From a phage: a stretch of DNA of 64,000 nt. This document shows, piece by piece, positions 1 to 64,000 of the stretch (its first letter is position 1; the number at the start of each line of letters is the position of its first letter). The notes under the pieces were generated by a model, which saw only the letters and a program-made list of their open reading frames with translations, was not told the origin of the DNA and ran no database searches. The DNA is taken from NCBI GenBank assembly GCA_036253495.1, contig GCA_036253495.1_4125.1; one strand, given 5' to 3'. The translations under genes and the position numbers were made by a program.

Positions 1-88
1 TTCTTATGTATAATTTAATCTGTACTGCTATTGTTCCTTTCTTTTATGAAATTCACAATAACATTAAACGTAAAAAACGAGGTTAATT

Positions 89-442
89 ATGTTTTCTCCT
101 GCTGGGCAAGTTATATTCATGTTATGTACACTGGTATTCTTTATGTTCTCTGTACTACTTGTGATGAAATTCTTTCACATGAAACCATTCAGTACTTGGT
201 ATGATAATATTGTGTACTATATTGGTAATGCTATAACACTCTTTTCAGTTGCATACTATTTCGGTTATTTTGCAATGCTATTTGGGTTATTACTTGAGGC
301 TCGTGCATTGCTTGTAGCTGGTATGATGGCAGATTTAATGTGTATAACACTAGCCTGTATTGGATTTACTGTATGTATGTCGTTAACCATTTTTGACAAA
401 TTATGTAAACTACACAAACGTTTAGGTGAGAGGATGAAATAA
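89..442 (+). CDS. small integral membrane protein
   Basis: 117 aa, several hydrophobic TM-like segments; GAGG SD upstream; first of three coupled ORFs. Confidence 0.6.
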   Translation: MFSPAGQVIFMLCTLVFFMFSVLLVMKFFHMKPFSTWYDNIVYYIGNAITLFSVAYYFGYFAMLFGLLLEARALLVAGMMADLMCITLACIGFTVCMSLTIFDKLCKLHKRLGERMK

Positions 443-825
443 TGACTTACCGTGATTACTTTTGTATTTTTGAAATTGCAGTATTCGCTTTAGGTTCAGT
501 CTGGTTACTTCTATACTACTTCTGTATTAATCCAGTATTCAATTGGGTTCGTCGTGCTGAACAAAGTAGTGCTGGACAAATAGCAGTTGTTATGGGTATG
601 ACATATTATATGTTCGCCGTAGCTTCTGTTGTTATTGAAGTAATATTTGGTGGCATGAATGGTGATGATGGGGCAACGTTCTATGGATTCGTTACATTCT
701 TTAGTGTGCTGATTCCGTGTGGTGCTCTTATTATTACTGCGTTCTATTGGCTATATCGTGGTGTTAAGAAGCTGGAATCAATTCACGTAGATATGCGTTC
801 AAAACGAATGGGGATTGACAAATAA
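442..825 (+). CDS. small integral membrane protein (possibly DUF350/YjfL-like)
   Basis: 127 aa, TM-rich; ATGA start/stop overlap with upstream ORF; sits before DUF1190-like gene as yjfL does before yjfM. Confidence 0.55.
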   Translation: MTYRDYFCIFEIAVFALGSVWLLLYYFCINPVFNWVRRAEQSSAGQIAVVMGMTYYMFAVASVVIEVIFGGMNGDDGATFYGFVTFFSVLIPCGALIITAFYWLYRGVKKLESIHVDMRSKRMGIDK

Positions 826-1376
826 TGAAACGAAGTTCTAATGTCATTCGTGAACGATTTCGTAAAGTAAAAACTATTAAGTACGGAGCGATTGCCTTGG
901 CACTTAGTAGTACTTTTATTATGACTGGATGTGAACGCTCTGAAGATATTTCTGTATATCAGAATGTGGACCAATGTAAAAGAAGTGGTAGCAATCCGGT
1001 ACAATGTGAAGATGATTATAAAAAAGCACTAACTGAATCGGAAAAGGTAGCACCAAAATATAGTTCACAAAGTGATTGCTCTAGTGATTTTGGTAATCAG
1101 TGTCAACAGCATAGCTCTGGATTCTTTTGGATGCCAATTATGAGTGGATTCCATAGTAGTGGTAATGGGTTTGCTAGTCAACCATTATACAACTCTAAAG
1201 GGAACTTCTATGATGCTGGTGGTAACTCCTACGGTAGCAGTACTGCAAAAGGTACAACACGTACTGTATCAAGTTCCGCATTAGCTCCAAAACCTCCTAC
1301 AACGACCACAATCACCCGCAATGGGTTTGGGTCTTCAGTAGCCAGAAGTGCCGCTCACACGAGTTCTGGTGGATAA
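825..1376 (+). CDS. DUF1190 family lipoprotein (YgiB/YjfM-like)
   Basis: signal peptide with lipobox IMTGC; motifs QCQQ, FWMP, APKPPTTTTITRNGFG recalled from E. coli YgiB; ATGA overlap with upstream ORF. Confidence 0.65.
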   Translation: MKRSSNVIRERFRKVKTIKYGAIALALSSTFIMTGCERSEDISVYQNVDQCKRSGSNPVQCEDDYKKALTESEKVAPKYSSQSDCSSDFGNQCQQHSSGFFWMPIMSGFHSSGNGFASQPLYNSKGNFYDAGGNSYGSSTAKGTTRTVSSSALAPKPPTTTTITRNGFGSSVARSAAHTSSGG

Positions 1377-1380
1377 TAAA

Positions 1381-1407
1381 AAAAGCCCACTTAATGTGGG
1401 CTTTTTG
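1381..1407. terminator. bidirectional rho-independent terminator
   Basis: AAAAAGCCCAC-ttaat-GTGGGCTTTTTG between convergent genes. Confidence 0.75.
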
Positions 1408-4341
1408 TTATTTGTGTTTTATGTGTAAAGTGTCTAATATTGTATTGAACAATGATTTAGCAGAAATCATGATTACTTGATCAAAATCTTTAGTATAAGA
1501 AATATTAGCAGTACTGGAAGAATCTTTCACCTCATCCGGTAATGCATCAAACTCTTCTTTTTCCATAATCTTTTCAAGTTCTTCACGAGAAATGGCTTTT
1601 ACGTTTTCAATAGTCCTTAGTTGTATATTATAATCTTTATAATACGAAACTAAGTTCGTTGCGTATGAACCATCTTTAGATGCTGTGCCAGTAAAATCAT
1701 AACATCCTGTATCAGTACTAACCCAATCGATTTTCCCTGAACTACCACTATATACACCTTTGTTAAATTTAATATTAACAACATCGCCAATAGTTTTCAA
1801 TATACCACCTTTACATTCATTAAATGCGTTTAATTGATAACTTGTAGTCATATAGAATTTCGGTTCTAATGTAACAGTATCACCTACAGTTGCTTTCATA
1901 TCAGAAACACTTAAGAACAATTCATTAAATCCTTTTGAATAAGTCTTGGTAATTGTTGTCCCATCCCTGTTAGTTACTGTGTATTCTAAGTCCAATTCAC
2001 AAATACTATTCAATGATAAGTAAGGGATATCAAATTTATCAGTACTAGCATCATAAGGACATCTTGAGGATGGTAGTATACCAGTAGGGTTTGGTACGTA
2101 TTGAACTTTTGTTAACTCATACCCGCTTGCATTCGCTGGTGTAACTGTAATAGACGGTGTAGATATTCCTTTCATTCCACAGAAGTATATGTTATCTGGA
2201 AAATCATTTATTACGAAGTCAGTGACAGGAATATCATAAGTATCTTTATCAGTCCAATTAAGAACAACATTAGAACTGGTTGGATCAACAATATGTTCAC
2301 TAGAACCACAGAAATATACTGATTTGGTATTAGTAATCATTAGTAATGTTTTGGATGATGAGTTCAATTCAAGAACATCTTTCACTTCAAGACCAGATGG
2401 TAATGTCAATGGTAACTTCGTGAATGATGTTAAATCTTGTTCATCTTTAACACCACTAGTCCCCGCCGGAAACTTACCTGAACCATAGAAAACACCTTTA
2501 TTCGTCATGAAATACATGAACGGGGTTGATGTTCCTTTGTCAAATAGTTTAATGTCATCACATGTTAAACCATCAGGTAAACTTACTTTAGATGGAGTTC
2601 TATAAACACCAGGCTTAATACCACCTTCACCATTACTTACATCACCTAGTACATATAAATCTTTACCTAGTTTTAAGAACATTGATTTATTTTTAGCACA
2701 CAAGAATGTATCATATGATTTATCATCAATTGGTAGCTTGGTATACTCGGTGTATGTATGTATTGAATCATCAATCCACGAACTATCACCACTAATGTAA
2801 ATGTGATTGTTTCTGTCAATATAATATGAATACACATCAGTACTGTTCATATATAAAGCATTTAGTGCATTTGTTTTCACTAAGTGATTGAACTTAAGAA
2901 CTTGTTTTCCATCGTACTTATGGGAGTTGACACCAATATCACCATTCAGGCTACTACCAAATGAATATATGTGACCACGTGGTAATAGAACTTGAACACC
3001 ACTTTTGGTTAAATTATATTTGGAGTGCAAGAGATCGTTATATACAACTCTAACTTTCTTAAAGATATCAGTACATTCAATCCACGATTTAGATGGTGTA
3101 CCATCCATTCCTATTATTGCTGGATCACCATAATAATAAGCTTTATTTTCATATGATATTTTAAAAGATGATTTACCATCTTTTGTATTAGCACTGAAAT
3201 ACACATCTTTACTATCTTTAATTGGATAAGTACTATTCTCTACAAAAGTATTATATGAGATATCGTTGTTAGCACTATTAAGAACAAAAGAAGTAGATGT
3301 ACTATTGGACTTATAGACTGCTACGGAAGATGTATCACTGAAATCAATTTTAGTGAACGTATCTTTGTATGTTTCGTTTAATAATCCTACATAAAAAACA
3401 TCAGTGCCATCAGTAACGAATATAGCATTTCTATTATTACATAAAGAAGTAATATTTTTTACTACTTTATTTGAATTATAGTTCGGTAACTTCTTTAATC
3501 CACGAACAAAATTATCACAAATAATACCAGTACCATAGAAGTTATAATCTTTATCACAGTATATAAATGCTGTATCATATGGTGAAGTACTTAAATTCTT
3601 ATAGAATGGGAATGGAGTGAATGTGAATTGTAGAACATTACGCAATTCCCCTACTGTCTCTGTTGGGAATTGTCTGTTTTTATTATTTCCAAGAAAAACA
3701 ACTCTATCTGTTAGGTATGTGTACATAATTCCATATGGTTTTACGTACAAGTCATTATATCCTAATGATAATTTAGTTGGTGATGTTAGTGGACCGGAAT
3801 TTATTTTATTTTGGTTAAAAGAAAATTCATTTGAATTATAACCAGCCCCATATGTATTACCATCAGTACTTAAATAATATACAGTAGCTTCCCCTGCTCC
3901 AAGAAAAGTCTTTACATCAGTTGCTAACGTTTTTTTGAAAGTTGGATAAAATTTATTATATGTTCCCGTTCCCATCATCAGTTCACCATTGCGGTTATGA
4001 CCACGAGCATATAGAATACCTTTGTCTGTATCTAAGAAGAACATTCCATTATATGTTTTGTAAATCTTACCTTTTGTAATATCGAAATTGGAAAAATCAT
4101 CACTAATATCAATGAATATTGTCTCAAGGTTATCTTCAAGGGAGTTTAGAGATTTACCACAATACCATACTGAGTTATCTTTTTTAACAGCAACACAACC
4201 ACACGGACTGGCATCAAAATATGTTACATCGGAAAGAACCAGTGATAAGTTCTTTGTACTGCAATAGTTATCCATTGCATATAAATCGGAATCTTTAAGT
4301 ATATATACGGAATTCCCAACCGCTTTAATCGAATTTATCAT
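1408..4341 (-). CDS. large RCC1-like repeat protein (candidate tail fibre/receptor-binding protein)
   Basis: 977 aa from ATG with GAGGA SD (track TTG start at 4431 lacks SD); GxNxxGELxxG-type blades; lacks MLPFVRM N-terminus. Confidence 0.6.
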   Translation of the reverse strand: MINSIKAVGNSVYILKDSDLYAMDNYCSTKNLSLVLSDVTYFDASPCGCVAVKKDNSVWYCGKSLNSLEDNLETIFIDISDDFSNFDITKGKIYKTYNGMFFLDTDKGILYARGHNRNGELMMGTGTYNKFYPTFKKTLATDVKTFLGAGEATVYYLSTDGNTYGAGYNSNEFSFNQNKINSGPLTSPTKLSLGYNDLYVKPYGIMYTYLTDRVVFLGNNKNRQFPTETVGELRNVLQFTFTPFPFYKNLSTSPYDTAFIYCDKDYNFYGTGIICDNFVRGLKKLPNYNSNKVVKNITSLCNNRNAIFVTDGTDVFYVGLLNETYKDTFTKIDFSDTSSVAVYKSNSTSTSFVLNSANNDISYNTFVENSTYPIKDSKDVYFSANTKDGKSSFKISYENKAYYYGDPAIIGMDGTPSKSWIECTDIFKKVRVVYNDLLHSKYNLTKSGVQVLLPRGHIYSFGSSLNGDIGVNSHKYDGKQVLKFNHLVKTNALNALYMNSTDVYSYYIDRNNHIYISGDSSWIDDSIHTYTEYTKLPIDDKSYDTFLCAKNKSMFLKLGKDLYVLGDVSNGEGGIKPGVYRTPSKVSLPDGLTCDDIKLFDKGTSTPFMYFMTNKGVFYGSGKFPAGTSGVKDEQDLTSFTKLPLTLPSGLEVKDVLELNSSSKTLLMITNTKSVYFCGSSEHIVDPTSSNVVLNWTDKDTYDIPVTDFVINDFPDNIYFCGMKGISTPSITVTPANASGYELTKVQYVPNPTGILPSSRCPYDASTDKFDIPYLSLNSICELDLEYTVTNRDGTTITKTYSKGFNELFLSVSDMKATVGDTVTLEPKFYMTTSYQLNAFNECKGGILKTIGDVVNIKFNKGVYSGSSGKIDWVSTDTGCYDFTGTASKDGSYATNLVSYYKDYNIQLRTIENVKAISREELEKIMEKEEFDALPDEVKDSSSTANISYTKDFDQVIMISAKSLFNTILDTLHIKHK

Positions 4342-4561
4342 GTTTATATCCTCATAAATTGATACCAATTCTAATGTATTTACCCACTTAAAGTACAAAA
4401 AATGATCAATTAAATGGGGAATCTTTAACAAATGAATTCATGATGTACTTGATGAATTGCCCATACCAACGGATTCCCCAGTCCCAGCATACCACATGGT
4501 ATTATCGAACTTTTTTATAATTGTAGTATCATAACCACACCAAACATCATCAACATTAGTA

Positions 4562-5914
4562 TTACAACAATTGTATTTCTGTGAGTGTTTGATATGTTGT
4601 ACCGTTGTACACACCTCTCCAATATACCCTACCTTCAGTACTAACCACTAATAGTCCATATGTTGTAAACCCAAGAGTACCACCAACATACATAGCATCT
4701 TTAATTCGAATACCAATGTCTTCATATGTAAATGAAGCGACTGCTCCCGCTTGCCACGAAGGACTAGCGTAGTAATCACTATAAACACCATGTGCTTTAT
4801 ATATTGATGTTGTTCCTGGTTCAAAAATTACAGTTCCACAGTAGTTCATTCGTATTTTAGTACTGGATGAAGTCGGTACATTTATACCTATGCCATCTTT
4901 TATCCCTGTCGTTAGGACGTTAAAACCACCCGCCACACGGTTGACGTCATTCGCACCGATTAAAAACATACCAACGTTGTATCCCATATAATATACACTA
5001 CTACTTCCATTCCAGAAAGAAAAACCACCACCATTACCACAGCGATATAGTTGTGAATTTGAGCAGTACATCATACCTTCGTTTGTCGCATCAAATTCAT
5101 CTGCTGTTCCTATTGTAGCTACAGTAGTCCACGTTTTAATCACTTGGTTTGTACTAGCTGGTGTTTGTATACCATATCGTATATTATATCCCTTACCAAC
5201 GATTGTACCATCTTCTAATTTAGCATAAAGTACAGGTCTATTACCAACAAAATACATATTATTGTGTGACATGTCTATTGTGCATCTTAATGAAACTACT
5301 TTTTGTGTCAATTGATTATCTTTAGTAAAAGAAGTAAAGTAGTAATCCGATGTTGAGTTGTTTATTAAACCTTGTATTGACAATCCCATATACCAGATTT
5401 CACCATTGCTGTTTAATGCTGCCAAAATACAACTATATTTTGAAGTGTATGCTGGTGATGTTGTTGAAGTTGCTGGTCCTTTATCATATCCACCACAGAA
5501 TACCATCTCCACAACTTCACCTACGTTCGAAAAATAAGAAGATACATTGATAAAACCATTTGTTATAAAAGGTGCTGTATTCATACTTGAATGTGTGAAT
5601 ATCCCATTTGCATATACACCACAAAAATGATATGAACCATCATTATCTTGGACTATTATTCCATTTGATAGTAACCAAAAATTGTTTACATTTTTTCTTA
5701 CTAATTCAACTCCTGCACCATTGGTTGGTGTTATACCAAAAGAAACATATTTTGTTTGACCAATACCATATAAATTTCCATTAGTTGCTAGTATTGCACC
5801 AAACCAGTTCCCACCACCATTCCTATCATGACCCATACCAATGGAGTCGAATTTCTTTACAGTAGGAACTTCAACTTTATTCCCATAATCCAACATTCTT
5901 ACAAAAGGTAACAT
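4562..5914 (-). CDS. RCC1-like repeat protein, MLPFVRM-anchor paralog
   Basis: N-term MLPFVRMLDYGN; RCC1-like blades; SD AAGGAGG 6 nt upstream; track extension to 5980 rejected. Confidence 0.7.
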   Translation of the reverse strand: MLPFVRMLDYGNKVEVPTVKKFDSIGMGHDRNGGGNWFGAILATNGNLYGIGQTKYVSFGITPTNGAGVELVRKNVNNFWLLSNGIIVQDNDGSYHFCGVYANGIFTHSSMNTAPFITNGFINVSSYFSNVGEVVEMVFCGGYDKGPATSTTSPAYTSKYSCILAALNSNGEIWYMGLSIQGLINNSTSDYYFTSFTKDNQLTQKVVSLRCTIDMSHNNMYFVGNRPVLYAKLEDGTIVGKGYNIRYGIQTPASTNQVIKTWTTVATIGTADEFDATNEGMMYCSNSQLYRCGNGGGFSFWNGSSSVYYMGYNVGMFLIGANDVNRVAGGFNVLTTGIKDGIGINVPTSSSTKIRMNYCGTVIFEPGTTSIYKAHGVYSDYYASPSWQAGAVASFTYEDIGIRIKDAMYVGGTLGFTTYGLLVVSTEGRVYWRGVYNGTTYQTLTEIQLL

Positions 5915-5944
5915 ATATCCTCCTTTATTCATTATATTATATTT

Positions 5945-5980
5945 AATCAAAAAAGAAAAGCCAGTACAGAGTACTGGCAT
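5945..5980 (-). terminator. rho-independent terminator between RCC1 paralogs
   Basis: minus-strand GCCAGTAC-tct-GTACTGGC + TTTTCTTTTTTG. Confidence 0.6.
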
Positions 5981-5989
5981 TTAAAATAA

Positions 5990-7165
5990 TCAAAATGTAG
6001 GAAGTTTGAATTCTCTCATAACAGATGAACTGCTTGCAGATACATTATCTGGTGATTTCCCTGCGTAGTATAATTTATTATCAATGAACATATACAATGT
6101 TGCATCATTTCCTGCTACAAGTGATTCACTTTTCTTAAATTTAACACCACTAGGTAAAATTGCTTCAACAAATGAACCTGATTCTCTTGTAGTATTATTT
6201 GCCAATTGACCATTGTTATTATAACCAGTACTATAAATTTTACCTGAACTATAATATACGAGTCCACGAGTACTAGTGTTTTCTATTCGAATGAATTCAC
6301 TATCATCTGGAACTGTCGTTGATAGTACTGGGTTTAACTTATAAGCAGATGATACATTATTATTACCCAATTGACCATAACCTTGAAAGCCTAGTGTATA
6401 CATAGGACATGATTCTGGTGTACCTTTTGTTATAATACCAATATAATTCACACTACAAAAAATGTCTATTACTTCTGTAATAGGTGTACCCTTATATTGA
6501 ACCCAAGGGAATACATACGATTGTTGCTTACCATTTCCCAAAGTACCGGAAGTTGTTGTCCCAGTACGCCACATTGTATCATCAAGTTTAATAATCCAGT
6601 TAGCTGTCGTTATCGATGAACAGAATTTTTTAACATTATCCACTAAAAATGTAAATTGATTATAATATGATGCAGTGTTTATACCAAACTTAGCACCAGT
6701 ATTATCACCTAACAAATATAAACTATTATCTGTACCTAAAATCAAAGCATAATCATAACCCACGTATATATCTTTAATTCTTGAAATTCCAAATTGTGTA
6801 AAATAGCTTGTACATTCTGTGAATGTTGTTATATTATTGGTTGTATTATTACCTAGCCATTTATCTAAACCACTATAAAAGAATCTATCATCATTTGTGC
6901 GTATTAGACAAAAAGCGTTCATTGTACTGCACCAAAAATCTTTAACATTGCTATATATTTTTGTCCATTCAGTTACTGCATTAGTATGACCTAAACCAAA
7001 AATTCCACCATTCTGAAGACCAATAGCCCATATTGAACCATTTTTATCAAGCATCATTGTACATGTATGTGAATAACCACCCGATGGTGTAACTAATTTA
7101 ACAAAATTGGGAATATATGGTAAAACTTTATTTCCATAATCCAACATTCTAACAAAAGGTAACAT
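5990..7165 (-). CDS. RCC1-like repeat protein, MLPFVRM-anchor paralog
   Basis: N-term MLPFVRMLDYGN; motifs GFQGYGQLGNN, GYNNNGQLANN; SD AAGGAGG; track extension rejected. Confidence 0.7.
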   Translation of the reverse strand: MLPFVRMLDYGNKVLPYIPNFVKLVTPSGGYSHTCTMMLDKNGSIWAIGLQNGGIFGLGHTNAVTEWTKIYSNVKDFWCSTMNAFCLIRTNDDRFFYSGLDKWLGNNTTNNITTFTECTSYFTQFGISRIKDIYVGYDYALILGTDNSLYLLGDNTGAKFGINTASYYNQFTFLVDNVKKFCSSITTANWIIKLDDTMWRTGTTTSGTLGNGKQQSYVFPWVQYKGTPITEVIDIFCSVNYIGIITKGTPESCPMYTLGFQGYGQLGNNNVSSAYKLNPVLSTTVPDDSEFIRIENTSTRGLVYYSSGKIYSTGYNNNGQLANNTTRESGSFVEAILPSGVKFKKSESLVAGNDATLYMFIDNKLYYAGKSPDNVSASSSSVMREFKLPTF

Positions 7166-7195
7166 AATTCCTCCTTTATTCATTATACTATATTT

Positions 7196-7230
7196 AATCA
7201 AAAAAGAAATGCCAGCATCGAGTACTGGCA
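7196..7230 (-). terminator. rho-independent terminator between RCC1 paralogs
   Basis: minus-strand imperfect hairpin GCCAG..CTGGC + T-run. Confidence 0.55.
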
Positions 7231-7236
7231 TTATTG

Positions 7237-8424
7237 TTATAGTTGTCTTGGTGTATCAAGTACATATCTATTTGTACTAGGACCACCATCATCATACGTT
7301 CCGGTTGAATAGATATTTTTCATATCAGTTAGAAATGTACGATACGAACCTCTATATATTTTTATTTTATCATACATAGAATATGTTATTTGTGCTGGCA
7401 GTGGACATGCAGTAAATTTACCAATAGTAACATTAGAACCAACACCCAACGAACCAGCATAACTACTCGCATTTAAACCAGTTGCATATACACCAGTACT
7501 CGTAACTAGTATACTAGATTGTGTTGGGTATCCAGTATGGATTGAATACAAAGTTCCAGTTGGTAGAGTAGTACTATTATTTCCTAATACTGCTAGTGCT
7601 GTACTAGTCGTAGTGTTATTACCCCATGCACCATTACTAGCTAAACCACCCACAAGGAACTGTCGTGCTCCTGTACTTGGATTTTCAACTAAAGCACTGA
7701 CCGCACCACTTGAACAACCAGTATATTGTAATGTTTTTGTATATGTTGTACTTGGCTGATATAAAGTATATTCATTATAGGGAGTCCATGTAGTACTGGA
7801 ACTTATACCGGATGTACCACCACCAATATATAAATTATTTTGTGTATCAAAAAACATTACACAGTTATTTGTTGACTGTATTTGTGCAATATCAACATTA
7901 GGTGTGACAGCTTTTACAAATGATCCATCTGTTATTTGTTGAGTTTGTCCAGTACCATCAGCGAATTGTCTACCCCCACTCCAACCAGTACTCCATATTG
8001 TATTATTATCCATTAAGAAAGTAAACCACGTAGTACCTGCATACATCTGTTTAATTGAAGTACTTGAACTTTGTGTGTACAAATTTTCAATATATTGGTT
8101 ATAACTTAAAAATGATGTAGTACTAGTTTCTAAACCAATATGACTACCATATCCACAATAAAAATAATTTAAGTCATTATCTTGTACTAACAAAGTTCCT
8201 TGTGTCACCCAGCAATCTTTGACATTTTCTCTAATTAATGTCCATGATCTTAGTGCATTATTATTTCCTCTCCCAAATTTTCCAAAACTATTACTTCCTC
8301 GTGCGTATAGTTGACCATCAGTATAAAGTACAACAACATCAGTATCAGTTGGTATTATTTTCTTAATTTGAAGTGGAATAGGTACAATATTTCCATAATC
8401 AAACATTCTAACAAAAGGTAACAT
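7237..8424 (-). CDS. RCC1-like repeat protein, MLPFVRM-anchor paralog
   Basis: N-term MLPFVRMFDYGN; SD AAGGAGG; conserved upstream cassette. Confidence 0.7.
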   Translation of the reverse strand: MLPFVRMFDYGNIVPIPLQIKKIIPTDTDVVVLYTDGQLYARGSNSFGKFGRGNNNALRSWTLIRENVKDCWVTQGTLLVQDNDLNYFYCGYGSHIGLETSTTSFLSYNQYIENLYTQSSSTSIKQMYAGTTWFTFLMDNNTIWSTGWSGGRQFADGTGQTQQITDGSFVKAVTPNVDIAQIQSTNNCVMFFDTQNNLYIGGGTSGISSSTTWTPYNEYTLYQPSTTYTKTLQYTGCSSGAVSALVENPSTGARQFLVGGLASNGAWGNNTTTSTALAVLGNNSTTLPTGTLYSIHTGYPTQSSILVTSTGVYATGLNASSYAGSLGVGSNVTIGKFTACPLPAQITYSMYDKIKIYRGSYRTFLTDMKNIYSTGTYDDGGPSTNRYVLDTPRQL

Positions 8425-8455
8425 AATTCCTCCTTTATTCATTATATTATATTTA

Positions 8456-8490
8456 ATCCAAATAAGAAAGCCAGTATCAAGTACTGGCCT
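8456..8490 (-). terminator. rho-independent terminator between RCC1 paralogs
   Basis: minus-strand GCCAGTA-cttga-TACTGGC + TTTCTTATTTGG. Confidence 0.6.
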
Positions 8491-8494
8491 ATAT

Positions 8495-9664
8495 TTAAAC
8501 TGGTGAATCTAATACAAATTCTAAACTACTAATGCCACCATATGTGACATTTGTCCCTGTGCTATATACAAAATTACCATCAGTTATATAAGTTCGGTTA
8601 TACCCACCTGCCATCTGCGACTTACTATAATCAAACCCATCAGGAACGATTGCTTTGGTATATACTAATGCATTATTAGATGTACCAATACCTAACATAC
8701 CAGCTCCTGAAGATTTATTGTAGCCGCAACAATATATACCATCTGTTGTAGCAATAACTTGGTTATAATATGAAGTAATGTTAGCAATGCTTACTACATC
8801 ACCGGGTGGCATTAGTGAAGCAGTTTGAACCTCAAATGCTCTATAATCACTGAGAGAACCATTTATCCCATCTGCTTGTGCACCAAATATTCTCGAACCG
8901 CCATTTGCGATGATGGTTTTACCAGTGGGATCAGTACCAATTGCCATTGCCATTGAAGTACTATTCTCCATATAGTACTTGATATTAATTGTATTTCTTA
9001 AGCTGGTAGGAGCACCATAATATATAGTATATAACTTACCTCCTGAACTTGTAACTGCATTTACTCTTCCTGTATAAAATAGCCATCCTTGGTTTGTAAC
9101 ATAACCGTGCATTAAATTACTTGCAAACAATTTAACAGGTAATTGATCTGCTGCGGTCGGAACAGTACTTTTGACGAATTTTCTAGCAACATTGTTAGTT
9201 GTTGTCCCATCACCCAACTGACCATCACCCCCTGCTCCAGTACTCCATATTGTTTGGTCTGTTAGTAATACACTTGTAGTCTGATAACTAACTGCTATAT
9301 CTAATATTGGTAATGTTAACGTATCGAATGTTGGCATAGCAGAAGTCCATATTGATACTGCTGCCCCTGGCATACCAACAGTTGTTGAACTTCCACTGTA
9401 CCATATTTCATCATTGCTTTTCTTAATAACTATCGACGTGGCTCCCATCCAAAAATCTTGAACATCAGAAGTGCTAAAAGTCCATGTAGTAACAATATTT
9501 TTGTGACCTAAACCCAAAAGACCATTTGTATTCTCACCACGCACATATAAATCACCACTGTTTGTTAAAACAGCAACATTATAGTTGTTAGCTAGTATTT
9601 TTTTAATATTTGGTTTAGCAGGTGCAATATTCCCATACTCTAACATTCTTACAAAAGGTAACAT
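8495..9664 (-). CDS. RCC1-like repeat protein, MLPFVRM-anchor paralog
   Basis: N-term MLPFVRMLEYGN; motif GAGGDGQLGDGTT; SD AAGGAGG; 44-aa track extension rejected. Confidence 0.7.
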   Translation of the reverse strand: MLPFVRMLEYGNIAPAKPNIKKILANNYNVAVLTNSGDLYVRGENTNGLLGLGHKNIVTTWTFSTSDVQDFWMGATSIVIKKSNDEIWYSGSSTTVGMPGAAVSIWTSAMPTFDTLTLPILDIAVSYQTTSVLLTDQTIWSTGAGGDGQLGDGTTTNNVARKFVKSTVPTAADQLPVKLFASNLMHGYVTNQGWLFYTGRVNAVTSSGGKLYTIYYGAPTSLRNTINIKYYMENSTSMAMAIGTDPTGKTIIANGGSRIFGAQADGINGSLSDYRAFEVQTASLMPPGDVVSIANITSYYNQVIATTDGIYCCGYNKSSGAGMLGIGTSNNALVYTKAIVPDGFDYSKSQMAGGYNRTYITDGNFVYSTGTNVTYGGISSLEFVLDSPV

Positions 9665-9695
9665 AATTCCTCCTTTATTCATTATATTATATTTA

Positions 9696-9730
9696 ATCCA
9701 AATAAGAAAGCCAGTATCAAGTACTGGCTT
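9696..9730 (-). terminator. rho-independent terminator between RCC1 paralogs
   Basis: same cassette as 8456-8490. Confidence 0.6.
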
Positions 9731-9734
9731 TAAT

Positions 9735-10883
9735 TCATTGTATAAATGACATATCAACTTCGGTATATCTTGTAGTGTACTGCCCAGAACTTCCACCCAT
9801 TACTAGATTGGAAAAACCAGTATAAAATAACTTACCTTCATCTGTGAGAATCAAACTACCGATGTTATTCAGTACTAAACTGTAAGAACTATTAAAATTA
9901 GCATAGGACTGGGTATAATAGAACTGATTTGTAAGATTACCAACACCCAATTGTCCACCAGTGTTAACCCCAGTTGCAAATATCGTAGTACCAAATCTGC
10001 GAATATGTGAGGCCATATTGCCGACGCAACAATGTACATTCTGAACATCCGAATTCAATAAAGTTGGTGTTGTGTATTGCTTAAGTGTTGTGCCTGTACC
10101 GAATTCATTACCATATGATACCCCATACTGTGTACCACAAGCGTACAATTTATTATCATCTTTAATAAAAAATGTACTCTGATAACTTACATCGACATCT
10201 ATAACATTAGTCTGTATTCTAACAACTCCAGTACTAGCAGTTTGATTGCCTGTCCCTAACTGATAGTAAGTGTTAATACCACAACCCCATAATGTATTAT
10301 CTTCTTTTAGGTATATGTTACCAACAGCTTTTTTTACCGATGATATGGCTTCAATCTTAACAAAGGCGTTAAATGAATTTGTATTTGTGCCATTACCAAA
10401 AGATGATCTGGTTGATGTGCTGTTTGTTCCGCAGCAATATAAAGTACCATCAGTTGTTATCAAATTCACTTTAAGATCACTGTAACTACTCATGTATTTT
10501 ATATCAGAAACATTAATACCACTGGATGTTATCCATGAAGTACAATCTGTCCACGTGTTATAATATGCACCTGAACCAGAAAACGCACTCGGACTTCCAG
10601 TTATAAACACTTTTCCAGTACCGTCTTCTTCATATAATTGACAACCACTACTGTTATTTTCCAAAAGGACTCTTTTAACATTAGTCGCACTAAGAATAAA
10701 TTTACTCGACGCTACACCAGTTCCAGTACCCTGACTGACTGCCGCTGATGCATACAAATTTTTCGTGTATGTATCATGAAAATACATAGCACTACCGCCG
10801 GAATATATTTTAAAACGTGTACTAGGATCAGGCGGGTTAGGTGCAATATTCCCATAATCTAACATTCTTACAAAAGGTAACAT
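9735..10883 (-). CDS. RCC1-like repeat protein, MLPFVRM-anchor paralog
   Basis: N-term MLPFVRMLDYGN; motifs GINTYYQLGTGN, GVNTGGQLGVGN; close paralog of 13279-14427. Confidence 0.7.
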   Translation of the reverse strand: MLPFVRMLDYGNIAPNPPDPSTRFKIYSGGSAMYFHDTYTKNLYASAAVSQGTGTGVASSKFILSATNVKRVLLENNSSGCQLYEEDGTGKVFITGSPSAFSGSGAYYNTWTDCTSWITSSGINVSDIKYMSSYSDLKVNLITTDGTLYCCGTNSTSTRSSFGNGTNTNSFNAFVKIEAISSVKKAVGNIYLKEDNTLWGCGINTYYQLGTGNQTASTGVVRIQTNVIDVDVSYQSTFFIKDDNKLYACGTQYGVSYGNEFGTGTTLKQYTTPTLLNSDVQNVHCCVGNMASHIRRFGTTIFATGVNTGGQLGVGNLTNQFYYTQSYANFNSSYSLVLNNIGSLILTDEGKLFYTGFSNLVMGGSSGQYTTRYTEVDMSFIQ

Positions 10884-10915
10884 AATTCCTCCTTTATTCA
10901 TTATACTATATTTAA

Positions 10916-10950
10916 TACAAAAAAGAAAAGCCAGTATCAAGTACTGGCAT
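10916..10950 (-). terminator. rho-independent terminator between RCC1 paralogs
   Basis: minus-strand GCCAGTA-cttga-TACTGGC + T-run. Confidence 0.6.
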
Positions 10951-10954
10951 TATG

Positions 10955-12064
10955 TTATTTTGGTAAATCAATTTTAGTAAAGACTGCAACATCCTCGCTT
11001 GCACCGGGAATGGCGTAATACGTTCCAGTACTATATACATCTCCATTTTTGGTTAATATTGAAGTCAAACCATCACTAAAAAGAACATCCCTAATCTCAC
11101 TAACTTCAACGGGTAATTGTAAATTTGTAGCACTATATATAGCACCAGTTTGAGAATTGTTTAATCCCAAACCACGGTTCGCCCCAACACCCTTCTGATA
11201 TGTACTGGTAATTACCATTTGTGTAGCAGTATTTAATGCAGGTGAATTCGTCATAAACAACGGAGAACTATTAGGAAAAGTACTTGCAGGAACTGCACGG
11301 AATGTAGTCGTGCCTGAACTAAGAAAGTTTGGAGTTTGACCACATACGAAATATGATGTACCATTATAGTAATTAAATGCATTACCACCAATGGCTGCAT
11401 CGATTACACCAGAACTACGTAATCCCCAAGTGTTAATTTGTGTTTGGTCCCCTGTACCATGCTGCCCACTGCTATTCCATCCAGAACTATATAGCTTATT
11501 ATCTAATGTAATATACATACTATCATTTGCATTAGTCATTACTTTACGCACGTTAGTAGCACATTGAGTTAATGTGTAAATCGATGATGAGCCAATACCT
11601 AAAGAACCACGATATCCATTATCTCCTGCACCATAGAGTACTGAACTAGTGCTAAGTACAAATATTAAACCATTTGTACATACAATATTAGCAATTTCAC
11701 TCACTGGTATAGCATTGGTAAACCAATTAGTCCTTTCAACTAATATAGTACTGTAAGAAGTAGTTGTAGAAGATGAGAACCAGTACGTTTCACCCGATGT
11801 CCATATCGTATTATCATTTTTAATAATAACAAGTGTACGACCACCCACGAAAAAATTAGAAACATCTGAACTTACTAATATCCATGAAGATACCGTGTTG
11901 TTATTACCATTTCCAGATTCACCACCTTGATTTCTACCTATGTAATATAAATCATGTGAATCAGTCAATAAGAATTGACCCTGTGTAGAAGCACCAACTT
12001 TAATTATATTTTTAGGACCGGGTGTAATATTTCCATAATCAAACATTCTAACAAAAGGTAACAT
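10955..12064 (-). CDS. RCC1-like repeat protein, MLPFVRM-anchor paralog
   Basis: N-term MLPFVRMFDYGN; motif GWNSSGQHGTGD; SD AAGGAGG. Confidence 0.7.
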   Translation of the reverse strand: MLPFVRMFDYGNITPGPKNIIKVGASTQGQFLLTDSHDLYYIGRNQGGESGNGNNNTVSSWILVSSDVSNFFVGGRTLVIIKNDNTIWTSGETYWFSSSTTTSYSTILVERTNWFTNAIPVSEIANIVCTNGLIFVLSTSSVLYGAGDNGYRGSLGIGSSSIYTLTQCATNVRKVMTNANDSMYITLDNKLYSSGWNSSGQHGTGDQTQINTWGLRSSGVIDAAIGGNAFNYYNGTSYFVCGQTPNFLSSGTTTFRAVPASTFPNSSPLFMTNSPALNTATQMVITSTYQKGVGANRGLGLNNSQTGAIYSATNLQLPVEVSEIRDVLFSDGLTSILTKNGDVYSTGTYYAIPGASEDVAVFTKIDLPK

Positions 12065-12074
12065 ATTTCCCTCC

Positions 12075-13205
12075 TTAATTTAATAATGCCCCTGGCAAAT
12101 CCACTTTGACGAATTGTGCATATGCTGAGGAATTTTGATCAAAGTTTGGTCCCAATCCATAAAATGAGCTAATGCCGTCTTCATTTGTGTATATGATATA
12201 AACGTTCTTTACATCATTTCCGCATATAAATCGAATGTCTTTCGTTTGTGTTCCCGCTGGAACATTACGAAGGTTAACAACGCCATTACTTGCATTGTTA
12301 TCAGCCGACGCAATTGGTAATTGATTTTGATCATATTGACCACGCATATTTTTTGCATCTAAACCAAACACAGTATTTGATACCGCACCAACTTTCAAAA
12401 ATGAACCAAAACTATTATTGAATGACTTTGGAAATTTACCACTATAAACACTTCTCCCATCTGATAATACCGCTGAACTGAATGCCCCGCTATTCGATAT
12501 GGCAAATTCATTGTAAGGAAGTGTACCCATTTTGGTATATACAGAATATGAATTAGTGGAAGTATTATCAATAATCTTATTACCATTATATCCAATACCA
12601 TACTGGTATCCGTCTGCATCTTGAACTATACACAAAGGACCACTTGGGGTTTGTGTCAACGAAACAACACGTTCAACTTGTATATCACCAAATGTATTTC
12701 TTCGCCATGTTCTATCTATTATAGTACTAGTATTACCCAAAGATAATGCCACACTATATAATAGATTGTTTTCAGTAAAAATGGCAACATAATATGGGTG
12801 GTTAATAACTTGCTTCATCCCAGCATCAATAACTTCCTGTGGAATATGATCAGTAACATCCAACCAATCAAGGTTAGATGATGCAATATCTGGAGTACTG
12901 AATTTGTCAAATCTAGTTGAGCCACAAACTAGCACTCTATCATCATTTGTCAAAGCCACTGTGCTAGTCTGCATATTAGAACTGAATGATTTAACATTAC
13001 TAATGTTAGACTTGTACCAACCCTTATCAGCAGCACCCACCGTGAATCCGGTTCCCATTGATCCACTTGTACTTGTACCATAAGCCCACATCTCACCACT
13101 ATATGTTAGTGCCATACAGTGGCTTCCATTTGCTTGGAAATCCTTTATACCAGTGGGAGCAACCACTGTATTCCCATAATTAAACATTCTAACAAAAGGT
13201 AACAT
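12075..13205 (-). CDS. RCC1-like repeat protein, MLPFVRM-anchor paralog
   Basis: N-term MLPFVRMFNYGN; tightly coupled to downstream paralog (10-nt gap, SD AAGGAGGG). Confidence 0.65.
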   Translation of the reverse strand: MLPFVRMFNYGNTVVAPTGIKDFQANGSHCMALTYSGEMWAYGTSTSGSMGTGFTVGAADKGWYKSNISNVKSFSSNMQTSTVALTNDDRVLVCGSTRFDKFSTPDIASSNLDWLDVTDHIPQEVIDAGMKQVINHPYYVAIFTENNLLYSVALSLGNTSTIIDRTWRRNTFGDIQVERVVSLTQTPSGPLCIVQDADGYQYGIGYNGNKIIDNTSTNSYSVYTKMGTLPYNEFAISNSGAFSSAVLSDGRSVYSGKFPKSFNNSFGSFLKVGAVSNTVFGLDAKNMRGQYDQNQLPIASADNNASNGVVNLRNVPAGTQTKDIRFICGNDVKNVYIIYTNEDGISSFYGLGPNFDQNSSAYAQFVKVDLPGALLN

Positions 13206-13237
13206 ATTTCCCTCCTTTATTCATTATACTATATTTA

Positions 13238-13272
13238 ATCAAAAATAAAAGCCAGTACTTGAGTACTGGCAT
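13238..13272 (-). terminator. rho-independent terminator between RCC1 paralogs
   Basis: minus-strand GCCAGTACTC-aa-GTACTGGC + TTTTATTTTTG. Confidence 0.6.
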
Positions 13273-13278
13273 ATTAAT

Positions 13279-14427
13279 TCATTGTATAAATGACATATCT
13301 ACTTCTGTATAATTAAGAACGTTCTGTCCAGAAATACCACCCATTACTACTATTGCAATGCCACAATAATATAATTTTCCAGTATCCGTAAGTATAAGTG
13401 ATCCAGATGGACTGCGTACCAAATTACAAGAGGTATTAAACGAAGTATATGAAGGAGTATAGGAGTACTGATTAATATTATTACCAACACCTAATTGACC
13501 AGACGAGTTGCTTCCAGATGCATAAAGTACTTCATCACCTTTAACTATATGTGATGCCATGTTACCAACACAAGTATATAAACTATAAACACCTGCACTC
13601 AATAATGTGGGAGTTTTATATTGTATATCAGTAGAAGAGGAAGTACCACCTGTACCAAATTCGTTCCCATATTGTGCACCGAACTGTTTACCACAAGCGT
13701 ACAAATTATTATCCGATTTGATAAAAAATGTACTCTGATAACTTACATTAAAATCTATAACATCCGAAGAAATCATCGTCACCCCAGTAATAGAAGTTTG
13801 ATTACCCGTGCCCAACTGGTAGTAATAGTTAAAACCACAACCCCATAAAGTATTATCTTCTCGCAAATAAATGTTACCAACTGCCTTTTTAACCGAAGTT
13901 ATAGTATCTACTCTTTTGAATGTGTTAAAAGAATTAATGTTTGTACCATCACCAAATGATGATATGTTCGATATATTGTTAGCTCCACAACAATACAATG
14001 TACCATCGTTTGTTATCAAATTCACCTTCATATCATAAAAACTACTCATGTATTTTATATCAGAAACATTAATACCACTTGATGTTATCCACGTAGTACA
14101 GTCCGTCCACAAAGTTTTTCTATCAGTTACACCAGTGAATGCCTTCGTGTTACCAGTGATAAAAACTTTTCCAGTACCTTTCTCTTCATACAATTGACAA
14201 TCACTACTGTTATCTTCCAATAGAACTCGTTTAACATTCTCCGCACAAAGAATAAATTTACTCGATGCTACACCTGTACCAGTACCCCAATTCGTCGCAG
14301 AAGATGCATACAACTTATCAGTATAAGTATCATGAAGATACATGGAATCACTGGAATATATTTTAAAACGTCCATCATCACCAGGGGCAATATTCCCATA
14401 ATCAAACAATCTAACAAAAGGTAACAT
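13279..14427 (-). CDS. RCC1-like repeat protein, MLPFVRM-anchor paralog
   Basis: N-term MLPFVRLFDYGN; motifs GFNYYYQLGTGN, GSNSSGQLGVGN; first gene of minus-strand cluster. Confidence 0.7.
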   Translation of the reverse strand: MLPFVRLFDYGNIAPGDDGRFKIYSSDSMYLHDTYTDKLYASSATNWGTGTGVASSKFILCAENVKRVLLEDNSSDCQLYEEKGTGKVFITGNTKAFTGVTDRKTLWTDCTTWITSSGINVSDIKYMSSFYDMKVNLITNDGTLYCCGANNISNISSFGDGTNINSFNTFKRVDTITSVKKAVGNIYLREDNTLWGCGFNYYYQLGTGNQTSITGVTMISSDVIDFNVSYQSTFFIKSDNNLYACGKQFGAQYGNEFGTGGTSSSTDIQYKTPTLLSAGVYSLYTCVGNMASHIVKGDEVLYASGSNSSGQLGVGNNINQYSYTPSYTSFNTSCNLVRSPSGSLILTDTGKLYYCGIAIVVMGGISGQNVLNYTEVDMSFIQ

Positions 14428-14475
14428 AATTCCTCCTTTATTCATTATAATATATTTAATCAAAAAAGAAAACCC

Positions 14476-14504
14476 TTGACACCCTTTCAGTACTGATGTA
14501 CTAT
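14476..14504 (+). promoter_or_regulatory. sigma70-like promoter for family A array (divergent from RCC1 cluster)
   Basis: TTGACA - 17 nt - TACTAT, then SD AAGGAG and ATG at 14530. Confidence 0.55.
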
Positions 14505-14529
14505 ATGAGAAATCTAAGGAGAATCGTAC

Positions 14530-14757
14530 ATGCCATATGCTCTAAAGTACTACATCAATGAACTAAATGAACTAGAGTACGCAAAGGTTCTCTCTGACCA
14601 ATCGTGGCTAATTGAACTAAAAAATCAGAAGAGCACTGGGTGTAACCTTATGCTTGGTAGTGCACTGAATACCCTTACTGTGAGCATTGTACACAATACA
14701 CTATTAGGGGATACCCGTAAACAATTTTTAAACATCTTAGTACTAGTGGCTATATGA
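14530..14757 (+). CDS. small hypothetical protein, family A-like
   Basis: SD AAGGAG; first ORF after divergent promoter; N-term YALKYY. Confidence 0.55.
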   Translation: MPYALKYYINELNELEYAKVLSDQSWLIELKNQKSTGCNLMLGSALNTLTVSIVHNTLLGDTRKQFLNILVLVAI

Positions 14758-14954
14758 ACATTAACCCGTACTACATCAATGCATTGCACCCTGGGCTACA
14801 AGATGCAATGAAGAACCAAAAAACAGTACTGAAAAATGCTAAACGCATACCAGGACTCCTGAACTCAAACAGGAATAACCTCATCTGGAATGCAATAGAA
14901 GGTAACGAAAGTATGCAGTACTATTTCATCTTAACACTACTATTGGAGTACTAA
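14754..14954 (+). CDS. small hypothetical protein, family A
   Basis: ATGA overlap with upstream; N-term PYYINAL, C-term LTLLLEY. Confidence 0.6.
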   Translation: MNINPYYINALHPGLQDAMKNQKTVLKNAKRIPGLLNSNRNNLIWNAIEGNESMQYYFILTLLLEY

Positions 14955-14955
14955 T

Positions 14956-15165
14956 ATGAATACTGAACATAAAGAATTCTACACCAAATACCTCAGCAAC
15001 GAAGAACAAATGTTTCTAAGGAGTGTACCACCTGTAAGTATAGACACACCCAACACAAGGAATTGCTTTAATAATTGTATACGTAGTACTCTAGAAGCTA
15101 TTGAATGCAATAACAAAAATATGCAGTACTCAAGTTTAATCGGACTAATATACTTCTATGAATAA
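14956..15165 (+). CDS. small hypothetical protein, family A
   Basis: N-term HKEFYTKYL, C-term LIGLIYFYE; coupled. Confidence 0.65.
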   Translation: MNTEHKEFYTKYLSNEEQMFLRSVPPVSIDTPNTRNCFNNCIRSTLEAIECNNKNMQYSSLIGLIYFYE

Positions 15166-15352
15166 TCATAAAGATTTCTACTGTAGTAAACTACACAAGC
15201 AAGACCAGCTATCATTCTCTTTAGCACCACCTATGAGAAAGGATAATCTATATTACAATTACGATTTCAGGATGGCGACACGTTATGCAATAGAACATCA
15301 GTTCCCTGAAACTAAGTACCGCTCTATCCTGAACCTCATCTTTAAGTTCTAA
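15158..15352 (+). CDS. small hypothetical protein, family A
   Basis: N-term HKDFYCSKL, C-term LNLIFKF. Confidence 0.65.
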   Translation: MNNHKDFYCSKLHKQDQLSFSLAPPMRKDNLYYNYDFRMATRYAIEHQFPETKYRSILNLIFKF

Positions 15353-15363
15353 AAAGGTACTAT

Positions 15364-15576
15364 ATGAAAACTACAAACATTCATCAGTACTACATAGATA
15401 TTCTACCTAAAGATGTACAGTTCATACTTAAACAAGAATTCAGTACTTTTAAAAAACTTAAAAGAACCGCACCTTCAGCAATCATCCTGCACCACAAACA
15501 TGTCGTGCGTAATATTCTACAAGGTGCAACAGGGACCGAGTACTTTAATATAGTAAGGCTAATTACATTACAATGA
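15364..15576 (+). CDS. small hypothetical protein, family A
   Basis: N-term HQYYIDIL, C-term IVRLITLQ. Confidence 0.6.
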   Translation: MKTTNIHQYYIDILPKDVQFILKQEFSTFKKLKRTAPSAIILHHKHVVRNILQGATGTEYFNIVRLITLQ

Positions 15577-15758
15577 ATCATATAAGCTACTATTACCAAA
15601 AACTATCCGACAGAGACAAGTACAGCCACAACTCCCATGTGTGGTACTACAAACGCGGCAGTATAAGAGACAAACAACATTACTTCTGTACTGCTATAAA
15701 AGAAGTACTAACAACTAAGTACACGTACAGAGCAGTACTTAAACTTATTGAAATGTAG
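15573..15758 (+). CDS. small hypothetical protein, family A
   Basis: N-term SYYYQKL, C-term VLKLIEM; ATGA overlap. Confidence 0.6.
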   Translation: MNHISYYYQKLSDRDKYSHNSHVWYYKRGSIRDKQHYFCTAIKEVLTTKYTYRAVLKLIEM

Positions 15759-15766
15759 AGAATACA

Positions 15767-15946
15767 ATGCTAGAATACTACCTAAGCGTAATTTACCCAG
15801 AAGATAGATACGGCTTCAATTACTTCTCAATGAGCTATCATTGTAGTTCGCAAAGAAAACAAAGAAAATTACTCCTGAATTGTACTAAATTGGCACAGGA
15901 CGAAATGTTCACATATAATGAAGTACTGAAACTAATTTCTATCTAA
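15767..15946 (+). CDS. small hypothetical protein, family A (59 aa, not in ORF track)
   Basis: MLEYYLSVIY...YNEVLKLISI; below the 60-aa track cutoff. Confidence 0.6.
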   Translation: MLEYYLSVIYPEDRYGFNYFSMSYHCSSQRKQRKLLLNCTKLAQDEMFTYNEVLKLISI

Positions 15947-15954
15947 GGTACACT

Positions 15955-16134
15955 ATGCAAGAATTCTATATCTATAAACTCCAGAACAAAGATAGATACA
16001 TCTATAATCAATTCCAAAGGTACTACACAGTCGGGAACAAAAGAGATAAAAAACGATACCTGCTATCATGTACAGTAGAAGCACAAAACGAAAAGTACAC
16101 GTACAGAGAAGTACTGAAACTAATCTCTATATAA
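15955..16134 (+). CDS. small hypothetical protein, family A (59 aa, not in ORF track)
   Basis: MQEFYIYKLQNKDRY...YREVLKLISI; close paralog of 15767-15946. Confidence 0.6.
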   Translation: MQEFYIYKLQNKDRYIYNQFQRYYTVGNKRDKKRYLLSCTVEAQNEKYTYREVLKLISI

Positions 16135-16144
16135 GGAATAAACT

Positions 16145-16324
16145 ATGCTAGAGTACTACACCGATAATCTCAGTACTAAGGATCGTTTCATGTACGACAC
16201 CTTCGTGAAGTACTACAACCTGGGAACAAAAAGTACTAAAACTATTAATCTCAATAGCTGCATTCATCACGTCCTGACAAAAAATAACCCATACAGAGAA
16301 ATAATCTCGCTTGTAACAGTATAA
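16145..16324 (+). CDS. small hypothetical protein, family A (59 aa, not in ORF track)
   Basis: MLEYYTDNLSTKDRF...YREIISLVTV; overlapping antisense track ORF 16148-16429 rejected. Confidence 0.6.
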   Translation: MLEYYTDNLSTKDRFMYDTFVKYYNLGTKSTKTINLNSCIHHVLTKNNPYREIISLVTV

Positions 16325-16352
16325 GCAGTATAAGCAATTTAAGGAGACTAAA

Positions 16353-17024
16353 ATGAAACTCAATCCACAAAGCAAACGATACCTACAGCACTTCAAGTAC
16401 CTGCAATCAATCCAGGCTGAATCTACCACTAATGCATATACTTATCACCCTAATGTACTAAAGAACCTAAAGAAAAGTAAAAAAACCAGTACAAATGGAG
16501 TTAACGTATCAAAGAACCTTGAATTGTACATGAAGAAAAATAATATAGCTGTTCATTATATGAATATCTATAATACTGATTTAAAAGTATTGAGTACTAA
16601 TACGAGCATGAAGGTACTAAAGAACGCATCCTTCATCATCCATATGCAGTTGGATAATACCCCGTGCACTTTAATGCTATACTTCGGGAATACATACTTC
16701 TTCGGGAATTGTAACACCTCCCACGATGTCAATACAGCACAATTCCAAATGGGTGGCATATACAGTATGGGTTCAGAAGAAATACACGATAACATGCATT
16801 TCTTCCAACAGCAACGTACAGAAGAAACTAAATCAATTGTAGAATTCCTCAAAGAACTAGAACACAAAGAATTATCAGAAGAAGAACTATTCATGTACAG
16901 TACTGTAATCGATAATCCTGTACTGTACAAAAACGCGTACAATCTTACAAAACATGTACAGGAACTTATCAGTACTAATAAGAAAATTCATCACCTCATT
17001 ACATATATTACAAACTATGCATAA
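16353..17024 (+). CDS. hypothetical protein (223 aa) with family C-like EEELFMYSTVID motif
   Basis: SD AAGGAGA; embedded in family A array; C-terminal motif resembles family C core. Confidence 0.6.
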   Translation: MKLNPQSKRYLQHFKYLQSIQAESTTNAYTYHPNVLKNLKKSKKTSTNGVNVSKNLELYMKKNNIAVHYMNIYNTDLKVLSTNTSMKVLKNASFIIHMQLDNTPCTLMLYFGNTYFFGNCNTSHDVNTAQFQMGGIYSMGSEEIHDNMHFFQQQRTEETKSIVEFLKELEHKELSEEELFMYSTVIDNPVLYKNAYNLTKHVQELISTNKKIHHLITYITNYA

Positions 17025-17199
17025 AGAATACTACGTAAGTAAACTTACAATAGATCTCCAAAAACTTATTCCCCAAAAACCTGTAGATTTCAAAGATAAA
17101 AGCCAAACTATATTCTACCGATATCAAACAGAATCTGCAATAAATGAAGATGATATCTATAACTTGTACAATGTACTAACACTTATATACAGGTACTAA
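17017..17199 (+). CDS. small hypothetical protein, family A
   Basis: start MHKEYYVSKL overlaps upstream stop (ATGCATAA); C-term LTLIYRY; track extension rejected. Confidence 0.65.
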   Translation: MHKEYYVSKLTIDLQKLIPQKPVDFKDKSQTIFYRYQTESAINEDDIYNLYNVLTLIYRY

Positions 17200-17200
17200 T

Positions 17201-17389
17201 ATGCACAAAGAATACTACACAAAATATTTCCCAATGTACCTCATAACTAATCTATTAGATAAACCTCGCGGTATCAATGCACAAAACGATAAAAAGTACT
17301 TTACTATGTGCACTAAAGCATGTATACAAGATTATGATAGCTATCATCGAGCACTGTACCACACCCTGTACCTCGCATTCGTGTACTAA
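17201..17389 (+). CDS. small hypothetical protein, family A
   Basis: MHKEYYTKYFPM...LYLAFVY. Confidence 0.7.
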   Translation: MHKEYYTKYFPMYLITNLLDKPRGINAQNDKKYFTMCTKACIQDYDSYHRALYHTLYLAFVY

Positions 17390-17398
17390 GGAAATAAT

Positions 17399-17584
17399 AT
17401 GCATAAAGAATACTACATAAATAAACTCCCAATGCATCTACAATACCTTGTACCAACAAAACCATTGGGTATAGAAAAAGACTACGAAAAAGACTACTTC
17501 GTTAAGTGCACTAAATCCTCGATAGATATTGACGACTATAATCGAGTACTGTATCACATCCTTTTACTAATATATAAGTACTAA
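17399..17584 (+). CDS. small hypothetical protein, family A
   Basis: MHKEYYINKLPMHLQYLVPTKPLGI...LLLIYKY. Confidence 0.7.
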   Translation: MHKEYYINKLPMHLQYLVPTKPLGIEKDYEKDYFVKCTKSSIDIDDYNRVLYHILLLIYKY

Positions 17585-17585
17585 T

Positions 17586-17774
17586 ATGAACGACTATAAA
17601 GAATACTACCAAGATAAACTCCCAATGCATCTCCAACACCTTGTGCCAACAAAACCATTGGGCATAAAAGATCATGCAAAAATAATGTTCCAACAATGTA
17701 CTAAGTACACCCTAATATACGATGACAATCCATATATGCTGTACTACATAACAATGCTAATATTCAGGTACTAA
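17586..17774 (+). CDS. small hypothetical protein, family A
   Basis: MNDYKEYYQDKLPMHLQHLVPTKPLGI...MLIFRY. Confidence 0.7.
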   Translation: MNDYKEYYQDKLPMHLQHLVPTKPLGIKDHAKIMFQQCTKYTLIYDDNPYMLYYITMLIFRY

Positions 17775-17776
17775 TC

Positions 17777-17977
17777 ATGTATAAAGAATACTATATGAGT
17801 AAACTATCAAGCACCGAAAGAATCTGGTGCGAAGCCGCCGCCCCCGTTAATCCAAAAAGTGCATACGCAAAAATGGGCTTTAGGAAAGCTACAACGAACT
17901 CAATTGAAGCTCTAGAACAAGATGACACTAAAGCACTATACTCTAACCTAATGTTGCTAGTATATATCTATGGATAA
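17777..17977 (+). CDS. small hypothetical protein, family A
   Basis: MYKEYYMSKL...LLVYIYG. Confidence 0.65.
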   Translation: MYKEYYMSKLSSTERIWCEAAAPVNPKSAYAKMGFRKATTNSIEALEQDDTKALYSNLMLLVYIYG

Positions 17978-18161
17978 TTATAAAGAATACTATAAACAAT
18001 TTGTTAAAGAGAACTACAAAGATGCCGTCCCCGTAATCCCTTTAAATTCCCATGACCCAAGTTCTATATTCTTGTTTAAGGACGCAATACGTACAGTACT
18101 CAATACTAAAGATGAACAGGTGCAGTACGTATTCTTACTATTACTTATATACAGACACTAA
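17970..18161 (+). CDS. small hypothetical protein, family A
   Basis: MDNYKEYYKQF...LLLIYRH. Confidence 0.65.
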   Translation: MDNYKEYYKQFVKENYKDAVPVIPLNSHDPSSIFLFKDAIRTVLNTKDEQVQYVFLLLLIYRH

Positions 18162-18162
18162 T

Positions 18163-18360
18163 ATGAATGACCATAAAGAATTCTATATAAGTAAACTCAA
18201 AGAGAATGAACAAGTATGGATTAACGCTCTAATCCCTCTACCAATGACTCGATATGAATTTAATAAATGTACTAATATAGCAATAGACCCTTCTCCTGTT
18301 CTAGAGAATGTACAGTACAATCAGTACTACTATATCTTAATGCTTATATATAGGAAGTAA
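18163..18360 (+). CDS. small hypothetical protein, family A
   Basis: MNDHKEFYISKL...LMLIYRK; track N-terminal extension from 18052 rejected. Confidence 0.65.
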   Translation: MNDHKEFYISKLKENEQVWINALIPLPMTRYEFNKCTNIAIDPSPVLENVQYNQYYYILMLIYRK

Positions 18361-18990
18361 TTAAACACATATAGCTAGGGGAAGCTCCGTAGTGCAAGCA
18401 TTATACAGGCTTTAACATATGTTGCATATGTTAAAATTCAGCCTGGACAAATGCGATCACTAGGATTCTCCCCAGGCTAAACCCCGTAATCATAAGTAAT
18501 CATATATAAACATTTAAGTAATCATTTATAATCATTGTAGTGAACAGTATTGAGTACTAGAGTGCAGGAATGATTCAGAATGATTCAGTACTGATATCCC
18601 ACTAAGTAGGCAAATGAAGTCGCCCAAAATTTACATAATTTTACAGTACTGAACAATTGCAAAACAAATCATTTCCAATCAAAAGTAATCACGGAATGAC
18701 CAGTACTGAAAACTCCCAATCACCTATTCAAAAAAGTTCAATTTACCCTTTGTCAAAAATCCCGAATACCCATTGGGGAAAATTCCGAATACCCCTTGAG
18801 GCTCCAGCAAAAAGTTGGTTAGTACTCCATCGTAAATCTGGATCGTAAAAATTTTGGAGTACCTATGAAATAAAAGTTGGATCTTCGAAAGTTGAAATTT
18901 ACATTGGGACATATAGGATTAGTGGGATATAATGAGTTTTGAAGAGATACAGAGTATACGATTTCAGTACTGAATAATGGAAGAAATCTA

Positions 18991-19018
18991 TTGACATTAT
19001 GATTCAGTACTGTATAAT
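18991..19018 (+). promoter_or_regulatory. sigma70-like promoter with no downstream ORF
   Basis: TTGACA - 16 nt - TATAAT with AGTACTG spacer; T-run about 115 nt downstream. Confidence 0.5.
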
Positions 19019-19140
19019 GTTCTACATAGAGTGATGAATTGCCGCAAACAATTCAGAGCCTTAGCCCTCCTGTCGTGAGACAGTACAGAAGAGATTGAAT
19101 CCTCCTATGCAGTGGTTCATCTTTGACAACCTCTTTTTTC
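19019..19140 (+). ncRNA. candidate small non-coding transcript
   Basis: starts after promoter 18991-19018; no ORF or SD; internal hairpin CTGTC-gtga-GACAG; ends at CCTCTTTTTTCG. Confidence 0.25.
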
Positions 19141-19150
19141 GTAATATAAA

Positions 19151-19219
19151 CAGTACTGTTATTAACAGAATGGTAGCAGTACTGTTATTAACAGAATGGT
19201 AGCAGTACTGATATTAATC
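19151..19219. repeat. tandem direct repeat (26 bp x 2.6)
   Basis: CAGTACTGTTATTAACAGAATGGTAG x2 then CAGTACTGATATTAATC. Confidence 0.85.
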
Positions 19220-19372
19220 TAATATAATGTTACCATGCAATGTGGTGAATTTCCCTTAACAGTATTCAGTACTACATGATAGTCTTCATCCTCCTAGGGT
19301 AACATAGTGAGGGCTATGATGGCAGTACTGAATACTCCCTTCTTAAAGATAGATCTATGGTATAGTACTGAC

Positions 19373-19413
19373 GGATTTTGGGCGTAGTAACCCTGGGTGG
19401 ATTTTGGACGTAG
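19373..19413. repeat. direct repeat GGATTTTGG(G/A)CGTAG x2
   Basis: two copies 11 bp apart; related motif recurs at ~19745 and ~19950. Confidence 0.7.
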
Positions 19414-19444
19414 AGATGCCTAGCCCTCCAGAAGTCTGGAAGTA

Positions 19445-19592
19445 AAGATGGCTATCCCTCTAGACGGCTGGATGGCTGGATGGCTAGATTTCTAGATGGC
19501 TGTACTGCTAGACGTTTGGACGGCTAAACGGCTAGATGGTTAAACGTCTGGATGTATAGACGGTTAAATCAAAATTTTTATTTTGTTTTTTC
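19445..19592. repeat. iteron-like array plus AT-rich tract (candidate replication origin)
   Basis: about 10 degenerate copies of (T/G)(A/G)GA(T/C)GG(C/T)T in ~125 bp, followed by AAAATTTTTATTTTGTTTTTTCC. Confidence 0.4.
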
Positions 19593-19725
19593 CAATAGTT
19601 CCCCTACCGCGTGGGGATGGTTTCCCCGCAGTATCTGGAGTTAGATTTTTCTGAATCTGGAAACATTATCCCAGTTTTAGCGGGGTATGTCAACCGCCTG
19701 GATGAATATTTTTAAAAAATAATCT

Positions 19726-19808
19726 AGTACTGAATTTTGGGCGTAACTATGCACCCGGTGGGCTAGAGTCTTTCTCGACTTGATGAAATAATTATAGCAG
19801 TACTGAAT
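19726..19808. repeat. ~80-bp repeated intergenic element (copy 1)
   Basis: AGTACTGAATTTTGGGCGTA..GCACCCGGTGGGCTAGAG..TAATTATAGCAGTACTGAA; copies at 19944-20030 and 24041-24127. Confidence 0.6.
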
Positions 19809-19943
19809 TATAAAAGCAATAGCCTAAGTGTAAAAAGTTTTAATTAATTTGCTTGCCATCCTGGGGCGTACTATGGTACTATGATTCAGTACTGAGAAAG
19901 TACTTTGACCCGCTAGGGTGCGGGAGTGTATCCTTTTTAAATT

Positions 19944-20030
19944 TACTGAATTTTGGGCGTAGTTCCGCACCCCCTGGGGTATCCGCTTTCTCGCGTCTAT
20001 GTAGTAATTATACGCTTTTTTAGTACTGAG
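19944..20030. repeat. ~80-bp repeated intergenic element (copy 2)
   Basis: ACTGAATTTTGGGCGTAG..CACCCCCTGGGG..TAATTATACG..AGTACTGA. Confidence 0.55.
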
Positions 20031-20269
20031 TCAATAGCTAAAAACAAAATAATTGAAAATAATTTAACGCGTTTAAACGGCCCGTAAAGCCCTGGATTGT
20101 TGGGAGTGGTGCAAATGTATAGCTTAGGTGTATTAATGCGTTAGAATGCGTCTGAGGCCGTTTTAAGGGTATAGTACTGAATAATTGTACTCACTGGATT
20201 GATTCAGTACTGAATGATAGTACTCCTATATAGAAAGAAAACTATTTTAAAAGTATTTGCAGAAAGTAC

Positions 20270-20297
20270 TTGCATACTATGTTTAAGGGCGTATAAT
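20270..20297 (+). promoter_or_regulatory. early promoter
   Basis: AAAGTACTTGCAT ... TATAAT GTTTTACATC. Confidence 0.6.
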
Positions 20298-20353
20298 GTT
20301 TTACATCGAGACGGGGGAAACGCTCCTAACTCACTTTAATAGGAATTAAAACG

Positions 20354-20716
20354 ATGGCGACTCAAATCACTAAAATCATTGCTAACCTGGTTAACTTTCG
20401 CGAAGAGATGAAAGATCTTCCGGCTGAGACTGTAAAGATTCATATTTCAGCTTATCGGGAATTGATTGCAATGTTGCCGCTTAAGCGTGAACAATACGCC
20501 GCTACTGTGATGCTTGATGCGATGATCCACAAGATGATTGCCAGTGATTTAACGATGGCTTATCAGTACATGGGCGAACTATTTGCGGTGTATAGTAAAC
20601 CAGTGCCTGGGATGGAAAGTACAGAAGTATTGCACGGCTTAAACTTAAAACAAGATGCATGGGATAATATGCCTCGTTTCCTGGTATGGGCTGACAGTGG
20701 CAAGATTTACGAATAA
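20354..20716 (+). CDS. hypothetical early protein
   Basis: 120 aa; promoter TTGCAT/TATAAT upstream; SD AGGA. Confidence 0.65.
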   Translation: MATQITKIIANLVNFREEMKDLPAETVKIHISAYRELIAMLPLKREQYAATVMLDAMIHKMIASDLTMAYQYMGELFAVYSKPVPGMESTEVLHGLNLKQDAWDNMPRFLVWADSGKIYE

Positions 20717-20730
20717 GTTTTAAAAAGTAC

Positions 20731-20758
20731 TTGCAAAGTAAGTTTAAAAGCGTATAAT
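20731..20758 (+). promoter_or_regulatory. early promoter + 5' stem-loop
   Basis: TTGCAA-16-TATAAT; hairpin GTGGGGAA-tag-TTCCCCAC at ~20770-20789. Confidence 0.65.
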
Positions 20759-20810
20759 GTTTTACATCAGGTGGGGAATAGTTCCCCACTATATAAGAGG
20801 ATTTTTAATT

Positions 20811-21050
20811 ATGGCTACTACTAAAACTTTCAACGGTCACAAAAACAAAACTCATTGGAATGTAAGCCTTTGGATTAATAACGATGAGTCATTGTATCGT
20901 CTGGCGAAAGAATTTATCGACGCTAATACTAATCGTAATGATGCGGCCCGTCATATGATGCTATTTTTAGAACAAATTGGACAAGATAAAACTCCAGACG
21001 GTTTCAAGTATAGCACTACGGCGATCCGTGCTGCAATGGTTGGAATGTAA
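20811..21050 (+). CDS. hypothetical early protein
   Basis: 79 aa from MATTKTF; promoter + 5' hairpin + SD AGAGGA; track extension rejected. Confidence 0.65.
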   Translation: MATTKTFNGHKNKTHWNVSLWINNDESLYRLAKEFIDANTNRNDAARHMMLFLEQIGQDKTPDGFKYSTTAIRAAMVGM

Positions 21051-21071
21051 GAGAATAGATTTAAAGTACTA

Positions 21072-21096
21072 TTGCACGGTGATAGTACTTTATAAT
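21072..21096 (+). promoter_or_regulatory. possible promoter (weak spacing)
   Basis: TTGCAC ... TATAAT with short spacer. Confidence 0.3.
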
Positions 21097-21132
21097 AGAT
21101 TTCTTTTATACAACAACGATAGGGGTAACAGC

Positions 21133-21399
21133 ATGAATATTATATACTTTGCAACGCGTGAACAAGCTCGGCAAGCGGCAAAGGTTGACGGTGCAACGTT
21201 TAAAGATATGGGCGTACAATCTGAACGTGGTAAACGTTGGGCCGTAGTAAAGCAAAGTACAGCCCGATCAATTCAGTACTGGCTATCGGCTTTAAAGAGT
21301 CCTGATAGTGTATCGCGTCGAGTGGTAGAAATAAAGCACGACCGCAAGGGCAACCGTGTTACTGTGTACAGTACTAAAAAGATTGCAGTACTTGAATAA
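21133..21399 (+). CDS. hypothetical early protein (paralog of 33805-34200)
   Basis: 88 aa; shares FYATREQAR..GA.FKDMG..RWAV and HDRKGNRVTVYS with 33805-34200. Confidence 0.65.
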   Translation: MNIIYFATREQARQAAKVDGATFKDMGVQSERGKRWAVVKQSTARSIQYWLSALKSPDSVSRRVVEIKHDRKGNRVTVYSTKKIAVLE

Positions 21400-21405
21400 A
21401 AGTAC

Positions 21406-21433
21406 TTGCAAAGTAATTAGATTAACGTATAAT
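21406..21433 (+). promoter_or_regulatory. early promoter + 5' stem-loop
   Basis: TTGCAA-16-TATAAT; hairpin GTGGGGAA/TTCCCCAC. Confidence 0.65.
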
Positions 21434-21486
21434 ACTTTCTATCAGGTGGGGAATAGTTCCCCACTACAAATAAGAGGATTTTTAAA

Positions 21487-21717
21487 ATGGCTATTATGTA
21501 TATGACCGAAGTTAAAACCGTAAAAGATACTACCACTAATAAAACTACTTACTTACAGCGGGTATGCGGTGTATGGCAACGTATTAGTAAAGCAAAGTAC
21601 TTTAAATTAACATCATATGCTAATCGTTCGGATTCATTCAGTACTGAAATAAAAGGTAATAAATTACACCAATACGGCACTTATTATTATTATAGCCTGG
21701 ACGCGATTGCAGTCTAA
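21487..21717 (+). CDS. hypothetical early protein
   Basis: 76 aa; 5' region nearly identical to that of 20811-21050. Confidence 0.65.
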   Translation: MAIMYMTEVKTVKDTTTNKTTYLQRVCGVWQRISKAKYFKLTSYANRSDSFSTEIKGNKLHQYGTYYYYSLDAIAV

Positions 21718-21747
21718 GCAGTTTACAAATCTTTACAATTGCCGGTA

Positions 21748-21776
21748 TTGACTTATTTTGTCAGTACTGGCATAAT
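21748..21776 (+). promoter_or_regulatory. sigma70-like promoter in non-coding region
   Basis: TTGACT-17-CATAAT. Confidence 0.5.
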
Positions 21777-21968
21777 GTATCTATTGAAACGAACAATTTG
21801 GCCCACGGGGTGCGGGAGTGTATCTATAGAAAAAGTAGTTTAGTACAGTTACAATTGTGCACCCTATGGGTTAGCTGTTGTCATGGGGTATATTATACCA
21901 GTACTTGATAATGCTGTCAATACTTTTTTTTTACTATTCAGTACTGAAAACTATTTTTTAAAAAGTAC

Positions 21969-21996
21969 TTGCATACTATGTTTAAAGGCGTATAAT
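21969..21996 (+). promoter_or_regulatory. early promoter (upstream of structured leader)
   Basis: AAAAAGTACTTGCAT ... TATAAT GTTTTACATCAG. Confidence 0.6.
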
Positions 21997-22002
21997 GTTT
22001 TA

Positions 22003-22085
22003 CATCAGGACGGGGAACGAAATAAGTAACTCCCCGTTAAGTAGCCCAGGAGTAAGGCACACGAAAAACTCCCCTGATAAAATAG
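22003..22085 (+). other. conserved structured 5' leader RNA between tandem promoters (copy 1)
   Basis: ACGGGGAAcgaaataagtaaCTCCCCGT hairpin then CCAGGAG...CTCCCCTG; copy at 32613-32694 shows covariation. Confidence 0.5.
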
Positions 22086-22114
22086 TTTGACAAATGTTTT
22101 TAAAAGCGTATAAT
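22086..22114 (+). promoter_or_regulatory. second (proximal) promoter
   Basis: TTGACA-17-TATAAT, 30 nt before ATG 22147. Confidence 0.55.
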
Positions 22115-22146
22115 ACTTACATCAACTACTGAATGAGAGTTACAAA

Positions 22147-22821
22147 ATGAAAACTATCACTACTACTACTTTCGTTATGGATTTTTCTGAATTGAATGAG
22201 GGTGGCAAAGCGAAAACTATCACTACTACTACTTATGTTATGGCTTTTTCTGAATTGACCGCAGAACAACAAACGTCAGCTATCGAACTGGTTCGGGATC
22301 GTGAGCGTTCATGCGGGGATGATTTCTTTTCTGAGTCAGTGATCGAATACTATAAAGAAACATTATTGCCGGAATATGGCATTAATGACGCAGATTTACG
22401 ATTCAGTGGTTTTTGGTCGCAGGGTGACGGTGCATCAATCAGTACTGATCACGTTGACGGTGTGAAGTTTTTACGCAAGATTAAAGCATTAACTAAGTAT
22501 CGTTCTATCCGTCACCTGCTGAATGAAGATGATTTGGCAATGAGTGTAAAGCGTTCTCACTCCCACTACTCGCATGAAAACACTGTAAGCGGGTACATTG
22601 AATCGGCTTACACTGATTTAACCGCAAAACAAGAAACGTTAGTTAATGAGCTTGAGGAACTACTCACTGAAACTATTCGTGAATTATCTCGCAAGTTGTA
22701 CCGTGATTTAGAGAATGCATATGAGGATCAATTCACTACTGAGAACATTGTAGCACTGATTGAGGGTAACGAATATCAATTCAATGTTATTGATGGCGTA
22801 GTAGAATCAATCGAATATTAA
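22147..22821 (+). CDS. hypothetical protein with N-terminal in-frame tandem duplication
   Basis: 224 aa; KTITTTT(F/Y)VM(D/A)FSEL repeated twice; tandem promoters and structured leader upstream. Confidence 0.65.
   Translation: MKTITTTTFVMDFSELNEGGKAKTITTTTYVMAFSELTAEQQTSAIELVRDRERSCGDDFFSESVIEYYKETLLPEYGINDADLRFSGFWSQGDGASISTDHVDGVKFLRKIKALTKYRSIRHLLNEDDLAMSVKRSHSHYSHENTVSGYIESAYTDLTAKQETLVNELEELLTETIRELSRKLYRDLENAYEDQFTTENIVALIEGNEYQFNVIDGVVESIEY
22150..22262 (+). repeat. in-frame tandem duplication (~66-bp period) at 5' end of CDS 22147-22821
   Basis: AAAACTATCACTACTACTACTT..GTTATGG.TTTTTCTGAATTGA present twice. Confidence 0.8.
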
Positions 22822-22877
22822 TTCAGTACTGAATCAATGGCGGGAGTGGTTCCCGCCTATAACCAGGAGTAAGCATC

Positions 22878-23111
22878 ATGATCGAACAAATTCAAACGAC
22901 TACTAGCCGGAGCGGAACGAAAGTACATTCCATCGCTGATACTGATAAAGGTGTACCCTATTGTGCTGTACACGTAAACACTGACGGTGACTATTGGTTA
23001 ACTGTATACGGGCGTTACTCGTTTGCTTTTAGTGCACATAGTAAGATCCTGGAAGTAGTGAAGCCAACGGGTAAAAATATTACCGCTGAAATGTTTTATA
23101 AAAAGCACTAA
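22878..23111 (+). CDS. hypothetical early protein (paralog of 24247-24483)
   Basis: 77 aa; GVPYCAVHVNTDG.YW.TVYG..SF and PTGKNITAEMFYKK shared with 24247-24483. Confidence 0.65.
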   Translation: MIEQIQTTTSRSGTKVHSIADTDKGVPYCAVHVNTDGDYWLTVYGRYSFAFSAHSKILEVVKPTGKNITAEMFYKKH

Positions 23112-23118
23112 AAAGTAC

Positions 23119-23146
23119 TTGCAAAGTAATTAGATTAACGTATAAT
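23119..23146 (+). promoter_or_regulatory. early promoter + 5' stem-loop
   Basis: TTGCAA-16-TATAAT; hairpin GCGGGAA/TTCCCGC. Confidence 0.65.
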
Positions 23147-23196
23147 ACTTTATATCGAGAGCGGGAATAGTTCCCGCCTATACTGAGGATTATCTA

Positions 23197-23478
23197 ATGA
23201 GCAAAGTAATTAACTATACAGTACTAAGCAAGTCATTGTCTATCAGTGAGTGCACCGATGGTTATTGGCTTTATGATGAAACGCGTGGCATGAATTTAGC
23301 TATGCAGGAGAAAACTACTGATGCGGCATATCTTAAAGCACTGGAATACTACCAGAAGCGTTTAAAGGAAGTAGAAAACGATTATAATAACCTGAAAGCG
23401 AAAGTAGATAATTTCGTTGGTCAATTCGTTGACGATGACGAGGGGCACTACTGCGACCGTTGCGGATCTTACAGTTAA
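23197..23478 (+). CDS. hypothetical early protein
   Basis: 93 aa; promoter + hairpin GCGGGAA/TTCCCGC upstream. Confidence 0.6.
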   Translation: MSKVINYTVLSKSLSISECTDGYWLYDETRGMNLAMQEKTTDAAYLKALEYYQKRLKEVENDYNNLKAKVDNFVGQFVDDDEGHYCDRCGSYS

Positions 23479-23495
23479 GTACTAAGGATTATATA

Positions 23496-23699
23496 ATGAG
23501 TGATTTAATTGAACGTATCAAAGAGCTTGAAGAAAAAGAATTGCAGCTAATCGGCTTACAGAATAAAATCTATCATGATTTGGGGAGTTTTATCAATGCC
23601 TGGGATAGTGGCGATCCTGATGCGTTACCTGCTAACCGCCAGGCGATGATCAATGATGTGCGTCGTGTCTTTGAGTATGTTTTTAAGCAATTAAATTAA
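23496..23699 (+). CDS. hypothetical early protein
   Basis: 67 aa from MSDLIERIKELEE; SD AAGGA; track start 23460 rejected. Confidence 0.55.
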   Translation: MSDLIERIKELEEKELQLIGLQNKIYHDLGSFINAWDSGDPDALPANRQAMINDVRRVFEYVFKQLN

Positions 23700-23706
23700 A
23701 AAGTAC

Positions 23707-23734
23707 TTGCAATTAGTTTTCAGTACTGTATAAT
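23707..23734 (+). promoter_or_regulatory. early promoter + 5' stem-loop
   Basis: TTGCAA ... cAGTACTG TATAAT; hairpin GGGGAGAA/TTCTCCC. Confidence 0.65.
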
Positions 23735-23784
23735 AGTTTACATCAAGGGGAGAAATGGTTCTCCCTGGTAATGAGGAAAATACA

Positions 23785-24006
23785 ATGGCTAACATTACTA
23801 CCCTTTCCCAACTTGAAGCACTGGTTAAATCTATGCGGGAACATGCCGACAATATCGGCGTAAAAGATCCAGCCGTTTGCTTCTGCGACGATGTAAATGA
23901 TGATACACTGGTAATAGCAGAAGTCCAGGACGTTTCTAACTATTCATCGCGTTACACTGGCGGTGTAGCAAATAAAGGTGACTTCTGTTTATACCTTACT
24001 AAGTAA
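23785..24006 (+). CDS. hypothetical early protein
   Basis: 73 aa from MANITTLSQ; promoter + hairpin upstream; terminator downstream. Confidence 0.65.
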   Translation: MANITTLSQLEALVKSMREHADNIGVKDPAVCFCDDVNDDTLVIAEVQDVSNYSSRYTGGVANKGDFCLYLTK

Positions 24007-24010
24007 TACA

Positions 24011-24040
24011 GAGGGGATCGATTGATCCCCTTTATTTTGC
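24011..24040 (+). terminator. rho-independent terminator
   Basis: GGGGATC-gatt-GATCCCC + TTTATTTT. Confidence 0.7.
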
Positions 24041-24127
24041 AGTACTGAATCATTTAATAGACGGATCTATGCACCCGGTGGGTTAGAGACTGTATCGTCT
24101 TGATGTAGTAATTATGCCAGTACTGGA
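24041..24127. repeat. ~80-bp repeated intergenic element (copy 3)
   Basis: AGTACTGAA..CTATGCACCCGGTGGGTTAGAG..GTAATTATGCCAGTACTGG. Confidence 0.6.
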
Positions 24128-24172
24128 TGCAGTTGTCAAGAACTATTTTTCAAATACTTTTTATTAAAATAC

Positions 24173-24200
24173 TTGCTAATAGTTTTTAAACGCGTATAAT
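24173..24200 (+). promoter_or_regulatory. early promoter + 5' stem-loop
   Basis: TTGCTA-16-TATAAT; hairpin GGGGAgcgGTTCCCC. Confidence 0.6.
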
Positions 24201-24246
24201 GTTTTGCATAGGGGAGCGGTTCCCCTGGTAACTAAGGAATAAGAAA

Positions 24247-24483
24247 ATGCTTGAACAAATCAAAACAACGTCTGCGAATGTAACGGGAACGGTATCACAC
24301 TTTATTGGTGATGAATCGCGGGGCGTACCCTATTGTGCTGTACATGTAAACACTGATGGCAACTACTGGTTTACGGTTTACGGATCTTATTCATTTGGTC
24401 GACCTGGACATCAAAAAATCCTGGATAAAGTACAGCCAACGGGTAAAAATATCACTGCTGAAATGTTTTATAAAAAATCATAA
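24247..24483 (+). CDS. hypothetical early protein (paralog of 22878-23111)
   Basis: 78 aa; promoter + hairpin upstream. Confidence 0.65.
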   Translation: MLEQIKTTSANVTGTVSHFIGDESRGVPYCAVHVNTDGNYWFTVYGSYSFGRPGHQKILDKVQPTGKNITAEMFYKKS

Positions 24484-24488
24484 AGTAC

Positions 24489-24516
24489 TTGCAATTAGTT
24501 TTTAGTACTGTATAAT
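24489..24516 (+). promoter_or_regulatory. early promoter + 5' stem-loop
   Basis: TTGCAA-16-TATAAT; hairpin GGGGGAAC/GTTCCCC. Confidence 0.65.
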
Positions 24517-24566
24517 ATTTTACATAGCAAGGGGGAACGGTTCCCCTGGTAACTAAGGATAATCAA

Positions 24567-24866
24567 ATGAAAATTGCAATCATCGCCCTGGCTTTATCTG
24601 TTTCCTCTTTCGCTGTTAATGCGTCATTAGATGTACCTGGTGATAAATTCATTCAGTGCACAGTAGCAATGACAGATGAAAGTACTGGCGAGATTGTTTT
24701 AAAGGATCTGGAATTACAGCCAGAAGCATTTAAAAACGGGCCGTTCCATGAAGAAGACGAAAAAGGTAGCACAACAATTTATTATGATGCAATGAAAAAA
24801 CGTGGTTCTGTCACTGTTATGGATACTGAGAAAGTAACGCATACAGGCGTTATTAACTGCCTATAA
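24567..24866 (+). CDS. small secreted protein (signal peptide)
   Basis: MKIAIIALALSVSSFAVNA then mature part; terminator downstream. Confidence 0.65.
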   Translation: MKIAIIALALSVSSFAVNASLDVPGDKFIQCTVAMTDESTGEIVLKDLELQPEAFKNGPFHEEDEKGSTTIYYDAMKKRGSVTVMDTEKVTHTGVINCL

Positions 24867-24885
24867 TACATCAGTACTGAATCAC

Positions 24886-24915
24886 TAGCCCACTATAAGC
24901 AGTGGGCTTTTTTGT
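24886..24915 (+). terminator. rho-independent terminator
   Basis: AGCCCACT-ataagc-AGTGGGCT + TTTTTG. Confidence 0.75.
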
Positions 24916-24961
24916 AGTATCGTAGTACTGGAATACTTTGAAAATAGTTTTAAAAAAGTAG

Positions 24962-24990
24962 TTGACATTACCGCAAAAAGGCGTAGAATG
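24962..24990 (+). promoter_or_regulatory. promoter with long leader (H-NS-like gene)
   Basis: TTGACA-17-TAGAAT; ~120-nt leader before ATG 25113. Confidence 0.55.
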
Positions 24991-25112
24991 TATTACATCA
25001 AGACGGGGAACACTAAGTAGACCGCCAGTAAGTCGAACGAAAAACTGGACACGTCGAGAAAACTTTGATACACTAACTAACGTAAACTAAACTTTAATTG
25101 AGGAATTACATA

Positions 25113-25595
25113 ATGGCTAACGTAAAATCATTCATCAAAGCACTGGTAGCAAATGAAACTAACGTAGCGGCAGAAATCCTGGCCGAACTGGATAGCGATA
25201 CCATGAAAGCAGTACGCAACAATTTTAACATTGCGTACAGCGAAGCGAAAGAACTGCAAGCTAATAAAGCGGCAGCACTTGAAGCTGAGAAGGCAGCACG
25301 CGAAGCTGAATTGCAGAAAACGATTGAAGATATTAACGCCGCCGTCGCTGGGCTTGATCTGGAAGTAGTTACCGAAATGGCACGTAAAGCCCTGGCAGCG
25401 AAATACGGGGAAGACAAGCCAGAAGTAAAAGCTAAAAAATGGATTCAAGAACGTGTGACGGTTGTACTGGATAATGGCGAGGAATACACTGTACCAGTAC
25501 GCGGTAACTGCATTGCGGTAGTACTGGATGCTATCAAAGAAAGCGGATTGACTCGCGAGGAATGGATCGAATCTCATCGCAAAGTTGAAGCATAA
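25113..25595 (+). CDS. H-NS-like protein candidate (coiled-coil N-terminus, H-NS-like C-terminal domain)
   Basis: Ala/Glu/Lys-rich N-terminal half; C-terminus LDNGEEYTVPVRGNCIAVVLDAIKESGLTREEWI resembles H-NS [33 protein letters not shown]; long 5' leader; terminator. Confidence 0.45.
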   Translation: MANVKSFIKALVANETNVAAEILAELDSDTMKAVRNNFNIAYSEAKELQANKAAALEAEKAAREAELQKTIEDINAAVAGLDLEVVTEMARKALAAKYGEDKPEVKAKKWIQERVTVVLDNGEEYTVPVRGNCIAVVLDAIKESGLTREEWIESHRKVEA

Positions 25596-25615
25596 CAATT
25601 AAAGTACTGAATCAC

Positions 25616-25646
25616 TAGCCCACCTTAAACAGTGGGCTTTTTTTGT
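25616..25646 (+). terminator. rho-independent terminator
   Basis: AGCCCAC-cttaaac-AGTGGGCT + TTTTTTT. Confidence 0.75.
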
Positions 25647-25663
25647 GTCTATAGTATCCCAGT

Positions 25664-25733
25664 CCACCAGCACCGCCTAGAATCGATTCTAACGCATTAA
25701 ACTGATTATCTGATGCATCGCCCTAGCTGGTGG
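25664..25733. repeat. inverted repeat bounded by Chi octamers
   Basis: CCACCAGC (25664-25671) and GCTGGTGG (25726-25733); inner inverted CGATTCTAACGCATT / CGTTAGAATGCGATT. Confidence 0.6.
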
Positions 25734-25798
25734 CGTTAAGGTCGTTAGAATGCGATTGAGAGCGTTTAAAGTATTTTGCAAAAAGTAATAAAAAGTAC

Positions 25799-25826
25799 TT
25801 GCACGATAAAGAGATTAGCGTATAAT
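25799..25826 (+). promoter_or_regulatory. early promoter
   Basis: AAAAAGTACTTGCAC-16-TATAAT. Confidence 0.6.
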
Positions 25827-25871
25827 TAATTACATCAAGGCGAGACACCTTAACTAACTGAGGATATAAAG

Positions 25872-26024
25872 ATGAATACTTATGAACTGGATTGTTTCAC
25901 TTTACAAGTAATGTCAGTATGCAGTAAAAAAGATTGGTCATCAAAGGAATTTAAAGCAGTTATCGCGTGTGCAAAACACGGCAAGACTATCAATGAAACG
26001 GCATCAATCATTGATAAACTTTAA
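25872..26024 (+). CDS. small hypothetical protein (50 aa, not in ORF track)
   Basis: promoter TTGCAC/TATAAT upstream, SD GAGGA; MNTYELDCFTLQVMSVCSKK... Confidence 0.5.
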   Translation: MNTYELDCFTLQVMSVCSKKDWSSKEFKAVIACAKHGKTINETASIIDKL

Positions 26025-26032
26025 AAAATAGT

Positions 26033-26061
26033 TTGACAATAGTTTTAAGTACTGCGATAAT
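26033..26061 (+). promoter_or_regulatory. early promoter
   Basis: TTGACA-17-GATAAT. Confidence 0.55.
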
Positions 26062-26094
26062 ACATACATCAACTACTGAATAGGAATCAAAACA

Positions 26095-26322
26095 ATGGCT
26101 ATCGTAATCACTCGCGTAACTGGTACTACTGGCAATTCTTCTACTGTTGCTGTAATTACTAATAAGAAAGGTGCGGAATTGCATTTTGCAATGGATACCT
26201 GGGCAGTGAATGAGTTCGGTCAGTGGGCTAGTGTAGAATACATTGAATCCTATCAAGTGCCATCGATTAGCTTAACTGATTTAGGTGTAGAACGTATCCT
26301 TTGCCTGGATGAATTAAATTAA
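26095..26322 (+). CDS. hypothetical early protein
   Basis: 75 aa; promoter TTGACA/GATAAT upstream. Confidence 0.6.
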   Translation: MAIVITRVTGTTGNSSTVAVITNKKGAELHFAMDTWAVNEFGQWASVEYIESYQVPSISLTDLGVERILCLDELN

Positions 26323-26330
26323 AAAAGTAC

Positions 26331-26358
26331 TTGCAAAGTAAATCAAATAAAGTATAAT
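26331..26358 (+). promoter_or_regulatory. early promoter + 5' stem-loop
   Basis: TTGCAA-16-TATAAT; hairpin GGGGAGAA/TTCTCCCC. Confidence 0.65.
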
Positions 26359-26408
26359 ACATTACATCAAGGGGAGAAATGGTTCTCCCCACTAAGAGGA
26401 AACGAAAA

Positions 26409-26552
26409 ATGAAAACTTGTCAATGTGGTAAAAAATCTATTACTGGTTTAAAGCGGGGCGTTGCTCTTTGTCAGTATCACTATAATGCTCAAGTATGGGG
26501 TAAAGAGTGGGCCGACCGGGTTGAAGCATCAAAGAAAGCAAAAAGTAAGTAA
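26409..26552 (+). CDS. small Cys-rich protein (47 aa, not in ORF track)
   Basis: MKTCQCGKK...CQYHY; promoter + hairpin + SD AGAGGA upstream. Confidence 0.5.
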   Translation: MKTCQCGKKSITGLKRGVALCQYHYNAQVWGKEWADRVEASKKAKSK

Positions 26553-26571
26553 AAATATTATCACAGTACTA

Positions 26572-26600
26572 TTGACATAGATTGATAGTACTGGCATAAT
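26572..26600 (+). promoter_or_regulatory. early promoter (duplicated cassette, copy 1)
   Basis: TTGACA-17-CATAAT; same 90-bp cassette at 26857-26947 and 30738-30827. Confidence 0.6.
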
Positions 26601-26643
26601 AGATTTTATCAAGACAACACATATTAATTTAAGGAATACTAAA

Positions 26644-26856
26644 ATGGCTATCATTATTAAAAACAAAGTTAACAAGACTATCGTTAAACTGGCAGAAGTG
26701 AAAGAAGGTTATAAAGTATCTTGGGAGGGTTTTTATAGGATGTTCACAGATATAGACGATGCAATCAAGTACTACACTGATACGGTTGCTGACTTTGTTC
26801 GTTCTGATGTAGTAATGGCAGTTGCACAACATAAAGCATCGAAAGAAAGTAAGTAA
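26644..26856 (+). CDS. hypothetical early protein (cassette paralog, cf. 30828-31007)
   Basis: 70 aa; near-identical promoter/leader to 26857-26947 and 30738-30827. Confidence 0.65.
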   Translation: MAIIIKNKVNKTIVKLAEVKEGYKVSWEGFYRMFTDIDDAIKYYTDTVADFVRSDVVMAVAQHKASKESK

Positions 26857-26875
26857 AATTATTATCACAGTACTA

Positions 26876-26904
26876 TTGACATAGTTTGATAGTACTGGCA
26901 TAAT
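26876..26904 (+). promoter_or_regulatory. early promoter (duplicated cassette, copy 2)
   Basis: TTGACA-17-CATAAT. Confidence 0.6.
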
Positions 26905-26947
26905 AGATTTTATCAAGACAACACATATTAATTTAAGGAATACTAAA

Positions 26948-27271
26948 ATGGCTAAAACTATCATTAACACCGTATCCCTGGCTGCAATCCGTGCAATCAA
27001 TGTTGACGGTAAACGTTGGACTGATTCATATGGCAATACTTATCATTCTTGTCATGTAAGCGTTGAACTGGATAACGGTGTGAATGATCTGGCGGTTGAA
27101 TCATTTACTTATGGCTATGAAGATGCATATCAACAAACGGCGTTATCTCTCTTAAAGGAATCAGTAGATGGGCTTGATACTGTTGAAACCTCCCTTAATC
27201 GTTTGTGCAATGATTTGTCTATCCCGTTGCATTGTACTGTACAGAATGTTAAACGCAAAAAAGATCTTTAA
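26948..27271 (+). CDS. hypothetical early protein (paralog of 33386-33709)
   Basis: 107 aa; RWTDS.GNTYHSC, FTYGY, VKRKKD shared with 33386-33709. Confidence 0.7.
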   Translation: MAKTIINTVSLAAIRAINVDGKRWTDSYGNTYHSCHVSVELDNGVNDLAVESFTYGYEDAYQQTALSLLKESVDGLDTVETSLNRLCNDLSIPLHCTVQNVKRKKDL

Positions 27272-27351
27272 TTAGCTTTACTTTATGCAGATACTTTGAT
27301 ATAGTGTCTGCATAGGGGAAAGAAATTAAATTAACTTAAGAGGATAGTATA

Positions 27352-27621
27352 ATGAAAAATATCAGTACTTTAATCGATGCAGGTACGCATGTTCGTCGGT
27401 CTATGGTTGCAACCAGTACTACAAAACAAGTAGCGAGCGGTTATCTTGTATTTGTGCACGATGGTAAACTCCTGGAACGTTCAATCAATTTTGATGTTAA
27501 AAACAATTGCCGTTTTATTATCTTTAAGCGTGAACAATATAAAATTGATTTACCAGCGAAGCCCATAAGCGGGGCGTACAACGTGCAATCATTGTTTGAG
27601 CGTCAACCATACACCTATTAA
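27352..27621 (+). CDS. hypothetical early protein
   Basis: 89 aa; SD AAGAGGA. Confidence 0.6.
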   Translation: MKNISTLIDAGTHVRRSMVATSTTKQVASGYLVFVHDGKLLERSINFDVKNNCRFIIFKREQYKIDLPAKPISGAYNVQSLFERQPYTY

Positions 27622-27672
27622 TCAAAACATCGTTAGCGGTTGATTTAGGCCGCTTATATTGAGGATTATACC

Positions 27673-27942
27673 ATGAACGTTAATCAAGTACTGAATGAAG
27701 TTGAAAGCATCATTAAACCAATGAAACGAATTGATGCAATTCCTACACCGGAAGAATGCCGCCTTTATGAGCGTTACAGTGTAGAACAAGCCCAGGCGAT
27801 GGCCCGTATCCGTCCGGTTGCTAGTACTGAGAACGCGGATCAGGACGTTACAGGGGATTATATCATTAATCCAGTACTAGGGAAGATGCCGCCAATCACC
27901 GAAGAACAAAAAGACTATTTGAGCCAGTACTTAAAAGGTTAA
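27673..27942 (+). CDS. hypothetical early protein
   Basis: 89 aa; SD GAGGA. Confidence 0.6.
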   Translation: MNVNQVLNEVESIIKPMKRIDAIPTPEECRLYERYSVEQAQAMARIRPVASTENADQDVTGDYIINPVLGKMPPITEEQKDYLSQYLKG

Positions 27943-27947
27943 TTAAT

Positions 27948-28157
27948 ATGCTTACTGTACAGGATAAGATCGACATCTTAAAGGTTAATATGTATGTGAT
28001 TGATGCAGATCCTGAAAAAGTATTTGCATACGATGATTCTAATCGTAGTCCTTTCTATTGTAGTCATGTAGTTGGATACGTGCCGTTGGCGTATGTTATC
28101 GAAAGAGTGGTTGATGCAGCATACAATCATTTTTTAGAAAATAATACTTGCAATTAG
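27948..28157 (+). CDS. hypothetical early protein
   Basis: 69 aa; closely follows upstream ORF. Confidence 0.55.
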   Translation: MLTVQDKIDILKVNMYVIDADPEKVFAYDDSNRSPFYCSHVVGYVPLAYVIERVVDAAYNHFLENNTCN

Positions 28158-28175
28158 TTTTCAGTACTGTATAAT
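28148..28175 (+). promoter_or_regulatory. early promoter + 5' stem-loop
   Basis: TTGCAA-16-TATAAT; hairpin GCGGGAA/TTCCCGC. Confidence 0.65.
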
Positions 28176-28229
28176 GATTTGCATCGAGAGCGGGAATGGT
28201 TCCCGCCTAACTCAAAGAGAGAAAATATA

Positions 28230-28472
28230 ATGGAAACTATTTTAATCAAAGACACTGCAACTACTGTTACTTATGATAATGATTGTATTATCCCTGGCAC
28301 TGATTACGGTGAACGTGTACCCGTTCAAGTCGAGATTGATACTACATACATTGACCAGGCTGAAAAGTGTATCACTATTGTTATTGGTGAATATCGTTTT
28401 CTACCAGAAGAGATCCAAAAATGGCAGTATATGATTGACCGTGCGAAATTAGTCGCACAAAGTTTAAAATAA
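28230..28472 (+). CDS. hypothetical early protein
   Basis: 80 aa from METILIKD; promoter + hairpin upstream; track extension rejected. Confidence 0.6.
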   Translation: METILIKDTATTVTYDNDCIIPGTDYGERVPVQVEIDTTYIDQAEKCITIVIGEYRFLPEEIQKWQYMIDRAKLVAQSLK

Positions 28473-28475
28473 TAC

Positions 28476-28503
28476 TTGCAATTAGTTTTCAGTACTGTAT
28501 AAT
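28476..28503 (+). promoter_or_regulatory. early promoter + 5' stem-loop
   Basis: TTGCAA-16-TATAAT; hairpin GGGGAG/CTCCCC. Confidence 0.65.
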
Positions 28504-28554
28504 GTTTTACATGAAGGGGAGAAATAGTACTCCCCACTAATTAAGGAATATGAA

Positions 28555-28701
28555 ATGAAAGCATCAAAAAAGAGTAATACTAAGAAAGCATGTTCACCTT
28601 TCGCTGGGGTATTCCCTTTACGTTTCGTTGATGAAGTGGTTTCCTACCCGCCGGGCCTTACTCCTGAGATGGTAGAAAGTTTGCGTAAATCTAAAAAATA
28701 G
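28555..28701 (+). CDS. small basic protein (48 aa, not in ORF track)
   Basis: MKASKKSNTKKACSPF...; promoter + hairpin + SD AAGGA upstream. Confidence 0.5.
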   Translation: MKASKKSNTKKACSPFAGVFPLRFVDEVVSYPPGLTPEMVESLRKSKK

Positions 28702-28704
28702 TAC

Positions 28705-28732
28705 TTGCAATTAGTTTTCAGTACTGTATAAT
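28705..28732 (+). promoter_or_regulatory. early promoter + 5' stem-loop
   Basis: TTGCAA-16-TATAAT; hairpin GGGGAAA/GGTTCTCCCC. Confidence 0.65.
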
Positions 28733-28782
28733 GTTTTACATAGAGGGGGGAAATGGTTCTCCCCGATACTAGGAGAATCAAA

Positions 28783-28935
28783 ATGAAACAATATAATGCT
28801 CGGTTTGATGTTACTATCGGCAACGGCAAAGGTCAATTTTCTTTCAGTACTCGTCGCAGTTATACAGAAAACTTCCTGCGTAATTGTGCATTGACCGCCG
28901 CACAAATTAAACATTACTTCCAGGCTAAAAAATGA
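28783..28935 (+). CDS. small hypothetical protein (50 aa)
   Basis: MKQYNARFDV...; promoter + hairpin + SD AGGAGA; track extension rejected. Confidence 0.55.
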   Translation: MKQYNARFDVTIGNGKGQFSFSTRRSYTENFLRNCALTAAQIKHYFQAKK

Positions 28936-29021
28936 AATCATTGGCTTATTACAGTTCGGCGGTGATCGGTGCATTGATCGCGGCATTGTTAGTAACCTAT
29001 CTATTCTTTGTGGTGATTTAA
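28932..29021 (+). CDS. small hydrophobic membrane peptide (29 aa)
   Basis: MKSLAYYSSAVIGALIAALLVTYLFFVVI; ATGA overlap with upstream stop. Confidence 0.4.
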   Translation: MKSLAYYSSAVIGALIAALLVTYLFFVVI

Positions 29022-29159
29022 ATGAATCCTAACGGTTTAATTTATAGTACTCCTAAAACGAAAGCAGATAAAGCGAAAGCACGTAAAGCGAAAGTAAAGG
29101 AGTACATCAAGCAAGGCATGACGCGAAAAGCAGCAGTACTAAAAGCTAAAAATAAATGA
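29022..29159 (+). CDS. small Lys-rich protein (45 aa)
   Basis: MNPNGLIYSTPKTKADKAKARKAKVKEY...; directly follows membrane peptide. Confidence 0.4.
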   Translation: MNPNGLIYSTPKTKADKAKARKAKVKEYIKQGMTRKAAVLKAKNK

Positions 29160-29164
29160 AAAAA

Positions 29165-29197
29165 GTGGTTGACTTCGGTCAGCCATTTTGCTATTAT
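29165..29197 (+). promoter_or_regulatory. composite terminator-hairpin/promoter element (copy 1, divergent)
   Basis: AAAAAGTGGTTGACTTCGGTCAGCCATTTTGCTATTAT: hairpin spans -35 TTGACT and spacer; -10 TATTAT. Confidence 0.5.
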
Positions 29198-29278
29198 ATA
29201 TTCATTGAGAGATAGCTCACTAGCCCACCGGGTGCGGAAGTGTAAATAAAATATATCAATCTAATAAGGAGTACTACA

Positions 29279-29461
29279 ATGTTTAAACCAATCGAACTAG
29301 CGGCATCACATATCATCGGTAAACCTGCCGTTATCATACGCCAGGAAGACGTAAACCTATGGATCATCTATGTAGACATGAAAGAGATTGAGCGTCACGA
29401 TGATTTCAAATCAGCGTCAATTGCGTATGATATGGCGTTATGTGAGTATCAAAGAGATTAA
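29279..29461 (+). CDS. hypothetical early protein
   Basis: 60 aa; SD AAGGAG; composite terminator/promoter element upstream. Confidence 0.6.
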   Translation: MFKPIELAASHIIGKPAVIIRQEDVNLWIIYVDMKEIERHDDFKSASIAYDMALCEYQRD

Positions 29462-29481
29462 AAGTATTTTGCAAAAAGTAC

Positions 29482-29509
29482 TTGCATTGTACTTAGAATC
29501 AAGTATAAT
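29482..29509 (+). promoter_or_regulatory. early promoter + 5' stem-loop
   Basis: TTGCAT-16-TATAAT; hairpin GGGGAAAC/GTTTCCCC. Confidence 0.65.
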
Positions 29510-29561
29510 GTTTTACATAGCAAGGGGAAACGGTTTCCCCTGGTAACTAAGGAAATGAATT

Positions 29562-30029
29562 ATGAATAGCATCGAATTCGTCGCAGCAGTACAAGAAAAC
29601 TTCCTGAAAGTATTCCCTAACGGTTTCTTTATCGCCCGACCTTTACCGCTGGGTGGCGACGTGGGGATCACTATGTCACTGACTCGCGAGCTTGCCGACT
29701 GCCCCCACAATATCCGCGATAACGACCGCATGATGATGACCTTTGCGATCCACGGTATGAAGTTCGGGGATAGCGACGAATACACAGACAAGCTGATCAT
29801 GGAACCGTACCGCAGCGTTATCAGTACTATTCCACGTAAACAGTACTACGCGATGGGACATGACAAAATCCCTACCCGTAAGACTACAAACACGCCTGAG
29901 AAGCTGTTAGCGACTCTTAACAAGTATATTCGGGCCGCAGGTAAACAGGTGTTAGATCTTAAAGCATTAAACGAGATTTACCAACAGGAAAACATCAAAG
30001 AGCAGTACTTAGAAATTAACGTAAAATAG
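29562..30029 (+). CDS. hypothetical early protein
   Basis: 155 aa; promoter TTGCAT/TATAAT + hairpin GGGGAAAC/GTTTCCCC upstream. Confidence 0.7.
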   Translation: MNSIEFVAAVQENFLKVFPNGFFIARPLPLGGDVGITMSLTRELADCPHNIRDNDRMMMTFAIHGMKFGDSDEYTDKLIMEPYRSVISTIPRKQYYAMGHDKIPTRKTTNTPEKLLATLNKYIRAAGKQVLDLKALNEIYQQENIKEQYLEINVK

Positions 30030-30032
30030 TAC

Positions 30033-30061
30033 TAGACAACACAACGGGGCTATTATATAAT
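30033..30061 (+). promoter_or_regulatory. promoter
   Basis: TAGACA-17-TATAAT within imperfect palindrome. Confidence 0.45.
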
Positions 30062-30093
30062 AGTCCCATCTTAAGCAAACAAGGAACTACAAA

Positions 30094-30432
30094 ATGATCT
30101 CAATCGCTCAATCTAACTTTGAAAACGAAATCATCGCCCAGGCACTGCGTTTAAATGATGGTCGGGCCGAAATTAATTACGGTTTCAATTCAGGCGGTTG
30201 TGAAAACTATCAGTACTTTGTAACGGCTGATGGCGGTGTCCTGGGAATCAATACAGTTATTGTAAACATTCAGAAAATTAATTTCAATGATCCAGAAGAT
30301 AGCCAGTTTTACATCACGGGCGTAGACGTGAACTATGAGGATGACTCACTAACTGATGATTGCACTGGTGAGAAGTTAGAAAGTGCATACGGTGAAGATG
30401 ATTATCAGTCCGGTCCAGAAGATTTCGAATAA
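30094..30432 (+). CDS. acidic hypothetical protein (candidate DNA-mimic)
   Basis: 112 aa; highly acidic C-terminal half (NDPEDSQFY...YEDDSLTDD...YGEDDYQSGPEDFE). Confidence 0.6.
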   Translation: MISIAQSNFENEIIAQALRLNDGRAEINYGFNSGGCENYQYFVTADGGVLGINTVIVNIQKINFNDPEDSQFYITGVDVNYEDDSLTDDCTGEKLESAYGEDDYQSGPEDFE

Positions 30433-30445
30433 TATAAAAAATAGT

Positions 30446-30473
30446 TTGACAATAGATTATAGTACTGTATAAT
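30446..30473 (+). promoter_or_regulatory. early promoter + 5' stem-loop
   Basis: TTGACA-16-TATAAT; hairpin GGGGAGAA/TTCTCCCC. Confidence 0.65.
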
Positions 30474-30524
30474 AAGTTACATCAAGGGGAGAATAGTTCT
30501 CCCCACAAACAGAGAGAAAACAAA

Positions 30525-30737
30525 ATGGCTAATATCCGCACTGTACTGAAAAATGCAAAACAAGTTTTATTTTCTGATCATGAAAATTTCAACAAGGATA
30601 TCACAGGCGTTCGGAATATCAAAGATGTAAAAAATGTTATGGGTATCTATTGCAATATGAAACGTGTTGGCACGTTCGGCGATAAAGTACTATACCAGGC
30701 AGGGGATTACAATTTTACACTGACTATCATTAACTAA
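30525..30737 (+). CDS. hypothetical early protein
   Basis: 70 aa; promoter + hairpin upstream. Confidence 0.65.
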   Translation: MANIRTVLKNAKQVLFSDHENFNKDITGVRNIKDVKNVMGIYCNMKRVGTFGDKVLYQAGDYNFTLTIIN

Positions 30738-30756
30738 AAATATTATCACAGTACTA

Positions 30757-30785
30757 TTGACAACGTTTGATAGTACTGACATAAT
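30757..30785 (+). promoter_or_regulatory. early promoter (duplicated cassette, copy 3)
   Basis: TTGACA-17-CATAAT. Confidence 0.6.
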
Positions 30786-30827
30786 AACTTTTATCAAGAC
30801 AACGCATATTAACTTAAGGAATTAAAA

Positions 30828-31007
30828 ATGGCTATTATCGCAAAAACTGAAATCGTTGGTCTGGATTCTATCATCATGACGTTTGAAGATCAAAAAGGGA
30901 TGTATGTAGTTTCCTATGGTGATTATGTTCGGGAGTATGAAACGGTAGACGAAGCCTTTGAAAGTTACATTCGCCAGGTGAATAAAGCATACGACGACTA
31001 CCGCTAA
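30828..31007 (+). CDS. small hypothetical protein (59 aa, not in ORF track), cassette paralog of 26644-26856
   Basis: MAIIAKTEIVGLDS...; same promoter/leader cassette as 26553-26643. Confidence 0.55.
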   Translation: MAIIAKTEIVGLDSIIMTFEDQKGMYVVSYGDYVREYETVDEAFESYIRQVNKAYDDYR

Positions 31008-31034
31008 AATATATTACCAGTACTATTAAAGATA

Positions 31035-31062
31035 TTGACATAGTTTGATAGTACTGTATAAT
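31035..31062 (+). promoter_or_regulatory. early promoter
   Basis: TTGACA-16-TATAAT. Confidence 0.6.
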
Positions 31063-31106
31063 AAGTTTTATCAACAGTAGTTAACTTAACCTAAGAGAGA
31101 AAGAAA

Positions 31107-31250
31107 ATGATCGCACTGGATTCATTCATCGAAGCAGTACTGGCAAAAACTGGCGAAGATCTGACCGCAGAACAATACGCAATGATCGAACAATGCCAGC
31201 AAGACGGTAAATCGGTGAAAGATACTGTTAAGATTATCCGCAAGATGTAA
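31107..31250 (+). CDS. small hypothetical protein (47 aa, not in ORF track)
   Basis: MIALDSFIEAVLAKTGEDLTAEQYAMIEQCQQDGK...; promoter upstream, terminator downstream. Confidence 0.5.
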   Translation: MIALDSFIEAVLAKTGEDLTAEQYAMIEQCQQDGKSVKDTVKIIRKM

Positions 31251-31255
31251 GATTA

Positions 31256-31288
31256 TAGCCCACTGGTTAACGCTGGTGGGCTTTTTAG
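31256..31288 (+). terminator. rho-independent terminator (contains Chi octamer)
   Basis: AGCCCAC-tggttaacgctg-GTGGGCT + TTTT; includes GCTGGTGG. Confidence 0.65.
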
Positions 31289-31362
31289 TATATACCTATC
31301 CGATAGTACTACAAAATAGATTAGCTCGTTAGAATGCGTTTGAGAGCGTTTAAATAAGTACT

Positions 31363-31390
31363 AAAAAGTATTGACAGTACTGATAGATAG
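31363..31390 (+). promoter_or_regulatory. early promoter + 5' stem-loop
   Basis: TTGACA-16-TATAAT; hairpin GGGGAA-acatc-TTCCCC. Confidence 0.65.
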
Positions 31391-31445
31391 TGTATAATGT
31401 TTTACATGAAGGGGAAACATCTTCCCCTACTAAGAGGAAAACAAA

Positions 31446-31634
31446 ATGGAACAATTATCAAGTATTTTAGTACAAGATGAATACGGCAATCCAGGAAGTG
31501 CTATCATTGTTCGGGGTAATAAGGCAACGTTTGTTATTGCTGGTGGACCTGTACAGCGTAGCATTAAAAACAATGCCGTTACTATTAATAATGTACGCTA
31601 TCGTTTAGATAAAGAATTAATTCATAAACTTTAA
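31446..31634 (+). CDS. hypothetical early protein
   Basis: 62 aa; promoter + hairpin upstream. Confidence 0.65.
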   Translation: MEQLSSILVQDEYGNPGSAIIVRGNKATFVIAGGPVQRSIKNNAVTINNVRYRLDKELIHKL

Positions 31635-31642
31635 AAAAGTAC

Positions 31643-31670
31643 TGGACAATAGATTATAGTACTGTATAAT
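31643..31670 (+). promoter_or_regulatory. early promoter + 5' stem-loop
   Basis: TGGACA-16-TATAAT; hairpin GGGGAGAA/TTCTCCCC. Confidence 0.6.
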
Positions 31671-31720
31671 AAGTTACATGAAGGGGAGAAATGATTCTCC
31701 CCAGTACTGAGGAAAGAAAA

Positions 31721-31933
31721 ATGCAAGGTCAACTAATCGTTCGTAAATGGTCTGATACTAACGCTAAACCGTGGGATGTACAATACATCGCCCCCAATGG
31801 TGAATCCAGATATCAACCAGGTGTAACGCATAGTACTGAGCAATATGCCGCCGCACACCGTGAACGCCTGTTACAATCCATGCAGCAAGGCTTCGGTGAA
31901 AAATTCATCCAAGATCATTGGCTGAAAGATTAA
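31721..31933 (+). CDS. hypothetical early protein
   Basis: 70 aa from MQGQLIVRKW; promoter + hairpin; track extension rejected. Confidence 0.65.
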   Translation: MQGQLIVRKWSDTNAKPWDVQYIAPNGESRYQPGVTHSTEQYAAAHRERLLQSMQQGFGEKFIQDHWLKD

Positions 31934-31941
31934 AAAAGTAT

Positions 31942-31969
31942 TTGACAAAGTATCACAGTACTGTATAAT
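31942..31969 (+). promoter_or_regulatory. early promoter + 5' stem-loop
   Basis: TTGACA-16-TATAAT; hairpin GGGGAGAA/TTTCTCCCC. Confidence 0.65.
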
Positions 31970-32020
31970 TAATTACATCAAGGGGAGAAGTTTTCTCCCC
32001 ACCATATAAGGGTAACAGTT

Positions 32021-32110
32021 ATGCACATGAATCCGTTCATAGTAGTAATTGCAATCATTATGGCAGTACAGGCCGTATTAGTTTACTTAAGCAAAGCAGG
32101 AGTTATCTAA
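32021..32110 (+). CDS. small hydrophobic membrane peptide (29 aa)
   Basis: MHMNPFIVVIAIIMAVQAVLVYLSKAGVI; promoter + hairpin upstream. Confidence 0.4.
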   Translation: MHMNPFIVVIAIIMAVQAVLVYLSKAGVI

Positions 32111-32111
32111 A

Positions 32112-32285
32112 ATGATCCATGTAGAATTATCAGTACTGAAAGATTTGTTTTATCGGATGGGTACTACTGGCGAATATCCGAAGGGTGATACCGCAAAACT
32201 TTTTGTATCACTCGACTTATGGCAACGCGAACAATTAGTAACGTCCTGGCGTAAAGGTAAAGCCGACAAGGGGGCCGTAGCATGA
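32112..32285 (+). CDS. small hypothetical protein (57 aa, not in ORF track)
   Basis: MIHVELSVLKDLFYRMGTTGEYPKGD...; preferred over antisense track ORF 32150-32332. Confidence 0.45.
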   Translation: MIHVELSVLKDLFYRMGTTGEYPKGDTAKLFVSLDLWQREQLVTSWRKGKADKGAVA

Positions 32286-32431
32286 AAGAATACATTTTCG
32301 AAGTTACGTTTTTGGGTAAAGGTATGCATCAACTGATACGGTCCAGCGGATACAGTGTTAACCAGGCGTGGAATAACTTAAAACAAATGTACCCGAACGC
32401 TATCACATATCGCAACCCTCGCGAGGCATAA
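32282..32431 (+). CDS. small hypothetical protein (49 aa, not in ORF track)
   Basis: MKEYIFEVTFLGKGMHQLIRSSGYS...; ATGA overlap with upstream ORF. Confidence 0.45.
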   Translation: MKEYIFEVTFLGKGMHQLIRSSGYSVNQAWNNLKQMYPNAITYRNPREA

Positions 32432-32446
32432 AATAAATTGAAAAAA

Positions 32447-32479
32447 GGGATTGACTCCGGTCAGTCCCTTTGCTATTAT
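32447..32479 (+). promoter_or_regulatory. composite terminator-hairpin/promoter element (copy 2)
   Basis: AAAAAAGGGATTGACTCCGGTCAGTCCCTTTGCTATTAT. Confidence 0.55.
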
Positions 32480-32578
32480 ATACGCATAGAAACAAATTAG
32501 CCCACCGGGTGCATAAATGTATCTATTGTTTGCTGGTGGAGGTATTATCTAGTACTGAAAACTATTTTTAAAAAGTAC

Positions 32579-32606
32579 TTGCATTGTACTTAGAATCAAG
32601 TATAAT
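32579..32606 (+). promoter_or_regulatory. early promoter (upstream of structured leader)
   Basis: TTGCAT-16-TATAAT GTTTTACATCAG. Confidence 0.6.
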
Positions 32607-32612
32607 GTTTTA

Positions 32613-32694
32613 CATCAGGACGGGGAATGAAACAAGTAACCCCGTTAAGTAGTCCAGGAGTAAGACATAAGAAAACCTCCCCTGATAAAATAGT
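32613..32694 (+). other. conserved structured 5' leader RNA between tandem promoters (copy 2)
   Basis: ACGGGGAAtgaaacaagtaaCCCCGT then CCAGGAG...CCTCCCCTG. Confidence 0.5.
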
Positions 32695-32722
32695 TTGACA
32701 ATAGAAAGTAAACGAGTATAAT
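32695..32722 (+). promoter_or_regulatory. second (proximal) promoter
   Basis: TTGACA-16-TATAAT before ATG 32755. Confidence 0.55.
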
Positions 32723-32754
32723 ACTTACATCAACCACTGATAAGGAAACATAAA

Positions 32755-33030
32755 ATGCGGATTCTACTGACAGCTAACGAAATCGAGCAAGTACTGACTA
32801 CTAACCTGGAACAATGGAAACGTGATGCAGATATCCAGGCGGTACAATGGCTTAACGATAAGTTAACGCCAGATGACTTAAGCAAGATTGTTGACCCTCA
32901 ATTCTATGAAGATATTCACGACACGGCTTTAAGCGTCGAGGATGTACTTGATAAGCACTACATTGATATTGATTTGCAGGTTTACGGTCGTAAAAACTTT
33001 ATCACTATTCACGACATTTACAATACTTAA
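32755..33030 (+). CDS. hypothetical early protein
   Basis: 91 aa; tandem promoters and structured leader upstream. Confidence 0.65.
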   Translation: MRILLTANEIEQVLTTNLEQWKRDADIQAVQWLNDKLTPDDLSKIVDPQFYEDIHDTALSVEDVLDKHYIDIDLQVYGRKNFITIHDIYNT

Positions 33031-33033
33031 GTA

Positions 33034-33061
33034 TTGACAAAGTATCTTAGTACTGTATAAT
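33034..33061 (+). promoter_or_regulatory. early promoter + 5' stem-loop
   Basis: TTGACA-16-TATAAT; hairpin GAGGGGAA/TTCCCCTC. Confidence 0.65.
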
Positions 33062-33115
33062 AGTTTACATCAAGAGGGGAATGGTTCCCCTCCTAACAAA
33101 GAGAGAGAAATAAAA

Positions 33116-33298
33116 ATGGCTAAGTGCACTATCTGTAAGAAAGAAATCGTATTAGTTCCAAGTGCCCGTGAACGTGCCGCTCGGTTCGGTGGCAAAGCGT
33201 CAGACTATACAAAAATGTTTACTGCCCATGCAGATTGCCAGGTAGCAAAACGTTCACAAGAAAGCGTAGAATTAATGCGTAAACTTTCCAAAAAATAA
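33116..33298 (+). CDS. small zinc-ribbon-like protein
   Basis: 60 aa; CTIC...HADC motif; promoter + hairpin upstream. Confidence 0.6.
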   Translation: MAKCTICKKEIVLVPSARERAARFGGKASDYTKMFTAHADCQVAKRSQESVELMRKLSKK

Positions 33299-33301
33299 GT
33301 A

Positions 33302-33329
33302 TTGACAAAGTATCTTAGTACTGTATAAT
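33302..33329 (+). promoter_or_regulatory. early promoter + 5' stem-loop (duplicate of 33034)
   Basis: TTGACA-16-TATAAT; hairpin GAGGGGAA/TTCCCCTC. Confidence 0.65.
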
Positions 33330-33385
33330 AGTTTACATCAAGTGAGGGGAATGGTTCCCCTCCTAACTAAAAGAGAGAAATAAAA

Positions 33386-33709
33386 ATGGCTATGATCCTC
33401 ACCCAGAAAGTAGAACTGAAAATTGTAACATCCTTTGACATTAAAGTTAATCGGTGGACTGATTCACACGGCAATACTTACCACTCTTGCTACGTGTCTG
33501 CGTTAATTGGCGACCGCTGGGAGGATTTAGGACATGAAACCTTTACTTACGGTTACGGCACACAAGGCGAATACACGGGCTTGGAGATCATTAAAGAAAC
33601 GGTTATAGGTTTCAACCCGAAAGAAAAAGTTATTCATCAAATAGAAAAAGAGATCAACAAAGAAATAACAGTTCGCTACAACGATGTAAAACGTAAGAAA
33701 GACATGTAA
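33386..33709 (+). CDS. hypothetical early protein (paralog of 26948-27271)
   Basis: 107 aa; upstream promoter/hairpin nearly identical to that of 33116. Confidence 0.7.
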   Translation: MAMILTQKVELKIVTSFDIKVNRWTDSHGNTYHSCYVSALIGDRWEDLGHETFTYGYGTQGEYTGLEIIKETVIGFNPKEKVIHQIEKEINKEITVRYNDVKRKKDM

Positions 33710-33731
33710 TAGAATCCATTTAAAGTACTAT

Positions 33732-33760
33732 TTGACATTGCCCAGATAGTACTTTATAAT
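33732..33760 (+). promoter_or_regulatory. early promoter
   Basis: TTGACA-17-TATAAT. Confidence 0.6.
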
Positions 33761-33804
33761 AGACTCTAGCTTGTAGTACTAACTTAACTAATAGGATGTA
33801 TACC

Positions 33805-34200
33805 ATGATTACTAAATTCTACGCTACCCGTGAAGCTGCCCGTATTGTTGCACGCGAGGAAGGAGCAGCATTTAAAGACATGGGCACGACCGCACCGAAA
33901 GGCCAACGCTGGGCCGTACAGTTCAAAGAAATCTCTGATATTGTGAATTCACCTGAACCAGTACTAACAGCAGCAGAACAGAAGAAAGCTGATGAACTGT
34001 CAGCAGTACTTAACGCTCAAGATGAATTTATCGCGGGTTCTGATATCAAAGTACAGGTAAATGCTAATGCATGGACTCACGCGGATCACCTGGCTAACCT
34101 GAAGCGTCCAAGTGAACTGGTTCGCAACCAGAAAGAGATCCGACACGACCGTAAGGGTAATCGTGTAACAGTATACAGTAAACGCCGCCAGGTTATCTAA
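33805..34200 (+). CDS. hypothetical early protein (paralog of 21133-21399)
   Basis: 131 aa from MITKFYATREAAR; SD AGGA; terminator downstream. Confidence 0.65.
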   Translation: MITKFYATREAARIVAREEGAAFKDMGTTAPKGQRWAVQFKEISDIVNSPEPVLTAAEQKKADELSAVLNAQDEFIAGSDIKVQVNANAWTHADHLANLKRPSELVRNQKEIRHDRKGNRVTVYSKRRQVI

Positions 34201-34221
34201 TAACTTGCAGTACTAACAACA

Positions 34222-34250
34222 CGGCGGGATCAGTTCCCGCCTTTTTTATA
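34222..34250 (+). terminator. rho-independent terminator
   Basis: GGCGGGA-tcagt-TCCCGCC + TTTTTT. Confidence 0.75.
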
Positions 34251-34262
34251 GGATAAACTAAA

Positions 34263-34517
34263 ATGATTAAGGTACAACTATCTAAAGATAATATCTTGCG
34301 GGTACACTATAAAGCCCCTCAGAGAATCATCACAAAGGCCGTACAGCTTGCTAATGAGTTTATTAATGGTAATCTATTGCCCAGGAAGTTAAGCAACGGC
34401 AAACTGCGTGTAATCGATGTAGACACTAACAACAGGATAGTAATCGAGAATACCGGAAAGATAAACCTCTATGAACACCAACAATATAATAAGAAAATAA
34501 AACTAATATCACGTTGA
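34263..34517 (+). CDS. hypothetical early protein
   Basis: 84 aa; SD AGGA. Confidence 0.6.
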   Translation: MIKVQLSKDNILRVHYKAPQRIITKAVQLANEFINGNLLPRKLSNGKLRVIDVDTNNRIVIENTGKINLYEHQQYNKKIKLISR

Positions 34518-34542
34518 CAGTACTCAATTGTTTTAGTACTAT
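34514..34542 (+). promoter_or_regulatory. early promoter
   Basis: TTGACA-17-TACTAT. Confidence 0.55.
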
Positions 34543-34570
34543 GTATCTATACCAACACGGGAGAAACAAA

Positions 34571-34789
34571 ATGAAATTATCTAAAATCGAAAAGAAAACT
34601 ATTGATGAAGCAGTTAAGCACGGTTATACCTTTCGTAATGATTCACATTTTACCAATTTTCAACAAGGGTATCGTACTATTAAAAAACTAATTGACAAAG
34701 GTTTATTAGTTAAAGTAGATAACGGTAACGGCGTGGAGTATCAGCCAACACAAGACGCATTATCTTTAAAGAAATATGCAATTATCTAA
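34571..34789 (+). CDS. hypothetical early protein
   Basis: 72 aa from MKLSKIEKK; promoter TTGACA/TACTAT; SD GGGAGA; track extension rejected. Confidence 0.6.
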   Translation: MKLSKIEKKTIDEAVKHGYTFRNDSHFTNFQQGYRTIKKLIDKGLLVKVDNGNGVEYQPTQDALSLKKYAII

Positions 34790-34818
34790 TTGACAGTACT
34801 CAAATGTTTTAGTACTAT
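34790..34818 (+). promoter_or_regulatory. early promoter (duplicate of 34514)
   Basis: TTGACA-17-TACTAT. Confidence 0.55.
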
Positions 34819-34854
34819 ATGTACATACCAACACGGAATAACTGGAGAAACAAA

Positions 34855-35082
34855 ATGATTAATATCTTAGAACGCATCAAAGAAACTACTACGCTGGTGG
34901 ATCTACTCAATGTACTGACTTTTAAAGTAACTCGGTTTAGTACTCCTGAATTTATCAACCTCATTGATAGTAAAGGTGAATACCGCATCACTATTGAAAA
35001 TGGTCGTGCTAATGTATTCAGTACTAAATCAGGTAAAACCGCAATTCATTCTGTAATTGCAAATAAAACTGTTGCAATCTAA
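34855..35082 (+). CDS. hypothetical early protein
   Basis: 75 aa from MINILERIK; duplicated promoter as upstream gene. Confidence 0.6.
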   Translation: MINILERIKETTTLVDLLNVLTFKVTRFSTPEFINLIDSKGEYRITIENGRANVFSTKSGKTAIHSVIANKTVAI

Positions 35083-35100
35083 TTAGTACTAACATATAAT
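35072..35100 (+). promoter_or_regulatory. promoter + 5' stem-loop (kinase-like gene)
   Basis: TTGCAA-17-TATAAT; hairpin GCAGGGA/TCCCTGC. Confidence 0.55.
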
Positions 35101-35151
35101 AGTCACATCAAGGCAGGGAATACCTCCCTGCTATCTTAAAGAGTAAATGCA

Positions 35152-35736
35152 ATGCGTAATTATACTAAATTCATCCGGGCACTGGCAGAAATGGAAACTA
35201 ACAAAGAGATCCTTACAGCTTGTCGGTTGGCTGGTCTGGAGATCATCGGGGCCGGATCATCCCGTATCGTATTCGCTTTAAATGATCGGTTAGTGATTAA
35301 GGTCGCTAATTGTGACGCTGGCGTAGAACAAAATGAAACAGAATGTAAGGTATGGAATTTTTTAGATTATGACCGCCCTCACCTTAAACAGTACTTTGCT
35401 AAGGTGCATATGCATTTAAGCGATCCTGATAATATGTTTATTGTTATGGATCGTTTGAGTACTGCAAGCAAAGGCAGTGTAAAGCACGTTAACGCTTGCA
35501 ATGAATTAAAGTACAATGTCAAACGTAACACTATTGAACGCCAACACCATTTCGCTGATGCACTACAACACGTTGATGATACCTTATCAACACTAACGAT
35601 AAGAGATATCAGAAAGCAGAACATAGGCCAAGATCGCAATGGCCTGATTAAAGTACTTGATTACGGTTTAACCCGCAATATCTGGAATCAGTACTATAAA
35701 CAACGCGACGTAAAAGCCGTAACTATAACACGATAA
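35152..35736 (+). CDS. protein kinase-like protein (candidate small Ser/Thr or atypical kinase)
   Basis: 194 aa; Gly-loop IIGAGSSRIVF, Lys motif LVIKV, catalytic-loop-like IRDIRKQNIG, DFG-like VLDYG. Confidence 0.5.
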   Translation: MRNYTKFIRALAEMETNKEILTACRLAGLEIIGAGSSRIVFALNDRLVIKVANCDAGVEQNETECKVWNFLDYDRPHLKQYFAKVHMHLSDPDNMFIVMDRLSTASKGSVKHVNACNELKYNVKRNTIERQHHFADALQHVDDTLSTLTIRDIRKQNIGQDRNGLIKVLDYGLTRNIWNQYYKQRDVKAVTITR

Positions 35737-35750
35737 AAAAGATTAAAAAA

Positions 35751-35783
35751 GGGATTGACTCCAGTCAGTCCCTTTGCTATTAT
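35751..35783 (+). promoter_or_regulatory. composite terminator-hairpin/promoter element (copy 3)
   Basis: AAAAAAGGGATTGACTCCAGTCAGTCCCTTTGCTATTAT. Confidence 0.55.
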
Positions 35784-35878
35784 ATAGTCATTGAGAGATA
35801 ACTCACTGACCCATAGGGTGCATAAGTGTATCTATAATATAAGTATTGTCAGTACTGAAAACTATTTTAAAAAAGTAC

Positions 35879-35906
35879 TTGCATTGTACTTAGAATCAAG
35901 TATAAT
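35879..35906 (+). promoter_or_regulatory. early promoter + 5' stem-loop
   Basis: TTGCAT-16-TATAAT; hairpin GGGGGAAAC/GTTCTCCC. Confidence 0.65.
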
Positions 35907-35958
35907 GTTTTATATCGAGAGGGGGAAACGGTTCTCCCTGGCAATAAGGAATAAAATC

Positions 35959-36180
35959 ATGACTACAATGACTTGCATTTACGCTTCCAATCTTCTGAAT
36001 GATGCGGCCTTTAATGTTGATTCAGAATATCAATGTTATCGGGATGAAAATAAAAAAGTTTTTGTAGTTGATAATAATGGTTTCCATATTGAATTGCAAT
36101 CCGGCTTCACTGGCGTTGATGGTAAATCAGTATGGGGCGTACAGGATGATAAAGGTACATATCATTTTAAACGTAATTAA
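35959..36180 (+). CDS. hypothetical early protein
   Basis: 73 aa from MTTMTCIY; promoter + hairpin; track extension from 35791 rejected. Confidence 0.6.
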   Translation: MTTMTCIYASNLLNDAAFNVDSEYQCYRDENKKVFVVDNNGFHIELQSGFTGVDGKSVWGVQDDKGTYHFKRN

Positions 36181-36183
36181 GTA

Positions 36184-36211
36184 TTGACAAAGTATCTTAG
36201 TACTGTATAAT
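36184..36211 (+). promoter_or_regulatory. early promoter + 5' stem-loop
   Basis: TTGACA-16-TATAAT; hairpin GGGGAGAA/TTCTCCCC. Confidence 0.65.
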
Positions 36212-36263
36212 AGTTTACATCAAGGGGAGAATAGTTCTCCCCGATACTAAAAGGAATAAAATC

Positions 36264-36671
36264 ATGACTACTACTAATCAAGCTCGGTCCATCGCCAACG
36301 ATAAAAATCATGCTGCAATGGTCGCTGGTTACATTGAAGCTATGCAATTCAGTACTGTACACAATGAGAACGGCGAATACCTGGAAGATTATGAATTATC
36401 AGAGCAAGCCCATCAAGCGGCAGTGATTGCATGTTCACGTTTCCTTGCTGTACATGGTGAAGATATGGAAACAGTACAAAAACACCATAATCCTGATTAT
36501 ACTTATAATCATGCAGGTCATGATCTCTTTCTTACTCGCGAAGGTCACGGTACTGGCTTTTGGGATCGTGATATCGGTCACTATGACGATGTATTCACTA
36601 AGTACTGCGAAGAAATCAACGTTTGCGATCCCTATGTAGGCGATGATAATCTAATCTATATGGGCGAATAA
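36264..36671 (+). CDS. hypothetical protein with His/Asp-rich motif
   Basis: 135 aa; HAGHDLFLTREGHGTGFWDRDIGHYDD suggests metal-binding/hydrolase-like site (speculative). Confidence 0.65.
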   Translation: MTTTNQARSIANDKNHAAMVAGYIEAMQFSTVHNENGEYLEDYELSEQAHQAAVIACSRFLAVHGEDMETVQKHHNPDYTYNHAGHDLFLTREGHGTGFWDRDIGHYDDVFTKYCEEINVCDPYVGDDNLIYMGE

Positions 36672-36677
36672 AAGTAC

Positions 36678-36705
36678 TTGACAAAGTATATCAGTACTGT
36701 ATAAT
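36678..36705 (+). promoter_or_regulatory. early promoter + 5' stem-loop
   Basis: TTGACA-16-TATAAT; hairpin GGGGAGAA/TTCTCCCC. Confidence 0.65.
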
Positions 36706-36758
36706 AGTTTACATCAAGGGGAGAATAGTTCTCCCCACCAATAAAAGGAAACAACATT

Positions 36759-37031
36759 ATGTCAAGCTACTCCGCTACTATGATCATTAAAGATATGAAC
36801 GGTAATCCTACTTCTGCTGGTGGATCATTTGGAAACATTAACTTAGATGGTCGGTTATCAATGGAATCAGCCATCAATGCAGCGAAAGAAGTTTTTAAGA
36901 ATGAATGTACTGTAAGCAAGCTAGATTATATGGGCTTCGCTATCGAGAAAACTAAACGTTTTGTGGACTACAAAAATCCACTAATGATTGATACTAACCT
37001 GAAAGCTAACGAAGTGGAATACTTATTATGA
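36759..37031 (+). CDS. hypothetical early protein
   Basis: 90 aa; promoter + hairpin upstream. Confidence 0.65.
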   Translation: MSSYSATMIIKDMNGNPTSAGGSFGNINLDGRLSMESAINAAKEVFKNECTVSKLDYMGFAIEKTKRFVDYKNPLMIDTNLKANEVEYLL

Positions 37032-37219
37032 CAGTTGAAGAAGTTAAAAAAGTACTGGCAGTACTACGCTATCATAATCATTGCAAGGTGAAGAATGATC
37101 CTGATTATGTTGATTCATCCCTGGAGGAAGACACCTTAAACGCGATAAGCCATATGCAAACATTAGCAAAGCGTATGACCGAAAAGAATAGGCCGGACTA
37201 TATCGGAAATAAAATTTAA
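37028..37219 (+). CDS. hypothetical early protein
   Basis: 63 aa; ATGA overlap with upstream ORF. Confidence 0.55.
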   Translation: MTVEEVKKVLAVLRYHNHCKVKNDPDYVDSSLEEDTLNAISHMQTLAKRMTEKNRPDYIGNKI

Positions 37220-37226
37220 AAAGTAC

Positions 37227-37254
37227 TTGCATTGTAGTTAGATTAAAGTATAAT
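37227..37254 (+). promoter_or_regulatory. early promoter + 5' stem-loop
   Basis: TTGCAT-16-TATAAT; hairpin GGGGGAAA/TTTCCCCT. Confidence 0.65.
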
Positions 37255-37306
37255 GTTTTATATCGAGAGGGGGAAATGGTTTCCCCTCAAGTCCAGGAGA
37301 TACACC

Positions 37307-37570
37307 ATGAACACTATCGAAATCACTATTAATGCTCACGTATACGACAACGTAGTACTGCAAACTACTATGACCGCTAACGATACCAGTACTTTGCGGA
37401 ATACTGTTATAAGTGCTGTATGTGCCGCTATCGGTGATGTATCCCTGGAAAATGCAGAACACATCAACAACGGTTTCACTATGTGCAAACGTGATAACGC
37501 AAAACATATCATCGTAGAAGGTTACGGCGGTGTAGAATATAACCTTTATATGAAAAAAGTACTTGCATAG
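37307..37570 (+). CDS. hypothetical early protein
   Basis: 87 aa from MNTIEITINAH; 3' end overlaps next promoter. Confidence 0.6.
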   Translation: MNTIEITINAHVYDNVVLQTTMTANDTSTLRNTVISAVCAAIGDVSLENAEHINNGFTMCKRDNAKHIIVEGYGGVEYNLYMKKVLA

Positions 37571-37590
37571 TAACTAAAACAAAGTATAAT
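37563..37590 (+). promoter_or_regulatory. early promoter + 5' stem-loop
   Basis: TTGCAT-16-TATAAT; hairpin GGGGGAG-atatc-CTCCCCC. Confidence 0.65.
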
Positions 37591-37638
37591 GTTTTGCATA
37601 GGGGGAGATATCCTCCCCCACTAATAAGGAGTACTACG

Positions 37639-37863
37639 ATGGCTAATCATGATGAACTGATTCGGGAAGTAGCTAACCTGGCGGCAGAAAAGAAATCATT
37701 TGATTCTATCTATAACACCGCTCACCGTGATTCAGTACTGGCATGTAATCAGGATCAAAAAGATGAACTGATCGCAACCTATCATGAAGCATGGAAGTAT
37801 TACCGTCAATGGGAGAAAGAAGAAAAAGCATCAACCATAAGAGGATTAAATAATCTAGTATAA
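37639..37863 (+). CDS. hypothetical early protein
   Basis: 74 aa from MANHDELIREV; SD AAGGAG. Confidence 0.6.
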   Translation: MANHDELIREVANLAAEKKSFDSIYNTAHRDSVLACNQDQKDELIATYHEAWKYYRQWEKEEKASTIRGLNNLV

Positions 37864-37869
37864 CAATAA

Positions 37870-37900
37870 AAGGGGATGATAATATCCCCTTAATAATTTC
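37870..37900 (+). terminator. possible terminator (weak U-tract)
   Basis: GGGGAT-gataat-ATCCCC + TTAATAATTT. Confidence 0.4.
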
Positions 37901-37915
37901 TATAATAGGTTAACA

Positions 37916-38182
37916 ATGAAAAAGAAAACAACATATCGCTATAATAAAAATTATCAATCCGTTGTATTAGATCACTCTATGCTCCCGCTCGTTGTCCCTG
38001 CCGTTGGTGTAGTCTATCAATCCATATACTGGTCAAGGAAACAACAAAAGTACTTAAAAGGCCCACTAGCACGTTATGAGGGTAACGGTGTATGGTCCGA
38101 TCCGTTACATCCAATCACTACGCGTTATATTGAATATTTTCCTTATTGTGACTACATTGAAATACATCCTAAATTTAATTGA
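37916..38182 (+). CDS. hypothetical early protein (paralog of 38263-38520)
   Basis: 88 aa; shares NG.W.DP..PI and YIE motifs with next gene. Confidence 0.6.
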   Translation: MKKKTTYRYNKNYQSVVLDHSMLPLVVPAVGVVYQSIYWSRKQQKYLKGPLARYEGNGVWSDPLHPITTRYIEYFPYCDYIEIHPKFN

Positions 38183-38187
38183 TAGTA

Positions 38188-38215
38188 TTGACAGTACTAA
38201 CTGATAGTGTATAAT
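38188..38215 (+). promoter_or_regulatory. early promoter + 5' stem-loop
   Basis: TTGACA-16-TATAAT; hairpin GGGGGAATACTCCCCC. Confidence 0.65.
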
Positions 38216-38262
38216 GTTTTGCATAGGGGGAATACTCCCCCAATATTAAAAGGGGAATCATC

Positions 38263-38520
38263 ATGGAACAATTCACACAATATCGGGTAAATCCTCAAGC
38301 TATGGCCTACGTAGAAGACCATAAAACGTTACCAGTACTGCAACCAGTTAAAGGCCGTATCTATCGTGGCCTTGCATGGAATACGGCCCAGGATGGATAT
38401 AAAACCGTTGCCGTGGGGATGTATTGCGGGAATGGTGAATGGTTTGATCCTAACAATCCGATTGCACTTGACAGTACTGAAAAAATGAAATGGGCCGACT
38501 ATATCGAGGATATCTCATAA
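38263..38520 (+). CDS. hypothetical early protein (paralog of 37916-38182)
   Basis: 85 aa; promoter + hairpin GGGGGAATACTCCCCC upstream. Confidence 0.65.
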   Translation: MEQFTQYRVNPQAMAYVEDHKTLPVLQPVKGRIYRGLAWNTAQDGYKTVAVGMYCGNGEWFDPNNPIALDSTEKMKWADYIEDIS

Positions 38521-38525
38521 AACTA

Positions 38526-38554
38526 TTTGACAGTACTATCATATAGTGTATAAT
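38526..38554 (+). promoter_or_regulatory. early promoter + 5' stem-loop
   Basis: TTGACA-17-TATAAT; hairpin GCGGGGGAA/TTCTCCCGC. Confidence 0.65.
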
Positions 38555-38609
38555 GTTTTACATAGAGCGGGGGAATAGTTCTCCCGCCAATAGTTTGGAG
38601 TAAAACATT

Positions 38610-38810
38610 ATGTCAATCGCTATCGCCCTGGTTGAAGTACTGAAAGAAGCTAAAGCTAACCTGATCGACGTAAAGATCCAGGAACTACAATCCGGCTTAA
38701 TCGGCTGTACTTGTACCGCTGGTGGGGCGACAGATTATCGTGAATTCGAATCACTCGAATCTATGGTTCGGTATCTTACAATGATCGTGGAAGATTGGAA
38801 GATCATCTAA
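38610..38810 (+). CDS. hypothetical early protein
   Basis: 66 aa; promoter + hairpin upstream. Confidence 0.6.
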   Translation: MSIAIALVEVLKEAKANLIDVKIQELQSGLIGCTCTAGGATDYREFESLESMVRYLTMIVEDWKII

Positions 38811-38828
38811 CAAAAAAGAATAAAAAAA

Positions 38829-38861
38829 GGGATTGACTCCGGTCAGTCCCTTTGCTATTAT
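38829..38861 (+). promoter_or_regulatory. composite terminator-hairpin/promoter element (copy 4)
   Basis: AAAAAAAGGGATTGACTCCGGTCAGTCCCTTTGCTATTAT. Confidence 0.55.
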
Positions 38862-38974
38862 ATACGCATAGACAAAAACTAGCCCACAGGGTGCATAGGT
38901 GTATCTAAAATATATAGTTAATAACGGTGAGTAACTATCTGCTGGTGGAGTGAAAACTATTAATAAAAAACTAT

Positions 38975-39002
38975 TGACAAAGTATAGCAGTACTGCAATA
39001 AT
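38975..39002 (+). promoter_or_regulatory. promoter
   Basis: TTGACA-16-AATAAT. Confidence 0.5.
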
Positions 39003-39055
39003 GTATCTCGTAGGGCGGCAATGGTGCGACGGTCCACAAAGTTAGGAGATTCAAA

Positions 39056-39388
39056 ATGAGTACTTCAATCGCTATCGTAAACGCTTTCATCCGTACCAAT
39101 GTTTCATCTGTATTCATTGACGGGCTGGATCGGGAAGTAGAATACTCAATCATTATCGCACAAACTGCAAACGGTGCTCGGTATATCCTCAATGATAGTG
39201 AAGCAAATCACTACTACTACACTAAAGCTACTGGCTTTAAACGCATCGATGCGGACGTAGTATACGCTAAGATGAATAAGCTGGTAGACAAGATTAACGC
39301 TAAAGGTACTATCGATTTACAGTACTGGACCGAAACCGATCCAGAATATGGATCACATCGCTACCTGAATCCAGGTATTAAAATGTAA
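39056..39388 (+). CDS. hypothetical early protein
   Basis: 110 aa; SD AGGAGA; promoter TTGACA upstream. Confidence 0.65.
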   Translation: MSTSIAIVNAFIRTNVSSVFIDGLDREVEYSIIIAQTANGARYILNDSEANHYYYTKATGFKRIDADVVYAKMNKLVDKINAKGTIDLQYWTETDPEYGSHRYLNPGIKM

Positions 39389-39395
39389 AAAGTAC

Positions 39396-39423
39396 TTGCA
39401 TAGTACTTAGTAAAGTGTATAAT
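39396..39423 (+). promoter_or_regulatory. early promoter + 5' stem-loop
   Basis: TTGCAT-16-TATAAT; hairpin GAGGGGGAAA/GGTTCTCCCTC. Confidence 0.65.
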
Positions 39424-39477
39424 GTTTTACATAGAGAGGGGGAAATGGTTCTCCCTCCTAAATTAAGGAGTTTTATC

Positions 39478-39879
39478 ATGACCTTCTCAATCACTTCTTA
39501 CGCTGACGTTTTAGTACTGGCTCGGACTTTTGGTAAAGATGCACTGGAGTACGCTGTAAGTAATGGTACTATCCAACCGGAGCAGTGCCGCATCATTGGA
39601 AACTGCAAACGTTGGGCGGTATCCAATACTATTGCACTGGAAAACTTCAACGATGGCAACAATGAATATTCTGTTGATGTAGTATTCGAAGCCGTTGATC
39701 TCGGCGGTATCTATAACACTAACCTGAATGATGTGCGTATCGTTCGCACGGGGTTCGGTGCTTATGATGTATCTATTCGTGAAGCTATGAACACCGGATA
39801 CATTAGCAAGGACTTACTTGCTCACATCATGCAGCTGTGGACGGAACGTAACGAAGCACGCACTATCTTAGGACTGTAA
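39478..39879 (+). CDS. hypothetical early protein
   Basis: 133 aa from MTFSITSYADV; promoter + hairpin; track extension rejected. Confidence 0.65.
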   Translation: MTFSITSYADVLVLARTFGKDALEYAVSNGTIQPEQCRIIGNCKRWAVSNTIALENFNDGNNEYSVDVVFEAVDLGGIYNTNLNDVRIVRTGFGAYDVSIREAMNTGYISKDLLAHIMQLWTERNEARTILGL

Positions 39880-39947
39880 GCATTACACATCACCAAACAT
39901 CATAGGCCGCTCTCTAGCGGCCTTAACTATATCAGGAGTACACACAC

Positions 39948-40157
39948 ATGATCTATACAGTATACAGCGTTCTAGGTACTATTGCAGGCGTACACGATAA
40001 CGTCAATGATGCTATGCGTACAGTACTGCAACAGGTTCCACTAAAGCCTAAGACTATTAAGCAGATGACAGCACGACTAACCAGGGCAAAGGCTGGCGGT
40101 GAAGTCTGGCAGGACTACGCGGATACGCAGATTATCATTGCAGTAAGTAATGATTAA
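39948..40157 (+). CDS. hypothetical protein
   Basis: 69 aa; SD AGGAG; strong terminator downstream. Confidence 0.6.
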   Translation: MIYTVYSVLGTIAGVHDNVNDAMRTVLQQVPLKPKTIKQMTARLTRAKAGGEVWQDYADTQIIIAVSND

Positions 40158-40199
40158 TGAATTAAATGATTCAGTACTAAAACTATTAGTCAGAAAATA

Positions 40200-40236
40200 A
40201 TCGGTGCATTTTTAAAATGCATCGTTTTTTATTTTA
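40200..40236 (+). terminator. rho-independent terminator at end of early region
   Basis: CGGTGCATTTT-ta-AAATGCATCG + TTTTTTATTTT. Confidence 0.7.
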
Positions 40237-40339
40237 ACCAGTACACTATAACGTATGAAATAGTTTCGACCTGTTATTATAACTTAGGGCAACTAGGGGC
40301 GGGTAATTGCTTAGCTCGTGTGAAGGGGTTCATAGGGTA

Positions 40340-40368
40340 TTGACTTTTTATATGAATCGTGTATTATA
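40340..40368 (+). promoter_or_regulatory. promoter for family B array
   Basis: TTGACT-17-TATTAT, then SD AAGGGAG and ATG 40398. Confidence 0.55.
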
Positions 40369-40397
40369 TGATTGATATTAATTTTAAGGGAGTCCCT

Positions 40398-40595
40398 ATG
40401 CGTATTTTAACACAAGAAGAGCATCACGAAAGACTTATCAATAACATGGCTATGATAATGTATAAGTCTCATAAACGTGGTAATGCCTATAAACGTGAAT
40501 TAGTTATGGAACTATTCTTAGGAACTAACTTACAAAATGAATATGTTAAACTATATGTAAAAGAGTTATGTTTAGAGATAAATGGTAAACTATGA
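40398..40595 (+). CDS. small protein, family B (LGTNYQ-motif)
   Basis: first array member; promoter TTGACT/TATTAT and SD AAGGGAG upstream; FLGTNLQNEYV. Confidence 0.65.
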   Translation: MRILTQEEHHERLINNMAMIMYKSHKRGNAYKRELVMELFLGTNLQNEYVKLYVKELCLEINGKL

Positions 40596-40792
40596 AAATG
40601 CGTACATTAACTCAAGATGAATATCATCATATACTACGTAAAAACACGGCAAGAATTTACCAAAGCAATGTGCACTTAGAAAGAGTTGAGTTGTACCTGT
40701 TGATTACGATGGGAACAAACTATCAGGAAGTGTGGATAACTCACTATTTGGAATCTTTGAAAGCTGACATACGAGCTAGGAGAAAACTATGA
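40592..40792 (+). CDS. small protein, family B
   Basis: MKMRTLTQDEY...MGTNYQEVWI; ATGA overlap. Confidence 0.65.
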   Translation: MKMRTLTQDEYHHILRKNTARIYQSNVHLERVELYLLITMGTNYQEVWITHYLESLKADIRARRKL

Positions 40793-40989
40793 AAATGCGT
40801 ACATTAACCGAAAAAGAATATCAAGCTCTACTACGTAAAAACATGGTAAGGATTTACCAAAGCGATGTGCACTTAGAAAGAGTTGAGTTGTACCTTTTGA
40901 TTACAATGGGAACCAACTATCAGGAAGCATTGATATCGAAATATTTGGAATCTTTGAAAGCTGACATACGAGCGAGGTGCAAACATTGA
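40789..40989 (+). CDS. small protein, family B
   Basis: MKMRTLTEKEY...MGTNYQEALI; near-duplicate of previous. Confidence 0.65.
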   Translation: MKMRTLTEKEYQALLRKNMVRIYQSDVHLERVELYLLITMGTNYQEALISKYLESLKADIRARCKH

Positions 40990-41195
40990 AAATCATAACA
41001 CAGACACAAGCATTTGGTCGTATATTGAAATACCTTGATGACATGATAGATATACATAGTGACCTCCCTAAAACTGTAATCGACGCCAAAAGAGCAGAAT
41101 ATCGCATGATGGCTGTACTGAACACAAACTTTCAGGAAGAGTATGTCAATGATTGGATTGGATTTTTAATTGAAGATATAAAGAGTAAACTATGA
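40977..41195 (+). CDS. small protein, family B (divergent)
   Basis: non-ATG start (GTG at 40977 or TTG near 40986); LNTNFQEEYV. Confidence 0.5.
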   Translation: MQTLKIITQTQAFGRILKYLDDMIDIHSDLPKTVIDAKRAEYRMMAVLNTNFQEEYVNDWIGFLIEDIKSKL

Positions 41196-41404
41196 TTATA
41201 TTAACACCAGAGCAATATAGGAAACGTTACAATTCTAAGCAGATTGAAATCTTGCTGATATATGCAGACAGGGATGATGTATACTTATCAAAAGTTATGG
41301 AAAAAGAATTACTTATGGGTGTCTTCTTAGGAACTGACCACCAGAAATCTTATGTCCAAGAGTATCTAATAGCTCTTGAGAAATACATCAGGAGTAAACT
41401 ATGA
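41192..41404 (+). CDS. small protein, family B
   Basis: FLGTDHQKSYV; ATGA overlap. Confidence 0.6.
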   Translation: MIILTPEQYRKRYNSKQIEILLIYADRDDVYLSKVMEKELLMGVFLGTDHQKSYVQEYLIALEKYIRSKL

Positions 41405-41625
41405 ACTGCATTAATAACTTTGAATACGAGGCTCGCTCAAGGTGTGCATCTCAAAAAGAGAACCACATTTACTTCACTATGATGTACTTATCTTGGAATG
41501 AAATTGAAGAAATGGTTGCTGAAGTATGGCTGTTTGAATTCATGGGGACGCAGTATCAGAATAGGTTTGTGGGTGAGTATCTTAATGTTCTTATGAAACA
41601 TATAGAAAGAAAGGGAATGAACTAA
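41401..41625 (+). CDS. small protein, family B
   Basis: FMGTQYQNRFV; ATGA overlap. Confidence 0.6.
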   Translation: MNCINNFEYEARSRCASQKENHIYFTMMYLSWNEIEEMVAEVWLFEFMGTQYQNRFVGEYLNVLMKHIERKGMN

Positions 41626-41876
41626 TGAAAGTATTATCAAGCACTGAGTATCAATCTGCCCTATTCTCTTTACTAAACACCCTTCGCAAGAACAATGAAC
41701 TTTATCCTTCCCCTGAGAATGATGTAGTTAATGGTGACGTGTTTCTACTTAAATTCGTTGGAACTAATAAACAAGATATCTTCACTGATCGTTATATCAA
41801 TGCACTAAGAAACCTTGTAGCGTATAAAACCCGCCAGGCCAAAAGAGAATGGAAGAGACAATGCGATCCAGAATAA
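41625..41876 (+). CDS. small protein, family B
   Basis: FVGTNKQDIFT; start overlaps upstream stop. Confidence 0.6.
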   Translation: MKVLSSTEYQSALFSLLNTLRKNNELYPSPENDVVNGDVFLLKFVGTNKQDIFTDRYINALRNLVAYKTRQAKREWKRQCDPE

Positions 41877-42109
41877 ATCACATCATGTACGTTAAACTAT
41901 TTCAGAAACTAATCCACAAACACTATGATACAGTATCTGATAAACTCACTAATGATATCAGCAGACTTATTCACTGTGAAGCAGAGATGCTTGTACTGAT
42001 GACGGGAGACGATACACAAACAATCTCTAAGGCAATAGAGAACTATCTGGAAGCATATCAACAACATATAAGAACGGAAGTCTGGAGACGAGAGAATGAA
42101 AATCCTTAG
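41861..42109 (+). CDS. small protein, family B-like (start uncertain)
   Basis: overlaps upstream 3' end; track start 41849. Confidence 0.5.
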   Translation: MRSRINHIMYVKLFQKLIHKHYDTVSDKLTNDISRLIHCEAEMLVLMTGDDTQTISKAIENYLEAYQQHIRTEVWRRENENP

Positions 42110-42311
42110 TGGGTATGAATATTACAGGCTGTTGCGAACTATACAAGCAAAAGTTTCTAGTATTTCTTTAAACAAATCTATTGCACAAGTGGACAAATGT
42201 GTTATAATAACTGAAATGAAGCTATCTATCTTCATTGGGACAAACTATCAAAGCATCTACACTGACGCATGGTTAGCAAGTCTACGTAACAAGGTGATAT
42301 CCAGAGAATGA
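42096..42311 (+). CDS. small protein, family B
   Basis: FIGTNYQSIYT. Confidence 0.6.
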   Translation: MKILSGYEYYRLLRTIQAKVSSISLNKSIAQVDKCVIITEMKLSIFIGTNYQSIYTDAWLASLRNKVISRE

Positions 42312-42526
42312 AAAAATTACAAGGTTTTGAATATATTAAGCTTCTGCAAACCTGTGAAATCCAAAGAAGAAAGATTCAAAAGGCTAAAAGAATTACCGCA
42401 GAACGAAAGTTTACACTGATAACTGAAGTCTATGTAGAGGCACTCTTAGGCACAAACTATCAACAAACGTATATAGACCTATGGATTGATGCACTCCAGA
42501 AAGAGGTTAAAAGTAAATGCAAATGA
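42308..42526 (+). CDS. small protein, family B
   Basis: LLGTNYQQTYI; ATGA overlap. Confidence 0.6.
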   Translation: MKKLQGFEYIKLLQTCEIQRRKIQKAKRITAERKFTLITEVYVEALLGTNYQQTYIDLWIDALQKEVKSKCK

Positions 42527-42741
42527 TTAATTTAAGTAAAGATGAATATTATGTACGTCTTGCAAAAACTTATTCATTACGCAAGGCCATTTATGAAAGT
42601 CACATTATTGAACAATCAAATAAGTGGATTGTAGTAAATGAAATCAAGATGCTTTCAGTCTTAGGAACAAACTATCAAGCGAGTGCTGTACTGAAGGTCA
42701 TTAATGCACTTCAAAATGAGGTCCAAAGTAAATGCAAATGA
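42517..42741 (+). CDS. small protein, family B
   Basis: MQMINLSKDEY...LGTNYQASAV. Confidence 0.6.
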   Translation: MQMINLSKDEYYVRLAKTYSLRKAIYESHIIEQSNKWIVVNEIKMLSVLGTNYQASAVLKVINALQNEVQSKCK

Positions 42742-42995
42742 TCAATTTAAGTCAAGATGAATATAACGAGCGACTTGCAAAAATCTCACCTAAACGTAAT
42801 GCAATCTATCACAGCCAAGAAATTCAACACAGTAAGAAGATGATTATGTTTCGTGAGTTAAAGATGGGTGTCTTCTTAGGAACAAACTATCAAGAGACAG
42901 AAGTAAATCGCGTCATAACCGAGTTACTCATGGAAATCAGAGGTAAGCTGTACTTTCATCAAATGACCCAACCACTGAGGTGTAATGAGAAATGA
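42732..42995 (+). CDS. small protein, family B
   Basis: MQMINLSQDEY...LGTNYQETEV. Confidence 0.6.
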   Translation: MQMINLSQDEYNERLAKISPKRNAIYHSQEIQHSKKMIMFRELKMGVFLGTNYQETEVNRVITELLMEIRGKLYFHQMTQPLRCNEK

Positions 42996-43228
42996 ATAAA
43001 ATTAATAACATCAACTTAGCAGAAAGATTTGATAGAATTGGGGAAGCTCTGAGAAGATACGATAAAGCATATGGTCATTTAAGCTTTACCATAGAAACGA
43101 GATATGCCCTTGAAGAAGAGTTTAAAATGCATAGTCTCTTAGGCACACAGTATCAAAAACAATATGTTCAAAAATGGATTGAATGTTTAATCCAAACAAT
43201 TCATGTGAGGAACATAAAATGCAAATGA
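42992..43228 (+). CDS. small protein, family B
   Basis: LLGTQYQKQYV; ATGA overlap. Confidence 0.6.
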   Translation: MNKINNINLAERFDRIGEALRRYDKAYGHLSFTIETRYALEEEFKMHSLLGTQYQKQYVQKWIECLIQTIHVRNIKCK

Positions 43229-43473
43229 TATACTTAACAGACGATGAAATAAAAGAAAGAATAATTAAATCCAGAAAACATACAAATCAACTGCCAAAAG
43301 ACCCAAATCAAACCCCTGCTGAAAGGAGTGCAGAAGTATTATATCAACAACTCCTGTACTTTCTTGGAACTGATAGACAGGATTATTATGTTCGATCGAT
43401 TCTTAGATATCTTAAAATGACTATTCAGGAAAAGATACATGACCAAATATATAAAAATCTTAACAGTCAATGA
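43219..43473 (+). CDS. small protein, family B
   Basis: MQMIYLTDDE...LGTDRQDYYV; track extension from 43183 rejected. Confidence 0.6.
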   Translation: MQMIYLTDDEIKERIIKSRKHTNQLPKDPNQTPAERSAEVLYQQLLYFLGTDRQDYYVRSILRYLKMTIQEKIHDQIYKNLNSQ

Positions 43474-43690
43474 ATATCATAAGATTATCATGAAGACTAA
43501 TATTGAGAATTCTAAAAAATCAAATACCAAGTACATTCTGGAACACACATTTGAAGAACGACAATTAGCTTTAGTTGAAGCAAAACTTCTTGCACTATTA
43601 GGGACTAACTATCAAGACGAGTACGTAAGAAAACTAATATACCTTTTAACTAAACACATCAGGAAAAGAAATGCAGCACTTGACAGATGA
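43439..43690 (+). CDS. small protein, family B
   Basis: LLGTNYQDEYV; start overlaps upstream gene. Confidence 0.55.
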   Translation: MTKYIKILTVNEYHKIIMKTNIENSKKSNTKYILEHTFEERQLALVEAKLLALLGTNYQDEYVRKLIYLLTKHIRKRNAALDR

Positions 43691-43880
43691 CGAATACGGT
43701 GTTATCATCCTTGATGTTATCAATAAAGAATACCATAGGAAACAACGATACGCTTGTTATGAAGATAAACAGCTTTCTATAGCTGAACAACAATTAGTTC
43801 ATTTATTAGGAACAAACTATCAAGAACAATGCACTGAACGTTACCTGTATCTACTGTCGAGGAAAACACAAAGATTATGA
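43671..43880 (+). CDS. small protein, family B
   Basis: LLGTNYQEQCT. Confidence 0.6.
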   Translation: MQHLTDDEYGVIILDVINKEYHRKQRYACYEDKQLSIAEQQLVHLLGTNYQEQCTERYLYLLSRKTQRL

Positions 43881-44092
43881 AAATTTTAAGCGAAGGTGAT
43901 GAAGTAATATTACTTATAGAGAATTCAAGTAAATTCTTAAACATATCACTGTCTGATATAGATGAAGATGACAAAGAAGTACTGAGAGCAGATTTAAGAG
44001 TACTGTTACATCTCGGAACAAACCTACAAGAACAATTTGTTGAGGACTACATCAATGAACTTAAAGAATCAGTACTGAGAAGATGCAAATGA
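43877..44092 (+). CDS. small protein, family B
   Basis: HLGTNLQEQFV; ATGA overlap. Confidence 0.6.
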   Translation: MKILSEGDEVILLIENSSKFLNISLSDIDEDDKEVLRADLRVLLHLGTNLQEQFVEDYINELKESVLRRCK

Positions 44093-44325
44093 AAATCATT
44101 TCACCTACTGAATACAACCAACTATTAAGTAGTTTAATTCCAAAGTTGCATCGTAGCTGGTCAGCAGAATTATCACAGGATGAAAAAAATATTCTAATAA
44201 GTGAAATCTATGTTCTAGCTACTATAGGAACTAACTATCAAGAACACATCATCGTGGATTATATTAATACACTTAAAAGGGTAATACAATTAAAATGCAC
44301 AGACAGCACATACACAAACCCCTAG
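44083..44325 (+). CDS. small protein, family B
   Basis: TIGTNYQEHII. Confidence 0.6.
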   Translation: MQMKIISPTEYNQLLSSLIPKLHRSWSAELSQDEKNILISEIYVLATIGTNYQEHIIVDYINTLKRVIQLKCTDSTYTNP

Positions 44326-44525
44326 GAACAGCAGAATACATTGAACTAATGGCAGCAAACTTCTCATCCTTTCAGAAACTGAGGCAAGAATCAAATAATG
44401 ATTTAGAATATCATATCAAAAGTTCAGATTTAAGATTGTTACTCACTCTAGGAACAGACAGTCAGTACAAATTCGTACAGGAGCATATTAGAGCACTTTT
44501 AAATGGCATCAGGGATAAACTATGA
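44295..44525 (+). CDS. small protein, family B
   Basis: TLGTDSQYKFV; start overlaps upstream gene. Confidence 0.55.
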   Translation: MHRQHIHKPLGTAEYIELMAANFSSFQKLRQESNNDLEYHIKSSDLRLLLTLGTDSQYKFVQEHIRALLNGIRDKL

Positions 44526-44737
44526 AGGAAATATCAAATCAAGAGTACTTGGCACTATTCAGAAAAAATAAGAAAGAATTTATTGTACTTGATACAAGAA
44601 CTGATATAGGGGAACTTGAAAAAAATCTTTTGCGTTCAGATATGATAGTACTGATACTCTTAGGAACACAGCATCAAGAAAGAACTGTTAATTCACACAT
44701 AGAAATACTTAAGAAGCTTATACAGGAAAAGTTATGA
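44522..44737 (+). CDS. small protein, family B
   Basis: LLGTQHQERTV; ATGA overlap. Confidence 0.6.
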   Translation: MKEISNQEYLALFRKNKKEFIVLDTRTDIGELEKNLLRSDMIVLILLGTQHQERTVNSHIEILKKLIQEKL

Positions 44738-44955
44738 GAATCATAACACAAAAAGATATGTTTAAGTTAGCAAGGGATCATGCATCTGAAATTGATGCTA
44801 TAGTATCAAAAAGTTACAATGACCCTTATACACAAGATGTACACTACAATGAATTATGGGTGTATATACTTTTAGATACAAATTATCAAGAGCAAGCAGT
44901 ACAGAGGTATTTGAGTGCTTTAAGTACTGCTACTGCTAATGGAATAGGTGTTTAA
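44734..44955 (+). CDS. small protein, family B
   Basis: LLDTNYQEQAV; ATGA overlap. Confidence 0.6.
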   Translation: MRIITQKDMFKLARDHASEIDAIVSKSYNDPYTQDVHYNELWVYILLDTNYQEQAVQRYLSALSTATANGIGV

Positions 44956-44957
44956 AA

Positions 44958-45299
44958 ATGAAAACTAATATTCAACTTAAGGTTTATAAATCATTTGCAA
45001 GTACATATATCAAATGCAGTCTATGTAAAGATGTAATGGACTACAAAGGTAAGCCATTCACGATTACTTACGATTCTACAAGAGGTTTTTATATATCTTT
45101 TGCTGATTACAAATATAACATGTACGAACACATTGACATTGAAGATTTAAGTACTTTATCTGAAGAAGAATACTTTCAAGAATCATTAGTATGGGATTTA
45201 GAGTTTCCTATGCCATTGGTACATAAGATGATAGTACTAATAAAAGAAACTAAACAGGAGCCTAATAGTGCTTATGAAGAACACATTATTGAGTACTGA
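44958..45299 (+). CDS. small protein, family C (EEYFQxS-motif) inside family B array
   Basis: SEEEYFQESLVWD. Confidence 0.65.
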   Translation: MKTNIQLKVYKSFASTYIKCSLCKDVMDYKGKPFTITYDSTRGFYISFADYKYNMYEHIDIEDLSTLSEEEYFQESLVWDLEFPMPLVHKMIVLIKETKQEPNSAYEEHIIEY

Positions 45300-45302
45300 A
45301 CC

Positions 45303-45533
45303 ATGAAAAGATTATCATTCGAAGAGTACTGCAAGCTTATTAATACTTTACAACCACAAATAAAACAAATAAATTCTCTTCCTATATCCCAAGAAGAACG
45401 TGCAGTACTGAAAGATGAGTTAATTTTAAAATGCACAGTAGGTACTAACTATCAAGCTGATAGTGTTCGTTATCTAATTTGGGGTTTAATGTGCATAATA
45501 GAGAACAAAGCAGTTGACAGTACTCTAATGTAG
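45303..45533 (+). CDS. small protein, family B
   Basis: TVGTNYQADSV. Confidence 0.6.
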   Translation: MKRLSFEEYCKLINTLQPQIKQINSLPISQEERAVLKDELILKCTVGTNYQADSVRYLIWGLMCIIENKAVDSTLM

Positions 45534-45542
45534 TGCTATAGT
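45514..45542 (+). promoter_or_regulatory. internal promoter
   Basis: TTGACA-17-TATAGT. Confidence 0.45.
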
Positions 45543-45582
45543 GTCAGTACTTTTTCGAGCGTTAAAATATAGGGTACAGATT

Positions 45583-45828
45583 ATGTTAAAATTTTTAAAT
45601 TTCCTTATCGTCTTGTGTATTGTTCTTGGGATTGCACCGTTTGTATTAGCGTATCTGGATTCAGATGAAATGCACAAGATGAATTGCACAAAGACAGGAC
45701 AGAGTAGAAAAGAGACGGTTATGATGCCCGTAACGGTTATTGTGAATAACATGCCGATTACAAACATGGTCCCTACCCTAACGACAACGTACCAGTACTC
45801 TTGTGATGACGGAGAGAGGTGGAGATAA
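45583..45828 (+). CDS. small membrane protein
   Basis: MLKFLNFLIVLCIVLGIAPFVLAYL TM segment; promoter TTGACA/TATAGT upstream; track start 45541. Confidence 0.5.
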   Translation: MLKFLNFLIVLCIVLGIAPFVLAYLDSDEMHKMNCTKTGQSRKETVMMPVTVIVNNMPITNMVPTLTTTYQYSCDDGERWR

Positions 45829-45835
45829 TGCGATA

Positions 45836-46162
45836 ATGCGTAAGATCAATTGTATAAAAAGAGCGAATACATGTTTCATTGCGTTGACCAATGTACCGGG
45901 TGGGTCTGGTGTTAAGATATTTGAGTACAATAAAGTTGATAATTGTTTCTATTGGGTAGAAGGTATCAAATCATATGAAAATACGATAGCAGTACCGAAT
46001 CTAGTTGATATCTCTGAAGAAGAAGAGTTTCAGTACATGTTAGTACACGATGATTCTTTTGGGTTGACATACAAAGAGATGAAGGAAGTACAAAGGCAGA
46101 TGATATCATGTATGAATATTTCTAAGCATTTCCTTCAAAATATTCATCCAATTTACGTATAA
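45836..46162 (+). CDS. small protein, family C
   Basis: SEEEEFQYMLVHDD; start uncertain (track 45803). Confidence 0.55.
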   Translation: MRKINCIKRANTCFIALTNVPGGSGVKIFEYNKVDNCFYWVEGIKSYENTIAVPNLVDISEEEEFQYMLVHDDSFGLTYKEMKEVQRQMISCMNISKHFLQNIHPIYV

Positions 46163-46171
46163 GAGATTAAT

Positions 46172-46507
46172 ATGAAATTCAACATTCATAGAATTAATTC
46201 CGGTTGTATATTTGCTTATACGCATGAGAATTACAAGAAGTACATGAATCATGAAGTACATTATGTTTTTGAGGACGGTAAAGAATATTTTGCTTATTTG
46301 AGTCCCAGGAGTTTAGGTAAGTACGAGTTGCTTCAGGATCTTTCTCTTATGCAGGAAGATGAATTATTTCAGTACAGTCTAATTCATGACCCTTATATGT
46401 TTGATATAGATATTATGTGCAGTTTACAGAAGAGGATGAAAGAAGTTTGGGATTCGATTAAAAGAGGTGATTGTATAGAATATGATAGTATACAAGAAGA
46501 TGCCTAA
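46172..46507 (+). CDS. small protein, family C
   Basis: QEDELFQYSLIHDP. Confidence 0.65.
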   Translation: MKFNIHRINSGCIFAYTHENYKKYMNHEVHYVFEDGKEYFAYLSPRSLGKYELLQDLSLMQEDELFQYSLIHDPYMFDIDIMCSLQKRMKEVWDSIKRGDCIEYDSIQEDA

Positions 46508-46700
46508 CGGATATGAATTGAAGTACAGACATTTTATTCGAAATGTAGATTCAGATCCTTTTAATGTTAAAATGGCAGAGTTCGATTTATTATTTTATCT
46601 AGGAACGAGAGCACAGCCACAATTCGTTGATGCATACATAAGGGCTTTACGAACAGAGATAGTATGCACACCAAAGGAGTCTAAATGTACAAAAATGTAA
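46482..46700 (+). CDS. small protein, family B-like inside family C array
   Basis: FYLGTRAQPQFVDAYIRAL. Confidence 0.55.
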   Translation: MIVYKKMPNGYELKYRHFIRNVDSDPFNVKMAEFDLLFYLGTRAQPQFVDAYIRALRTEIVCTPKESKCTKM

Positions 46701-46942
46701 ACCATCATTTGTACGCATCAAAGTACAGGGATTTTTGTTTACAAGGGGGCGATGAAGATTTTGCTTTGCGATTATCGGAATTTAATATGTTATTTTATCT
46801 TGGTACATCAGTACAAGAAGAAATGGTACAGAAATTTATCAAGCACCTTGAACGAAAAATTCATACGCAAATTTTGGTTGTTAAGTTACAGAATGAGATA
46901 AATGAATACAATGCAGAATCTAACAATAGTACAGGATCTTAG
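46685..46942 (+). CDS. small protein, family B-like inside family C array
   Basis: FYLGTSVQEEMVQKFIKHL. Confidence 0.55.
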   Translation: MYKNVNHHLYASKYRDFCLQGGDEDFALRLSEFNMLFYLGTSVQEEMVQKFIKHLERKIHTQILVVKLQNEINEYNAESNNSTGS

Positions 46943-47303
46943 ACCAGTAATAATGATGTTAAATGCAAGACGAGATTTATGGCACGAAATGCATAACAAG
47001 AAGGATTCATTTGCACAAATCAATTTAGTCTTTCAGGAGTTAATCCAGAGTGCATTGGATGTTATTGAACCAAAATACAAAGATGGTATATTCTGTGTAA
47101 AGAATGCAGTTCGTCCTCATGCAATTCCAAGGAAAATTAAGTTAGCTAGATTAACATTTGACGAGAGGGATTTCTTCAGTTATAATCCCAGTACAGCTTT
47201 ATATTTTATTCCTGATTCAGACAAATATCATCCTATCCATTACGGATGGATTATGTCTTATATAGTAAATGAAACGGAATACCCTATTAAATGGGAAAGA
47301 TGA
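46902..47303 (+). CDS. hypothetical protein
   Basis: 133 aa; start overlaps upstream gene; no family motif. Confidence 0.5.
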   Translation: MNTMQNLTIVQDLRPVIMMLNARRDLWHEMHNKKDSFAQINLVFQELIQSALDVIEPKYKDGIFCVKNAVRPHAIPRKIKLARLTFDERDFFSYNPSTALYFIPDSDKYHPIHYGWIMSYIVNETEYPIKWER

Positions 47304-47479
47304 TGATAGATGTTAAGACATTAAATGCATTACAGGATTCATTATTAGATAGTATTAAGCTGTATTACAATATGCATTTGAGGGGTGGTATCAATGATTA
47401 CAATTATTATTTGAGTGTAATTATATTTGAGCATCTTTCAGTACAGGATAGAATTTTACACAAGTACAAACATTATTGA
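47291..47479 (+). CDS. small hypothetical protein
   Basis: 62 aa; coupled. Confidence 0.45.
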   Translation: MGKMMIDVKTLNALQDSLLDSIKLYYNMHLRGGINDYNYYLSVIIFEHLSVQDRILHKYKHY

Positions 47480-47850
47480 GGAAACAAAATATGTTCAATA
47501 AAATCATGTTCATTTTAACATTTGTGTTTTTATCATTCACAAACACCGCTCATGCAGTACATGCAGAACAGGCATCATCGGATGTACCGTTATATGAAAC
47601 ATACAAATTTGATTGCAGATTGCAGAATAATGAAATAATCAATATCTTTTTACACAATACAGAAGTACCTTATTTGCAGATTGAAGCAACGAAGTACATG
47701 TATTATGGTACGAATTCGGTACAGGAATTTTTATTCAAACACACCAATCAGGATGTAATTATATCATTGCAGTACGTTGATAGTTCATTGTCTTTAATGC
47801 ATTTCAAGAATGCAGAGGGATTAGTTACAGTGCTCAAATGCTATAGGTAA
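47476..47850 (+). CDS. small secreted protein (signal peptide)
   Basis: MFNKIMFILTFVFLSFTNTAHA signal-like N-terminus; ATGA overlap. Confidence 0.55.
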   Translation: MRKQNMFNKIMFILTFVFLSFTNTAHAVHAEQASSDVPLYETYKFDCRLQNNEIINIFLHNTEVPYLQIEATKYMYYGTNSVQEFLFKHTNQDVIISLQYVDSSLSLMHFKNAEGLVTVLKCYR

Positions 47851-47856
47851 TAATAT

Positions 47857-48372
47857 ATGAATGAAATTGAATTATTAACGCACAAGATTAGTACAATAAT
47901 GCTTATGCTCAAAAATAATCATCCTATACATAAGTACATTGATATAGATGAATTACGCATAGAAGATAGGCATGGTAAATTATCGTTTATGTTTCACAAT
48001 GCAAATAATGCAGGGAATGTTAACGTTTGTATTGCAGCATTTACCCAAGCCAATCCAGTACAAACATCTCCTGTTGTATACGAAAATAAAGAAGGGTATT
48101 TGTGGGTAAACACAAACGATTATTTCTTTTATGATTTGAAACAAGATGATGAAGTAGAAGAACGAATTGATTTAATTGATATTAGTACAGATTGTAGTGC
48201 TGAATTATTTCAGAAATCGTTATTATATAGTCCTCGTCAAATGCATTATCTAAAGTTATTCAGTTCATTGTACGCGAATCCTTTAATTAAGGGTTTTAAA
48301 TTTTATATAAAAGTTCCTGACATTCAAGCAGTTTATGATATTTTGATGCAAGGATATAGTTATGAAGTATAG
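47857..48372 (+). CDS. small protein, family C
   Basis: SAELFQKSLLYSP. Confidence 0.65.
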   Translation: MNEIELLTHKISTIMLMLKNNHPIHKYIDIDELRIEDRHGKLSFMFHNANNAGNVNVCIAAFTQANPVQTSPVVYENKEGYLWVNTNDYFFYDLKQDDEVEERIDLIDISTDCSAELFQKSLLYSPRQMHYLKLFSSLYANPLIKGFKFYIKVPDIQAVYDILMQGYSYEV

Positions 48373-48670
48373 AATGCTCTATACAAAAGATATGATTTAT
48401 GTTGAATTAGAAGGCGATGAAGACGGTTGGAATTTGATTTATTCATGTAGTTCAGGTTGGTACATGGCACATTTAAATGATAACGAAGTCACAGATTATT
48501 TTGTAGATTTCAATACATTATCCGACGAAGAATTGTTTCAACAGCAATTAGTGATTGACACAGGTGGATATGATGTGTTATTATTAAAAAAGATACAGAA
48601 AGCTGTTATGAATTTTAATGCCCAGGTATCCGAATGGGAAAGGAAATATTATGACCTCGAAGTACAATAA
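48362..48670 (+). CDS. small protein, family C
   Basis: SDEELFQQQLVIDT. Confidence 0.6.
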   Translation: MKYRMLYTKDMIYVELEGDEDGWNLIYSCSSGWYMAHLNDNEVTDYFVDFNTLSDEELFQQQLVIDTGGYDVLLLKKIQKAVMNFNAQVSEWERKYYDLEVQ

Positions 48671-49019
48671 TACATTTGATATCAATAAGTTAACAGAATG
48701 GTTTTATAATATTGAAATTGAAGCTATTCCGTATCATAAGTACGAACAAAGTGATTTGCGTAGTATAGATATTCGTGAGTTGTATGCATATTATCAGAGT
48801 GCATTAGAGATGCATAAGATATTTTTGAGTACAGAATACATGACACGTTGTAAGGATGCGTTTGATGAATTCAAGAAGAATGATAATTTAGTACAGAAAT
48901 ATGTAATAGCAAAGTACATGTACCTTCAGGGAATTACAAGTACAGTGGAATTCAATACAGTTCTTGCTTTAGTTGAGATTATTTTATTATGCAAAAATGT
49001 AAAGTGGAATTTAGTTTAG
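48651..49019 (+). CDS. hypothetical protein
   Basis: from MTSKYNNTF with SD AAGGAAA; track start 48618. Confidence 0.5.
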   Translation: MTSKYNNTFDINKLTEWFYNIEIEAIPYHKYEQSDLRSIDIRELYAYYQSALEMHKIFLSTEYMTRCKDAFDEFKKNDNLVQKYVIAKYMYLQGITSTVEFNTVLALVEIILLCKNVKWNLV

Positions 49020-49486
49020 AGAGTGCTGTACAGTACGTTAAGTACATTGAAGGTGTATACAATATAATGAAAGCATATGAAGGAAAAGGATATGCTTCAA
49101 TAAATCACAAATATGATTATATTAACAATCAGTTAGAAGAATCAAATTCAGGTAAAGTGCTTTTTAGTTTTTTATATTTTGCTCCTGACAATGTATATCC
49201 TGATGAAAATGATCTTCGTCTGGAAAGAGATGACCTTTGGTATATGTATCCAGGACGTGATAAGCCAATGGATGATGCTTTGTTGGAAATCAAATACAGT
49301 ACAGAACCTTTGACACCGGAGTTGTGGTTCCAGTACAGTACAATACATGAAGAAATTGATATCTTTTTCTACGCAATATATAAGATGCTTTATGAGAATG
49401 GTGTGCTTAAGAATCATGTATATTTTTATTTCCAGCAAATGAAAAATGTATATGAGTCCTTTTACCCAACCGAGCCTGTATCGTAA
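48989..49486 (+). CDS. small protein, family C
   Basis: TPELWFQYSTIHEE; start overlaps upstream. Confidence 0.6.
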   Translation: MQKCKVEFSLESAVQYVKYIEGVYNIMKAYEGKGYASINHKYDYINNQLEESNSGKVLFSFLYFAPDNVYPDENDLRLERDDLWYMYPGRDKPMDDALLEIKYSTEPLTPELWFQYSTIHEEIDIFFYAIYKMLYENGVLKNHVYFYFQQMKNVYESFYPTEPVS

Positions 49487-49512
49487 GATATGGGCTTTTT
49501 TACGTTTTGGTA

Positions 49513-49541
49513 TTGACACAGTACAGAATCGGTGCTAACAT
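49513..49541 (+). promoter_or_regulatory. possible internal promoter
   Basis: TTGACA-17-TAACAT (weak -10). Confidence 0.35.
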
Positions 49542-49568
49542 ACCTGAACCATTTTTAAGGAGAACCCA

Positions 49569-50111
49569 ATGCAAACATCGCAAAAATCGCAAAAATCGCA
49601 AGTACAGAAAGCAATGACATTCAATGAAATTGGTGCATTTAAAGATAAGATTATTGATTGTATTGAATACGCGATTTGTAGTAATATCAAAAGTATAGAG
49701 GTATTTAACAAGTCAAATCGCTCTTACCATATGATGTACATTGCAAACAATAATGGTATCATTCCATTTGTTTCGGATAGTACAATATGGTTCGCTTGCG
49801 ATGTGAAAAAATACACAATAGGTTCATATGTCTTCGGTAAACATGGTGATCTAATTATTCCTGAGCATTGTATGCAAGAAGAAGAATATTTTCAAAAGCA
49901 ATGTGTACATGAACCATTAGAGATGGTTGCTTTATATATGATACCTTATATCTCTAAATGTGTTCATGAGAATAAAGCTCCGTGGAATCATGAATTTGTA
50001 TCGTTGAAGTTATTGTATAATGTTTTAGTACAATATTATGATTACAGACACGAGGGTACAATCAGCGATGTATGGGATTTCGAAAATTTAAGGGTAAAAA
50101 CATATGAATAA
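49569..50111 (+). CDS. small protein, family C
   Basis: QEEEYFQKQCVHEP; N-terminal QKSQKSQ repeat; SD AAGGAG; weak promoter upstream. Confidence 0.65.
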   Translation: MQTSQKSQKSQVQKAMTFNEIGAFKDKIIDCIEYAICSNIKSIEVFNKSNRSYHMMYIANNNGIIPFVSDSTIWFACDVKKYTIGSYVFGKHGDLIIPEHCMQEEEYFQKQCVHEPLEMVALYMIPYISKCVHENKAPWNHEFVSLKLLYNVLVQYYDYRHEGTISDVWDFENLRVKTYE

Positions 50112-50742
50112 TTTTCCAAGAAATGCTTCACCGTATGAGGTGATGAAGTTCATGGAGCCTCATGTTCCTTATATGTTTGAAATGCTAAAGAAGTTCAATG
50201 CTATTTTCCCTGAGAATTCAAAATTGGAGATTCCATTTGATTCCGCATCCAGATACAGTGCATCCTGTGGTAAATTAGTTTTAGTTATCGGTAGTGACAG
50301 AATTGGTTTCAGGGAAGTATTTGACACGTCATTAGCATTTGGTATATTCGATAACAACAATAACATCACATACATTGACAAGTACATTTGCGACATAGCA
50401 GGTTCATCTAAGCCGGATTCCTTTGTGGATTCAGTTGCAGATTATGGTGTTTCAAAAGATGGTAATGTAATAAGTACAAAGACGTTCATATCATTATCGT
50501 TAGACGATGACATATGTTACATTGCAGGTCAAGAGTACGAGGGTGTAGAGGAAGTGCTTTTTCAAATGTCCTTAGTACAGAAGGATATGGTGGACCCTAC
50601 CGAAATCCTGAAGTTGTGCAAATATGCAAATGAGTACAAGAAATTGATTGAACCTGGGTTTAGTTTCAGTGCACAGAGTCCGCATTTTCAGATAAAAGTA
50701 TATGAAGATTTCATTTTGAAGTTAAAAGAGATTGTGTTATAA
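50104..50742 (+). CDS. small protein, family C
   Basis: VEEVLFQMSLVQKD. Confidence 0.65.
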   Translation: MNNFPRNASPYEVMKFMEPHVPYMFEMLKKFNAIFPENSKLEIPFDSASRYSASCGKLVLVIGSDRIGFREVFDTSLAFGIFDNNNNITYIDKYICDIAGSSKPDSFVDSVADYGVSKDGNVISTKTFISLSLDDDICYIAGQEYEGVEEVLFQMSLVQKDMVDPTEILKLCKYANEYKKLIEPGFSFSAQSPHFQIKVYEDFILKLKEIVL

Positions 50743-50794
50743 TACGCAATAACATGCAATAACACACAATACAACAAAGACGGGAGTGATTTAG

Positions 50795-51331
50795 ATGATC
50801 CAGCACAAACATTTTGAGTACGAGTTCGCTGACAATTTAGTAAAAATCGTACAGGCGTTTGAGGCTGGGGATTTTGACCACATCTATCCTAAGCACAAGG
50901 AAGGATGGCTTGAGCCTAAGAGCGATATTGAAAAGTATCCATCTATTGTGTATTACAGGAGAGATACGGTAATGCACGCTGTAGGTGAGAAGATGCAGTT
51001 AGAGTATTGTCTTTTGTTCAATGCTATTACATCGGCTACATCAGCATCTGAAGAGTTCGCTCCAGTGAATTGGATTCGTTATTTGGATATGAGCAAGAGA
51101 GAGGAAGAAACCTTTTTTGCTTTAACAAAGCACGTTGATATTGCAACCTTGAATCCTAACATCCTGAGTCCTGAAGAATATTTTCAGGAGTCCTTAGTAC
51201 AAGATCCTTATGTTTTACAGGTGCAGCAAGTATATAATGTATTACGTGCTAATGTGAAAACGAATTTCTTTTTAGCTTTAACGTGGTACGATAGGTTAGT
51301 AAAAGATCTCAAAGAGATTAAGGGGGAGTAA
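50795..51331 (+). CDS. small protein, family C
   Basis: SPEEYFQESLVQDP; SD GGGAG. Confidence 0.65.
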   Translation: MIQHKHFEYEFADNLVKIVQAFEAGDFDHIYPKHKEGWLEPKSDIEKYPSIVYYRRDTVMHAVGEKMQLEYCLLFNAITSATSASEEFAPVNWIRYLDMSKREEETFFALTKHVDIATLNPNILSPEEYFQESLVQDPYVLQVQQVYNVLRANVKTNFFLALTWYDRLVKDLKEIKGE

Positions 51332-51897
51332 TGCTGGACCTTCAGGACATAGAAAGTACATGCAAAGCGATAGAAGATGATTTAGAATACATCAAGGGGT
51401 TGTATTTAATTGTAGATAGGATTTACAAAAATCCGAATGCGTTTCAGGAAACGTACCAGCATGATAAATTTCGTCACGAACCAATCATTACGCTTATGTC
51501 GGATTTATCGATTTACGAAAGAAAATCCAACAAATCACATAGTGTATTATTTGTGAGTACAGATAGATTTTACAGTACAACATCAATTTGTTCAGATGTA
51601 TCATGTGCATGGTTCAGTTCAAATGAATATATAACAGTTAAAAATAATGGCGAAAATGAGAAATTAAAAGTAAGTGAGCTTATTGATTTGATGCCATATA
51701 GTCCTGATGTTGTGTTTCAGTACAGTACATTGCACGATTATAATTCAATACGATATCGTTATTTTGTTAAGCATTATTATGATACCTTCGGGGAGTTGAC
51801 GGAGAAGTTAACGTTGAGATTTGACCGTGATATCGATCTCGTTGCAATGCTTCAGTACATACAGTACGTGTTTGATAAGGACGCGGAAAAGGGGTAA
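51331..51897 (+). CDS. small protein, family C
   Basis: SPDVVFQYSTLHDY. Confidence 0.65.
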   Translation: MLDLQDIESTCKAIEDDLEYIKGLYLIVDRIYKNPNAFQETYQHDKFRHEPIITLMSDLSIYERKSNKSHSVLFVSTDRFYSTTSICSDVSCAWFSSNEYITVKNNGENEKLKVSELIDLMPYSPDVVFQYSTLHDYNSIRYRYFVKHYYDTFGELTEKLTLRFDRDIDLVAMLQYIQYVFDKDAEKG

Positions 51898-52097
51898 TTT
51901 TAAAATGATAAATATAGGCTTGTTTTTGGGGGTCAAAAAAATTTTCGCTGAAAAACATGTTAAGGTATATGTTTAATATAAAATTTTATATTGTGTTTTT
52001 CAGAGTACAGTTCATGTTTCCTTAAACAAAAAATACCCCGCCGCCGAACGTGCTCCTTATATTGTAGTTTACCTTATTAATTATAGTAGAGGTTATT

Positions 52098-52454
52098 ATG
52101 AGCAATGATTTTGCTATTCACAGTTTTTTCTACAAAAAGGTTGAGTTCTATTGTAATCTCGTTAAGGGTGATACCAATCATTCGTTGGACCAATATATTA
52201 AGTACACCTCAAATGGATTTTCTTTTATTGATTACGGTCGAGTGGGTGGTGGTGTTAATGAACCTCTACTGGACTATACAGAAATGGATGAGGCTACACT
52301 ATTTCAGGAATCATTAGTGTTCGATAAGAAATATATTTGTACACTAGATGAAGTTATTGGTATTCAGAATATCATGAAAGAACACTCTGCGAAGTGCATG
52401 ATAGAATTAACTCAAGATAAGCACAAGACTGTTCAGTACCATTTCAATCTTTAG
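52098..52454 (+). CDS. small protein, family C
   Basis: DEATLFQESLVFDK; SD AGAGG. Confidence 0.65.
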   Translation: MSNDFAIHSFFYKKVEFYCNLVKGDTNHSLDQYIKYTSNGFSFIDYGRVGGGVNEPLLDYTEMDEATLFQESLVFDKKYICTLDEVIGIQNIMKEHSAKCMIELTQDKHKTVQYHFNL

Positions 52455-52465
52455 GGGTCTTAACT

Positions 52466-52810
52466 ATGACATACAATGAATACCGTGAAATAGATCTTCT
52501 CCAGAATACATTATATGAAATTGAAGATTTAATGCACGGATGGACAAGTCTTTCTTTCTTTAATGAAATGTTCGAAGAAATAAAAGTAGTACTACAGAAA
52601 AAACATAATGGTACTAAAATTAAAATAAAGACTTTCACTGGAGAAGTCTGGTGCGGAGAAATTGTGAAATACATTATAACTCGCAATAACGCATCATTCT
52701 GTTTGAATACTGGTCATTACAGAAATCATTTCAACAATAGCAGTACTCAAATTATTTCCGAGGAAGAATACAATGAGCACTGTAATAAACTTCTTAAGAG
52801 TAGATTCTAA
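52466..52810 (+). CDS. hypothetical protein
   Basis: 114 aa; no clear family motif. Confidence 0.5.
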   Translation: MTYNEYREIDLLQNTLYEIEDLMHGWTSLSFFNEMFEEIKVVLQKKHNGTKIKIKTFTGEVWCGEIVKYIITRNNASFCLNTGHYRNHFNNSSTQIISEEEYNEHCNKLLKSRF

Positions 52811-53136
52811 TGAATACTAAAATATATGTTTCTTCAAGTACAATGGGAAGTGGTTTTACTTATACGTGCTTTTTTACTACATTGAATAAAACACCTATAT
52901 TGATTATTCGTGATTTCAATGAATGTAATATAGAGTACGTATCCAAAACAGATAAGCTTCCTAATTACATCGAATGCGAATACATGGAGAACTATGAAAG
53001 TTTTATATTTCAGGAATCATTAGTATGGGATAAAGAAATCGATTTCTTTATGTACCTTGCATTACAAAAGTACTACAGAGATAACAAGGACCAAATAGTT
53101 CGTTCTTGCATTTATTCTATTAATCTGGAGTACTGA
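52810..53136 (+). CDS. small protein, family C
   Basis: YESFIFQESLVWDK. Confidence 0.65.
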   Translation: MNTKIYVSSSTMGSGFTYTCFFTTLNKTPILIIRDFNECNIEYVSKTDKLPNYIECEYMENYESFIFQESLVWDKEIDFFMYLALQKYYRDNKDQIVRSCIYSINLEY

Positions 53137-53306
53137 TGCTTAAAAAAGAACAAATGGAATCATTAATGAATGCAGTTATTCGTCGTTTTGTTAAAGACAT
53201 TAGTCATAAAAACTGTATTACAAATGACAGGTACGGTATAGAATTGTATATAGCTAATATTCACATGGCGTACAGAGAATATATTAAGACACGTCACAGG
53301 GGTTGA
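53136..53306 (+). CDS. small hypothetical protein (56 aa, not in ORF track)
   Basis: MLKKEQMESLMNAVIRRF...KTRHRG; ends with same CACAGGGGTTGA junction as 53308-53790. Confidence 0.4.
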   Translation: MLKKEQMESLMNAVIRRFVKDISHKNCITNDRYGIELYIANIHMAYREYIKTRHRG

Positions 53307-53307
53307 A

Positions 53308-53790
53308 ATGAGTTTAGAAAGTGCATTGAAAGAAGCAAAGAAGATTCATGAGTACATGAATATGGCAAAAGAAGGTTCAGTTTACGGTATTTTCAAAGAC
53401 ACAAGTACTCAATATTATGTCTCTGATAACCTCATTGATAATGACTTCCCAGATACAGAAACGTGCGTACTAGATACCGACCCTAATGATTATGAATGTT
53501 TCATTGATATGCATAATGAGTACATGGTCTATGTTAATGATGGAGATATTACCATCTACAGTACTGTCCACGATACCGATGACATTATAATTCCGTGTGC
53601 AGTACTGGAAGGTCCGTGGGATAGTGAAGAGTATTACTTCCAACAAAGTACTGTATACAATGAAGAAGAACTTGATTGTATTGTAATTATGTGGTACTTT
53701 AAAAGTATTGGTTCTGAGAACTTCTATTTCGATTACAGATACGTAAAGAAAACTGTAGATAACGGTATTAATAAACTTCACAGGGGTTGA
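53308..53790 (+). CDS. small protein, family C
   Basis: MSLESALKEAKKIHEY...SEEYYFQQSTVYNE. Confidence 0.7.
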   Translation: MSLESALKEAKKIHEYMNMAKEGSVYGIFKDTSTQYYVSDNLIDNDFPDTETCVLDTDPNDYECFIDMHNEYMVYVNDGDITIYSTVHDTDDIIIPCAVLEGPWDSEEYYFQQSTVYNEEELDCIVIMWYFKSIGSENFYFDYRYVKKTVDNGINKLHRG

Positions 53791-53791
53791 A

Positions 53792-54235
53792 ATGAGTTTA
53801 GAAAGAGCACTAGAACTAGCCAACAAAATACATCACTTCCACGATAACATAAAAAGTGGGTTCTATGGTGATAAAGTAAGTGCATTTGGTAATGAGTATT
53901 ATCTATCAGGTATAAAGACATACTCTGCTGATATTTTACTTATGGGTCATGATAAAGACAATACTATACAGTACTCTTCATGTAGTCAATATACTAGTTT
54001 TATGGTATATATTCCAGGTACTAAGATTACTTTTGACACAACAAATACACCTGTTGACTTCGGGGTACTTGATGGCCCGTGGGGTACTGAAGAGTATTAC
54101 TTCCAACAGAGTCTCATTTTTAACCAAGAAATGCTTGATTCCTTGGTTGTGTTGTGGTACTTTAAGGAATTGAATTTTGAACCATTCTTTCTTGACTGGG
54201 GAGCATGTGAATATTTAAGTACAGGGGATTTGTAA
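53792..54235 (+). CDS. small protein, family C
   Basis: MSLERALELANKIHHF...TEEYYFQQSLIFNQ. Confidence 0.7.
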   Translation: MSLERALELANKIHHFHDNIKSGFYGDKVSAFGNEYYLSGIKTYSADILLMGHDKDNTIQYSSCSQYTSFMVYIPGTKITFDTTNTPVDFGVLDGPWGTEEYYFQQSLIFNQEMLDSLVVLWYFKELNFEPFFLDWGACEYLSTGDL

Positions 54236-54690
54236 TGTCGTTACAAAGTGCATTGAAAGAAGCAAAGAAGATTCATGAGTACATGATTAAGGTCAAAGGT
54301 GGAGAAATTCCAGGTATCTTCAAAATGTCAGAGACAGAATATTGCACGAAGAATATTGAGGATTTTGATGGTTCTGATACATTAGTACTGCAATGTGATG
54401 ATTATGATCATGATAATTGTGGTTATAACCCTTTGTACTACTTTATCAATTACTACCCAGGGTCAGATATAACCGTATACAACCCTGATTATTATGGTAA
54501 AGATTTGACAATTCCGTTTTCAGTACTGGATGGTCCGTGGGATAGTGAAGAGTATTACTTTCAGCAAAGTACTGTATATACTGAACATGAACTCGATACT
54601 CTGGTCATTATGTGGTACTTTAAAAGTATAGATTCAACATGTTTCTATATGGATTATGAATACATAGAGACACAGAAATATAAGAGGTAA
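54235..54690 (+). CDS. small protein, family C
   Basis: MSLQSALKEAKKIHEY...SEEYYFQQSTVYTE. Confidence 0.7.
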   Translation: MSLQSALKEAKKIHEYMIKVKGGEIPGIFKMSETEYCTKNIEDFDGSDTLVLQCDDYDHDNCGYNPLYYFINYYPGSDITVYNPDYYGKDLTIPFSVLDGPWDSEEYYFQQSTVYTEHELDTLVIMWYFKSIDSTCFYMDYEYIETQKYKR

Positions 54691-54695
54691 TTGTA

Positions 54696-55142
54696 ATGTT
54701 TTTTTATTATTATGAAGTAAATGATAAGTTGGTTCAGGATATTGTACAAATAATCAAGTACTTCAATGATAATCCTAACGTATTGGGTAGTGAGCTTGAA
54801 TACGAGAAAGGTGGGTGTGTATATTTTACTTTCTGTGGTGGGTGCTCGGAAGAGCAATCATTTTTCAATTCTTATTCAAATTACATCTCCTATAATGCAC
54901 TTGCAGACGAGTTGATTGTGGTACGTGACAGTAGTGATGACCGTACAGTGTATACCAGAGAGACAATACAAAGTGTAGGTAATGAAGAAGGATACTTTCA
55001 ATTGAGTACAGTACTTAATCATGAAGAACTACATGTATTACGTTTGTTTTATCTTATTAGTACTATGAACTTGAAGCACGATCAGGTATACATTGATTTA
55101 GATTACTTTGAGTACTTACGTAAGATTAGTTCTAAAAAATAA
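54696..55142 (+). CDS. small protein, family C
   Basis: NEEGYFQLSTVLNH. Confidence 0.65.
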   Translation: MFFYYYEVNDKLVQDIVQIIKYFNDNPNVLGSELEYEKGGCVYFTFCGGCSEEQSFFNSYSNYISYNALADELIVVRDSSDDRTVYTRETIQSVGNEEGYFQLSTVLNHEELHVLRLFYLISTMNLKHDQVYIDLDYFEYLRKISSKK

Positions 55143-55152
55143 GTTCATGCTA

Positions 55153-55180
55153 TTGACAAGAGCCTGTACTGTGTTACAAT
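55153..55180 (+). promoter_or_regulatory. internal promoter
   Basis: TTGACA-16-TACAAT. Confidence 0.5.
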
Positions 55181-55214
55181 GCACAGTAATATTAATTCAA
55201 AAGGTGCACATTAA

Positions 55215-55748
55215 ATGATTATTGATGCTTACAATGCTGAGGAAATGCAGGAATTATCTCGTAAAATCAACATTATAGTTCCTTTGCTTAAGGATTGCAG
55301 TACTGGTTTGATTCCATCACGAGACATTATTAAAGAAGGATACTACCTACAGGCAGTCTATAAGGGTGGTACATTTCATCGTTGTCGTGTATTACGTGAT
55401 GGCCTTCCTGCACTTACACTCATTGGTATTGGTATTGCCTTATGCGGTACGAACCGTTTGTACTTGAATGAAAAAAATCAAATCATGAATTTGTTTTATA
55501 CAGGAAAAAGTACTGAATTATATTTTGGTATTCAGAACTGGTGGGATACAGTAAAGAGTAGTACTATTGAAATCCCAAAATACAATTACAACGCATTTGA
55601 AGAGCAGATGTTTCAATTGTCATGTACAGATGACATGTACATGATTCTACGTCTATATATGGAGATGCAAATGAACTTCAGAAGTAATTTATACATTGAT
55701 ACTTCAACATTTGAATTCGAAGATGTATTCGTTGATGGTATACTATGA
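55215..55748 (+). CDS. small protein, family C (divergent)
   Basis: FEEQMFQLSCTDD; promoter TTGACA/TACAAT upstream. Confidence 0.6.
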   Translation: MIIDAYNAEEMQELSRKINIIVPLLKDCSTGLIPSRDIIKEGYYLQAVYKGGTFHRCRVLRDGLPALTLIGIGIALCGTNRLYLNEKNQIMNLFYTGKSTELYFGIQNWWDTVKSSTIEIPKYNYNAFEEQMFQLSCTDDMYMILRLYMEMQMNFRSNLYIDTSTFEFEDVFVDGIL

Positions 55749-55972
55749 AGTATATTCCAAAACACCAGTACTACAGGATGTGTTCTGACATTTACACAAA
55801 ATGGAATACATTTCATCCCCTTTTGAAGAAGAGGCGTCCATATCATGATTACAAGTTGAATCATTTTCTTGGAACTAATTATCAAGAGGTTGTGATGAAA
55901 GATTACATTTTTAACCTTCAGAAATTAATTCAGAATAAAGTTCAAGGAAAGGGGGAGTCACCGTGGGTATAA
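55745..55972 (+). CDS. small protein, family B-like inside family C array
   Basis: HFLGTNYQEVVMKDYIFNL. Confidence 0.55.
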   Translation: MKYIPKHQYYRMCSDIYTKWNTFHPLLKKRRPYHDYKLNHFLGTNYQEVVMKDYIFNLQKLIQNKVQGKGESPWV

Positions 55973-56169
55973 GACACAGAGACATGCAAGATATTCTTAA
56001 CCAATACAGTGCTCAAATGTTCACTGCAATCAGGTCTTCCAATCAAAATGACGTGTCGGAATTACAGTTACTGATGTACATAGGGACACAATACCAGGAG
56101 GCTTCAGTTGAGACGTATATTAAGTACCTATTGGGTATTATAAGGATGAAAAATGGACAATACTTTTGA
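55963..56169 (+). CDS. small protein, family B-like inside family C array
   Basis: MYIGTQYQEASVETYIKYL. Confidence 0.55.
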   Translation: MGIRHRDMQDILNQYSAQMFTAIRSSNQNDVSELQLLMYIGTQYQEASVETYIKYLLGIIRMKNGQYF

Positions 56170-56389
56170 ACAAGCACCAGCATCGGATTTTAGTTATGGG
56201 TTTATTATAGATATATTTTCTGGTACTGAAGAATCGGATATACCTCTCTATATCTTTGCTAATATGCGTTATATTTTTCGTATTGCAGAGGACAGTGACA
56301 AATCTGATATGTCTTTTATGATTAAAAAAATTATATACCTATCGTGCTATGAATATATGAATAAAATGAGCGAACACTATGACCTATGA
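56153..56389 (+). CDS. small hypothetical protein
   Basis: 78 aa; coupled. Confidence 0.45.
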   Translation: MDNTFEQAPASDFSYGFIIDIFSGTEESDIPLYIFANMRYIFRIAEDSDKSDMSFMIKKIIYLSCYEYMNKMSEHYDL

Positions 56390-56927
56390 TGAGATAATTT
56401 CTTTTGCAAATAAGTTAAGTACACTAACCAAATTGACGGAAGTAGTACTGCAAGATGAGCGTATACTTTCTAGGAGTGAGCTAATTGTTTCACAACACGA
56501 TTACATGACGTATATGTCTTTCAGATCGTCAGGCCGAACAATTATTAAGTTCGGTTCTGTTCCTGAAACAAATGGAAAATTATCTATGTGCACCCATAAC
56601 AATGGGGAATTGTATGGATTAGTGTACAGAAAAGATTCGACAGTACTGAATACTTTTAATGCAGGTGCGAGTGCAGTTGATGTTACATCATTAAGCGATG
56701 TTGACAAACACATAGATTTACCACACCTTGAAATTAATGAAGAAAGTGTTTTTCAGTTAAGTACAGTGTACAATGATATTGAAGTGTTTGGTATTTCTTT
56801 GTGGAATATCCTTCGTTTAAGGGATGATGCTCCTGTATTTGTATATGCAAATTATGAAGACATTGATACTTGTATTGATGAAATGGAGAAATACATTGAT
56901 CAATTTAAACAAAACTTCCACATTTGA
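56379..56927 (+). CDS. small protein, family C
   Basis: NEESVFQLSTVYND. Confidence 0.65.
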   Translation: MTYDEIISFANKLSTLTKLTEVVLQDERILSRSELIVSQHDYMTYMSFRSSGRTIIKFGSVPETNGKLSMCTHNNGELYGLVYRKDSTVLNTFNAGASAVDVTSLSDVDKHIDLPHLEINEESVFQLSTVYNDIEVFGISLWNILRLRDDAPVFVYANYEDIDTCIDEMEKYIDQFKQNFHI

Positions 56928-57474
56928 TATTCACGAGAAAGCTAAGCTACTCATCAGTACTGCTGAATATTATTACGATACAGTACTGAGTCAATCACCT
57001 TCTACATTTCGTGATTTAGTTAAATCATTTAATAAAACACAAAAAGAATGTGAGCTTTCATATAATGGTGTGAACTTTATGTATATTAAACCATATATGT
57101 CAAAGCGTGATTTGATTAAATGCAATGATGATTTCAAGATTGATCGTGATTTAAATCGTTTCTTCTACGATGTAAGAAGCAATCTGTATCAACTTACATT
57201 AAATTCCAGTACTTCTTTCATTATTGGATTGGGTAAGAATTTAGGCACAGGTACTTCATTTTATAATAAAGGTGCAGTACAAGATGTGGATCTCAATCCA
57301 AGTACTGATGTTGCATTCCAACAGGATTTGATTATGAATGTGGATTCAGCATCAGTATACAGTTCTAATGTTCTGTGTAAGGAATTTCAGAATTCCAAAA
57401 TTCTTGAGTTATTGTACATTGCGGATTGCAATATACTGTACAAATTTTGTACTCATCTGAAGGAGATTTTATGA
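56824..57474 (+). CDS. hypothetical protein, family C-like (start uncertain)
   Basis: TDVAFQQDLIMNVD; track start overlaps upstream gene by ~100 nt, true start probably internal. Confidence 0.5.
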   Translation: MMLLYLYMQIMKTLILVLMKWRNTLINLNKTSTFDIHEKAKLLISTAEYYYDTVLSQSPSTFRDLVKSFNKTQKECELSYNGVNFMYIKPYMSKRDLIKCNDDFKIDRDLNRFFYDVRSNLYQLTLNSSTSFIIGLGKNLGTGTSFYNKGAVQDVDLNPSTDVAFQQDLIMNVDSASVYSSNVLCKEFQNSKILELLYIADCNILYKFCTHLKEIL

Positions 57475-57839
57475 AAAAAGAAATTAGAATCCAATTCGGT
57501 ATGAGGAAAAAAGAGGTCATTTGTACACTGAATCATGAGGTCGTGGAAAGGTTTGATGCATTACAAAAATTCTCCCATTTTGTTCTTGTACTATATGAAA
57601 ATGGGTCTTTTAAAATCTTCACATATGATGATTCAAAAAATTATCGTAATGATTTTGTAAATCTTACAGTACTGTCAGAAGAGGAATTCTTTCAGGAAAG
57701 TACAGTTTGGGATTTACCAGGAGCACCAATTGAATACGTCCGTGCTACACAGGTAGAGATGATCAAAGCAATGCAGAACTATCCAGAAGATCATATGACT
57801 AAGTTTCCTGAATCTATTCATGTAGAGGTTGAGTACTGA
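57471..57839 (+). CDS. small protein, family C
   Basis: from MKKEIRIQFG with SD AAGGAG; SEEEFFQESTVWD; track start 57426 rejected. Confidence 0.65.
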   Translation: MKKEIRIQFGMRKKEVICTLNHEVVERFDALQKFSHFVLVLYENGSFKIFTYDDSKNYRNDFVNLTVLSEEEFFQESTVWDLPGAPIEYVRATQVEMIKAMQNYPEDHMTKFPESIHVEVEY

Positions 57840-58177
57840 TGGATTTAGTAAAAGTTACTATAGCCAAACATCAGTACTATGTAATGATTGAGTTAGGTTA
57901 TAACCACAAGAAAGAACATTTTTATTATCTTACATATGAAAAGAATATGTTCAAGATAATCACTAATAATTTAGCACGAGATGTATATCATATTTTTGAT
58001 TACAGTGATTATAGTGAAGAAGAGTTATTTCAGGAATCATTAGTATGGGAGTACAATAGAATTGTAGATATTGAAAAGTTAATTAAGTATCAACAACTAA
58101 TGAAAGATATAATGAATAACTATCCATGTAAACTACAAAGAGAACTGGAATTTATTGTCCAATACAAAGAGGTTTAA
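57839..58177 (+). CDS. small protein, family C
   Basis: SEEELFQESLVWEY. Confidence 0.65.
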   Translation: MDLVKVTIAKHQYYVMIELGYNHKKEHFYYLTYEKNMFKIITNNLARDVYHIFDYSDYSEEELFQESLVWEYNRIVDIEKLIKYQQLMKDIMNNYPCKLQRELEFIVQYKEV

Positions 58178-58179
58178 TT

Positions 58180-58716
58180 ATGTTAGATTATGACAGAATA
58201 GAGAAAGATGATTGGGACGGTACTCACCATTTAAAGGTTGACACTTTTGAACACGCTCGCAGTACTGCTCAAGATCTTATGCAAATCCATGAGTTCATTT
58301 GTAATAACAGAGAGACTTCTATTTGGACAAAATCTGACAGATTTATTGATTCAAGTTATGATTACTTCAGTATTCGTTCAAATCATCTAGATGATGACGG
58401 GTACAGTGTTGATATGTTCAATATCAACAAATTTAATGACCCTGAATATGATCCAAAATACAGCGGTGGATTTTTAAGTTATTCCCCTAACTATGACAGA
58501 ATAAAGTTCTTTTACGTAGATACTGACATTGTTCTTCCATTTATCGAAGAAGAACTTACAGAAGAACTGTTCTTTCAGATGAGTACTGTTGACGACCCGT
58601 ACATAGTTGGTGTACAATTCATGTTCTCTTGGCTTAAACAGAATAACTTCCCTCCTTTTTATGTTGACCTTACTTTTTACGATCTAATTTGGAATTTTGT
58701 TCGTAATCCATCTTGA
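58180..58716 (+). CDS. small protein, family C
   Basis: TEELFFQMSTVDDP. Confidence 0.65.
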   Translation: MLDYDRIEKDDWDGTHHLKVDTFEHARSTAQDLMQIHEFICNNRETSIWTKSDRFIDSSYDYFSIRSNHLDDDGYSVDMFNINKFNDPEYDPKYSGGFLSYSPNYDRIKFFYVDTDIVLPFIEEELTEELFFQMSTVDDPYIVGVQFMFSWLKQNNFPPFYVDLTFYDLIWNFVRNPS

Positions 58717-58741
58717 CACCTCCTTCTGTGCATGATATAAT
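58713..58741 (+). promoter_or_regulatory. internal promoter
   Basis: TTGACA-17-TATAAT. Confidence 0.55.
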
Positions 58742-58772
58742 CTTTTTCATCTAATACGAAAAGGATCATATC

Positions 58773-59279
58773 ATGCAATTCAATCCTGAACTCTCATACA
58801 GTAATGCTATAACTTTTGCAGACAATTTAATTCGCATTCATAACTTTTTAAGAGATGTTGAAACTAATTTTGACGTTACATATGTGGACCCCAAAAGTGG
58901 TGAAATGTTTACCGATACAGTACAGGTATCCAGTATCCTGTCATTTCGTATGCATATGTTATACAGCAAAGTTGAAGCACATAATAATGTCAGAATTCTT
59001 GGTTCGTCATTCTTTGGATTCAATGCGAAAGCGAAAGGTACTCTTCGTTTTTATAAAGAATTTTTGGAGTACGAAGATATAGAATATATAGATCTCATTG
59101 ATATCAATGATGAGTGTGAATACTTTCAGTACTGCACAATCTATTCAGAAGATGTGGTTTTTGCATTAACTGCAATATCTGAATTGCATAAAAAATTACC
59201 ACCAGATGCCCAATTTTACTTTGACCTTAGTGATTATGATATCATGTTGGATCATATTAATCGTGTAGGAGAATTGTAA
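58773..59279 (+). CDS. small protein, family C
   Basis: DECEYFQYCTIYSE; promoter TTGACA/TATAAT upstream. Confidence 0.65.
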   Translation: MQFNPELSYSNAITFADNLIRIHNFLRDVETNFDVTYVDPKSGEMFTDTVQVSSILSFRMHMLYSKVEAHNNVRILGSSFFGFNAKAKGTLRFYKEFLEYEDIEYIDLIDINDECEYFQYCTIYSEDVVFALTAISELHKKLPPDAQFYFDLSDYDIMLDHINRVGEL

Positions 59280-59782
59280 TGCCTGATATTAGTAAACTTA
59301 ATTACGATGAGATTGAACAGTACGCAAAAGATATCTACGAAATCTATGATGAATTCAAGAACAATACTACAGCATTTGGTTCAATGTATTCTCGAAAAAA
59401 GAGTCTTAACAGGGATAGGAAAAGTTGTTTAACATATACACAGAAATCGGGCGAAATGATGGAAATCTTCTGTGAATCATTTGATGATAGTGAATATAGT
59501 GTAGGCATGAATTACCTATCTTACTCAAAAAAAGGTGAAGTTGTAGTAGATTTACGTCTTGAAAATGGTCGTAATAGAAAGAGTAGTATCAATGAAGAAG
59601 ATGTAAAACTAATTTCTGAAGAAGATTACTTTCAGTTAAGTACTACTATGAATATGTTGGTATTGAGTGTCATAACACTCTACGGTTTCCTTCGATATAA
59701 GCATGAAATTGAAACTGACTTCTATTTTGATTTGAATGATTTTGAAGTATGCAAGGGATATCTAAATGGGAAAAGTAGTTGA
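59279..59782 (+). CDS. small protein, family C
   Basis: SEEDYFQLSTTMN. Confidence 0.65.
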   Translation: MPDISKLNYDEIEQYAKDIYEIYDEFKNNTTAFGSMYSRKKSLNRDRKSCLTYTQKSGEMMEIFCESFDDSEYSVGMNYLSYSKKGEVVVDLRLENGRNRKSSINEEDVKLISEEDYFQLSTTMNMLVLSVITLYGFLRYKHEIETDFYFDLNDFEVCKGYLNGKSS

Positions 59783-60104
59783 TATTGAGTACATGCACGA
59801 TGGTGATGAAATTTTCATTGTCCAAAAAGAATGCAAGGCTGGACATTGGGTTATCTTCTCTGTAGAAGAGGATGAATCCATTGTATCTTTTATTTCTACT
59901 AAACACAAAGATACGAATTTAGAACTTCTTTACAATTTAAGTGAAGAAGAACTATTTCAAATGAGCACTGCATTTGAATATGATGTATACGAATTATTAG
60001 ATGTACAGAATATTTTGTTGGAGTCTCTTCAGAAACTAAAACACAAAGATTTATTTCTGGTTAAATCATTTATGATGCACAAATATACACTTGAGGTGGA
60101 TTAA
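59766..60104 (+). CDS. small protein, family C
   Basis: SEEELFQMSTAFEYD. Confidence 0.6.
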   Translation: MGKVVDIEYMHDGDEIFIVQKECKAGHWVIFSVEEDESIVSFISTKHKDTNLELLYNLSEEELFQMSTAFEYDVYELLDVQNILLESLQKLKHKDLFLVKSFMMHKYTLEVD

Positions 60105-60535
60105 TGTATTTTGAAATTATAAAAGTTAAATCAAAGGCGTTACTTAATACAAGATTTCAAACGTATGGTTGCACTCATAGTGTAATGCTGGATGATAATA
60201 ACGAATTGTATTATTCTAAAGTAACACAACCAGTACCGGAGAATAAATTCTATATCTATTCTCACAAAGATAACTCACAATATGACATTGAGAATCTCGC
60301 TGTAATGCCACCTGACGAGCTATTTCAGTACAGCTTAGTATGTCCTTACCGTGGTGATATTGACCTTCTCAAGAAGATTCAGGAGGGTTTAATGGACTTT
60401 GTGCCTAAGTCTAGCCCTGAATATTTTTCAACTAATGTAGAGTTTTTAAAGATCGAAAGAGAAATTCCTGATTATATGCTTAGTGATGATGAGTTCTACG
60501 ATAAGCATTTCCCAGGAAAAAAATGGAGAGATTAA
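60104..60535 (+). CDS. small protein, family C
   Basis: PPDELFQYSLVCPY. Confidence 0.65.
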   Translation: MYFEIIKVKSKALLNTRFQTYGCTHSVMLDDNNELYYSKVTQPVPENKFYIYSHKDNSQYDIENLAVMPPDELFQYSLVCPYRGDIDLLKKIQEGLMDFVPKSSPEYFSTNVEFLKIEREIPDYMLSDDEFYDKHFPGKKWRD

Positions 60536-61005
60536 TGACATTCCAGGAAGATATTGATTTTGCAAAAAAGATTTACAAAATTCATCTTATAATGGAAAGT
60601 ACTGAGTTCCAAAAGCGTTCATATGTCGATAAGATTAAAAGCTGTGATAAAAGTTCATTTGTCATAAAACTACCAACATTCAAATCCAAAAGAGAGGCCA
60701 TCTACGCTACGATTTATGATGATTCAGAATACAATCTAATGGATTTGTACATGACCTTTACCCCAGGGAATACACTTGTATGTTACTTCCAATGGGAGGA
60801 AGAGACAATTGTACTTGATAATATAAGTTCTTATAAGCCCACTGAAGAGACGCACTTTCAGTTATCTTTGATCTATACAGAAGAAACGGTTCGTGCTATA
60901 ATGTTGTATTCATATCTCAATAGTGTAAATGCCAGTGCTTTCTATCTGGATTTAGTACATCTTGAACTTATTGAGGAATTACTTGCAGAGGAACTTTCTC
61001 TATGA
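60523..61005 (+). CDS. small protein, family C
   Basis: TEETHFQLSLIYTE. Confidence 0.6.
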   Translation: MERLMTFQEDIDFAKKIYKIHLIMESTEFQKRSYVDKIKSCDKSSFVIKLPTFKSKREAIYATIYDDSEYNLMDLYMTFTPGNTLVCYFQWEEETIVLDNISSYKPTEETHFQLSLIYTEETVRAIMLYSYLNSVNASAFYLDLVHLELIEELLAEELSL

Positions 61006-61472
61006 TAGAATCCGACGAGTTAGTACTGGATGGTCACGTTATCCGATACGATTCATTTGCGGCGTGTATTGATTTTGCAAAGATTTTGATGAAGATTTAT
61101 CATGCTGGTAATAATGGTAAATTTGACAAAGTGTTTGAAAAATCATTTACTCATAATGCATGGTATTACGCTGGTACTGAAGTTTTAAACATAGGGGAAT
61201 CAGTGTGTGATAATGAATCATTCATGAGCTTTGATTACTATTATATTCAGTACCATTCATACCTTGATAAAATTTGTGTTCATGACAGTGATTTTAAAGT
61301 ATTACCTTCATATATTGAAATATGTAATGAAGAGATGTACTTTCAAAACTCATTATTATATACAAGTAATATACTTTTACTATCTGTGATTGTAACATAC
61401 TTAAGAAGCGAAGGACTTAATTCCTTTTATATTGATTTGGATTTCTTTAATACATTTTTGGAACATTTATAA
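61002..61472 (+). CDS. small protein, family C
   Basis: NEEMYFQNSLLYTS. Confidence 0.65.
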   Translation: MIESDELVLDGHVIRYDSFAACIDFAKILMKIYHAGNNGKFDKVFEKSFTHNAWYYAGTEVLNIGESVCDNESFMSFDYYYIQYHSYLDKICVHDSDFKVLPSYIEICNEEMYFQNSLLYTSNILLLSVIVTYLRSEGLNSFYIDLDFFNTFLEHL

Positions 61473-61481
61473 AGGTGCTAT

Positions 61482-61988
61482 ATGTCGAGGAAACTATCAG
61501 AACTAATAAAGTTCGCAAAGGATTGTCTTGATACAATAACTTATTTGTACGTTAATGAAGTTAATTTGCATAGATATTTCGCTATCCATCACAGTACTGA
61601 ATCGTCTTTCAATATTCGTCACGGTGCTCATAGTATATATTTTCATACTAAAGCTGAAGATCGTCTGGCTCATTCTATGTTTGAGAAAGGTAAAACGGAC
61701 TATATTCTATTTCGTTCAGATGGTTCTGATATAAAATATATTTCACACCAAAGAGGAAAAGCCCAATTTATTAATCATATACTTCCGTACATTACGGATT
61801 TAACGGATGAAAATTATTTCCAAAATTCATTAATTTACAATGACTCTGAACTTAAAGCTATGTTTATTCTATCGTACTTTAAAAAATATAGTGAGTTTCA
61901 GAGAATTAGTTTTGAATTTGCTTCAATGAAGCACTTTATTAAACAGGTAAGGATTTTAAAAAATGCTGACAAACGAAACAATAGATAA
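61482..61988 (+). CDS. small protein, family C
   Basis: TDENYFQNSLIYND. Confidence 0.65.
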   Translation: MSRKLSELIKFAKDCLDTITYLYVNEVNLHRYFAIHHSTESSFNIRHGAHSIYFHTKAEDRLAHSMFEKGKTDYILFRSDGSDIKYISHQRGKAQFINHILPYITDLTDENYFQNSLIYNDSELKAMFILSYFKKYSEFQRISFEFASMKHFIKQVRILKNADKRNNR

Positions 61989-62574
61989 AATTAGTCAGAT
62001 AAGTTTAGAACTAATTCGTATTCATGAATTTGCATGGCGTCTAACAAATCGTGTTATTTCATTTCATACCAGTACTGACCAAAATTCTACATACAAATTT
62101 GACCGTGGTGACAAATGGTTTGATTTAATGGATGAAAATGATAAATGTATCATCTGCGTAAGAACTGAATTGACCGACCGCAACAGTGCAAGAGATTTAG
62201 ATATATATATGCCCAGTTCTTATATTTGTATCTCAAGAAGCGATGGTATTTTTATTAGTTCATCTGGACTTAATTATCTTAATAAAGTCTACATTGATAT
62301 GGATGAAGAAGAATACTATGTCACAACACATGAACCTGAATTTCTGGATATTCCAGATGATGATGTACTCGACGAAACATTGTTTCAGTACTCATTAATT
62401 CACAACGCCTGTGTTATTGATGCTATTAAATTTTGTAAAAATCTATCCCCTAAATTACCATTAACAAAGTATATCAAATTAGAACCTGAAATATTCAAAG
62501 AACAGGACTGGGATGGGTTATTACTTAAATTAAAAAGTATTACTGAAGAAAACATATGTACAATTGAGGATTAA
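61963..62574 (+). CDS. small protein, family C
   Basis: LDETLFQYSLIHNA; start overlaps upstream gene. Confidence 0.6.
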   Translation: MLTNETIDKISQISLELIRIHEFAWRLTNRVISFHTSTDQNSTYKFDRGDKWFDLMDENDKCIICVRTELTDRNSARDLDIYMPSSYICISRSDGIFISSSGLNYLNKVYIDMDEEEYYVTTHEPEFLDIPDDDVLDETLFQYSLIHNACVIDAIKFCKNLSPKLPLTKYIKLEPEIFKEQDWDGLLLKLKSITEENICTIED

Positions 62575-62578
62575 TTGA

Positions 62579-63211
62579 ATGAGTACAAAAAGAAAACCAA
62601 TTTCAAAGTACGTTTTTCATCGCCTAGAATATAAGCACTGCATTGCGTATGCACGAGCCTTAACGGACATATTACCACGTCTGAAAGATGATAAGTTCCT
62701 TGAATGTTATGACATGCGTTTTCATAACAATGTTCTTGAGTACATAGAATCAGATGATAGTGAGTTGAATGAAGTATGGCTTGATTTCAGTCCTAGTGGT
62801 TTAGATAAAAATAGAGTTGGGAACTTGGGTCTATTTTATACGCACTGCTTGAACTTCGATTTGTCAGATAAAACATTAGTACTGGATAGTAATGAGGTAC
62901 TTAGATTGAACCTCAATGTTATGGATTATTCAGAAGAATCATTCTTTCAAAATAGTTTAATATATGAACCGAATGATTTATTATATACTATTGTTTTCCC
63001 ATATCTACATGAGCACCTTAAAGGTACTACAGTTCAAAGAGCAGACATTACCTTTAGTTTAGTAAATTTATTCAAGTACAGTGACGTATTCAAAGAAATA
63101 TGTATTGAAGGCGGTTACTTCGATGACCTTGCTGATTTGAATAACATGGCGTTTGAAAATGATAATTATTTTAACGATACCTATATAGGCGGTTCAAGGA
63201 TAATGAAATGA
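62579..63211 (+). CDS. small protein, family C
   Basis: SEESFFQNSLIYEP. Confidence 0.65.
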   Translation: MSTKRKPISKYVFHRLEYKHCIAYARALTDILPRLKDDKFLECYDMRFHNNVLEYIESDDSELNEVWLDFSPSGLDKNRVGNLGLFYTHCLNFDLSDKTLVLDSNEVLRLNLNVMDYSEESFFQNSLIYEPNDLLYTIVFPYLHEHLKGTTVQRADITFSLVNLFKYSDVFKEICIEGGYFDDLADLNNMAFENDNYFNDTYIGGSRIMK

Positions 63212-63759
63212 GTTTACCATTAACAATAAACCCAGTACTAAAAGATCTATCTAAAGTTATTATGAACTTTTTTCCTATTGTACTACAAGATATAAAACCT
63301 ATATCAAATCTTGGTTCATGTTATATTCGACACAGTAATAATAAAAACGGTACTATAGGTACTTTGTACATTAGTGATAGTTCATTGTTTCTTTTGCACC
63401 CTGAGTTATCAGATGAAGAAATTGCAGATGGTTGTTCGGAGGCACAGAATCGTGTACTCACCCGTTATCCATATGTGTACATAAGCAGCATTAAACATAA
63501 AAATCTTGCTAATAACTTTTGCCAATGCAATCACGGTGATAACTTAATAGATTTAAATGTTGACGATGGGGTGCTTTTCCAGTACAGTACTCTATATGAT
63601 CAGTTAACAATGGATATCATTGAGTTGGATAAGTTAGTGCGTGATTACATCCCTGATGGTTTCTATCTTACAATGGATCTTAATGTACTGAATTCCGTAA
63701 TGGAACAAGGCACTCTACCAAACATTCTGAGAGACTTACGAGCATTTAAAAGACCCTGA
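63208..63759 (+). CDS. small protein, family C
   Basis: DDGVLFQYSTLYDQ; last array member, terminator follows. Confidence 0.65.
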   Translation: MSLPLTINPVLKDLSKVIMNFFPIVLQDIKPISNLGSCYIRHSNNKNGTIGTLYISDSSLFLLHPELSDEEIADGCSEAQNRVLTRYPYVYISSIKHKNLANNFCQCNHGDNLIDLNVDDGVLFQYSTLYDQLTMDIIELDKLVRDYIPDGFYLTMDLNVLNSVMEQGTLPNILRDLRAFKRP

Positions 63760-63775
63760 TGGGTCTTTTTTCGTT
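63749..63775 (+). terminator. rho-independent terminator after family C array
   Basis: AGACCC-tgat-GGGTCT + TTTTTCGTTT. Confidence 0.75.
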
Positions 63776-63781
63776 TATAGG

Positions 63782-63810
63782 TTGACATTAGTAATGTAGA
63801 GTGTTAGAAT
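63782..63810 (+). promoter_or_regulatory. promoter
   Basis: TTGACA-17-TAGAAT after terminator. Confidence 0.5.
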
Positions 63811-63841
63811 ATTGTAACCTATTTAAAAGAGAGCGTATTTT

Positions 63842-64000
63842 ATGGATAGCATTGTAAATATTATTGAATGCATGATTTATATTTTTAAAAACAGTCCTGA
63901 TAATAAGACTGTTAATTTTGAGTTAGGTGAATTAAATATCAACCCAAAAGAATCTCCATCAGTATATTCTAATATTACATTGTTCATTAGTGGTTTAGGT
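63842..64000 (+). CDS. hypothetical protein (3' end beyond window)
   Basis: ATG after promoter TTGACA/TAGAAT and SD AAGAGAG; MDSIVNIIECMIYIF... Confidence 0.5.
   Translation, partial: MDSIVNIIECMIYIFKNSPDNKTVNFELGELNINPKESPSVYSNITLFISGLG

Follow-up and report, generated by a model that had tools for sequence, protein, structure and literature searches.

The last three genes of an accessory operon in an A4-like jumbo myovirus encode, by our assignment, two small membrane proteins that close a longer gene array and a lipoprotein of the DUF1190 family. Our preferred explanation, held tentatively (probability of about 45%), is that these genes form two separable parts: an array of proteins with three transmembrane segments (3-TM) and a lipoprotein (ORF3) that would act as a functional surrogate of YgiB on the envelope of the infected cell with the help of host machinery. 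The first-pass annotation of this DNA had described the three open reading frames (ORFs) as a host-type envelope module mirroring the bacterial yjfL(DUF350)-yjfM(DUF1190) arrangement. The lipoprotein, the translational coupling, the convergence with the neighboring gene, and the closing terminator were all recovered here, but the yjfL-yjfM mirror was not supported, and the three genes do not make up an obligate module.

The window, by which we mean the whole stretch of 64,000 nucleotides that was analyzed, is 98.3% identical by alignment to Escherichia phage A4, which is classified as Asteriusvirus, and we read the region as the 3′ part of an accessory operon in a jumbo myovirus of the A4 type. 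The window opens within array member 5 (Table 1), the ortholog of phage A4 gene A4_232 (127 aa, 3 TM). The stop codon of A4_232 corresponds to window base 86, and the frame ...PFFYEIHNNIKRKKRG* matches the A4_232 C terminus. Three complete ORFs follow, with boundaries exactly as first annotated, and TAATG stop/start overlaps at both junctions (ORF1/ORF2 and ORF2/ORF3) bear out the coupling proposed earlier. Retention in close relatives had been put forward as a check on the annotation, and phage A4 has each of the three ORFs in intact form, as do two more contigs of approximately 97 to 98% identity. An apparent disruption of ORF1 in one close relative (L120, an 87-aa gene call) proved to be an artifact of start codon choice, the ORF being intact. 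Synonymous changes account for 23 of the 30 variable codons of ORF3 (P = 5e-10), indicating purifying selection, and for 6 of 8 in ORF2 (P = 0.0025); the excess in ORF1 (4 of 9; P = 0.11) is not significant. We regard the three ORFs as genuine genes, beyond chance, because of the DUF1190 match described below, their intactness in relatives, and the mostly synonymous variation of ORF3 and ORF2. The genes sit in an accessory region downstream of denV- and nrdC.10-like genes. A PADLOC defense-system search gave zero matches, and no prophage or episome copy was found in the complete E. coli genomes searched.

Table 1. Positions of the operon end, its parts, and the convergent gene within the window
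Feature	Position	Strand	Description
Array member 5, 3′ end	1..86	+	Final 28 codons and stop; truncated by window edge
ORF1	89-442	+	117 aa; array member 6; predicted 3-TM inner-membrane protein
ORF2	442-825	+	127 aa; array member 7; predicted 3-TM inner-membrane protein
ORF3	825-1376	+	183 aa; DUF1190/YgiB-type lipoprotein precursor
ORF3 signal peptide	825..932	+	Basic n-region (MKRSSNVIRERFRK), h-region, lipobox I-M-T-G-C with Cys36
ORF3 mature folded domain (aa 37-160)	933..1304	+	Four invariant Cys: 51, 61, 85, 93
ORF3 disordered C-terminal tail	1305..1373	+	T-x-T-R-x-G-F-G and terminal Gly-Gly motifs
Bidirectional intrinsic terminator (predicted)	1380..1406	.	Common to array/DUF1190 operon (+) and RCC1-like gene (-)
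Convergent ORF	1408-4431	-	RCC1-like repeats, PF25390 E 1.3e-15, under gathering score

As noted in the first pass, the operon converges on a gene with RCC1-like repeats. Between the two lies an 11-bp stem with 5 GC pairs and a 5-nt loop, flanked by U-tracts on both strands, with a folding energy of -18.3 kcal/mol (z = -6.3 against shuffles). With its hairpin, two U-tracts, and stability above chance, this element is predicted to be a Rho-independent bidirectional terminator, in agreement with the earlier call that a strong terminator of this kind closes the genes.

ORF3 matches PF06693 (DUF1190) with 111.9 bits (E 4.9e-32) against a gathering score of 22 bits, and the match covers profile positions 2 to 156 of 159. 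The protein is 42% identical to E. coli YgiB over its full length (E 7e-51) and 26% identical to E. coli YjfM (E 2e-12), and it also matches phrog_3739 (E 9e-55). Its score against the YgiB equivalog model (PRK11653/NF008655) is 156.2 bits, under the curated cutoff of 223. On these comparisons, ORF3 is identified as a YgiB-type member of the DUF1190 family, as first proposed, without equivalog certification as a functional equal of YgiB. The strings quoted in that proposal (IMTGC, QCQQ, FWMP, and APKPPTTTTITRNGFG) are all present in ORF3. Sequence evidence further indicates that the gene is a long-standing resident of phages, given its GC3 of 0.26 versus 0.54 in E. coli ygiB, the position of phage clades outside the enterobacterial YgiB clade in a neighbor-joining tree (no bootstrap), and the strong purifying selection. 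ORF3 of the window falls in the A4/RaK2 subclade of that tree. YgiB-like phage lipoproteins have been known since 2015, and ORF3 is one more copy.

The first 19 residues of ORF3 carry a net charge of +7 and are followed by a hydrophobic stretch and the lipobox cysteine Cys36, in line with the lipoprotein signal peptide predicted earlier from the IMTGC lipobox. Cys36 is invariant in the alignment and is followed by Glu at the +2 position; a lipobox was found in 140 of the 150 DUF1190 family representatives. Conservation is 0.70 in the n-region, 0.40 in the h-region, and 0.57 in the folded domain. The mature protein of 147 aa is globular, and the structure model falls below a pLDDT of 50 for residues 162 to 183, the tail in which T162, R165, G167, G169, G182, and G183 are invariant. 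The terminal GG is present in 104 of the 105 fetched loci and in 114 of 133 diverse cluster representatives. The invariant set common to phage and bacterial members comprises the lipobox Cys, the four Cys of the folded domain, TxTRxGFG, GG, and the n-region MKR..FRK. Fold searches with ORF3 gave no functional lead.

ORF1 and ORF2 are, as judged by profile comparison, the final two of seven diverged tandem paralogs in a jumbo-phage-specific 3-TM family, whose members have about 110 to 130 aa and three TM segments. Crude hydropathy places three hydrophobic TM-length segments in each, and their basic C-terminal tails (..KLHKRLGERMK in ORF1 and ..IHVDMRSKRMG.. in ORF2), read by the positive-inside rule, suggest an N-out/C-in topology in which the tail is cytoplasmic. 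ORF2, which is 100% identical to A4_234, matches phrog_27618 (E 8e-30), has tblastn homologs in 45 jumbo-phage records, and is linked to the array family both by HMM (E 2.9e-6) and by hhalign (probability, 90.5%; E 1.4e-6). ORF1 has zero matches in Pfam and NCBIfam; its tblastn homologs lie in 32 Escherichia/Salmonella jumbo-phage records, every one adjoining an ORF2 homolog. It aligns with the CBB-type array family over its full length by hhalign (probability, 89.2%; E 2.2e-6), and its pairwise and HMM links to the array are weak (E 0.05). Given this HMM E value, array membership is less secure for ORF1 than for ORF2; ORF1 is detected by profile-profile comparison only. A control with shuffled sequences yielded 0 pairs versus 363 real pairs. 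The array lies upstream of convergent RCC1/kelch genes, and its copy number ranges from 4 to 8 among related phages, with fast-diverging paralogs. In RaK2/GAP32/CBB/121Q-type jumbo phages, the array genes are assigned to phrog_27618, 13405, 16874, 19792, and others.

Bacterial DUF350 genes sometimes adjoin DUF1190 genes, and the first-pass annotation had taken the two membrane proteins for counterparts of DUF350. We rejected this identification. The match of ORF2 to DUF350 (PF03994) reaches 17.8 bits (E 0.0036), under the cutoff of 26, and ORF1 has no match. Among the 60 array members scanned (E <= 0.05), ORF2 alone matches DUF350, and other members match 19 unrelated membrane families with similar E values. 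By hhalign against genuine DUF350, represented by an alignment of two sequences, the ORF2 family reaches a probability of 0.2% and the array family one of 1.2%; the array HMM gives E values of 0.18 and 0.92 against genuine DUF350 (YjfL). Precomputed Pfam records of close relatives list zero families for the array genes. DUF350/YjfL proteins resemble ORF1 and ORF2 in being small polytopic inner-membrane proteins of similar length, without a significant sequence relationship, and YjfL has four TM segments versus three in the array proteins. A three-gene host-type module homologous to yjfL-yjfM and acquired as one unit would agree with the translational coupling, with the weak ORF2 match, and with a true triad of DUF1190, ligase, and DUF350 on one 436-kb viral contig (L034). 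Besides the failed DUF350 comparisons, however, ORF3 is of YgiB type and not YjfM type, bacterial ygiB sits in tolC-ygiB-ygiC without a DUF350 neighbor, and the components are separable in both directions. The tests run already contradict this model, which we now find scarcely credible.

We found the DUF1190 gene in 137 phage records, which span unrelated lineages of Enterobacterales phages. Vequintavirinae, Agricanvirus, and T4-like phages have this gene but no array, and about 30 phages of the 121Q/fEgEco12 type have the array but no DUF1190 gene. Because each occurs without the other, we describe their association as loose synteny, not as an obligate module; because about 30 121Q-type phages keep the array and have lost the DUF1190 gene, this gene is dispensable. 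Two candidates for a diverged DUF1190 protein at the equivalent site, gene 233 of 121Q and g581 of fEgEco12, were rejected as soluble unrelated proteins. At the +2 position, ORF3 has the bacterial-type Glu found in 80 of 80 bacterial YgiB proteins, in contrast to the Asp of most sister jumbo-phage copies (RaK2, CBB, and Ea35-70 among them). Asp at +2 is a Lol-avoidance signal for inner-membrane retention. The Asp of the sister copies hints that phage versions of DUF1190 may have diverged in localization or function.

In bacteria, the peptide-spermidine ligase gene ygiC lies immediately 3′ of ygiB in all 80 loci, and E. coli has two such ligases (YgiC and YjfC). Neither the 64-kb window nor the phage records of Escherichia, Klebsiella, and Erwinia contained a YgiC/YjfC homolog, and the window yielded no homologs of YjfI, YjfJ, YjfK, YjfL, or YjfC. 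Phages of Aeromonas, Ochrobactrum, and other non-enteric hosts encode DUF1190 together with a ligase. Pairing with a GspS-like ATP-grasp ligase is a context trait of the bacterial system, not of the DUF1190 protein family. The DUF1190 neighbors in CR3, 4MG, and Ea35-70, including the CR3 "ATPase" gp112, were considered as ligases and dismissed, having no Pfam family and not being ATP-grasp proteins. The terminal GG also failed as a strict correlate of ligase linkage, being absent in two ligase-linked copies (those of Ochrobactrum phage OC and L028).

We consider a YgiB-surrogate role of ORF3 the most likely one because all residues and motifs that are invariant in YgiB and YjfM are kept and the partner ligase YgiC is lacking. 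ORF3 would leave the cytoplasm through Sec, and host Lgt/LspA would lipidate it at Cys36 and cleave it. Because its +2 residue is Glu and not Asp, its most likely destination through the Lol system would be the outer membrane, the location also predicted for YgiB. The four Cys of the mature domain would most likely pair as two periplasmic disulfides. Over the long infection cycle, the lipoprotein would then supplement or stand in for a host envelope factor that is Cpx induced and dosage sensitive, with host YgiC/YjfC serving wherever the DUF1190 family needs its ligase. The biology of YgiB fits such a role: ygiB is Cpx induced and its mutant is H2O2 sensitive in simulated colonic fluid (bioRxiv 10.1101/2021.12.13.472529), YgiB is up 3- to 4-fold in a tsp mutant, and overexpressed YgiB alone cuts persistence about 10-fold (PMC13435647). 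The sub-equivalog score (156 versus 223), the missing Ala/Gln-rich insert, the Asp at +2 in sister copies, and the dispensability of the gene count against it.

Superinfection exclusion, one of the candidate roles named in the first pass beside envelope remodeling and lysis control, is unlikely here. Its classic effectors are lipoproteins and small inner-membrane proteins (Llp, Cor, Imm, and Sp). In such a model, ORF3 would cover or alter some envelope component, as T5 Llp and the Cor proteins do with FhuA, and the 3-TM array would block DNA entry at the inner membrane in the manner of T4 Imm, each paralog perhaps acting against a different competitor. The effector type fits, as do the tandem paralogs with their rapid divergence and variable copy number, the low constraint on ORF1, the accessory-region setting after denV- and nrdC.10-like genes, and the adjacency of bacterial ygiB to tolC, the gene of a known phage and colicin receptor. 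Receptor masks are usually phage specific, however, and the occurrence of DUF1190 in unrelated lineages, for which a single receptor is unlikely, leads us to favor a conserved biochemical role. ORF3 also keeps the residues that are invariant in its bacterial homologs, its strong purifying selection shows no sign of an arms race, and deletion of ygiBC leaves TolC localization, folding, and activity unaffected (PMC11762307). PHROG scans matched only families of unknown function or annotated as "membrane protein" and none of exclusion, holin, antiholin, or spanin type. Taken with the PADLOC result, these negatives lower the probability that ORF3 belongs to an annotated exclusion or spanin family, not the possibility that it works in a similar manner.

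The loss of the partner ligase from the phage copy could also be read as the mark of a decoy, an orphan lipoprotein that competes for the ligase or a periplasmic partner of host YgiB-YgiC and YjfM-YjfC and so disables their envelope-stress function; in a variant, host YgiC modifies the phage protein. We judge such antagonism distinctly unlikely. It would account for the retention of the likely interaction elements (the cytoplasmic n-region and the TxTRxGFG and -GG of the disordered tail), and it is compatible with the perturbation of envelope-related phenotypes by YgiB dosage alone and with the joint presence of DUF1190 and ligase in phages of non-enteric hosts. Yet a DUF1190 protein as partner or substrate of YgiC/YjfC is purely conjectural, the cytoplasmic ligase and the periplasmic mature lipoprotein occupy different compartments, and the ligase-linked copies in Ochrobactrum phage OC and L028 end without GG. 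A related and improbable proposal makes DUF1190 lipoproteins the missing physiological partners or substrates of YgiC/YjfC: the n-region (MKR..I....FRK) and the tail motifs (TxTRxGFG and terminal [F/W/M]-G-G) would be recognized before export, the ligase would amidate the C-terminal Gly with a polyamine, and the orphans of Enterobacterales phages would hijack the host ligase to give a polyamine-tagged envelope lipoprotein. Control of lysis timing by spanin-, holin-, or antiholin-like factors, for which one could cite the membrane and lipoprotein genes at the operon end and the Aeromonas phage phiAS4 locus, where a DUF1190-like gene and ligase adjoin a gene annotated for "lysis inhibition," is very improbable. 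The o-spanins have about 40 to 60 aa, in contrast to a globular mature protein of 147 aa with a bacterial housekeeping homolog; an i-spanin-like partner is missing, the neighbors being 3-TM proteins without a periplasmic coiled-coil domain; and the DUF1190 gene occurs in varied non-lysis contexts in other phages. The PHROG scans point the same way.

ORF3 itself is of little weight, adding one more phage copy to a family annotated in >130 phage genomes. The comparative pattern is worth more. YgiB/YgiC and YjfM/YjfC are conserved lipoprotein-ligase pairs linked to TolC physiology, the Cpx response, and persistence, and phages offer a natural dissection of the pair, with the lipoprotein alone, each invariant motif being under purifying selection, in Enterobacterales phages and the lipoprotein plus ligase in Aeromonas, Ochrobactrum, and other phages. 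This pattern points to the n-region, the four Cys, TxTRxGFG, and the terminal GG as the critical parts of DUF1190. The phage variants are compact, lack low-complexity inserts, and are modeled at much higher confidence than YgiB, which makes them suited to biochemistry. The 3-TM array represents an uncharacterized, fast-diverging family of jumbo-phage membrane proteins that PHROGs divides among nine families.

The closest bacterial counterpart of ORF3 is E. coli YgiB (b3037; DUF1190, PF06693; PRK11653), encoded in tolC-ygiB-ygiC. The two proteins share the n-region MKR(T/S)..I....FRK, the lipobox with Glu at +2, the four Cys, FWMP(L/I)M(A/S)G, APKP..TTT.TR.GFG, and the terminal GG. ORF3 is shorter (183 versus 223 aa), without the long Ala/Gln-rich insert or the glycine-rich MGRLMGGG loop of YgiB, and its gene has an AT-rich, phage-like composition with no ygiC downstream and no tolC upstream. 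E. coli YjfM, from the operon yjfIJKLMC (with the PspA-family YjfJ, the DUF350 protein YjfL, and the ligase YjfC), shares the Pfam family, the Cys pattern, and the terminal GG with ORF3, but its N-terminal extension is much longer and its +2 residue is Ser. Annotated YgiB-like/DUF1190 lipoproteins of other phages (Citrobacter phages Moon and Merlin, Pectobacterium phage CBB gp547, Klebsiella phage K64-1, Escherichia phage 4MG gp029, and phrog_3739) are 27 to 57% identical to ORF3 and are likewise orphans without a ligase. For ORF1 and ORF2, the counterparts are the arrays of RaK2/GAP32/CBB/121Q-type phages, which occupy the same genomic site downstream of the nrdC.10-like ATPase gene and match them in length and 3-TM layout, in an aromatic juxtamembrane segment that follows TM1, and in a basic H/R-N-x-x-x-K-R tail at the C terminus, although the CBB-type members are highly diverged from them, at 10 to 18% identity.

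ORF3, the last of three forward-strand ORFs at the start of the window, almost certainly encodes a predicted lipoprotein of the DUF1190/YgiB type. Its match to the Pfam DUF1190 model reached 111.9 bits (cut-off, 22; E = 4.9e-32), which bears out the assignment made in the first-pass annotation, and all strings quoted there (IMTGC, QCQQ, FWMP, and APKPPTTTTITRNGFG) are present in the protein. ORF3 also matched phrog_3739 (E = 9e-55), and the NCBI YgiB equivalog model scored it at 156 bits, under its cut-off of 223. An alignment of 14 sequences, comprising phage proteins, YgiB, and YjfM, identified the lipobox Cys36, four more cysteines (51, 61, 85, and 93), the TxTRxGFG motif (T162/R165/G167/G169), and both C-terminal glycines as invariant. 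The AlphaFold2 model of ORF3 is confident for residues ~37 to 160 (pLDDT 77 to 91), with the signal peptide and the tail (residues 162 to 183) predicted to be disordered.

Coordinates of the three ORFs and the adjoining features
Feature	Position	Strand	Description
ORF1	89-442	+	117 aa
ORF2	442-825	+	127 aa
ORF3	825-1376	+	183 aa
Hairpin	1380-1406	both	11-bp stem, 5-nt loop, T-runs on both strands
RCC1-like ORF	1408-4431	-	1007 aa, RCC1-like repeats, convergent with ORF3

The coordinates originally proposed for the three ORFs match ours exactly. Both the ORF1/ORF2 and the ORF2/ORF3 junctions are TAATG stop/start overlaps, which makes translational coupling of the three genes plausible. The hairpin (-18.3 kcal/mol; z = -6.3 versus shuffles) is predicted by score to terminate in both directions. 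The bidirectional terminator and the convergence with an RCC1 cluster described earlier were both recovered. Over its bases 1 to 1500, the window shares 98.3% identity with Escherichia phage A4, a jumbo myovirus of 355 kb classed as Asteriusvirus, and ORF1 to ORF3 are all intact in two more contigs that are ~97% identical. When four sequences were pooled, synonymous changes accounted for 23/30 variable codons in ORF3 (P = 5e-10) and 6/8 in ORF2 (P = 0.0025), with no significant synonymous excess in ORF1 (4/9; P = 0.11). All three are real genes. Synonymous differences per codon among these four near-identical phages are ~3 times higher in ORF3 (23 in 183) than in ORF1 (4 in 117) or ORF2 (6 in 127), an excess that may reflect a separate recombination history for the DUF1190 gene. 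The RCC1-like gene, a single ORF in the window, corresponds to two in phage A4 (A4_236, 668 aa, and A4_237, 314 aa), and in contigs L120 and L121 (~97% identical) it was called as genes of 182 and 307 aa. Frameshifts, mosaicism, or sequencing errors could account for such varying fragmentation among close relatives.

ORF1 and ORF2 belong to a tandem array of small membrane-protein genes. In phage A4, the array comprises seven ORFs (A4_228 to A4_234) of ~106 to 127 aa with roughly three TM segments each. The window edge truncates it: bases 1 to 86 hold the last part of member 5, followed by ORF1 and ORF2 as members 6 and 7. All RaK2/GAP32/CBB-type jumbo phages that were examined have an equivalent array, of 4 to 8 genes, upstream of DUF1190. 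All-against-all phmmer comparison of array members returned 363 pairs at E<1e-3 versus 0 for shuffled sequences, and an HMM built from 46 CBB-type members recovered the ORF2 ortholog at E = 2.9e-6 and the ORF1 ortholog at only E = 0.05. Full-length profile-profile comparison with the array family gave probabilities of 90.5% for ORF2 (E = 1.4e-6) and 89.2% for ORF1 (E = 2.2e-6). These profiles indicate that both are members of one diverged jumbo-phage 3-TM family, not of DUF350 as the first-pass annotation had it; the Pfam score, hhalign, and the array HMM argue consistently against the latter. ORF2 scored 17.8 bits against DUF350, below the cut-off of 26, and was the sole match among 60 array members, while others matched 19 unrelated membrane families with similar E-values; hhalign against genuine DUF350 gave 0.2% and 1.2%, and the array HMM matched the E. 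coli DUF350 protein YjfL at E = 0.18. Precomputed records of close relatives list no Pfam family for the array genes, PHROGs splits them into nine families (all "membrane protein" or unknown), and no PADLOC model matched them. Directly upstream of the array in phage A4, A4_227 (L001 4132-4350) is a 72-aa ORF with two hydrophobic segments, and its "endonuclease V" label in the A4 record looks like an annotation error.

In bacteria, the DUF1190 gene has a close partner: ygiC lies within a few bases 3' of ygiB in 80/80 Enterobacterales loci, with tolC upstream in 58. YgiC and YjfC are currently named peptide-spermidine ligases in RefSeq, and their physiological substrate is unknown (PMC11762307). 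No homolog of TolC, YgiC, YjfC, YjfI, YjfJ, YjfK, or YjfL was found within the 64-kb window. DUF1190 genes occur in 137 phage records, with hosts almost all Enterobacterales, and YgiC-like genes in 144, none of them from Escherichia, Klebsiella, or Erwinia phages. No ligase lies within 6 kb of DUF1190 in 22 of the 25 viral contigs fetched, and the three ligase-bearing contigs, L034 among them, are the most divergent. Ochrobactrum phage vB_OspM_OC (L118 1981-4161) encodes in a row DUF1190, a SprT-like metallopeptidase, and a ligase; its DUF1190 protein (...VAG) and the related one in L028 (...VSS) have no GG end. Aeromonas phage phiAS4 (L117, NC_014635) encodes a diverged DUF1190-like lipoprotein, ORF0185 (1344-1952), with an LSGC lipobox, the four-Cys pattern, a GGFG motif, and a GG end, followed ~550 bp downstream by a YgiC-like ligase (2501-3697). 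A tblastn search that used the window protein as query did not pick up ORF0185, and the pair is therefore probably common among the ~100 ligase-bearing Aeromonas/Acinetobacter T4-like phages. A gene adjacent to ORF0185 bears the annotation "lysis inhibition." In phages of non-enteric hosts, then, lipoprotein and ligase occur together, and in those of Enterobacterales the lipoprotein is an orphan. The GC3 of ORF3 (0.26, versus 0.54 in E. coli ygiB) and an unbootstrapped NJ tree, which places phage clades outside the enterobacterial YgiB clade and the window protein sister to RaK2, indicate that the gene is old in phages.

An exhaustive DUF1190 profile search yielded 1,270 clusters at 50% identity. 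Among representatives of the best 150, 140 have a lipobox, and 114 of the 133 retaining the C-terminal region end in Gly-Gly, mostly [F/W/M]-G-G; the GG terminus is also present in 104/105 DUF1190 loci fetched with context. Across phage and bacterial homologs, the n-region (MKRxxNIxxxRFRK; window 825-869, ORF3 residues 1 to 15) scores 0.70 for conservation, above the folded domain (0.57) and the h-region (0.40). Such conservation is out of the ordinary in a stretch that signal peptidase II cleaves away, and it suggests a role in cytoplasmic recognition or in regulation. The window protein and the Vequintavirinae copies share with all 80 bacterial YgiB proteins a Glu at position +2 after the lipid-bearing Cys. 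Asp at +2 classically signals Lol avoidance and hence retention in the inner membrane. Because most of the sister jumbo-phage copies (RaK2, GAP32, CBB, BF, fHe-Yen9-04, and Ea35-70-type loci, L010-L019) have Asp-Asp or Asp-Glu at +2/+3 (CDD or CDE), localisation may differ between phage lineages.

Beyond the identity, anatomy, conservation, selection, distribution, and absence of a ligase observed here, we infer from established knowledge that ORF3 would be exported by Sec, processed by Lgt/LspA/Lnt at the lipobox, and, because its +2 residue is the Glu of bacterial YgiB and not Asp, sorted to the outer membrane, and that its four further cysteines would form two periplasmic disulfides. ORF3 could serve as a surrogate with a conserved YgiB-like biochemical role, adjusting how much of an envelope factor the infected cell has (probability, about 0.45). 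We favor this role because all bacterial-invariant features are kept, the protein is shared by unrelated phage lineages for which a common receptor is unlikely, and purifying selection is strong. A dosage-sensitive role in the envelope is consistent with host data: Cpx induces ygiB, and the mutant is H2O2 sensitive in simulated colonic fluid (bioRxiv 10.1101/2021.12.13.472529), YgiB rises 3- to 4-fold in a tsp mutant, and its overexpression alone lowers beta-lactam persistence ~10-fold (PMC13435647). DUF1190 was called, by prediction, a "metal-chelating lipoprotein" in an earlier comparative study (PMC11237479).

Superinfection exclusion by ORF3 is unlikely. Somewhat less likely still is that ORF3 acts as a decoy for the host ligase pathway or hijacks it. 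It is improbable that DUF1190 proteins are physiological partners of the ligases, or their substrates, with the phage hijacking host YgiC: the ligase is cytoplasmic, and the GG end is missing from two phage copies linked to a ligase. Lysis control is highly improbable.

Hardly more can be said for a yjfL-yjfM module, the arrangement first read into ORF1 to ORF3, which we rank lowest. As an envelope module, the three genes hold together only loosely: they are adjacent in one jumbo-phage clade, but DUF1190 and the array are separable both ways. Vequintavirinae (4MG, CR3), Agricanvirus (Ea35-70), and the T4-like Moonvirus (Merlin) carry DUF1190 without the array, and ~30 Escherichia/Salmonella jumbo phages of the 121Q/PBECO4/fEgEco12 type carry adjacent ORF1 and ORF2 homologs without the DUF1190 gene. 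The array directly abuts the convergent RCC1 genes in fEgEco12, and in 121Q an unrelated protein, soluble and 219 aa long, fills the DUF1190 slot. Inherited synteny within one jumbo-phage clade best explains the association. A conserved soluble protein of ~217 aa without a Pfam family (121Q gene 233, L116 4754-5413; fEgEco12 g581, L115 5611-6261) occupies or adjoins the A4-type slot. The real counterpart of the proposed arrangement is in a 436-kb IMG/VR contig (L034 5971-9346), where DUF1190, a YgiC-like ligase, and a genuine DUF350 protein, 36% identical to E. coli YjfL, form a complete cluster.

DUF1190/YgiB-like lipoproteins were already annotated in phages Merlin, CBB, K64-1, 4MG, and others, and NCBI labels a 98%-identical protein DUF1190. 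New here are the contrast, over the host ranges of phages, between orphan DUF1190 genes and those paired with a ligase; the conservation of the n-region and the terminal GG throughout the family; and the placement of ORF1 and ORF2 in the array family instead of DUF350. Compared with E. coli K-12 proteins, ORF3 is 42% identical over its full length to YgiB (E = 7e-51) and just 26% identical to YjfM (E = 2e-12), and it is therefore of the YgiB type, not the YjfM type.

Follow-up and report, generated by a model that had tools for sequence, protein, structure and literature searches.

Why does a virulent jumbo phage carry the E. coli Chi octamer, GCTGGTGG, so often, and why almost always in the same orientation? 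The first-pass annotation had called Chi over-represented in the 64-kb stretch of phage DNA analyzed here (the window), and exact searching supports a stronger statement than was made: nine copies lie on the + strand and one on the − strand (Table 1). Dinucleotide shuffles yielded a mean of 0.48 Chi on both strands together and a maximum of 2, none of 100 reaching ten, and Markov models of orders 0–4 predict 0.2–0.6 copies per strand across the window. All coordinates originally given for Chi were correct, and one + strand copy, at 34893, had been overlooked.

The window originates from a jumbo coliphage of the 121Q/Asteriusvirus type and includes one collapsed copy of a direct terminal repeat (DTR) of ~21.7 kb. 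The verified DTR junctions of the relative fEgEco12 map onto 18604|18605 and 40311|40312; conservation extends to the junction motif CCCACTA|AGTAGGCA. The evidence for the fEgEco12 DTR (~21 kb) is experimental, from PhageTerm and restriction digests; every restriction enzyme tried cuts the DNA of this phage as predicted in silico, which shows that it carries no heavy modification. The block has a GC content of 38%, compared to 33–34% elsewhere, and encodes ~58 small early ORFs on the + strand with many consensus sigma-70 promoters. Its leader contains tandem 26-mers at 19151–19228, and the first sizeable ORF past it starts at 20354. Nine of the ten Chi copies fall inside this block, of which the linear virion DNA carries one copy at either end. 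The organizing principle, absent from the first-pass annotation, is thus that the cluster coincides with the long DTR, the DNA of both physical ends.

Table 1. Chi sites and associated features of the window (coordinates are window positions)
Feature	Position	Strand	Detail
Chi outside DTR, sense-strand Asp-Ala-Gly-Gly codon run, ORF 825–1376	1215..1222	+	exact search
DTR homologue	18605..40311	+	collinear homology with annotated DTR 1–21525 of vB_Ec-M-J
DTR leader, largely non-coding	18605..20353	+	many TCAGTACTGA palindromes; inner edge of right-hand DTR copy
Degenerate remnant (TTACCATGCAATGTGGTGA) of terminal Chi hairpin	19230..19248	.	alignment to relatives
Chi, intergenic, CCACCAGC on +	25664..25671	-	7,059 bp to left DTR edge
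Chi, intergenic	25726..25733	+	innermost right-facing copy; 14.6 kb to right edge
Intrinsic-terminator hairpin AGCCCACTGG-TTAA-CGCTGGTGGGCT, then TTTTT	31257..31287	+	hairpin 31257–31282 plus T-run
Chi in terminator 3' arm	31272..31279	+	exact search
Chi, coding, Ala-Gly-Gly, ORF 31446–31634	31539..31546	+	exact search
Chi, intergenic, within one copy of repeated hairpin/promoter element	32532..32539	+	exact search
Chi, coding, Leu-Val frame (A CG|CTG|GTG|GAT), ORF 34819–35082	34893..34900	+	exact search
Chi, coding, Ala-Gly-Gly, ORF 36759–37031	36816..36823	+	exact search
Chi, coding, Ala-Gly-Gly (GCT GGT GGG), ORF 38610–38810	38718..38725	+	exact search
Chi, intergenic	38941..38948	+	outermost right-facing copy; 1,363 bp to right DTR edge

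The 21.7-kb block has 8 Chi on its + strand, versus 0.11–0.35 expected under Markov orders 0–4. The excess is found in both sequence classes: four coding sites compare with 0.6 expected (P = 0.002, synonymous-codon permutation), and intergenic sites number 4(+)/1(−) versus 0.034/0.029 expected, a density ~20x that of intergenic DNA in the unique region. The coding copies, previously ascribed to AGG codons, in fact occupy three Ala-Gly-Gly frames (GCT GGT GGN) and one Leu-Val frame (CTG GTG). The signal is specific to the octamer, since exact Chi outnumbers all 24 one-base variants summed in four lineages, and the Chi motifs of other species showed no comparable enrichment, their octamers being essentially absent. 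When all 8-mers of three DTRs were ranked jointly and without bias, Chi came 5th of 2,820 words; those above it are all pieces of one promoter element, as are most of those just below. Codon usage and repeats do not account for the Chi excess.

Outside the repeat, antisense Chi occurs at expectation, while sense-strand Chi exceeds a codon-aware null ~3-fold, with several copies in RCC1 paralogs. The resulting strand bias of the unique region (20 sense, 2 antisense) simply follows gene orientation, and the copy at 1215 is part of this low-density sense-strand background, not of the DTR cluster. In the DTR, too, Chi orientation equals gene orientation, so a transcription- or coding-linked origin of the strand bias is conceivable, although the intergenic sites are + biased as well. 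The core of the original proposal, selection for host Chi with an orientation bias relevant to RecBCD, is supported by all computational tests applied: enrichment over Markov, shuffle and codon-aware nulls, octamer specificity, conservation and recurrence across genera. The excess, however, is centred on the DTR, being concentrated ~11-fold there on the + strand and not genome-wide.

Within the genus, Chi sites are conserved above background: 9/9 octamers are intact in two relatives versus 46% of background 8-mers, and 7/9 in three relatives versus 31%. The 38941 octamer is unchanged in vB_Ec-M-J, fEgEco12 and 121Q, and that at 34893 is kept in three relatives despite a flank identity of only 68–69%. 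Two relatives keep the 38718 octamer, which is lost in 121Q; the 25664 octamer is retained in vB_Ec-M-J and fEgEco12 and changed to CCGTCAGC in 121Q. Over the whole fEgEco12 genome, each DTR holds 10(+)/2(−) Chi and the 333-kb unique region 14/10, corresponding to + strand densities of 1 per 2.1 kb and 1 per 24 kb, respectively. Similar clusters are found in the Klebsiella phages fENko-Kae01 (12+/2− in the mapped DTR versus 1/1 in the next 30 kb) and K64-1 (8+/1−, only within a GC-high block), in the Erwinia phage Hallingskeid (11 sense, 2 antisense) and in L011 (12+/4−). The + biased clusters of Klebsiella and Erwinia jumbo phages often use non-homologous positions, indicating site turnover. 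Because L011 and Kae01 have identical segments, the compared lineages are partly mosaic and not fully independent. The relatives also encode a full T4-like recombination set, comprising UvsX/RecA-like, UvsY-like and gp46/47-like proteins and endonuclease VII.

The surroundings of individual sites are diverse, and the flanks of different Chi sites are unrelated to each other. The copy at 31272 had been placed in a terminator stem, and it does form the 3' arm of a hairpin followed by a T-run, the top-ranked terminator-like site (11 pairs, 6 GC). Since the 5' arm reads CCACTGG, not CCACCAG, and pairs through G·U wobbles, no inverted Chi arises. Similar hairpins, with a CCACT.. 5' arm and Chi in the 3' arm, lie near the DTR edge in Kae01 (19354, with a T-run after it), L011 and Hallingskeid. 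The inverted pair proposed at 25664/25726 exists as an arrangement, 62 bp apart, but folds no better than shuffled sequence (z = −1.2). Likewise, the sites at 32532 and 38941, attributed earlier to a shared repeated motif, do lie in paralogous intergenic elements, but Chi occupies different alignment columns and two further paralogs have none; they are therefore independent gains rather than repeat copies. Other copies of the hairpin/promoter element around 32532 also lack Chi at that position. At the left genome end, the relatives carry a terminal Chi hairpin, CCACCAGC-N4-GCTGGTGG, at a distance of ~0.5–0.6 kb (from mapped termini in three relatives, by orthology in 121Q; at 484/496 in Kae01), of which the window retains the degenerate remnant.

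Chi is active only if RecBCD reaches GCTGGTGG from its 3' side, which gives the orientation a physical meaning. The 8 right-facing DTR copies would be met 1.4 to 14.6 kb inward by an enzyme travelling leftward, and in genomes with mapped termini 0.4–1.4 kb separate the nearest such copy from the right end. Left-facing DTR copies number one here and two in relatives; 25664 is the sole copy of the window oriented for RecBCD entry from the left end. We propose that the cluster is probably an end-proximal Chi array maintained by selection, which would switch RecBCD from degradation to RecA loading, protect the end and promote recombination between the DTR copies. The sequences establish where the sites lie, their excess, their specificity for the octamer, their orientation, and their conservation or recurrence; recognition by RecBCD in vivo, the identity of the exposed end and the nature of the selected benefit, protection or recombination, are inferred. 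RecBCD would bind the exposed right end and degrade at most a few kb, which would be expendable because they are duplicated at the opposite end. It might then recognize a Chi of the series, an event that should be near-certain when 8–12 sites are taken together, whereupon degradation of the 3'-ended strand would halt, RecA would be loaded and RecBCD itself would afterwards be disabled. Protection of the genome could thereby act in cis, with no protein inhibitor needed and ahead of any phage gene expression, and the RecA-coated 3' tail could invade the other DTR copy, leading to circularization, concatemerization or recombination-primed replication. Attenuation and RecA loading with recombination between the repeats would be inseparable outcomes of Chi recognition. 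If this is true, it is the right end that should be exposed to RecBCD, a point absent from the first-pass annotation.

Known RecBCD-inhibitor families were not found among the 58 DTR ORFs. With an unrecognized end-protecting protein, or an inhibitor encoded elsewhere in the genome, Chi would not matter in early infection. Only one or two copies face the left end, and were that end to go in first, as it does in T5 and T7, the leading end would lack the array's protection. In lambdoid phages, possession of recombination genes correlates with the absence of Chi (PMC12315714), so that the relatives' own recombination set counts against the proposal.

The same RecBCD–Chi interaction might instead come into play later, when the DNA is replicating or concatemeric, at broken forks or on packaging intermediates, rather than on the infecting end. 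Late Chi action has parallels in lambda red gam chi+ and in rolling-circle plasmids, and packaging polarity sets Chi orientation in lambda. The phage encodes its own genes for recombination-dependent replication, and its Chi are co-oriented with transcription genome-wide, like those of bacterial chromosomes, where they serve fork repair. We nevertheless regard this timing as unlikely: fork repair predicts enrichment over the whole genome and not an 11-fold concentration in the DTR, to which the intergenic enrichment is limited, and terminase cuts at the DTR boundaries expose, on the unpackaged side, unique DNA in which Chi is not enriched.

Alternatively, the event could be as proposed and the benefit be immune evasion. 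A shorter degraded tract would supply fewer fragments for CRISPR spacer acquisition, and with no protein RecBCD inhibitor needed, defence systems guarding RecBCD would stay untriggered. Chi sites delimit hot zones of spacer acquisition at DNA ends, and RecBCD inhibition is sensed by some retron and abortive-infection systems; the end-proximal, serial array and the lack of a recognizable RecBCD inhibitor among the early DTR genes agree with such a role. Sequence data cannot separate it from our main explanation. We consider it quite unlikely as the principal benefit, given that CRISPR adaptation is inactive in many E. coli strains and that an inhibitor may be novel or encoded elsewhere in the genome.

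It is improbable that the octamer is bound or recognized by some other factor of phage or host, for example a transcription regulator, nucleoid protein or packaging factor, and matches Chi by chance. Many copies do lie in regulatory DNA (within the spacers of sigma-70 promoters in Kae01 and L011, in terminator arms, upstream of promoters), all of them co-oriented with transcription. Their positions, however, are heterogeneous, spanning varied promoter-spacer offsets, terminator stems, upstream regions and two coding frames, a scatter that suggests the use of unconstrained niches more than a regulator with a fixed geometry. For the top non-promoter 8-mer to coincide with the host Chi, the probability is about 1 in 30,000–65,000, and the cluster-bearing phages all have Enterobacterales hosts. 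Chi activity of GCTGGTGG has been reported for several Enterobacterales; for Erwinia it is not established.

Least credible is the absence of selection, with composition, the usage of Ala-Gly-Gly or Leu-Val codons, amplification of repeats or common descent as the cause: three of the four coding sites do use the phage's preferred Ala and Gly codons, the DTR is somewhat GC-richer with repeat families, and close relatives hold sites by descent, but the reading is effectively refuted by null models that all fall short by 7-fold to >100-fold, by the intergenic position of 5/9 DTR sites, by unrelated flanks and paralogs varying in Chi presence and position, by exact Chi being commoner than its one-base variants combined, and by a density kept at non-homologous positions in other genera.

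Our proposal of a selected, end-proximal array has precedents in P1-family and Rec-less lambdoid phages; for virulent jumbo phages we found no prior report. In the P1 family (P1, P7, D6), Chi accumulates toward the genome ends, inside the terminal redundancy (Subramaniam & Smith, bioRxiv 10.1101/2021.07.08.451572). Both systems combine linear virion DNA, whose kilobase-scale terminal repeats can or have to recombine once injected, with a strong excess of exact E. coli Chi at DNA ends, dense in non-coding DNA, and the same role, RecBCD/RecA-mediated recombination of the repeats, is proposed. P1 differs in being temperate and packaged headful from pac, with variable ends and 5–10 kb of redundancy; its Chi are nearly randomly oriented across tens of kb and constitute the single most frequent octamer. 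Here, the phage is a virulent myovirus of ~350–380 kb whose ends are fixed and whose DTR is an exact repeat of ~21 kb, Chi lie 8:1 to 12:2 in one orientation, and promoter words are commoner than Chi. Dependence on RecA/RecBCD has been demonstrated for P1, whereas here it would be a prediction.

Lambdoid phages devoid of a Rec module, such as LLS, cluster Chi toward one end (Zheng, Casjens, Davidson, Amundsen & Smith, Genome Res 2025; PMC12315714), and both they and the P1 family depend on or benefit from RecBCD (PMC12315714; 10.1101/2021.07.08.451572). As in the present phage, most LLS Chi (20/23) are oriented for RecBCD coming from the clustered end, the density is ~1 per 2 kb, and the sites are read as selected for exploiting host RecBCD. 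LLS-type phages, however, have neither recombinase nor RecBCD inhibitor, and their Chi extend over the whole ~43-kb cos genome, whereas here the excess is concentrated in the terminal repeat (~11-fold on the + strand, ~20-fold intergenic) and relatives encode UvsX/UvsY/gp46/47-like proteins. The present case thus breaks the correlation between a missing Rec module and high Chi, and extends the P1 and lambdoid precedents to virulent jumbo phages with their own recombinase.

The virulent coliphage T5 (NC_005859) shares a long exact DTR (10.2 kb), pre-early host-takeover genes, strong host-type promoters and a non-coding, repeat-rich segment at one repeat edge. Its repeat holds only two Chi, both (+), none facing the first-entering left end. 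T5, the one long-DTR coliphage with an established polarity, thus lacks a comparable array, a point against the proposal. The E. coli chromosome carries the identical octamer, with a strand bias along dominant gene expression and presumably replication. There, Chi is roughly uniform at ~1 per 4.6 kb and mostly coding (CTG|GTG frame), whereas in this 38% GC phage block it is half intergenic and concentrated in the terminal repeat.

By its sequence, the window belongs to the 121Q/PBECO4/G17-like jumbo coliphages (genus Asteriusvirus, 350–380 kb), which it matches at 86–98% identity. The phages closest to it (91–98% identity) were isolated on E. coli, and we infer E. coli or a close enteric bacterium as the host. 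The record of one relative, vB_Ec-M-J, annotates bases 1–21525 as direct terminal repeats (DTRs). The DTR of another, fEgEco12, measures 20,993 bp; PhageTerm detected it and restriction digests bore it out. The digests also agree with the in-silico patterns for every enzyme tried (fEgEco12 genome paper), so heavy modification of the DNA is excluded. The two verified junctions of fEgEco12 have collinear positions in the window, between 18604 and 18605 and between 40311 and 40312, and the junction motif CCCACTA/AGTAGGCA (slash, junction) is conserved. This mapping resolves the window into right-unique DNA, one collapsed DTR copy (18605–40311, 21,707 bp) and left-unique DNA. The block is homologous to, and collinear with, the mapped-terminus DTR of Asteriusvirus/RaK2-like jumbo phages; its duplication at both virion ends of the window's own phage is predicted from these relatives. 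It has a GC content of 38% (33–34% in the flanks) and about 58 small ORFs on the + strand.

Exact search for Chi (GCTGGTGG), the octamer recognized by E. coli RecBCD, returned nine copies on the + strand and one on the − strand. The first-pass annotation had described Chi as over-represented and strand-biased; every coordinate it gave is correct, and one + copy, 34893, had been overlooked. Against these ten copies, 100 dinucleotide-preserving shuffles averaged 0.48 over both strands together and never exceeded 2, and Markov models of order 0–4 expect 0.2–0.6 per strand. Nine of the ten lie inside the DTR block, where the + strand alone holds eight against the 0.11–0.35 expected from Markov models. 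The selection for Chi that the first-pass annotation proposed is well supported; the link to the terminal repeat had escaped it, and attenuation of RecBCD is a candidate function. The enrichment is specific to the exact word. All GCTGGTG and all CTGGTGG heptamers of the window DTR belong to complete Chi sites, and in four lineages exact Chi is more frequent than its 24 one-substitution variants taken together (8 vs 3, 12 vs 6, 8 vs 5 and 11 vs 5). Chi motifs of other bacteria showed no comparable enrichment, the octamer ones being essentially absent. Among the 2,820 octamers common to three diverged DTRs, Chi ranks fifth for joint enrichment, and all words above it, together with most of those just below, are pieces of one promoter element (AAAGTACTTGCA…TGTATAATG / CAGTACTG). 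Chi is not the most frequent octamer, since promoter-element words (CAGTACTG, AAAGTACT and others) are commoner; it is the top non-promoter word.

Chi sites and associated sequence features in the window and in related phages
Feature	Genome	Position or extent	Strand or Chi count	Remark
Chi copies	window	1215, 25726, 31272, 31539, 32532, 34893, 36816, 38718, 38941	+	exact search
Chi copy	window	25664	−	exact search
Chi outside DTR	window	1215	+	sense-strand Asp-Ala-Gly-Gly codon run, ORF 825–1376
Sigma-70 promoters, TTGACA-16/17-TATAAT	window	26000–39000 (~13 kb)	+	twelve perfect (12/12 matches), several 11/12
12-bp-stem hairpin AAAGGGATTGACTCCGGTCAGTCCCTTT	window	29162–29189, 32444–32471, 35748–35775, 38826–38853		TTGACT −35 hexamer within stem
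Chi content, each DTR	fEgEco12	21 kb	10(+)/2(−)	
Chi content, unique region	fEgEco12	333 kb	14(+)/10(−)	
Chi content, DTR	fENko-Kae01 (Klebsiella)	1–19736, by PhageTerm	12(+)/2(−)	next 30 kb 1/1
Chi content, GC-high block	K64-1, RaK2-like (Klebsiella)	~20 kb	8(+)/1(−)	following 21 kb none
Chi content, first 21 kb	Hallingskeid (Erwinia)	21 kb	11 gene-sense/2 antisense	outside: RCC1 genes with sense-strand copies
Chi content	L011 (metagenomic relative)	19.9 kb	12(+)/4(−)	
Chi in promoter spacers	fENko-Kae01	3711, 9192, 16840, 18721		
Chi in promoter spacers	L011	1286, 15069, 16104, 3232(−)		
Terminal Chi hairpin	fEgEco12	578–597		
Terminal Chi hairpin	vB_Ec-M-J	588–607		
Terminal Chi hairpin	121Q	896–915		
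Terminal Chi hairpin	fENko-Kae01	484–503		

The strand bias also holds relative to the genome ends: with termini as mapped in the relatives, eight of the DTR copies point to the right physical end and one to the left. Chi is active solely when RecBCD comes to GCTGGTGG from its 3′ side (PMC12315714; bioRxiv 10.1101/2021.07.08.451572), and the eight (+) copies are therefore those active for RecBCD that enters the right-hand DTR copy at its right edge, from which they are 1.36, 1.59, 3.5, 5.4, 7.8, 8.8, 9.0 and 14.6 kb distant. The only left-end-facing Chi in the window, 25664(−), is located 7.06 kb in, and relatives also have a terminal hairpin on that side. Across the genome the Chi strand matches the gene strand, and the orientation bias could in part be linked to coding or transcription. 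The intergenic copies are + biased too, by 4:1 in the window and 6:1 in the Klebsiella phage fENko-Kae01 (Kae01; ORF-caller dependent).

Codon usage was considered as a source of the copies themselves, and outside the repeat it contributes. A whole-genome count of fEgEco12 (374,733 bp, two identical DTRs) gives a + strand Chi density of 1 per 2.1 kb in the DTR versus 1 per 24 kb in the unique region (1 per 14 kb on both strands). Under a codon-aware expectation, the unique region has 2 antisense Chi versus 1.7 expected, and 20 sense Chi versus 6.8 expected, several of them in RCC1 paralogs. Codon usage thus explains about a third of the unique-region sense Chi, and the remaining ~3-fold excess falls partly in the RCC1 paralogs. 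Intergenic Chi number 2 in 32.8 kb of the unique region versus 8 in about 6.8 kb of the DTR. Since unique-region intergenic copies are rare and antisense copies are at expectation, the excess is concentrated in the terminal repeat. In the window DTR, where four copies are coding, a codon-usage origin is rejected, as permuting synonymous codons among the 58 ORFs yields 0.60 (P = 0.002); the intergenic copies, 4(+)/1(−), compare with 0.034(+)/0.029(−) after dinucleotide shuffling of the intergenic DNA (6.7 kb). An origin by repeat copying fares no better. The ten copies have unrelated flanks, so one repeat has not been counted ten times, and the two Chi that do belong to an intergenic repeat family (four members) sit in different columns of its alignment, with two paralogs free of Chi, and so arose independently. 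An RNA-gene origin of the intergenic Chi is rejected because the window has no Rfam or tRNA matches.

The sites are conserved in relatives, which were compared through annotated GenBank phage records. Orthologous DTR octamers are intact at 9/9 sites in vB_Ec-M-J and fEgEco12 and at 7/9 in 121Q, whereas only 46% and 31% of background 8-mers are equally conserved (P ≈ 9×10⁻⁴ and 5×10⁻³). The copy at 34893 retains a perfect octamer between flanks just 68–69% identical. Comparable arrays recur in phages of Klebsiella and Erwinia and in the metagenomic relative L011 (see table). Many of their Chi sites are non-homologous to those of the window and a few are ancient orthologues, so density is kept while individual sites turn over; L011 and Kae01 have identical segments in common, and the lineages are thus partly mosaic and incompletely independent. 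A search of viral contigs with a central DTR protein as query recovered two loci. As judged from these genomes, a DTR-confined, oriented Chi array is conserved across recombinase-carrying RaK2-like jumbo phages of Enterobacterales.

Within the window DTR, five of the nine copies are intergenic and the coding ones fall in two reading frames. The best terminator hairpin (31257–31282, followed by a T-run) has the copy at 31272 in its 3′ arm. Its 5′ arm is CCACTGG, not CCACCAG, and pairs via G·U wobbles, so that no inverted Chi arises; it is possible that this wobble-paired arm signals orientation-specific selection. The same design, in which the RNA stem is kept and an opposite-strand Chi avoided, is found in Kae01 at ~19339–19365. 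Similar Chi-bearing hairpins lie close to the DTR edge in Kae01, L011 and Hallingskeid. Several Kae01 and L011 copies are instead placed within the 16–17-nt spacers of sigma-70 promoters, at varying offsets between TTGACA and TATAAT, and in L011 one − strand Chi sits within a − strand promoter spacer. Such varied placement has the look of Chi accommodated where the sequence is unconstrained, not of a transcription signal with fixed geometry. A perfect Chi/anti-Chi hairpin, CCACCAGC-N4-GCTGGTGG, is present in four relatives from two genera, about 0.5–0.6 kb inside the left genome end (three of these relatives have mapped termini); close relatives differ in the direction of its 4-nt loop (ACAA vs TTGT). 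The window counterpart, TTACCATGCAATGTGGTGA at 19230–19248, is degenerate. An IMG/VR search with the hairpin gave 46 matches, nearly all of them unrelated small contigs, 121Q alone being relevant. A structural reason for the inverted pair at 25664/25726 was rejected: the fold is no better than that of shuffles (z = −1.2), and the loss of the − copy alone in 121Q, without a compensating change, argues against a structural role.

RecBCD recognizes a single Chi only part of the time, and a serial array would therefore make recognition near-certain. We propose that RecBCD loads onto an exposed genome end and degrades DNA of which a second copy exists at the opposite end, until it recognizes one Chi of the series. 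It would then spare the 3′ strand and load RecA, and the RecA filament could invade the other DTR copy, leading to circularization, concatemerization or recombination-primed replication. The sequences establish where the sites lie, their enrichment, specificity, orientation and conservation; recognition by RecBCD in vivo, the identity of the exposed end and the outcome under selection are what we infer. Searches of the 58 DTR ORFs against Pfam and PHROGs, covering the DTR proteins only, found none of the known RecBCD-inhibitor families. Our most specific reading, which we offer tentatively and hold to be somewhat improbable, is that the ~20-kb DTR of RaK2-like/Asteriusvirus phages is a sacrificial, Chi-studded buffer, a protein-free, cis-acting anti-RecBCD device, with the right end entering first. 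Such a device would work from the first second of DNA entry and, by leaving RecBCD uninhibited, would be invisible to RecBCD-guarding defense systems. RecA would then receive the end for repeat-mediated circularization or recombination-primed replication. The orientation asymmetry of 8–12 : 1–2 would then predict injection polarity, right end first; if the left end enters first, the array would protect the trailing and not the leading end. A further difficulty is that fEgEco12 is annotated with RecA/UvsX-like, UvsY-like, gp32, gp46/47-like and endonuclease VII genes, and in lambdoid phages a Rec module goes with the absence of Chi (PMC12315714).

Two phage groups are the nearest precedents. 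In the P1 family, Chi accumulates toward the genome ends, inside the terminal redundancy, and has been proposed to drive RecBCD/RecA circularization (bioRxiv 10.1101/2021.07.08.451572). As in P1, Chi is enriched here in the terminal repeat and in non-coding sequence; unlike in P1, it is strongly oriented and is not the most frequent octamer. The Rec-less lambdoid phage LLS has 23 Chi, 20 of them oriented for right-end entry and clustered toward the right end (PMC12315714). Most Chi of the jumbo phages are likewise oriented from one end and clustered toward it. Unlike the LLS class, however, high density is restricted to the DTR and is not genome-wide, and relatives of the window's phage are not Rec-less, as the recombination genes of fEgEco12 attest. 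The array would work like those of P1 and LLS but lacks defining features of each class. In T5, the left repeat enters first, and its 10.2-kb repeat has two Chi, 8127 and 8689, both on the + strand. These face right, the last-entering end, and are active only for RecBCD coming from there. We take the expectation for the T5 repeat to be roughly 0.1, a rough estimate, against about 2 seen. Two Chi are too few, and T5 was dropped as a calibrator of orientation against injection polarity. The layout of T5 is a mirror image: transcription of its pre-early genes runs toward the entering end, and the inner edge has a non-coding ‘injection stop’ region. Transposed to the jumbo phages, purely as an analogy, this layout would have the right end enter. 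On the buffer reading, the DTR would mirror T5 first-step transfer, with early genes read in the direction of the incoming end and a repeat-rich, non-coding ‘stop’ region on the inner side. In the literature, we found no report tying Chi to jumbo phages or direct terminal repeats and no host-genetics data on the RecA/RecBCD need of this phage group. The fEgEco12 genome paper discusses DTR-mediated circularization and leaves Chi and RecBCD unmentioned.

If true, the proposal means that large virulent phages, even when equipped with recombination machinery of their own, adapt their genome ends to the host RecBCD/Chi code. This would extend a principle documented so far for P1 and Rec-less lambdoid phages, and would contradict the simple rule that Chi richness is limited to phages without a recombination module. 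It would also provide a rationale for long jumbo-phage terminal repeats, as expendable duplicated DNA before serial Chi, and would allow sequence alone to predict which genome end meets the cytoplasm. It would further suggest that Erwinia and Klebsiella RecBCD read an identical Chi. The predictions are direct and inexpensive, comprising recC* hosts (recC Chi-recognition mutants), a phage with a Chi-less DTR and injection polarity; pairing the Chi-less DTR phage with recC* hosts could become a simple genetic handle on early genome survival in therapeutic jumbo coliphages.

Several other features of the region deserve mention. The perfect and 11/12 sigma-70 promoters together precede almost every small ORF in their interval and form an unusually strong and uniform early array. 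The DTR block contains 38 copies of the palindrome CAGTACTG (145 of AGTACT), versus 7 and 14 in the flanks. This palindrome adjoins or overlaps promoter hexamers (AAAGTACTTGCA… at −35, CAGTACTGTATAATG at −10) and is a candidate operator or regulatory motif of early promoters. It is densest in the leader at 18605–20360, where it fills ~1.7 kb of non-coding DNA that also holds three tandem 26-mers (19151–19228); a role as an injection-stop or packaging region is also conceivable for the leader, as T5 suggests by analogy. The four AAAGGGATTGACTCCGGTCAGTCCCTTT hairpins head a ~200-bp intergenic repeat family and are followed by GCTATTATAT, a −10-like sequence. Of the 58 small DTR ORFs between 18696 and 40592, one matches a Pfam ParE-like toxin domain (E = 6e-11) and another matches DUF7249 (E = 5e-14). 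A toxin (YafQ-like) and an antitoxin (YeeU-like) are annotated in K64-1 in or beside the equivalent block, which suggests that toxin-like early proteins are encoded in the terminal repeat. Directly upstream of the DTR are about ten paralogous genes of ~370–400 aa (window 1408–18000, − strand; fEgEco12 330398–348732), annotated in relatives as RCC1 or ‘chromosome condensation regulator’ proteins; those of fEgEco12 and Hallingskeid contain several Chi on the sense strand. Right after the DTR, at 40359–43500 (+), tightly packed ORFs of ~65–85 aa with overlapping stop and start codons correspond to dozens of consecutive hypothetical proteins in the relatives' annotation and look like a paralogous small-gene array.
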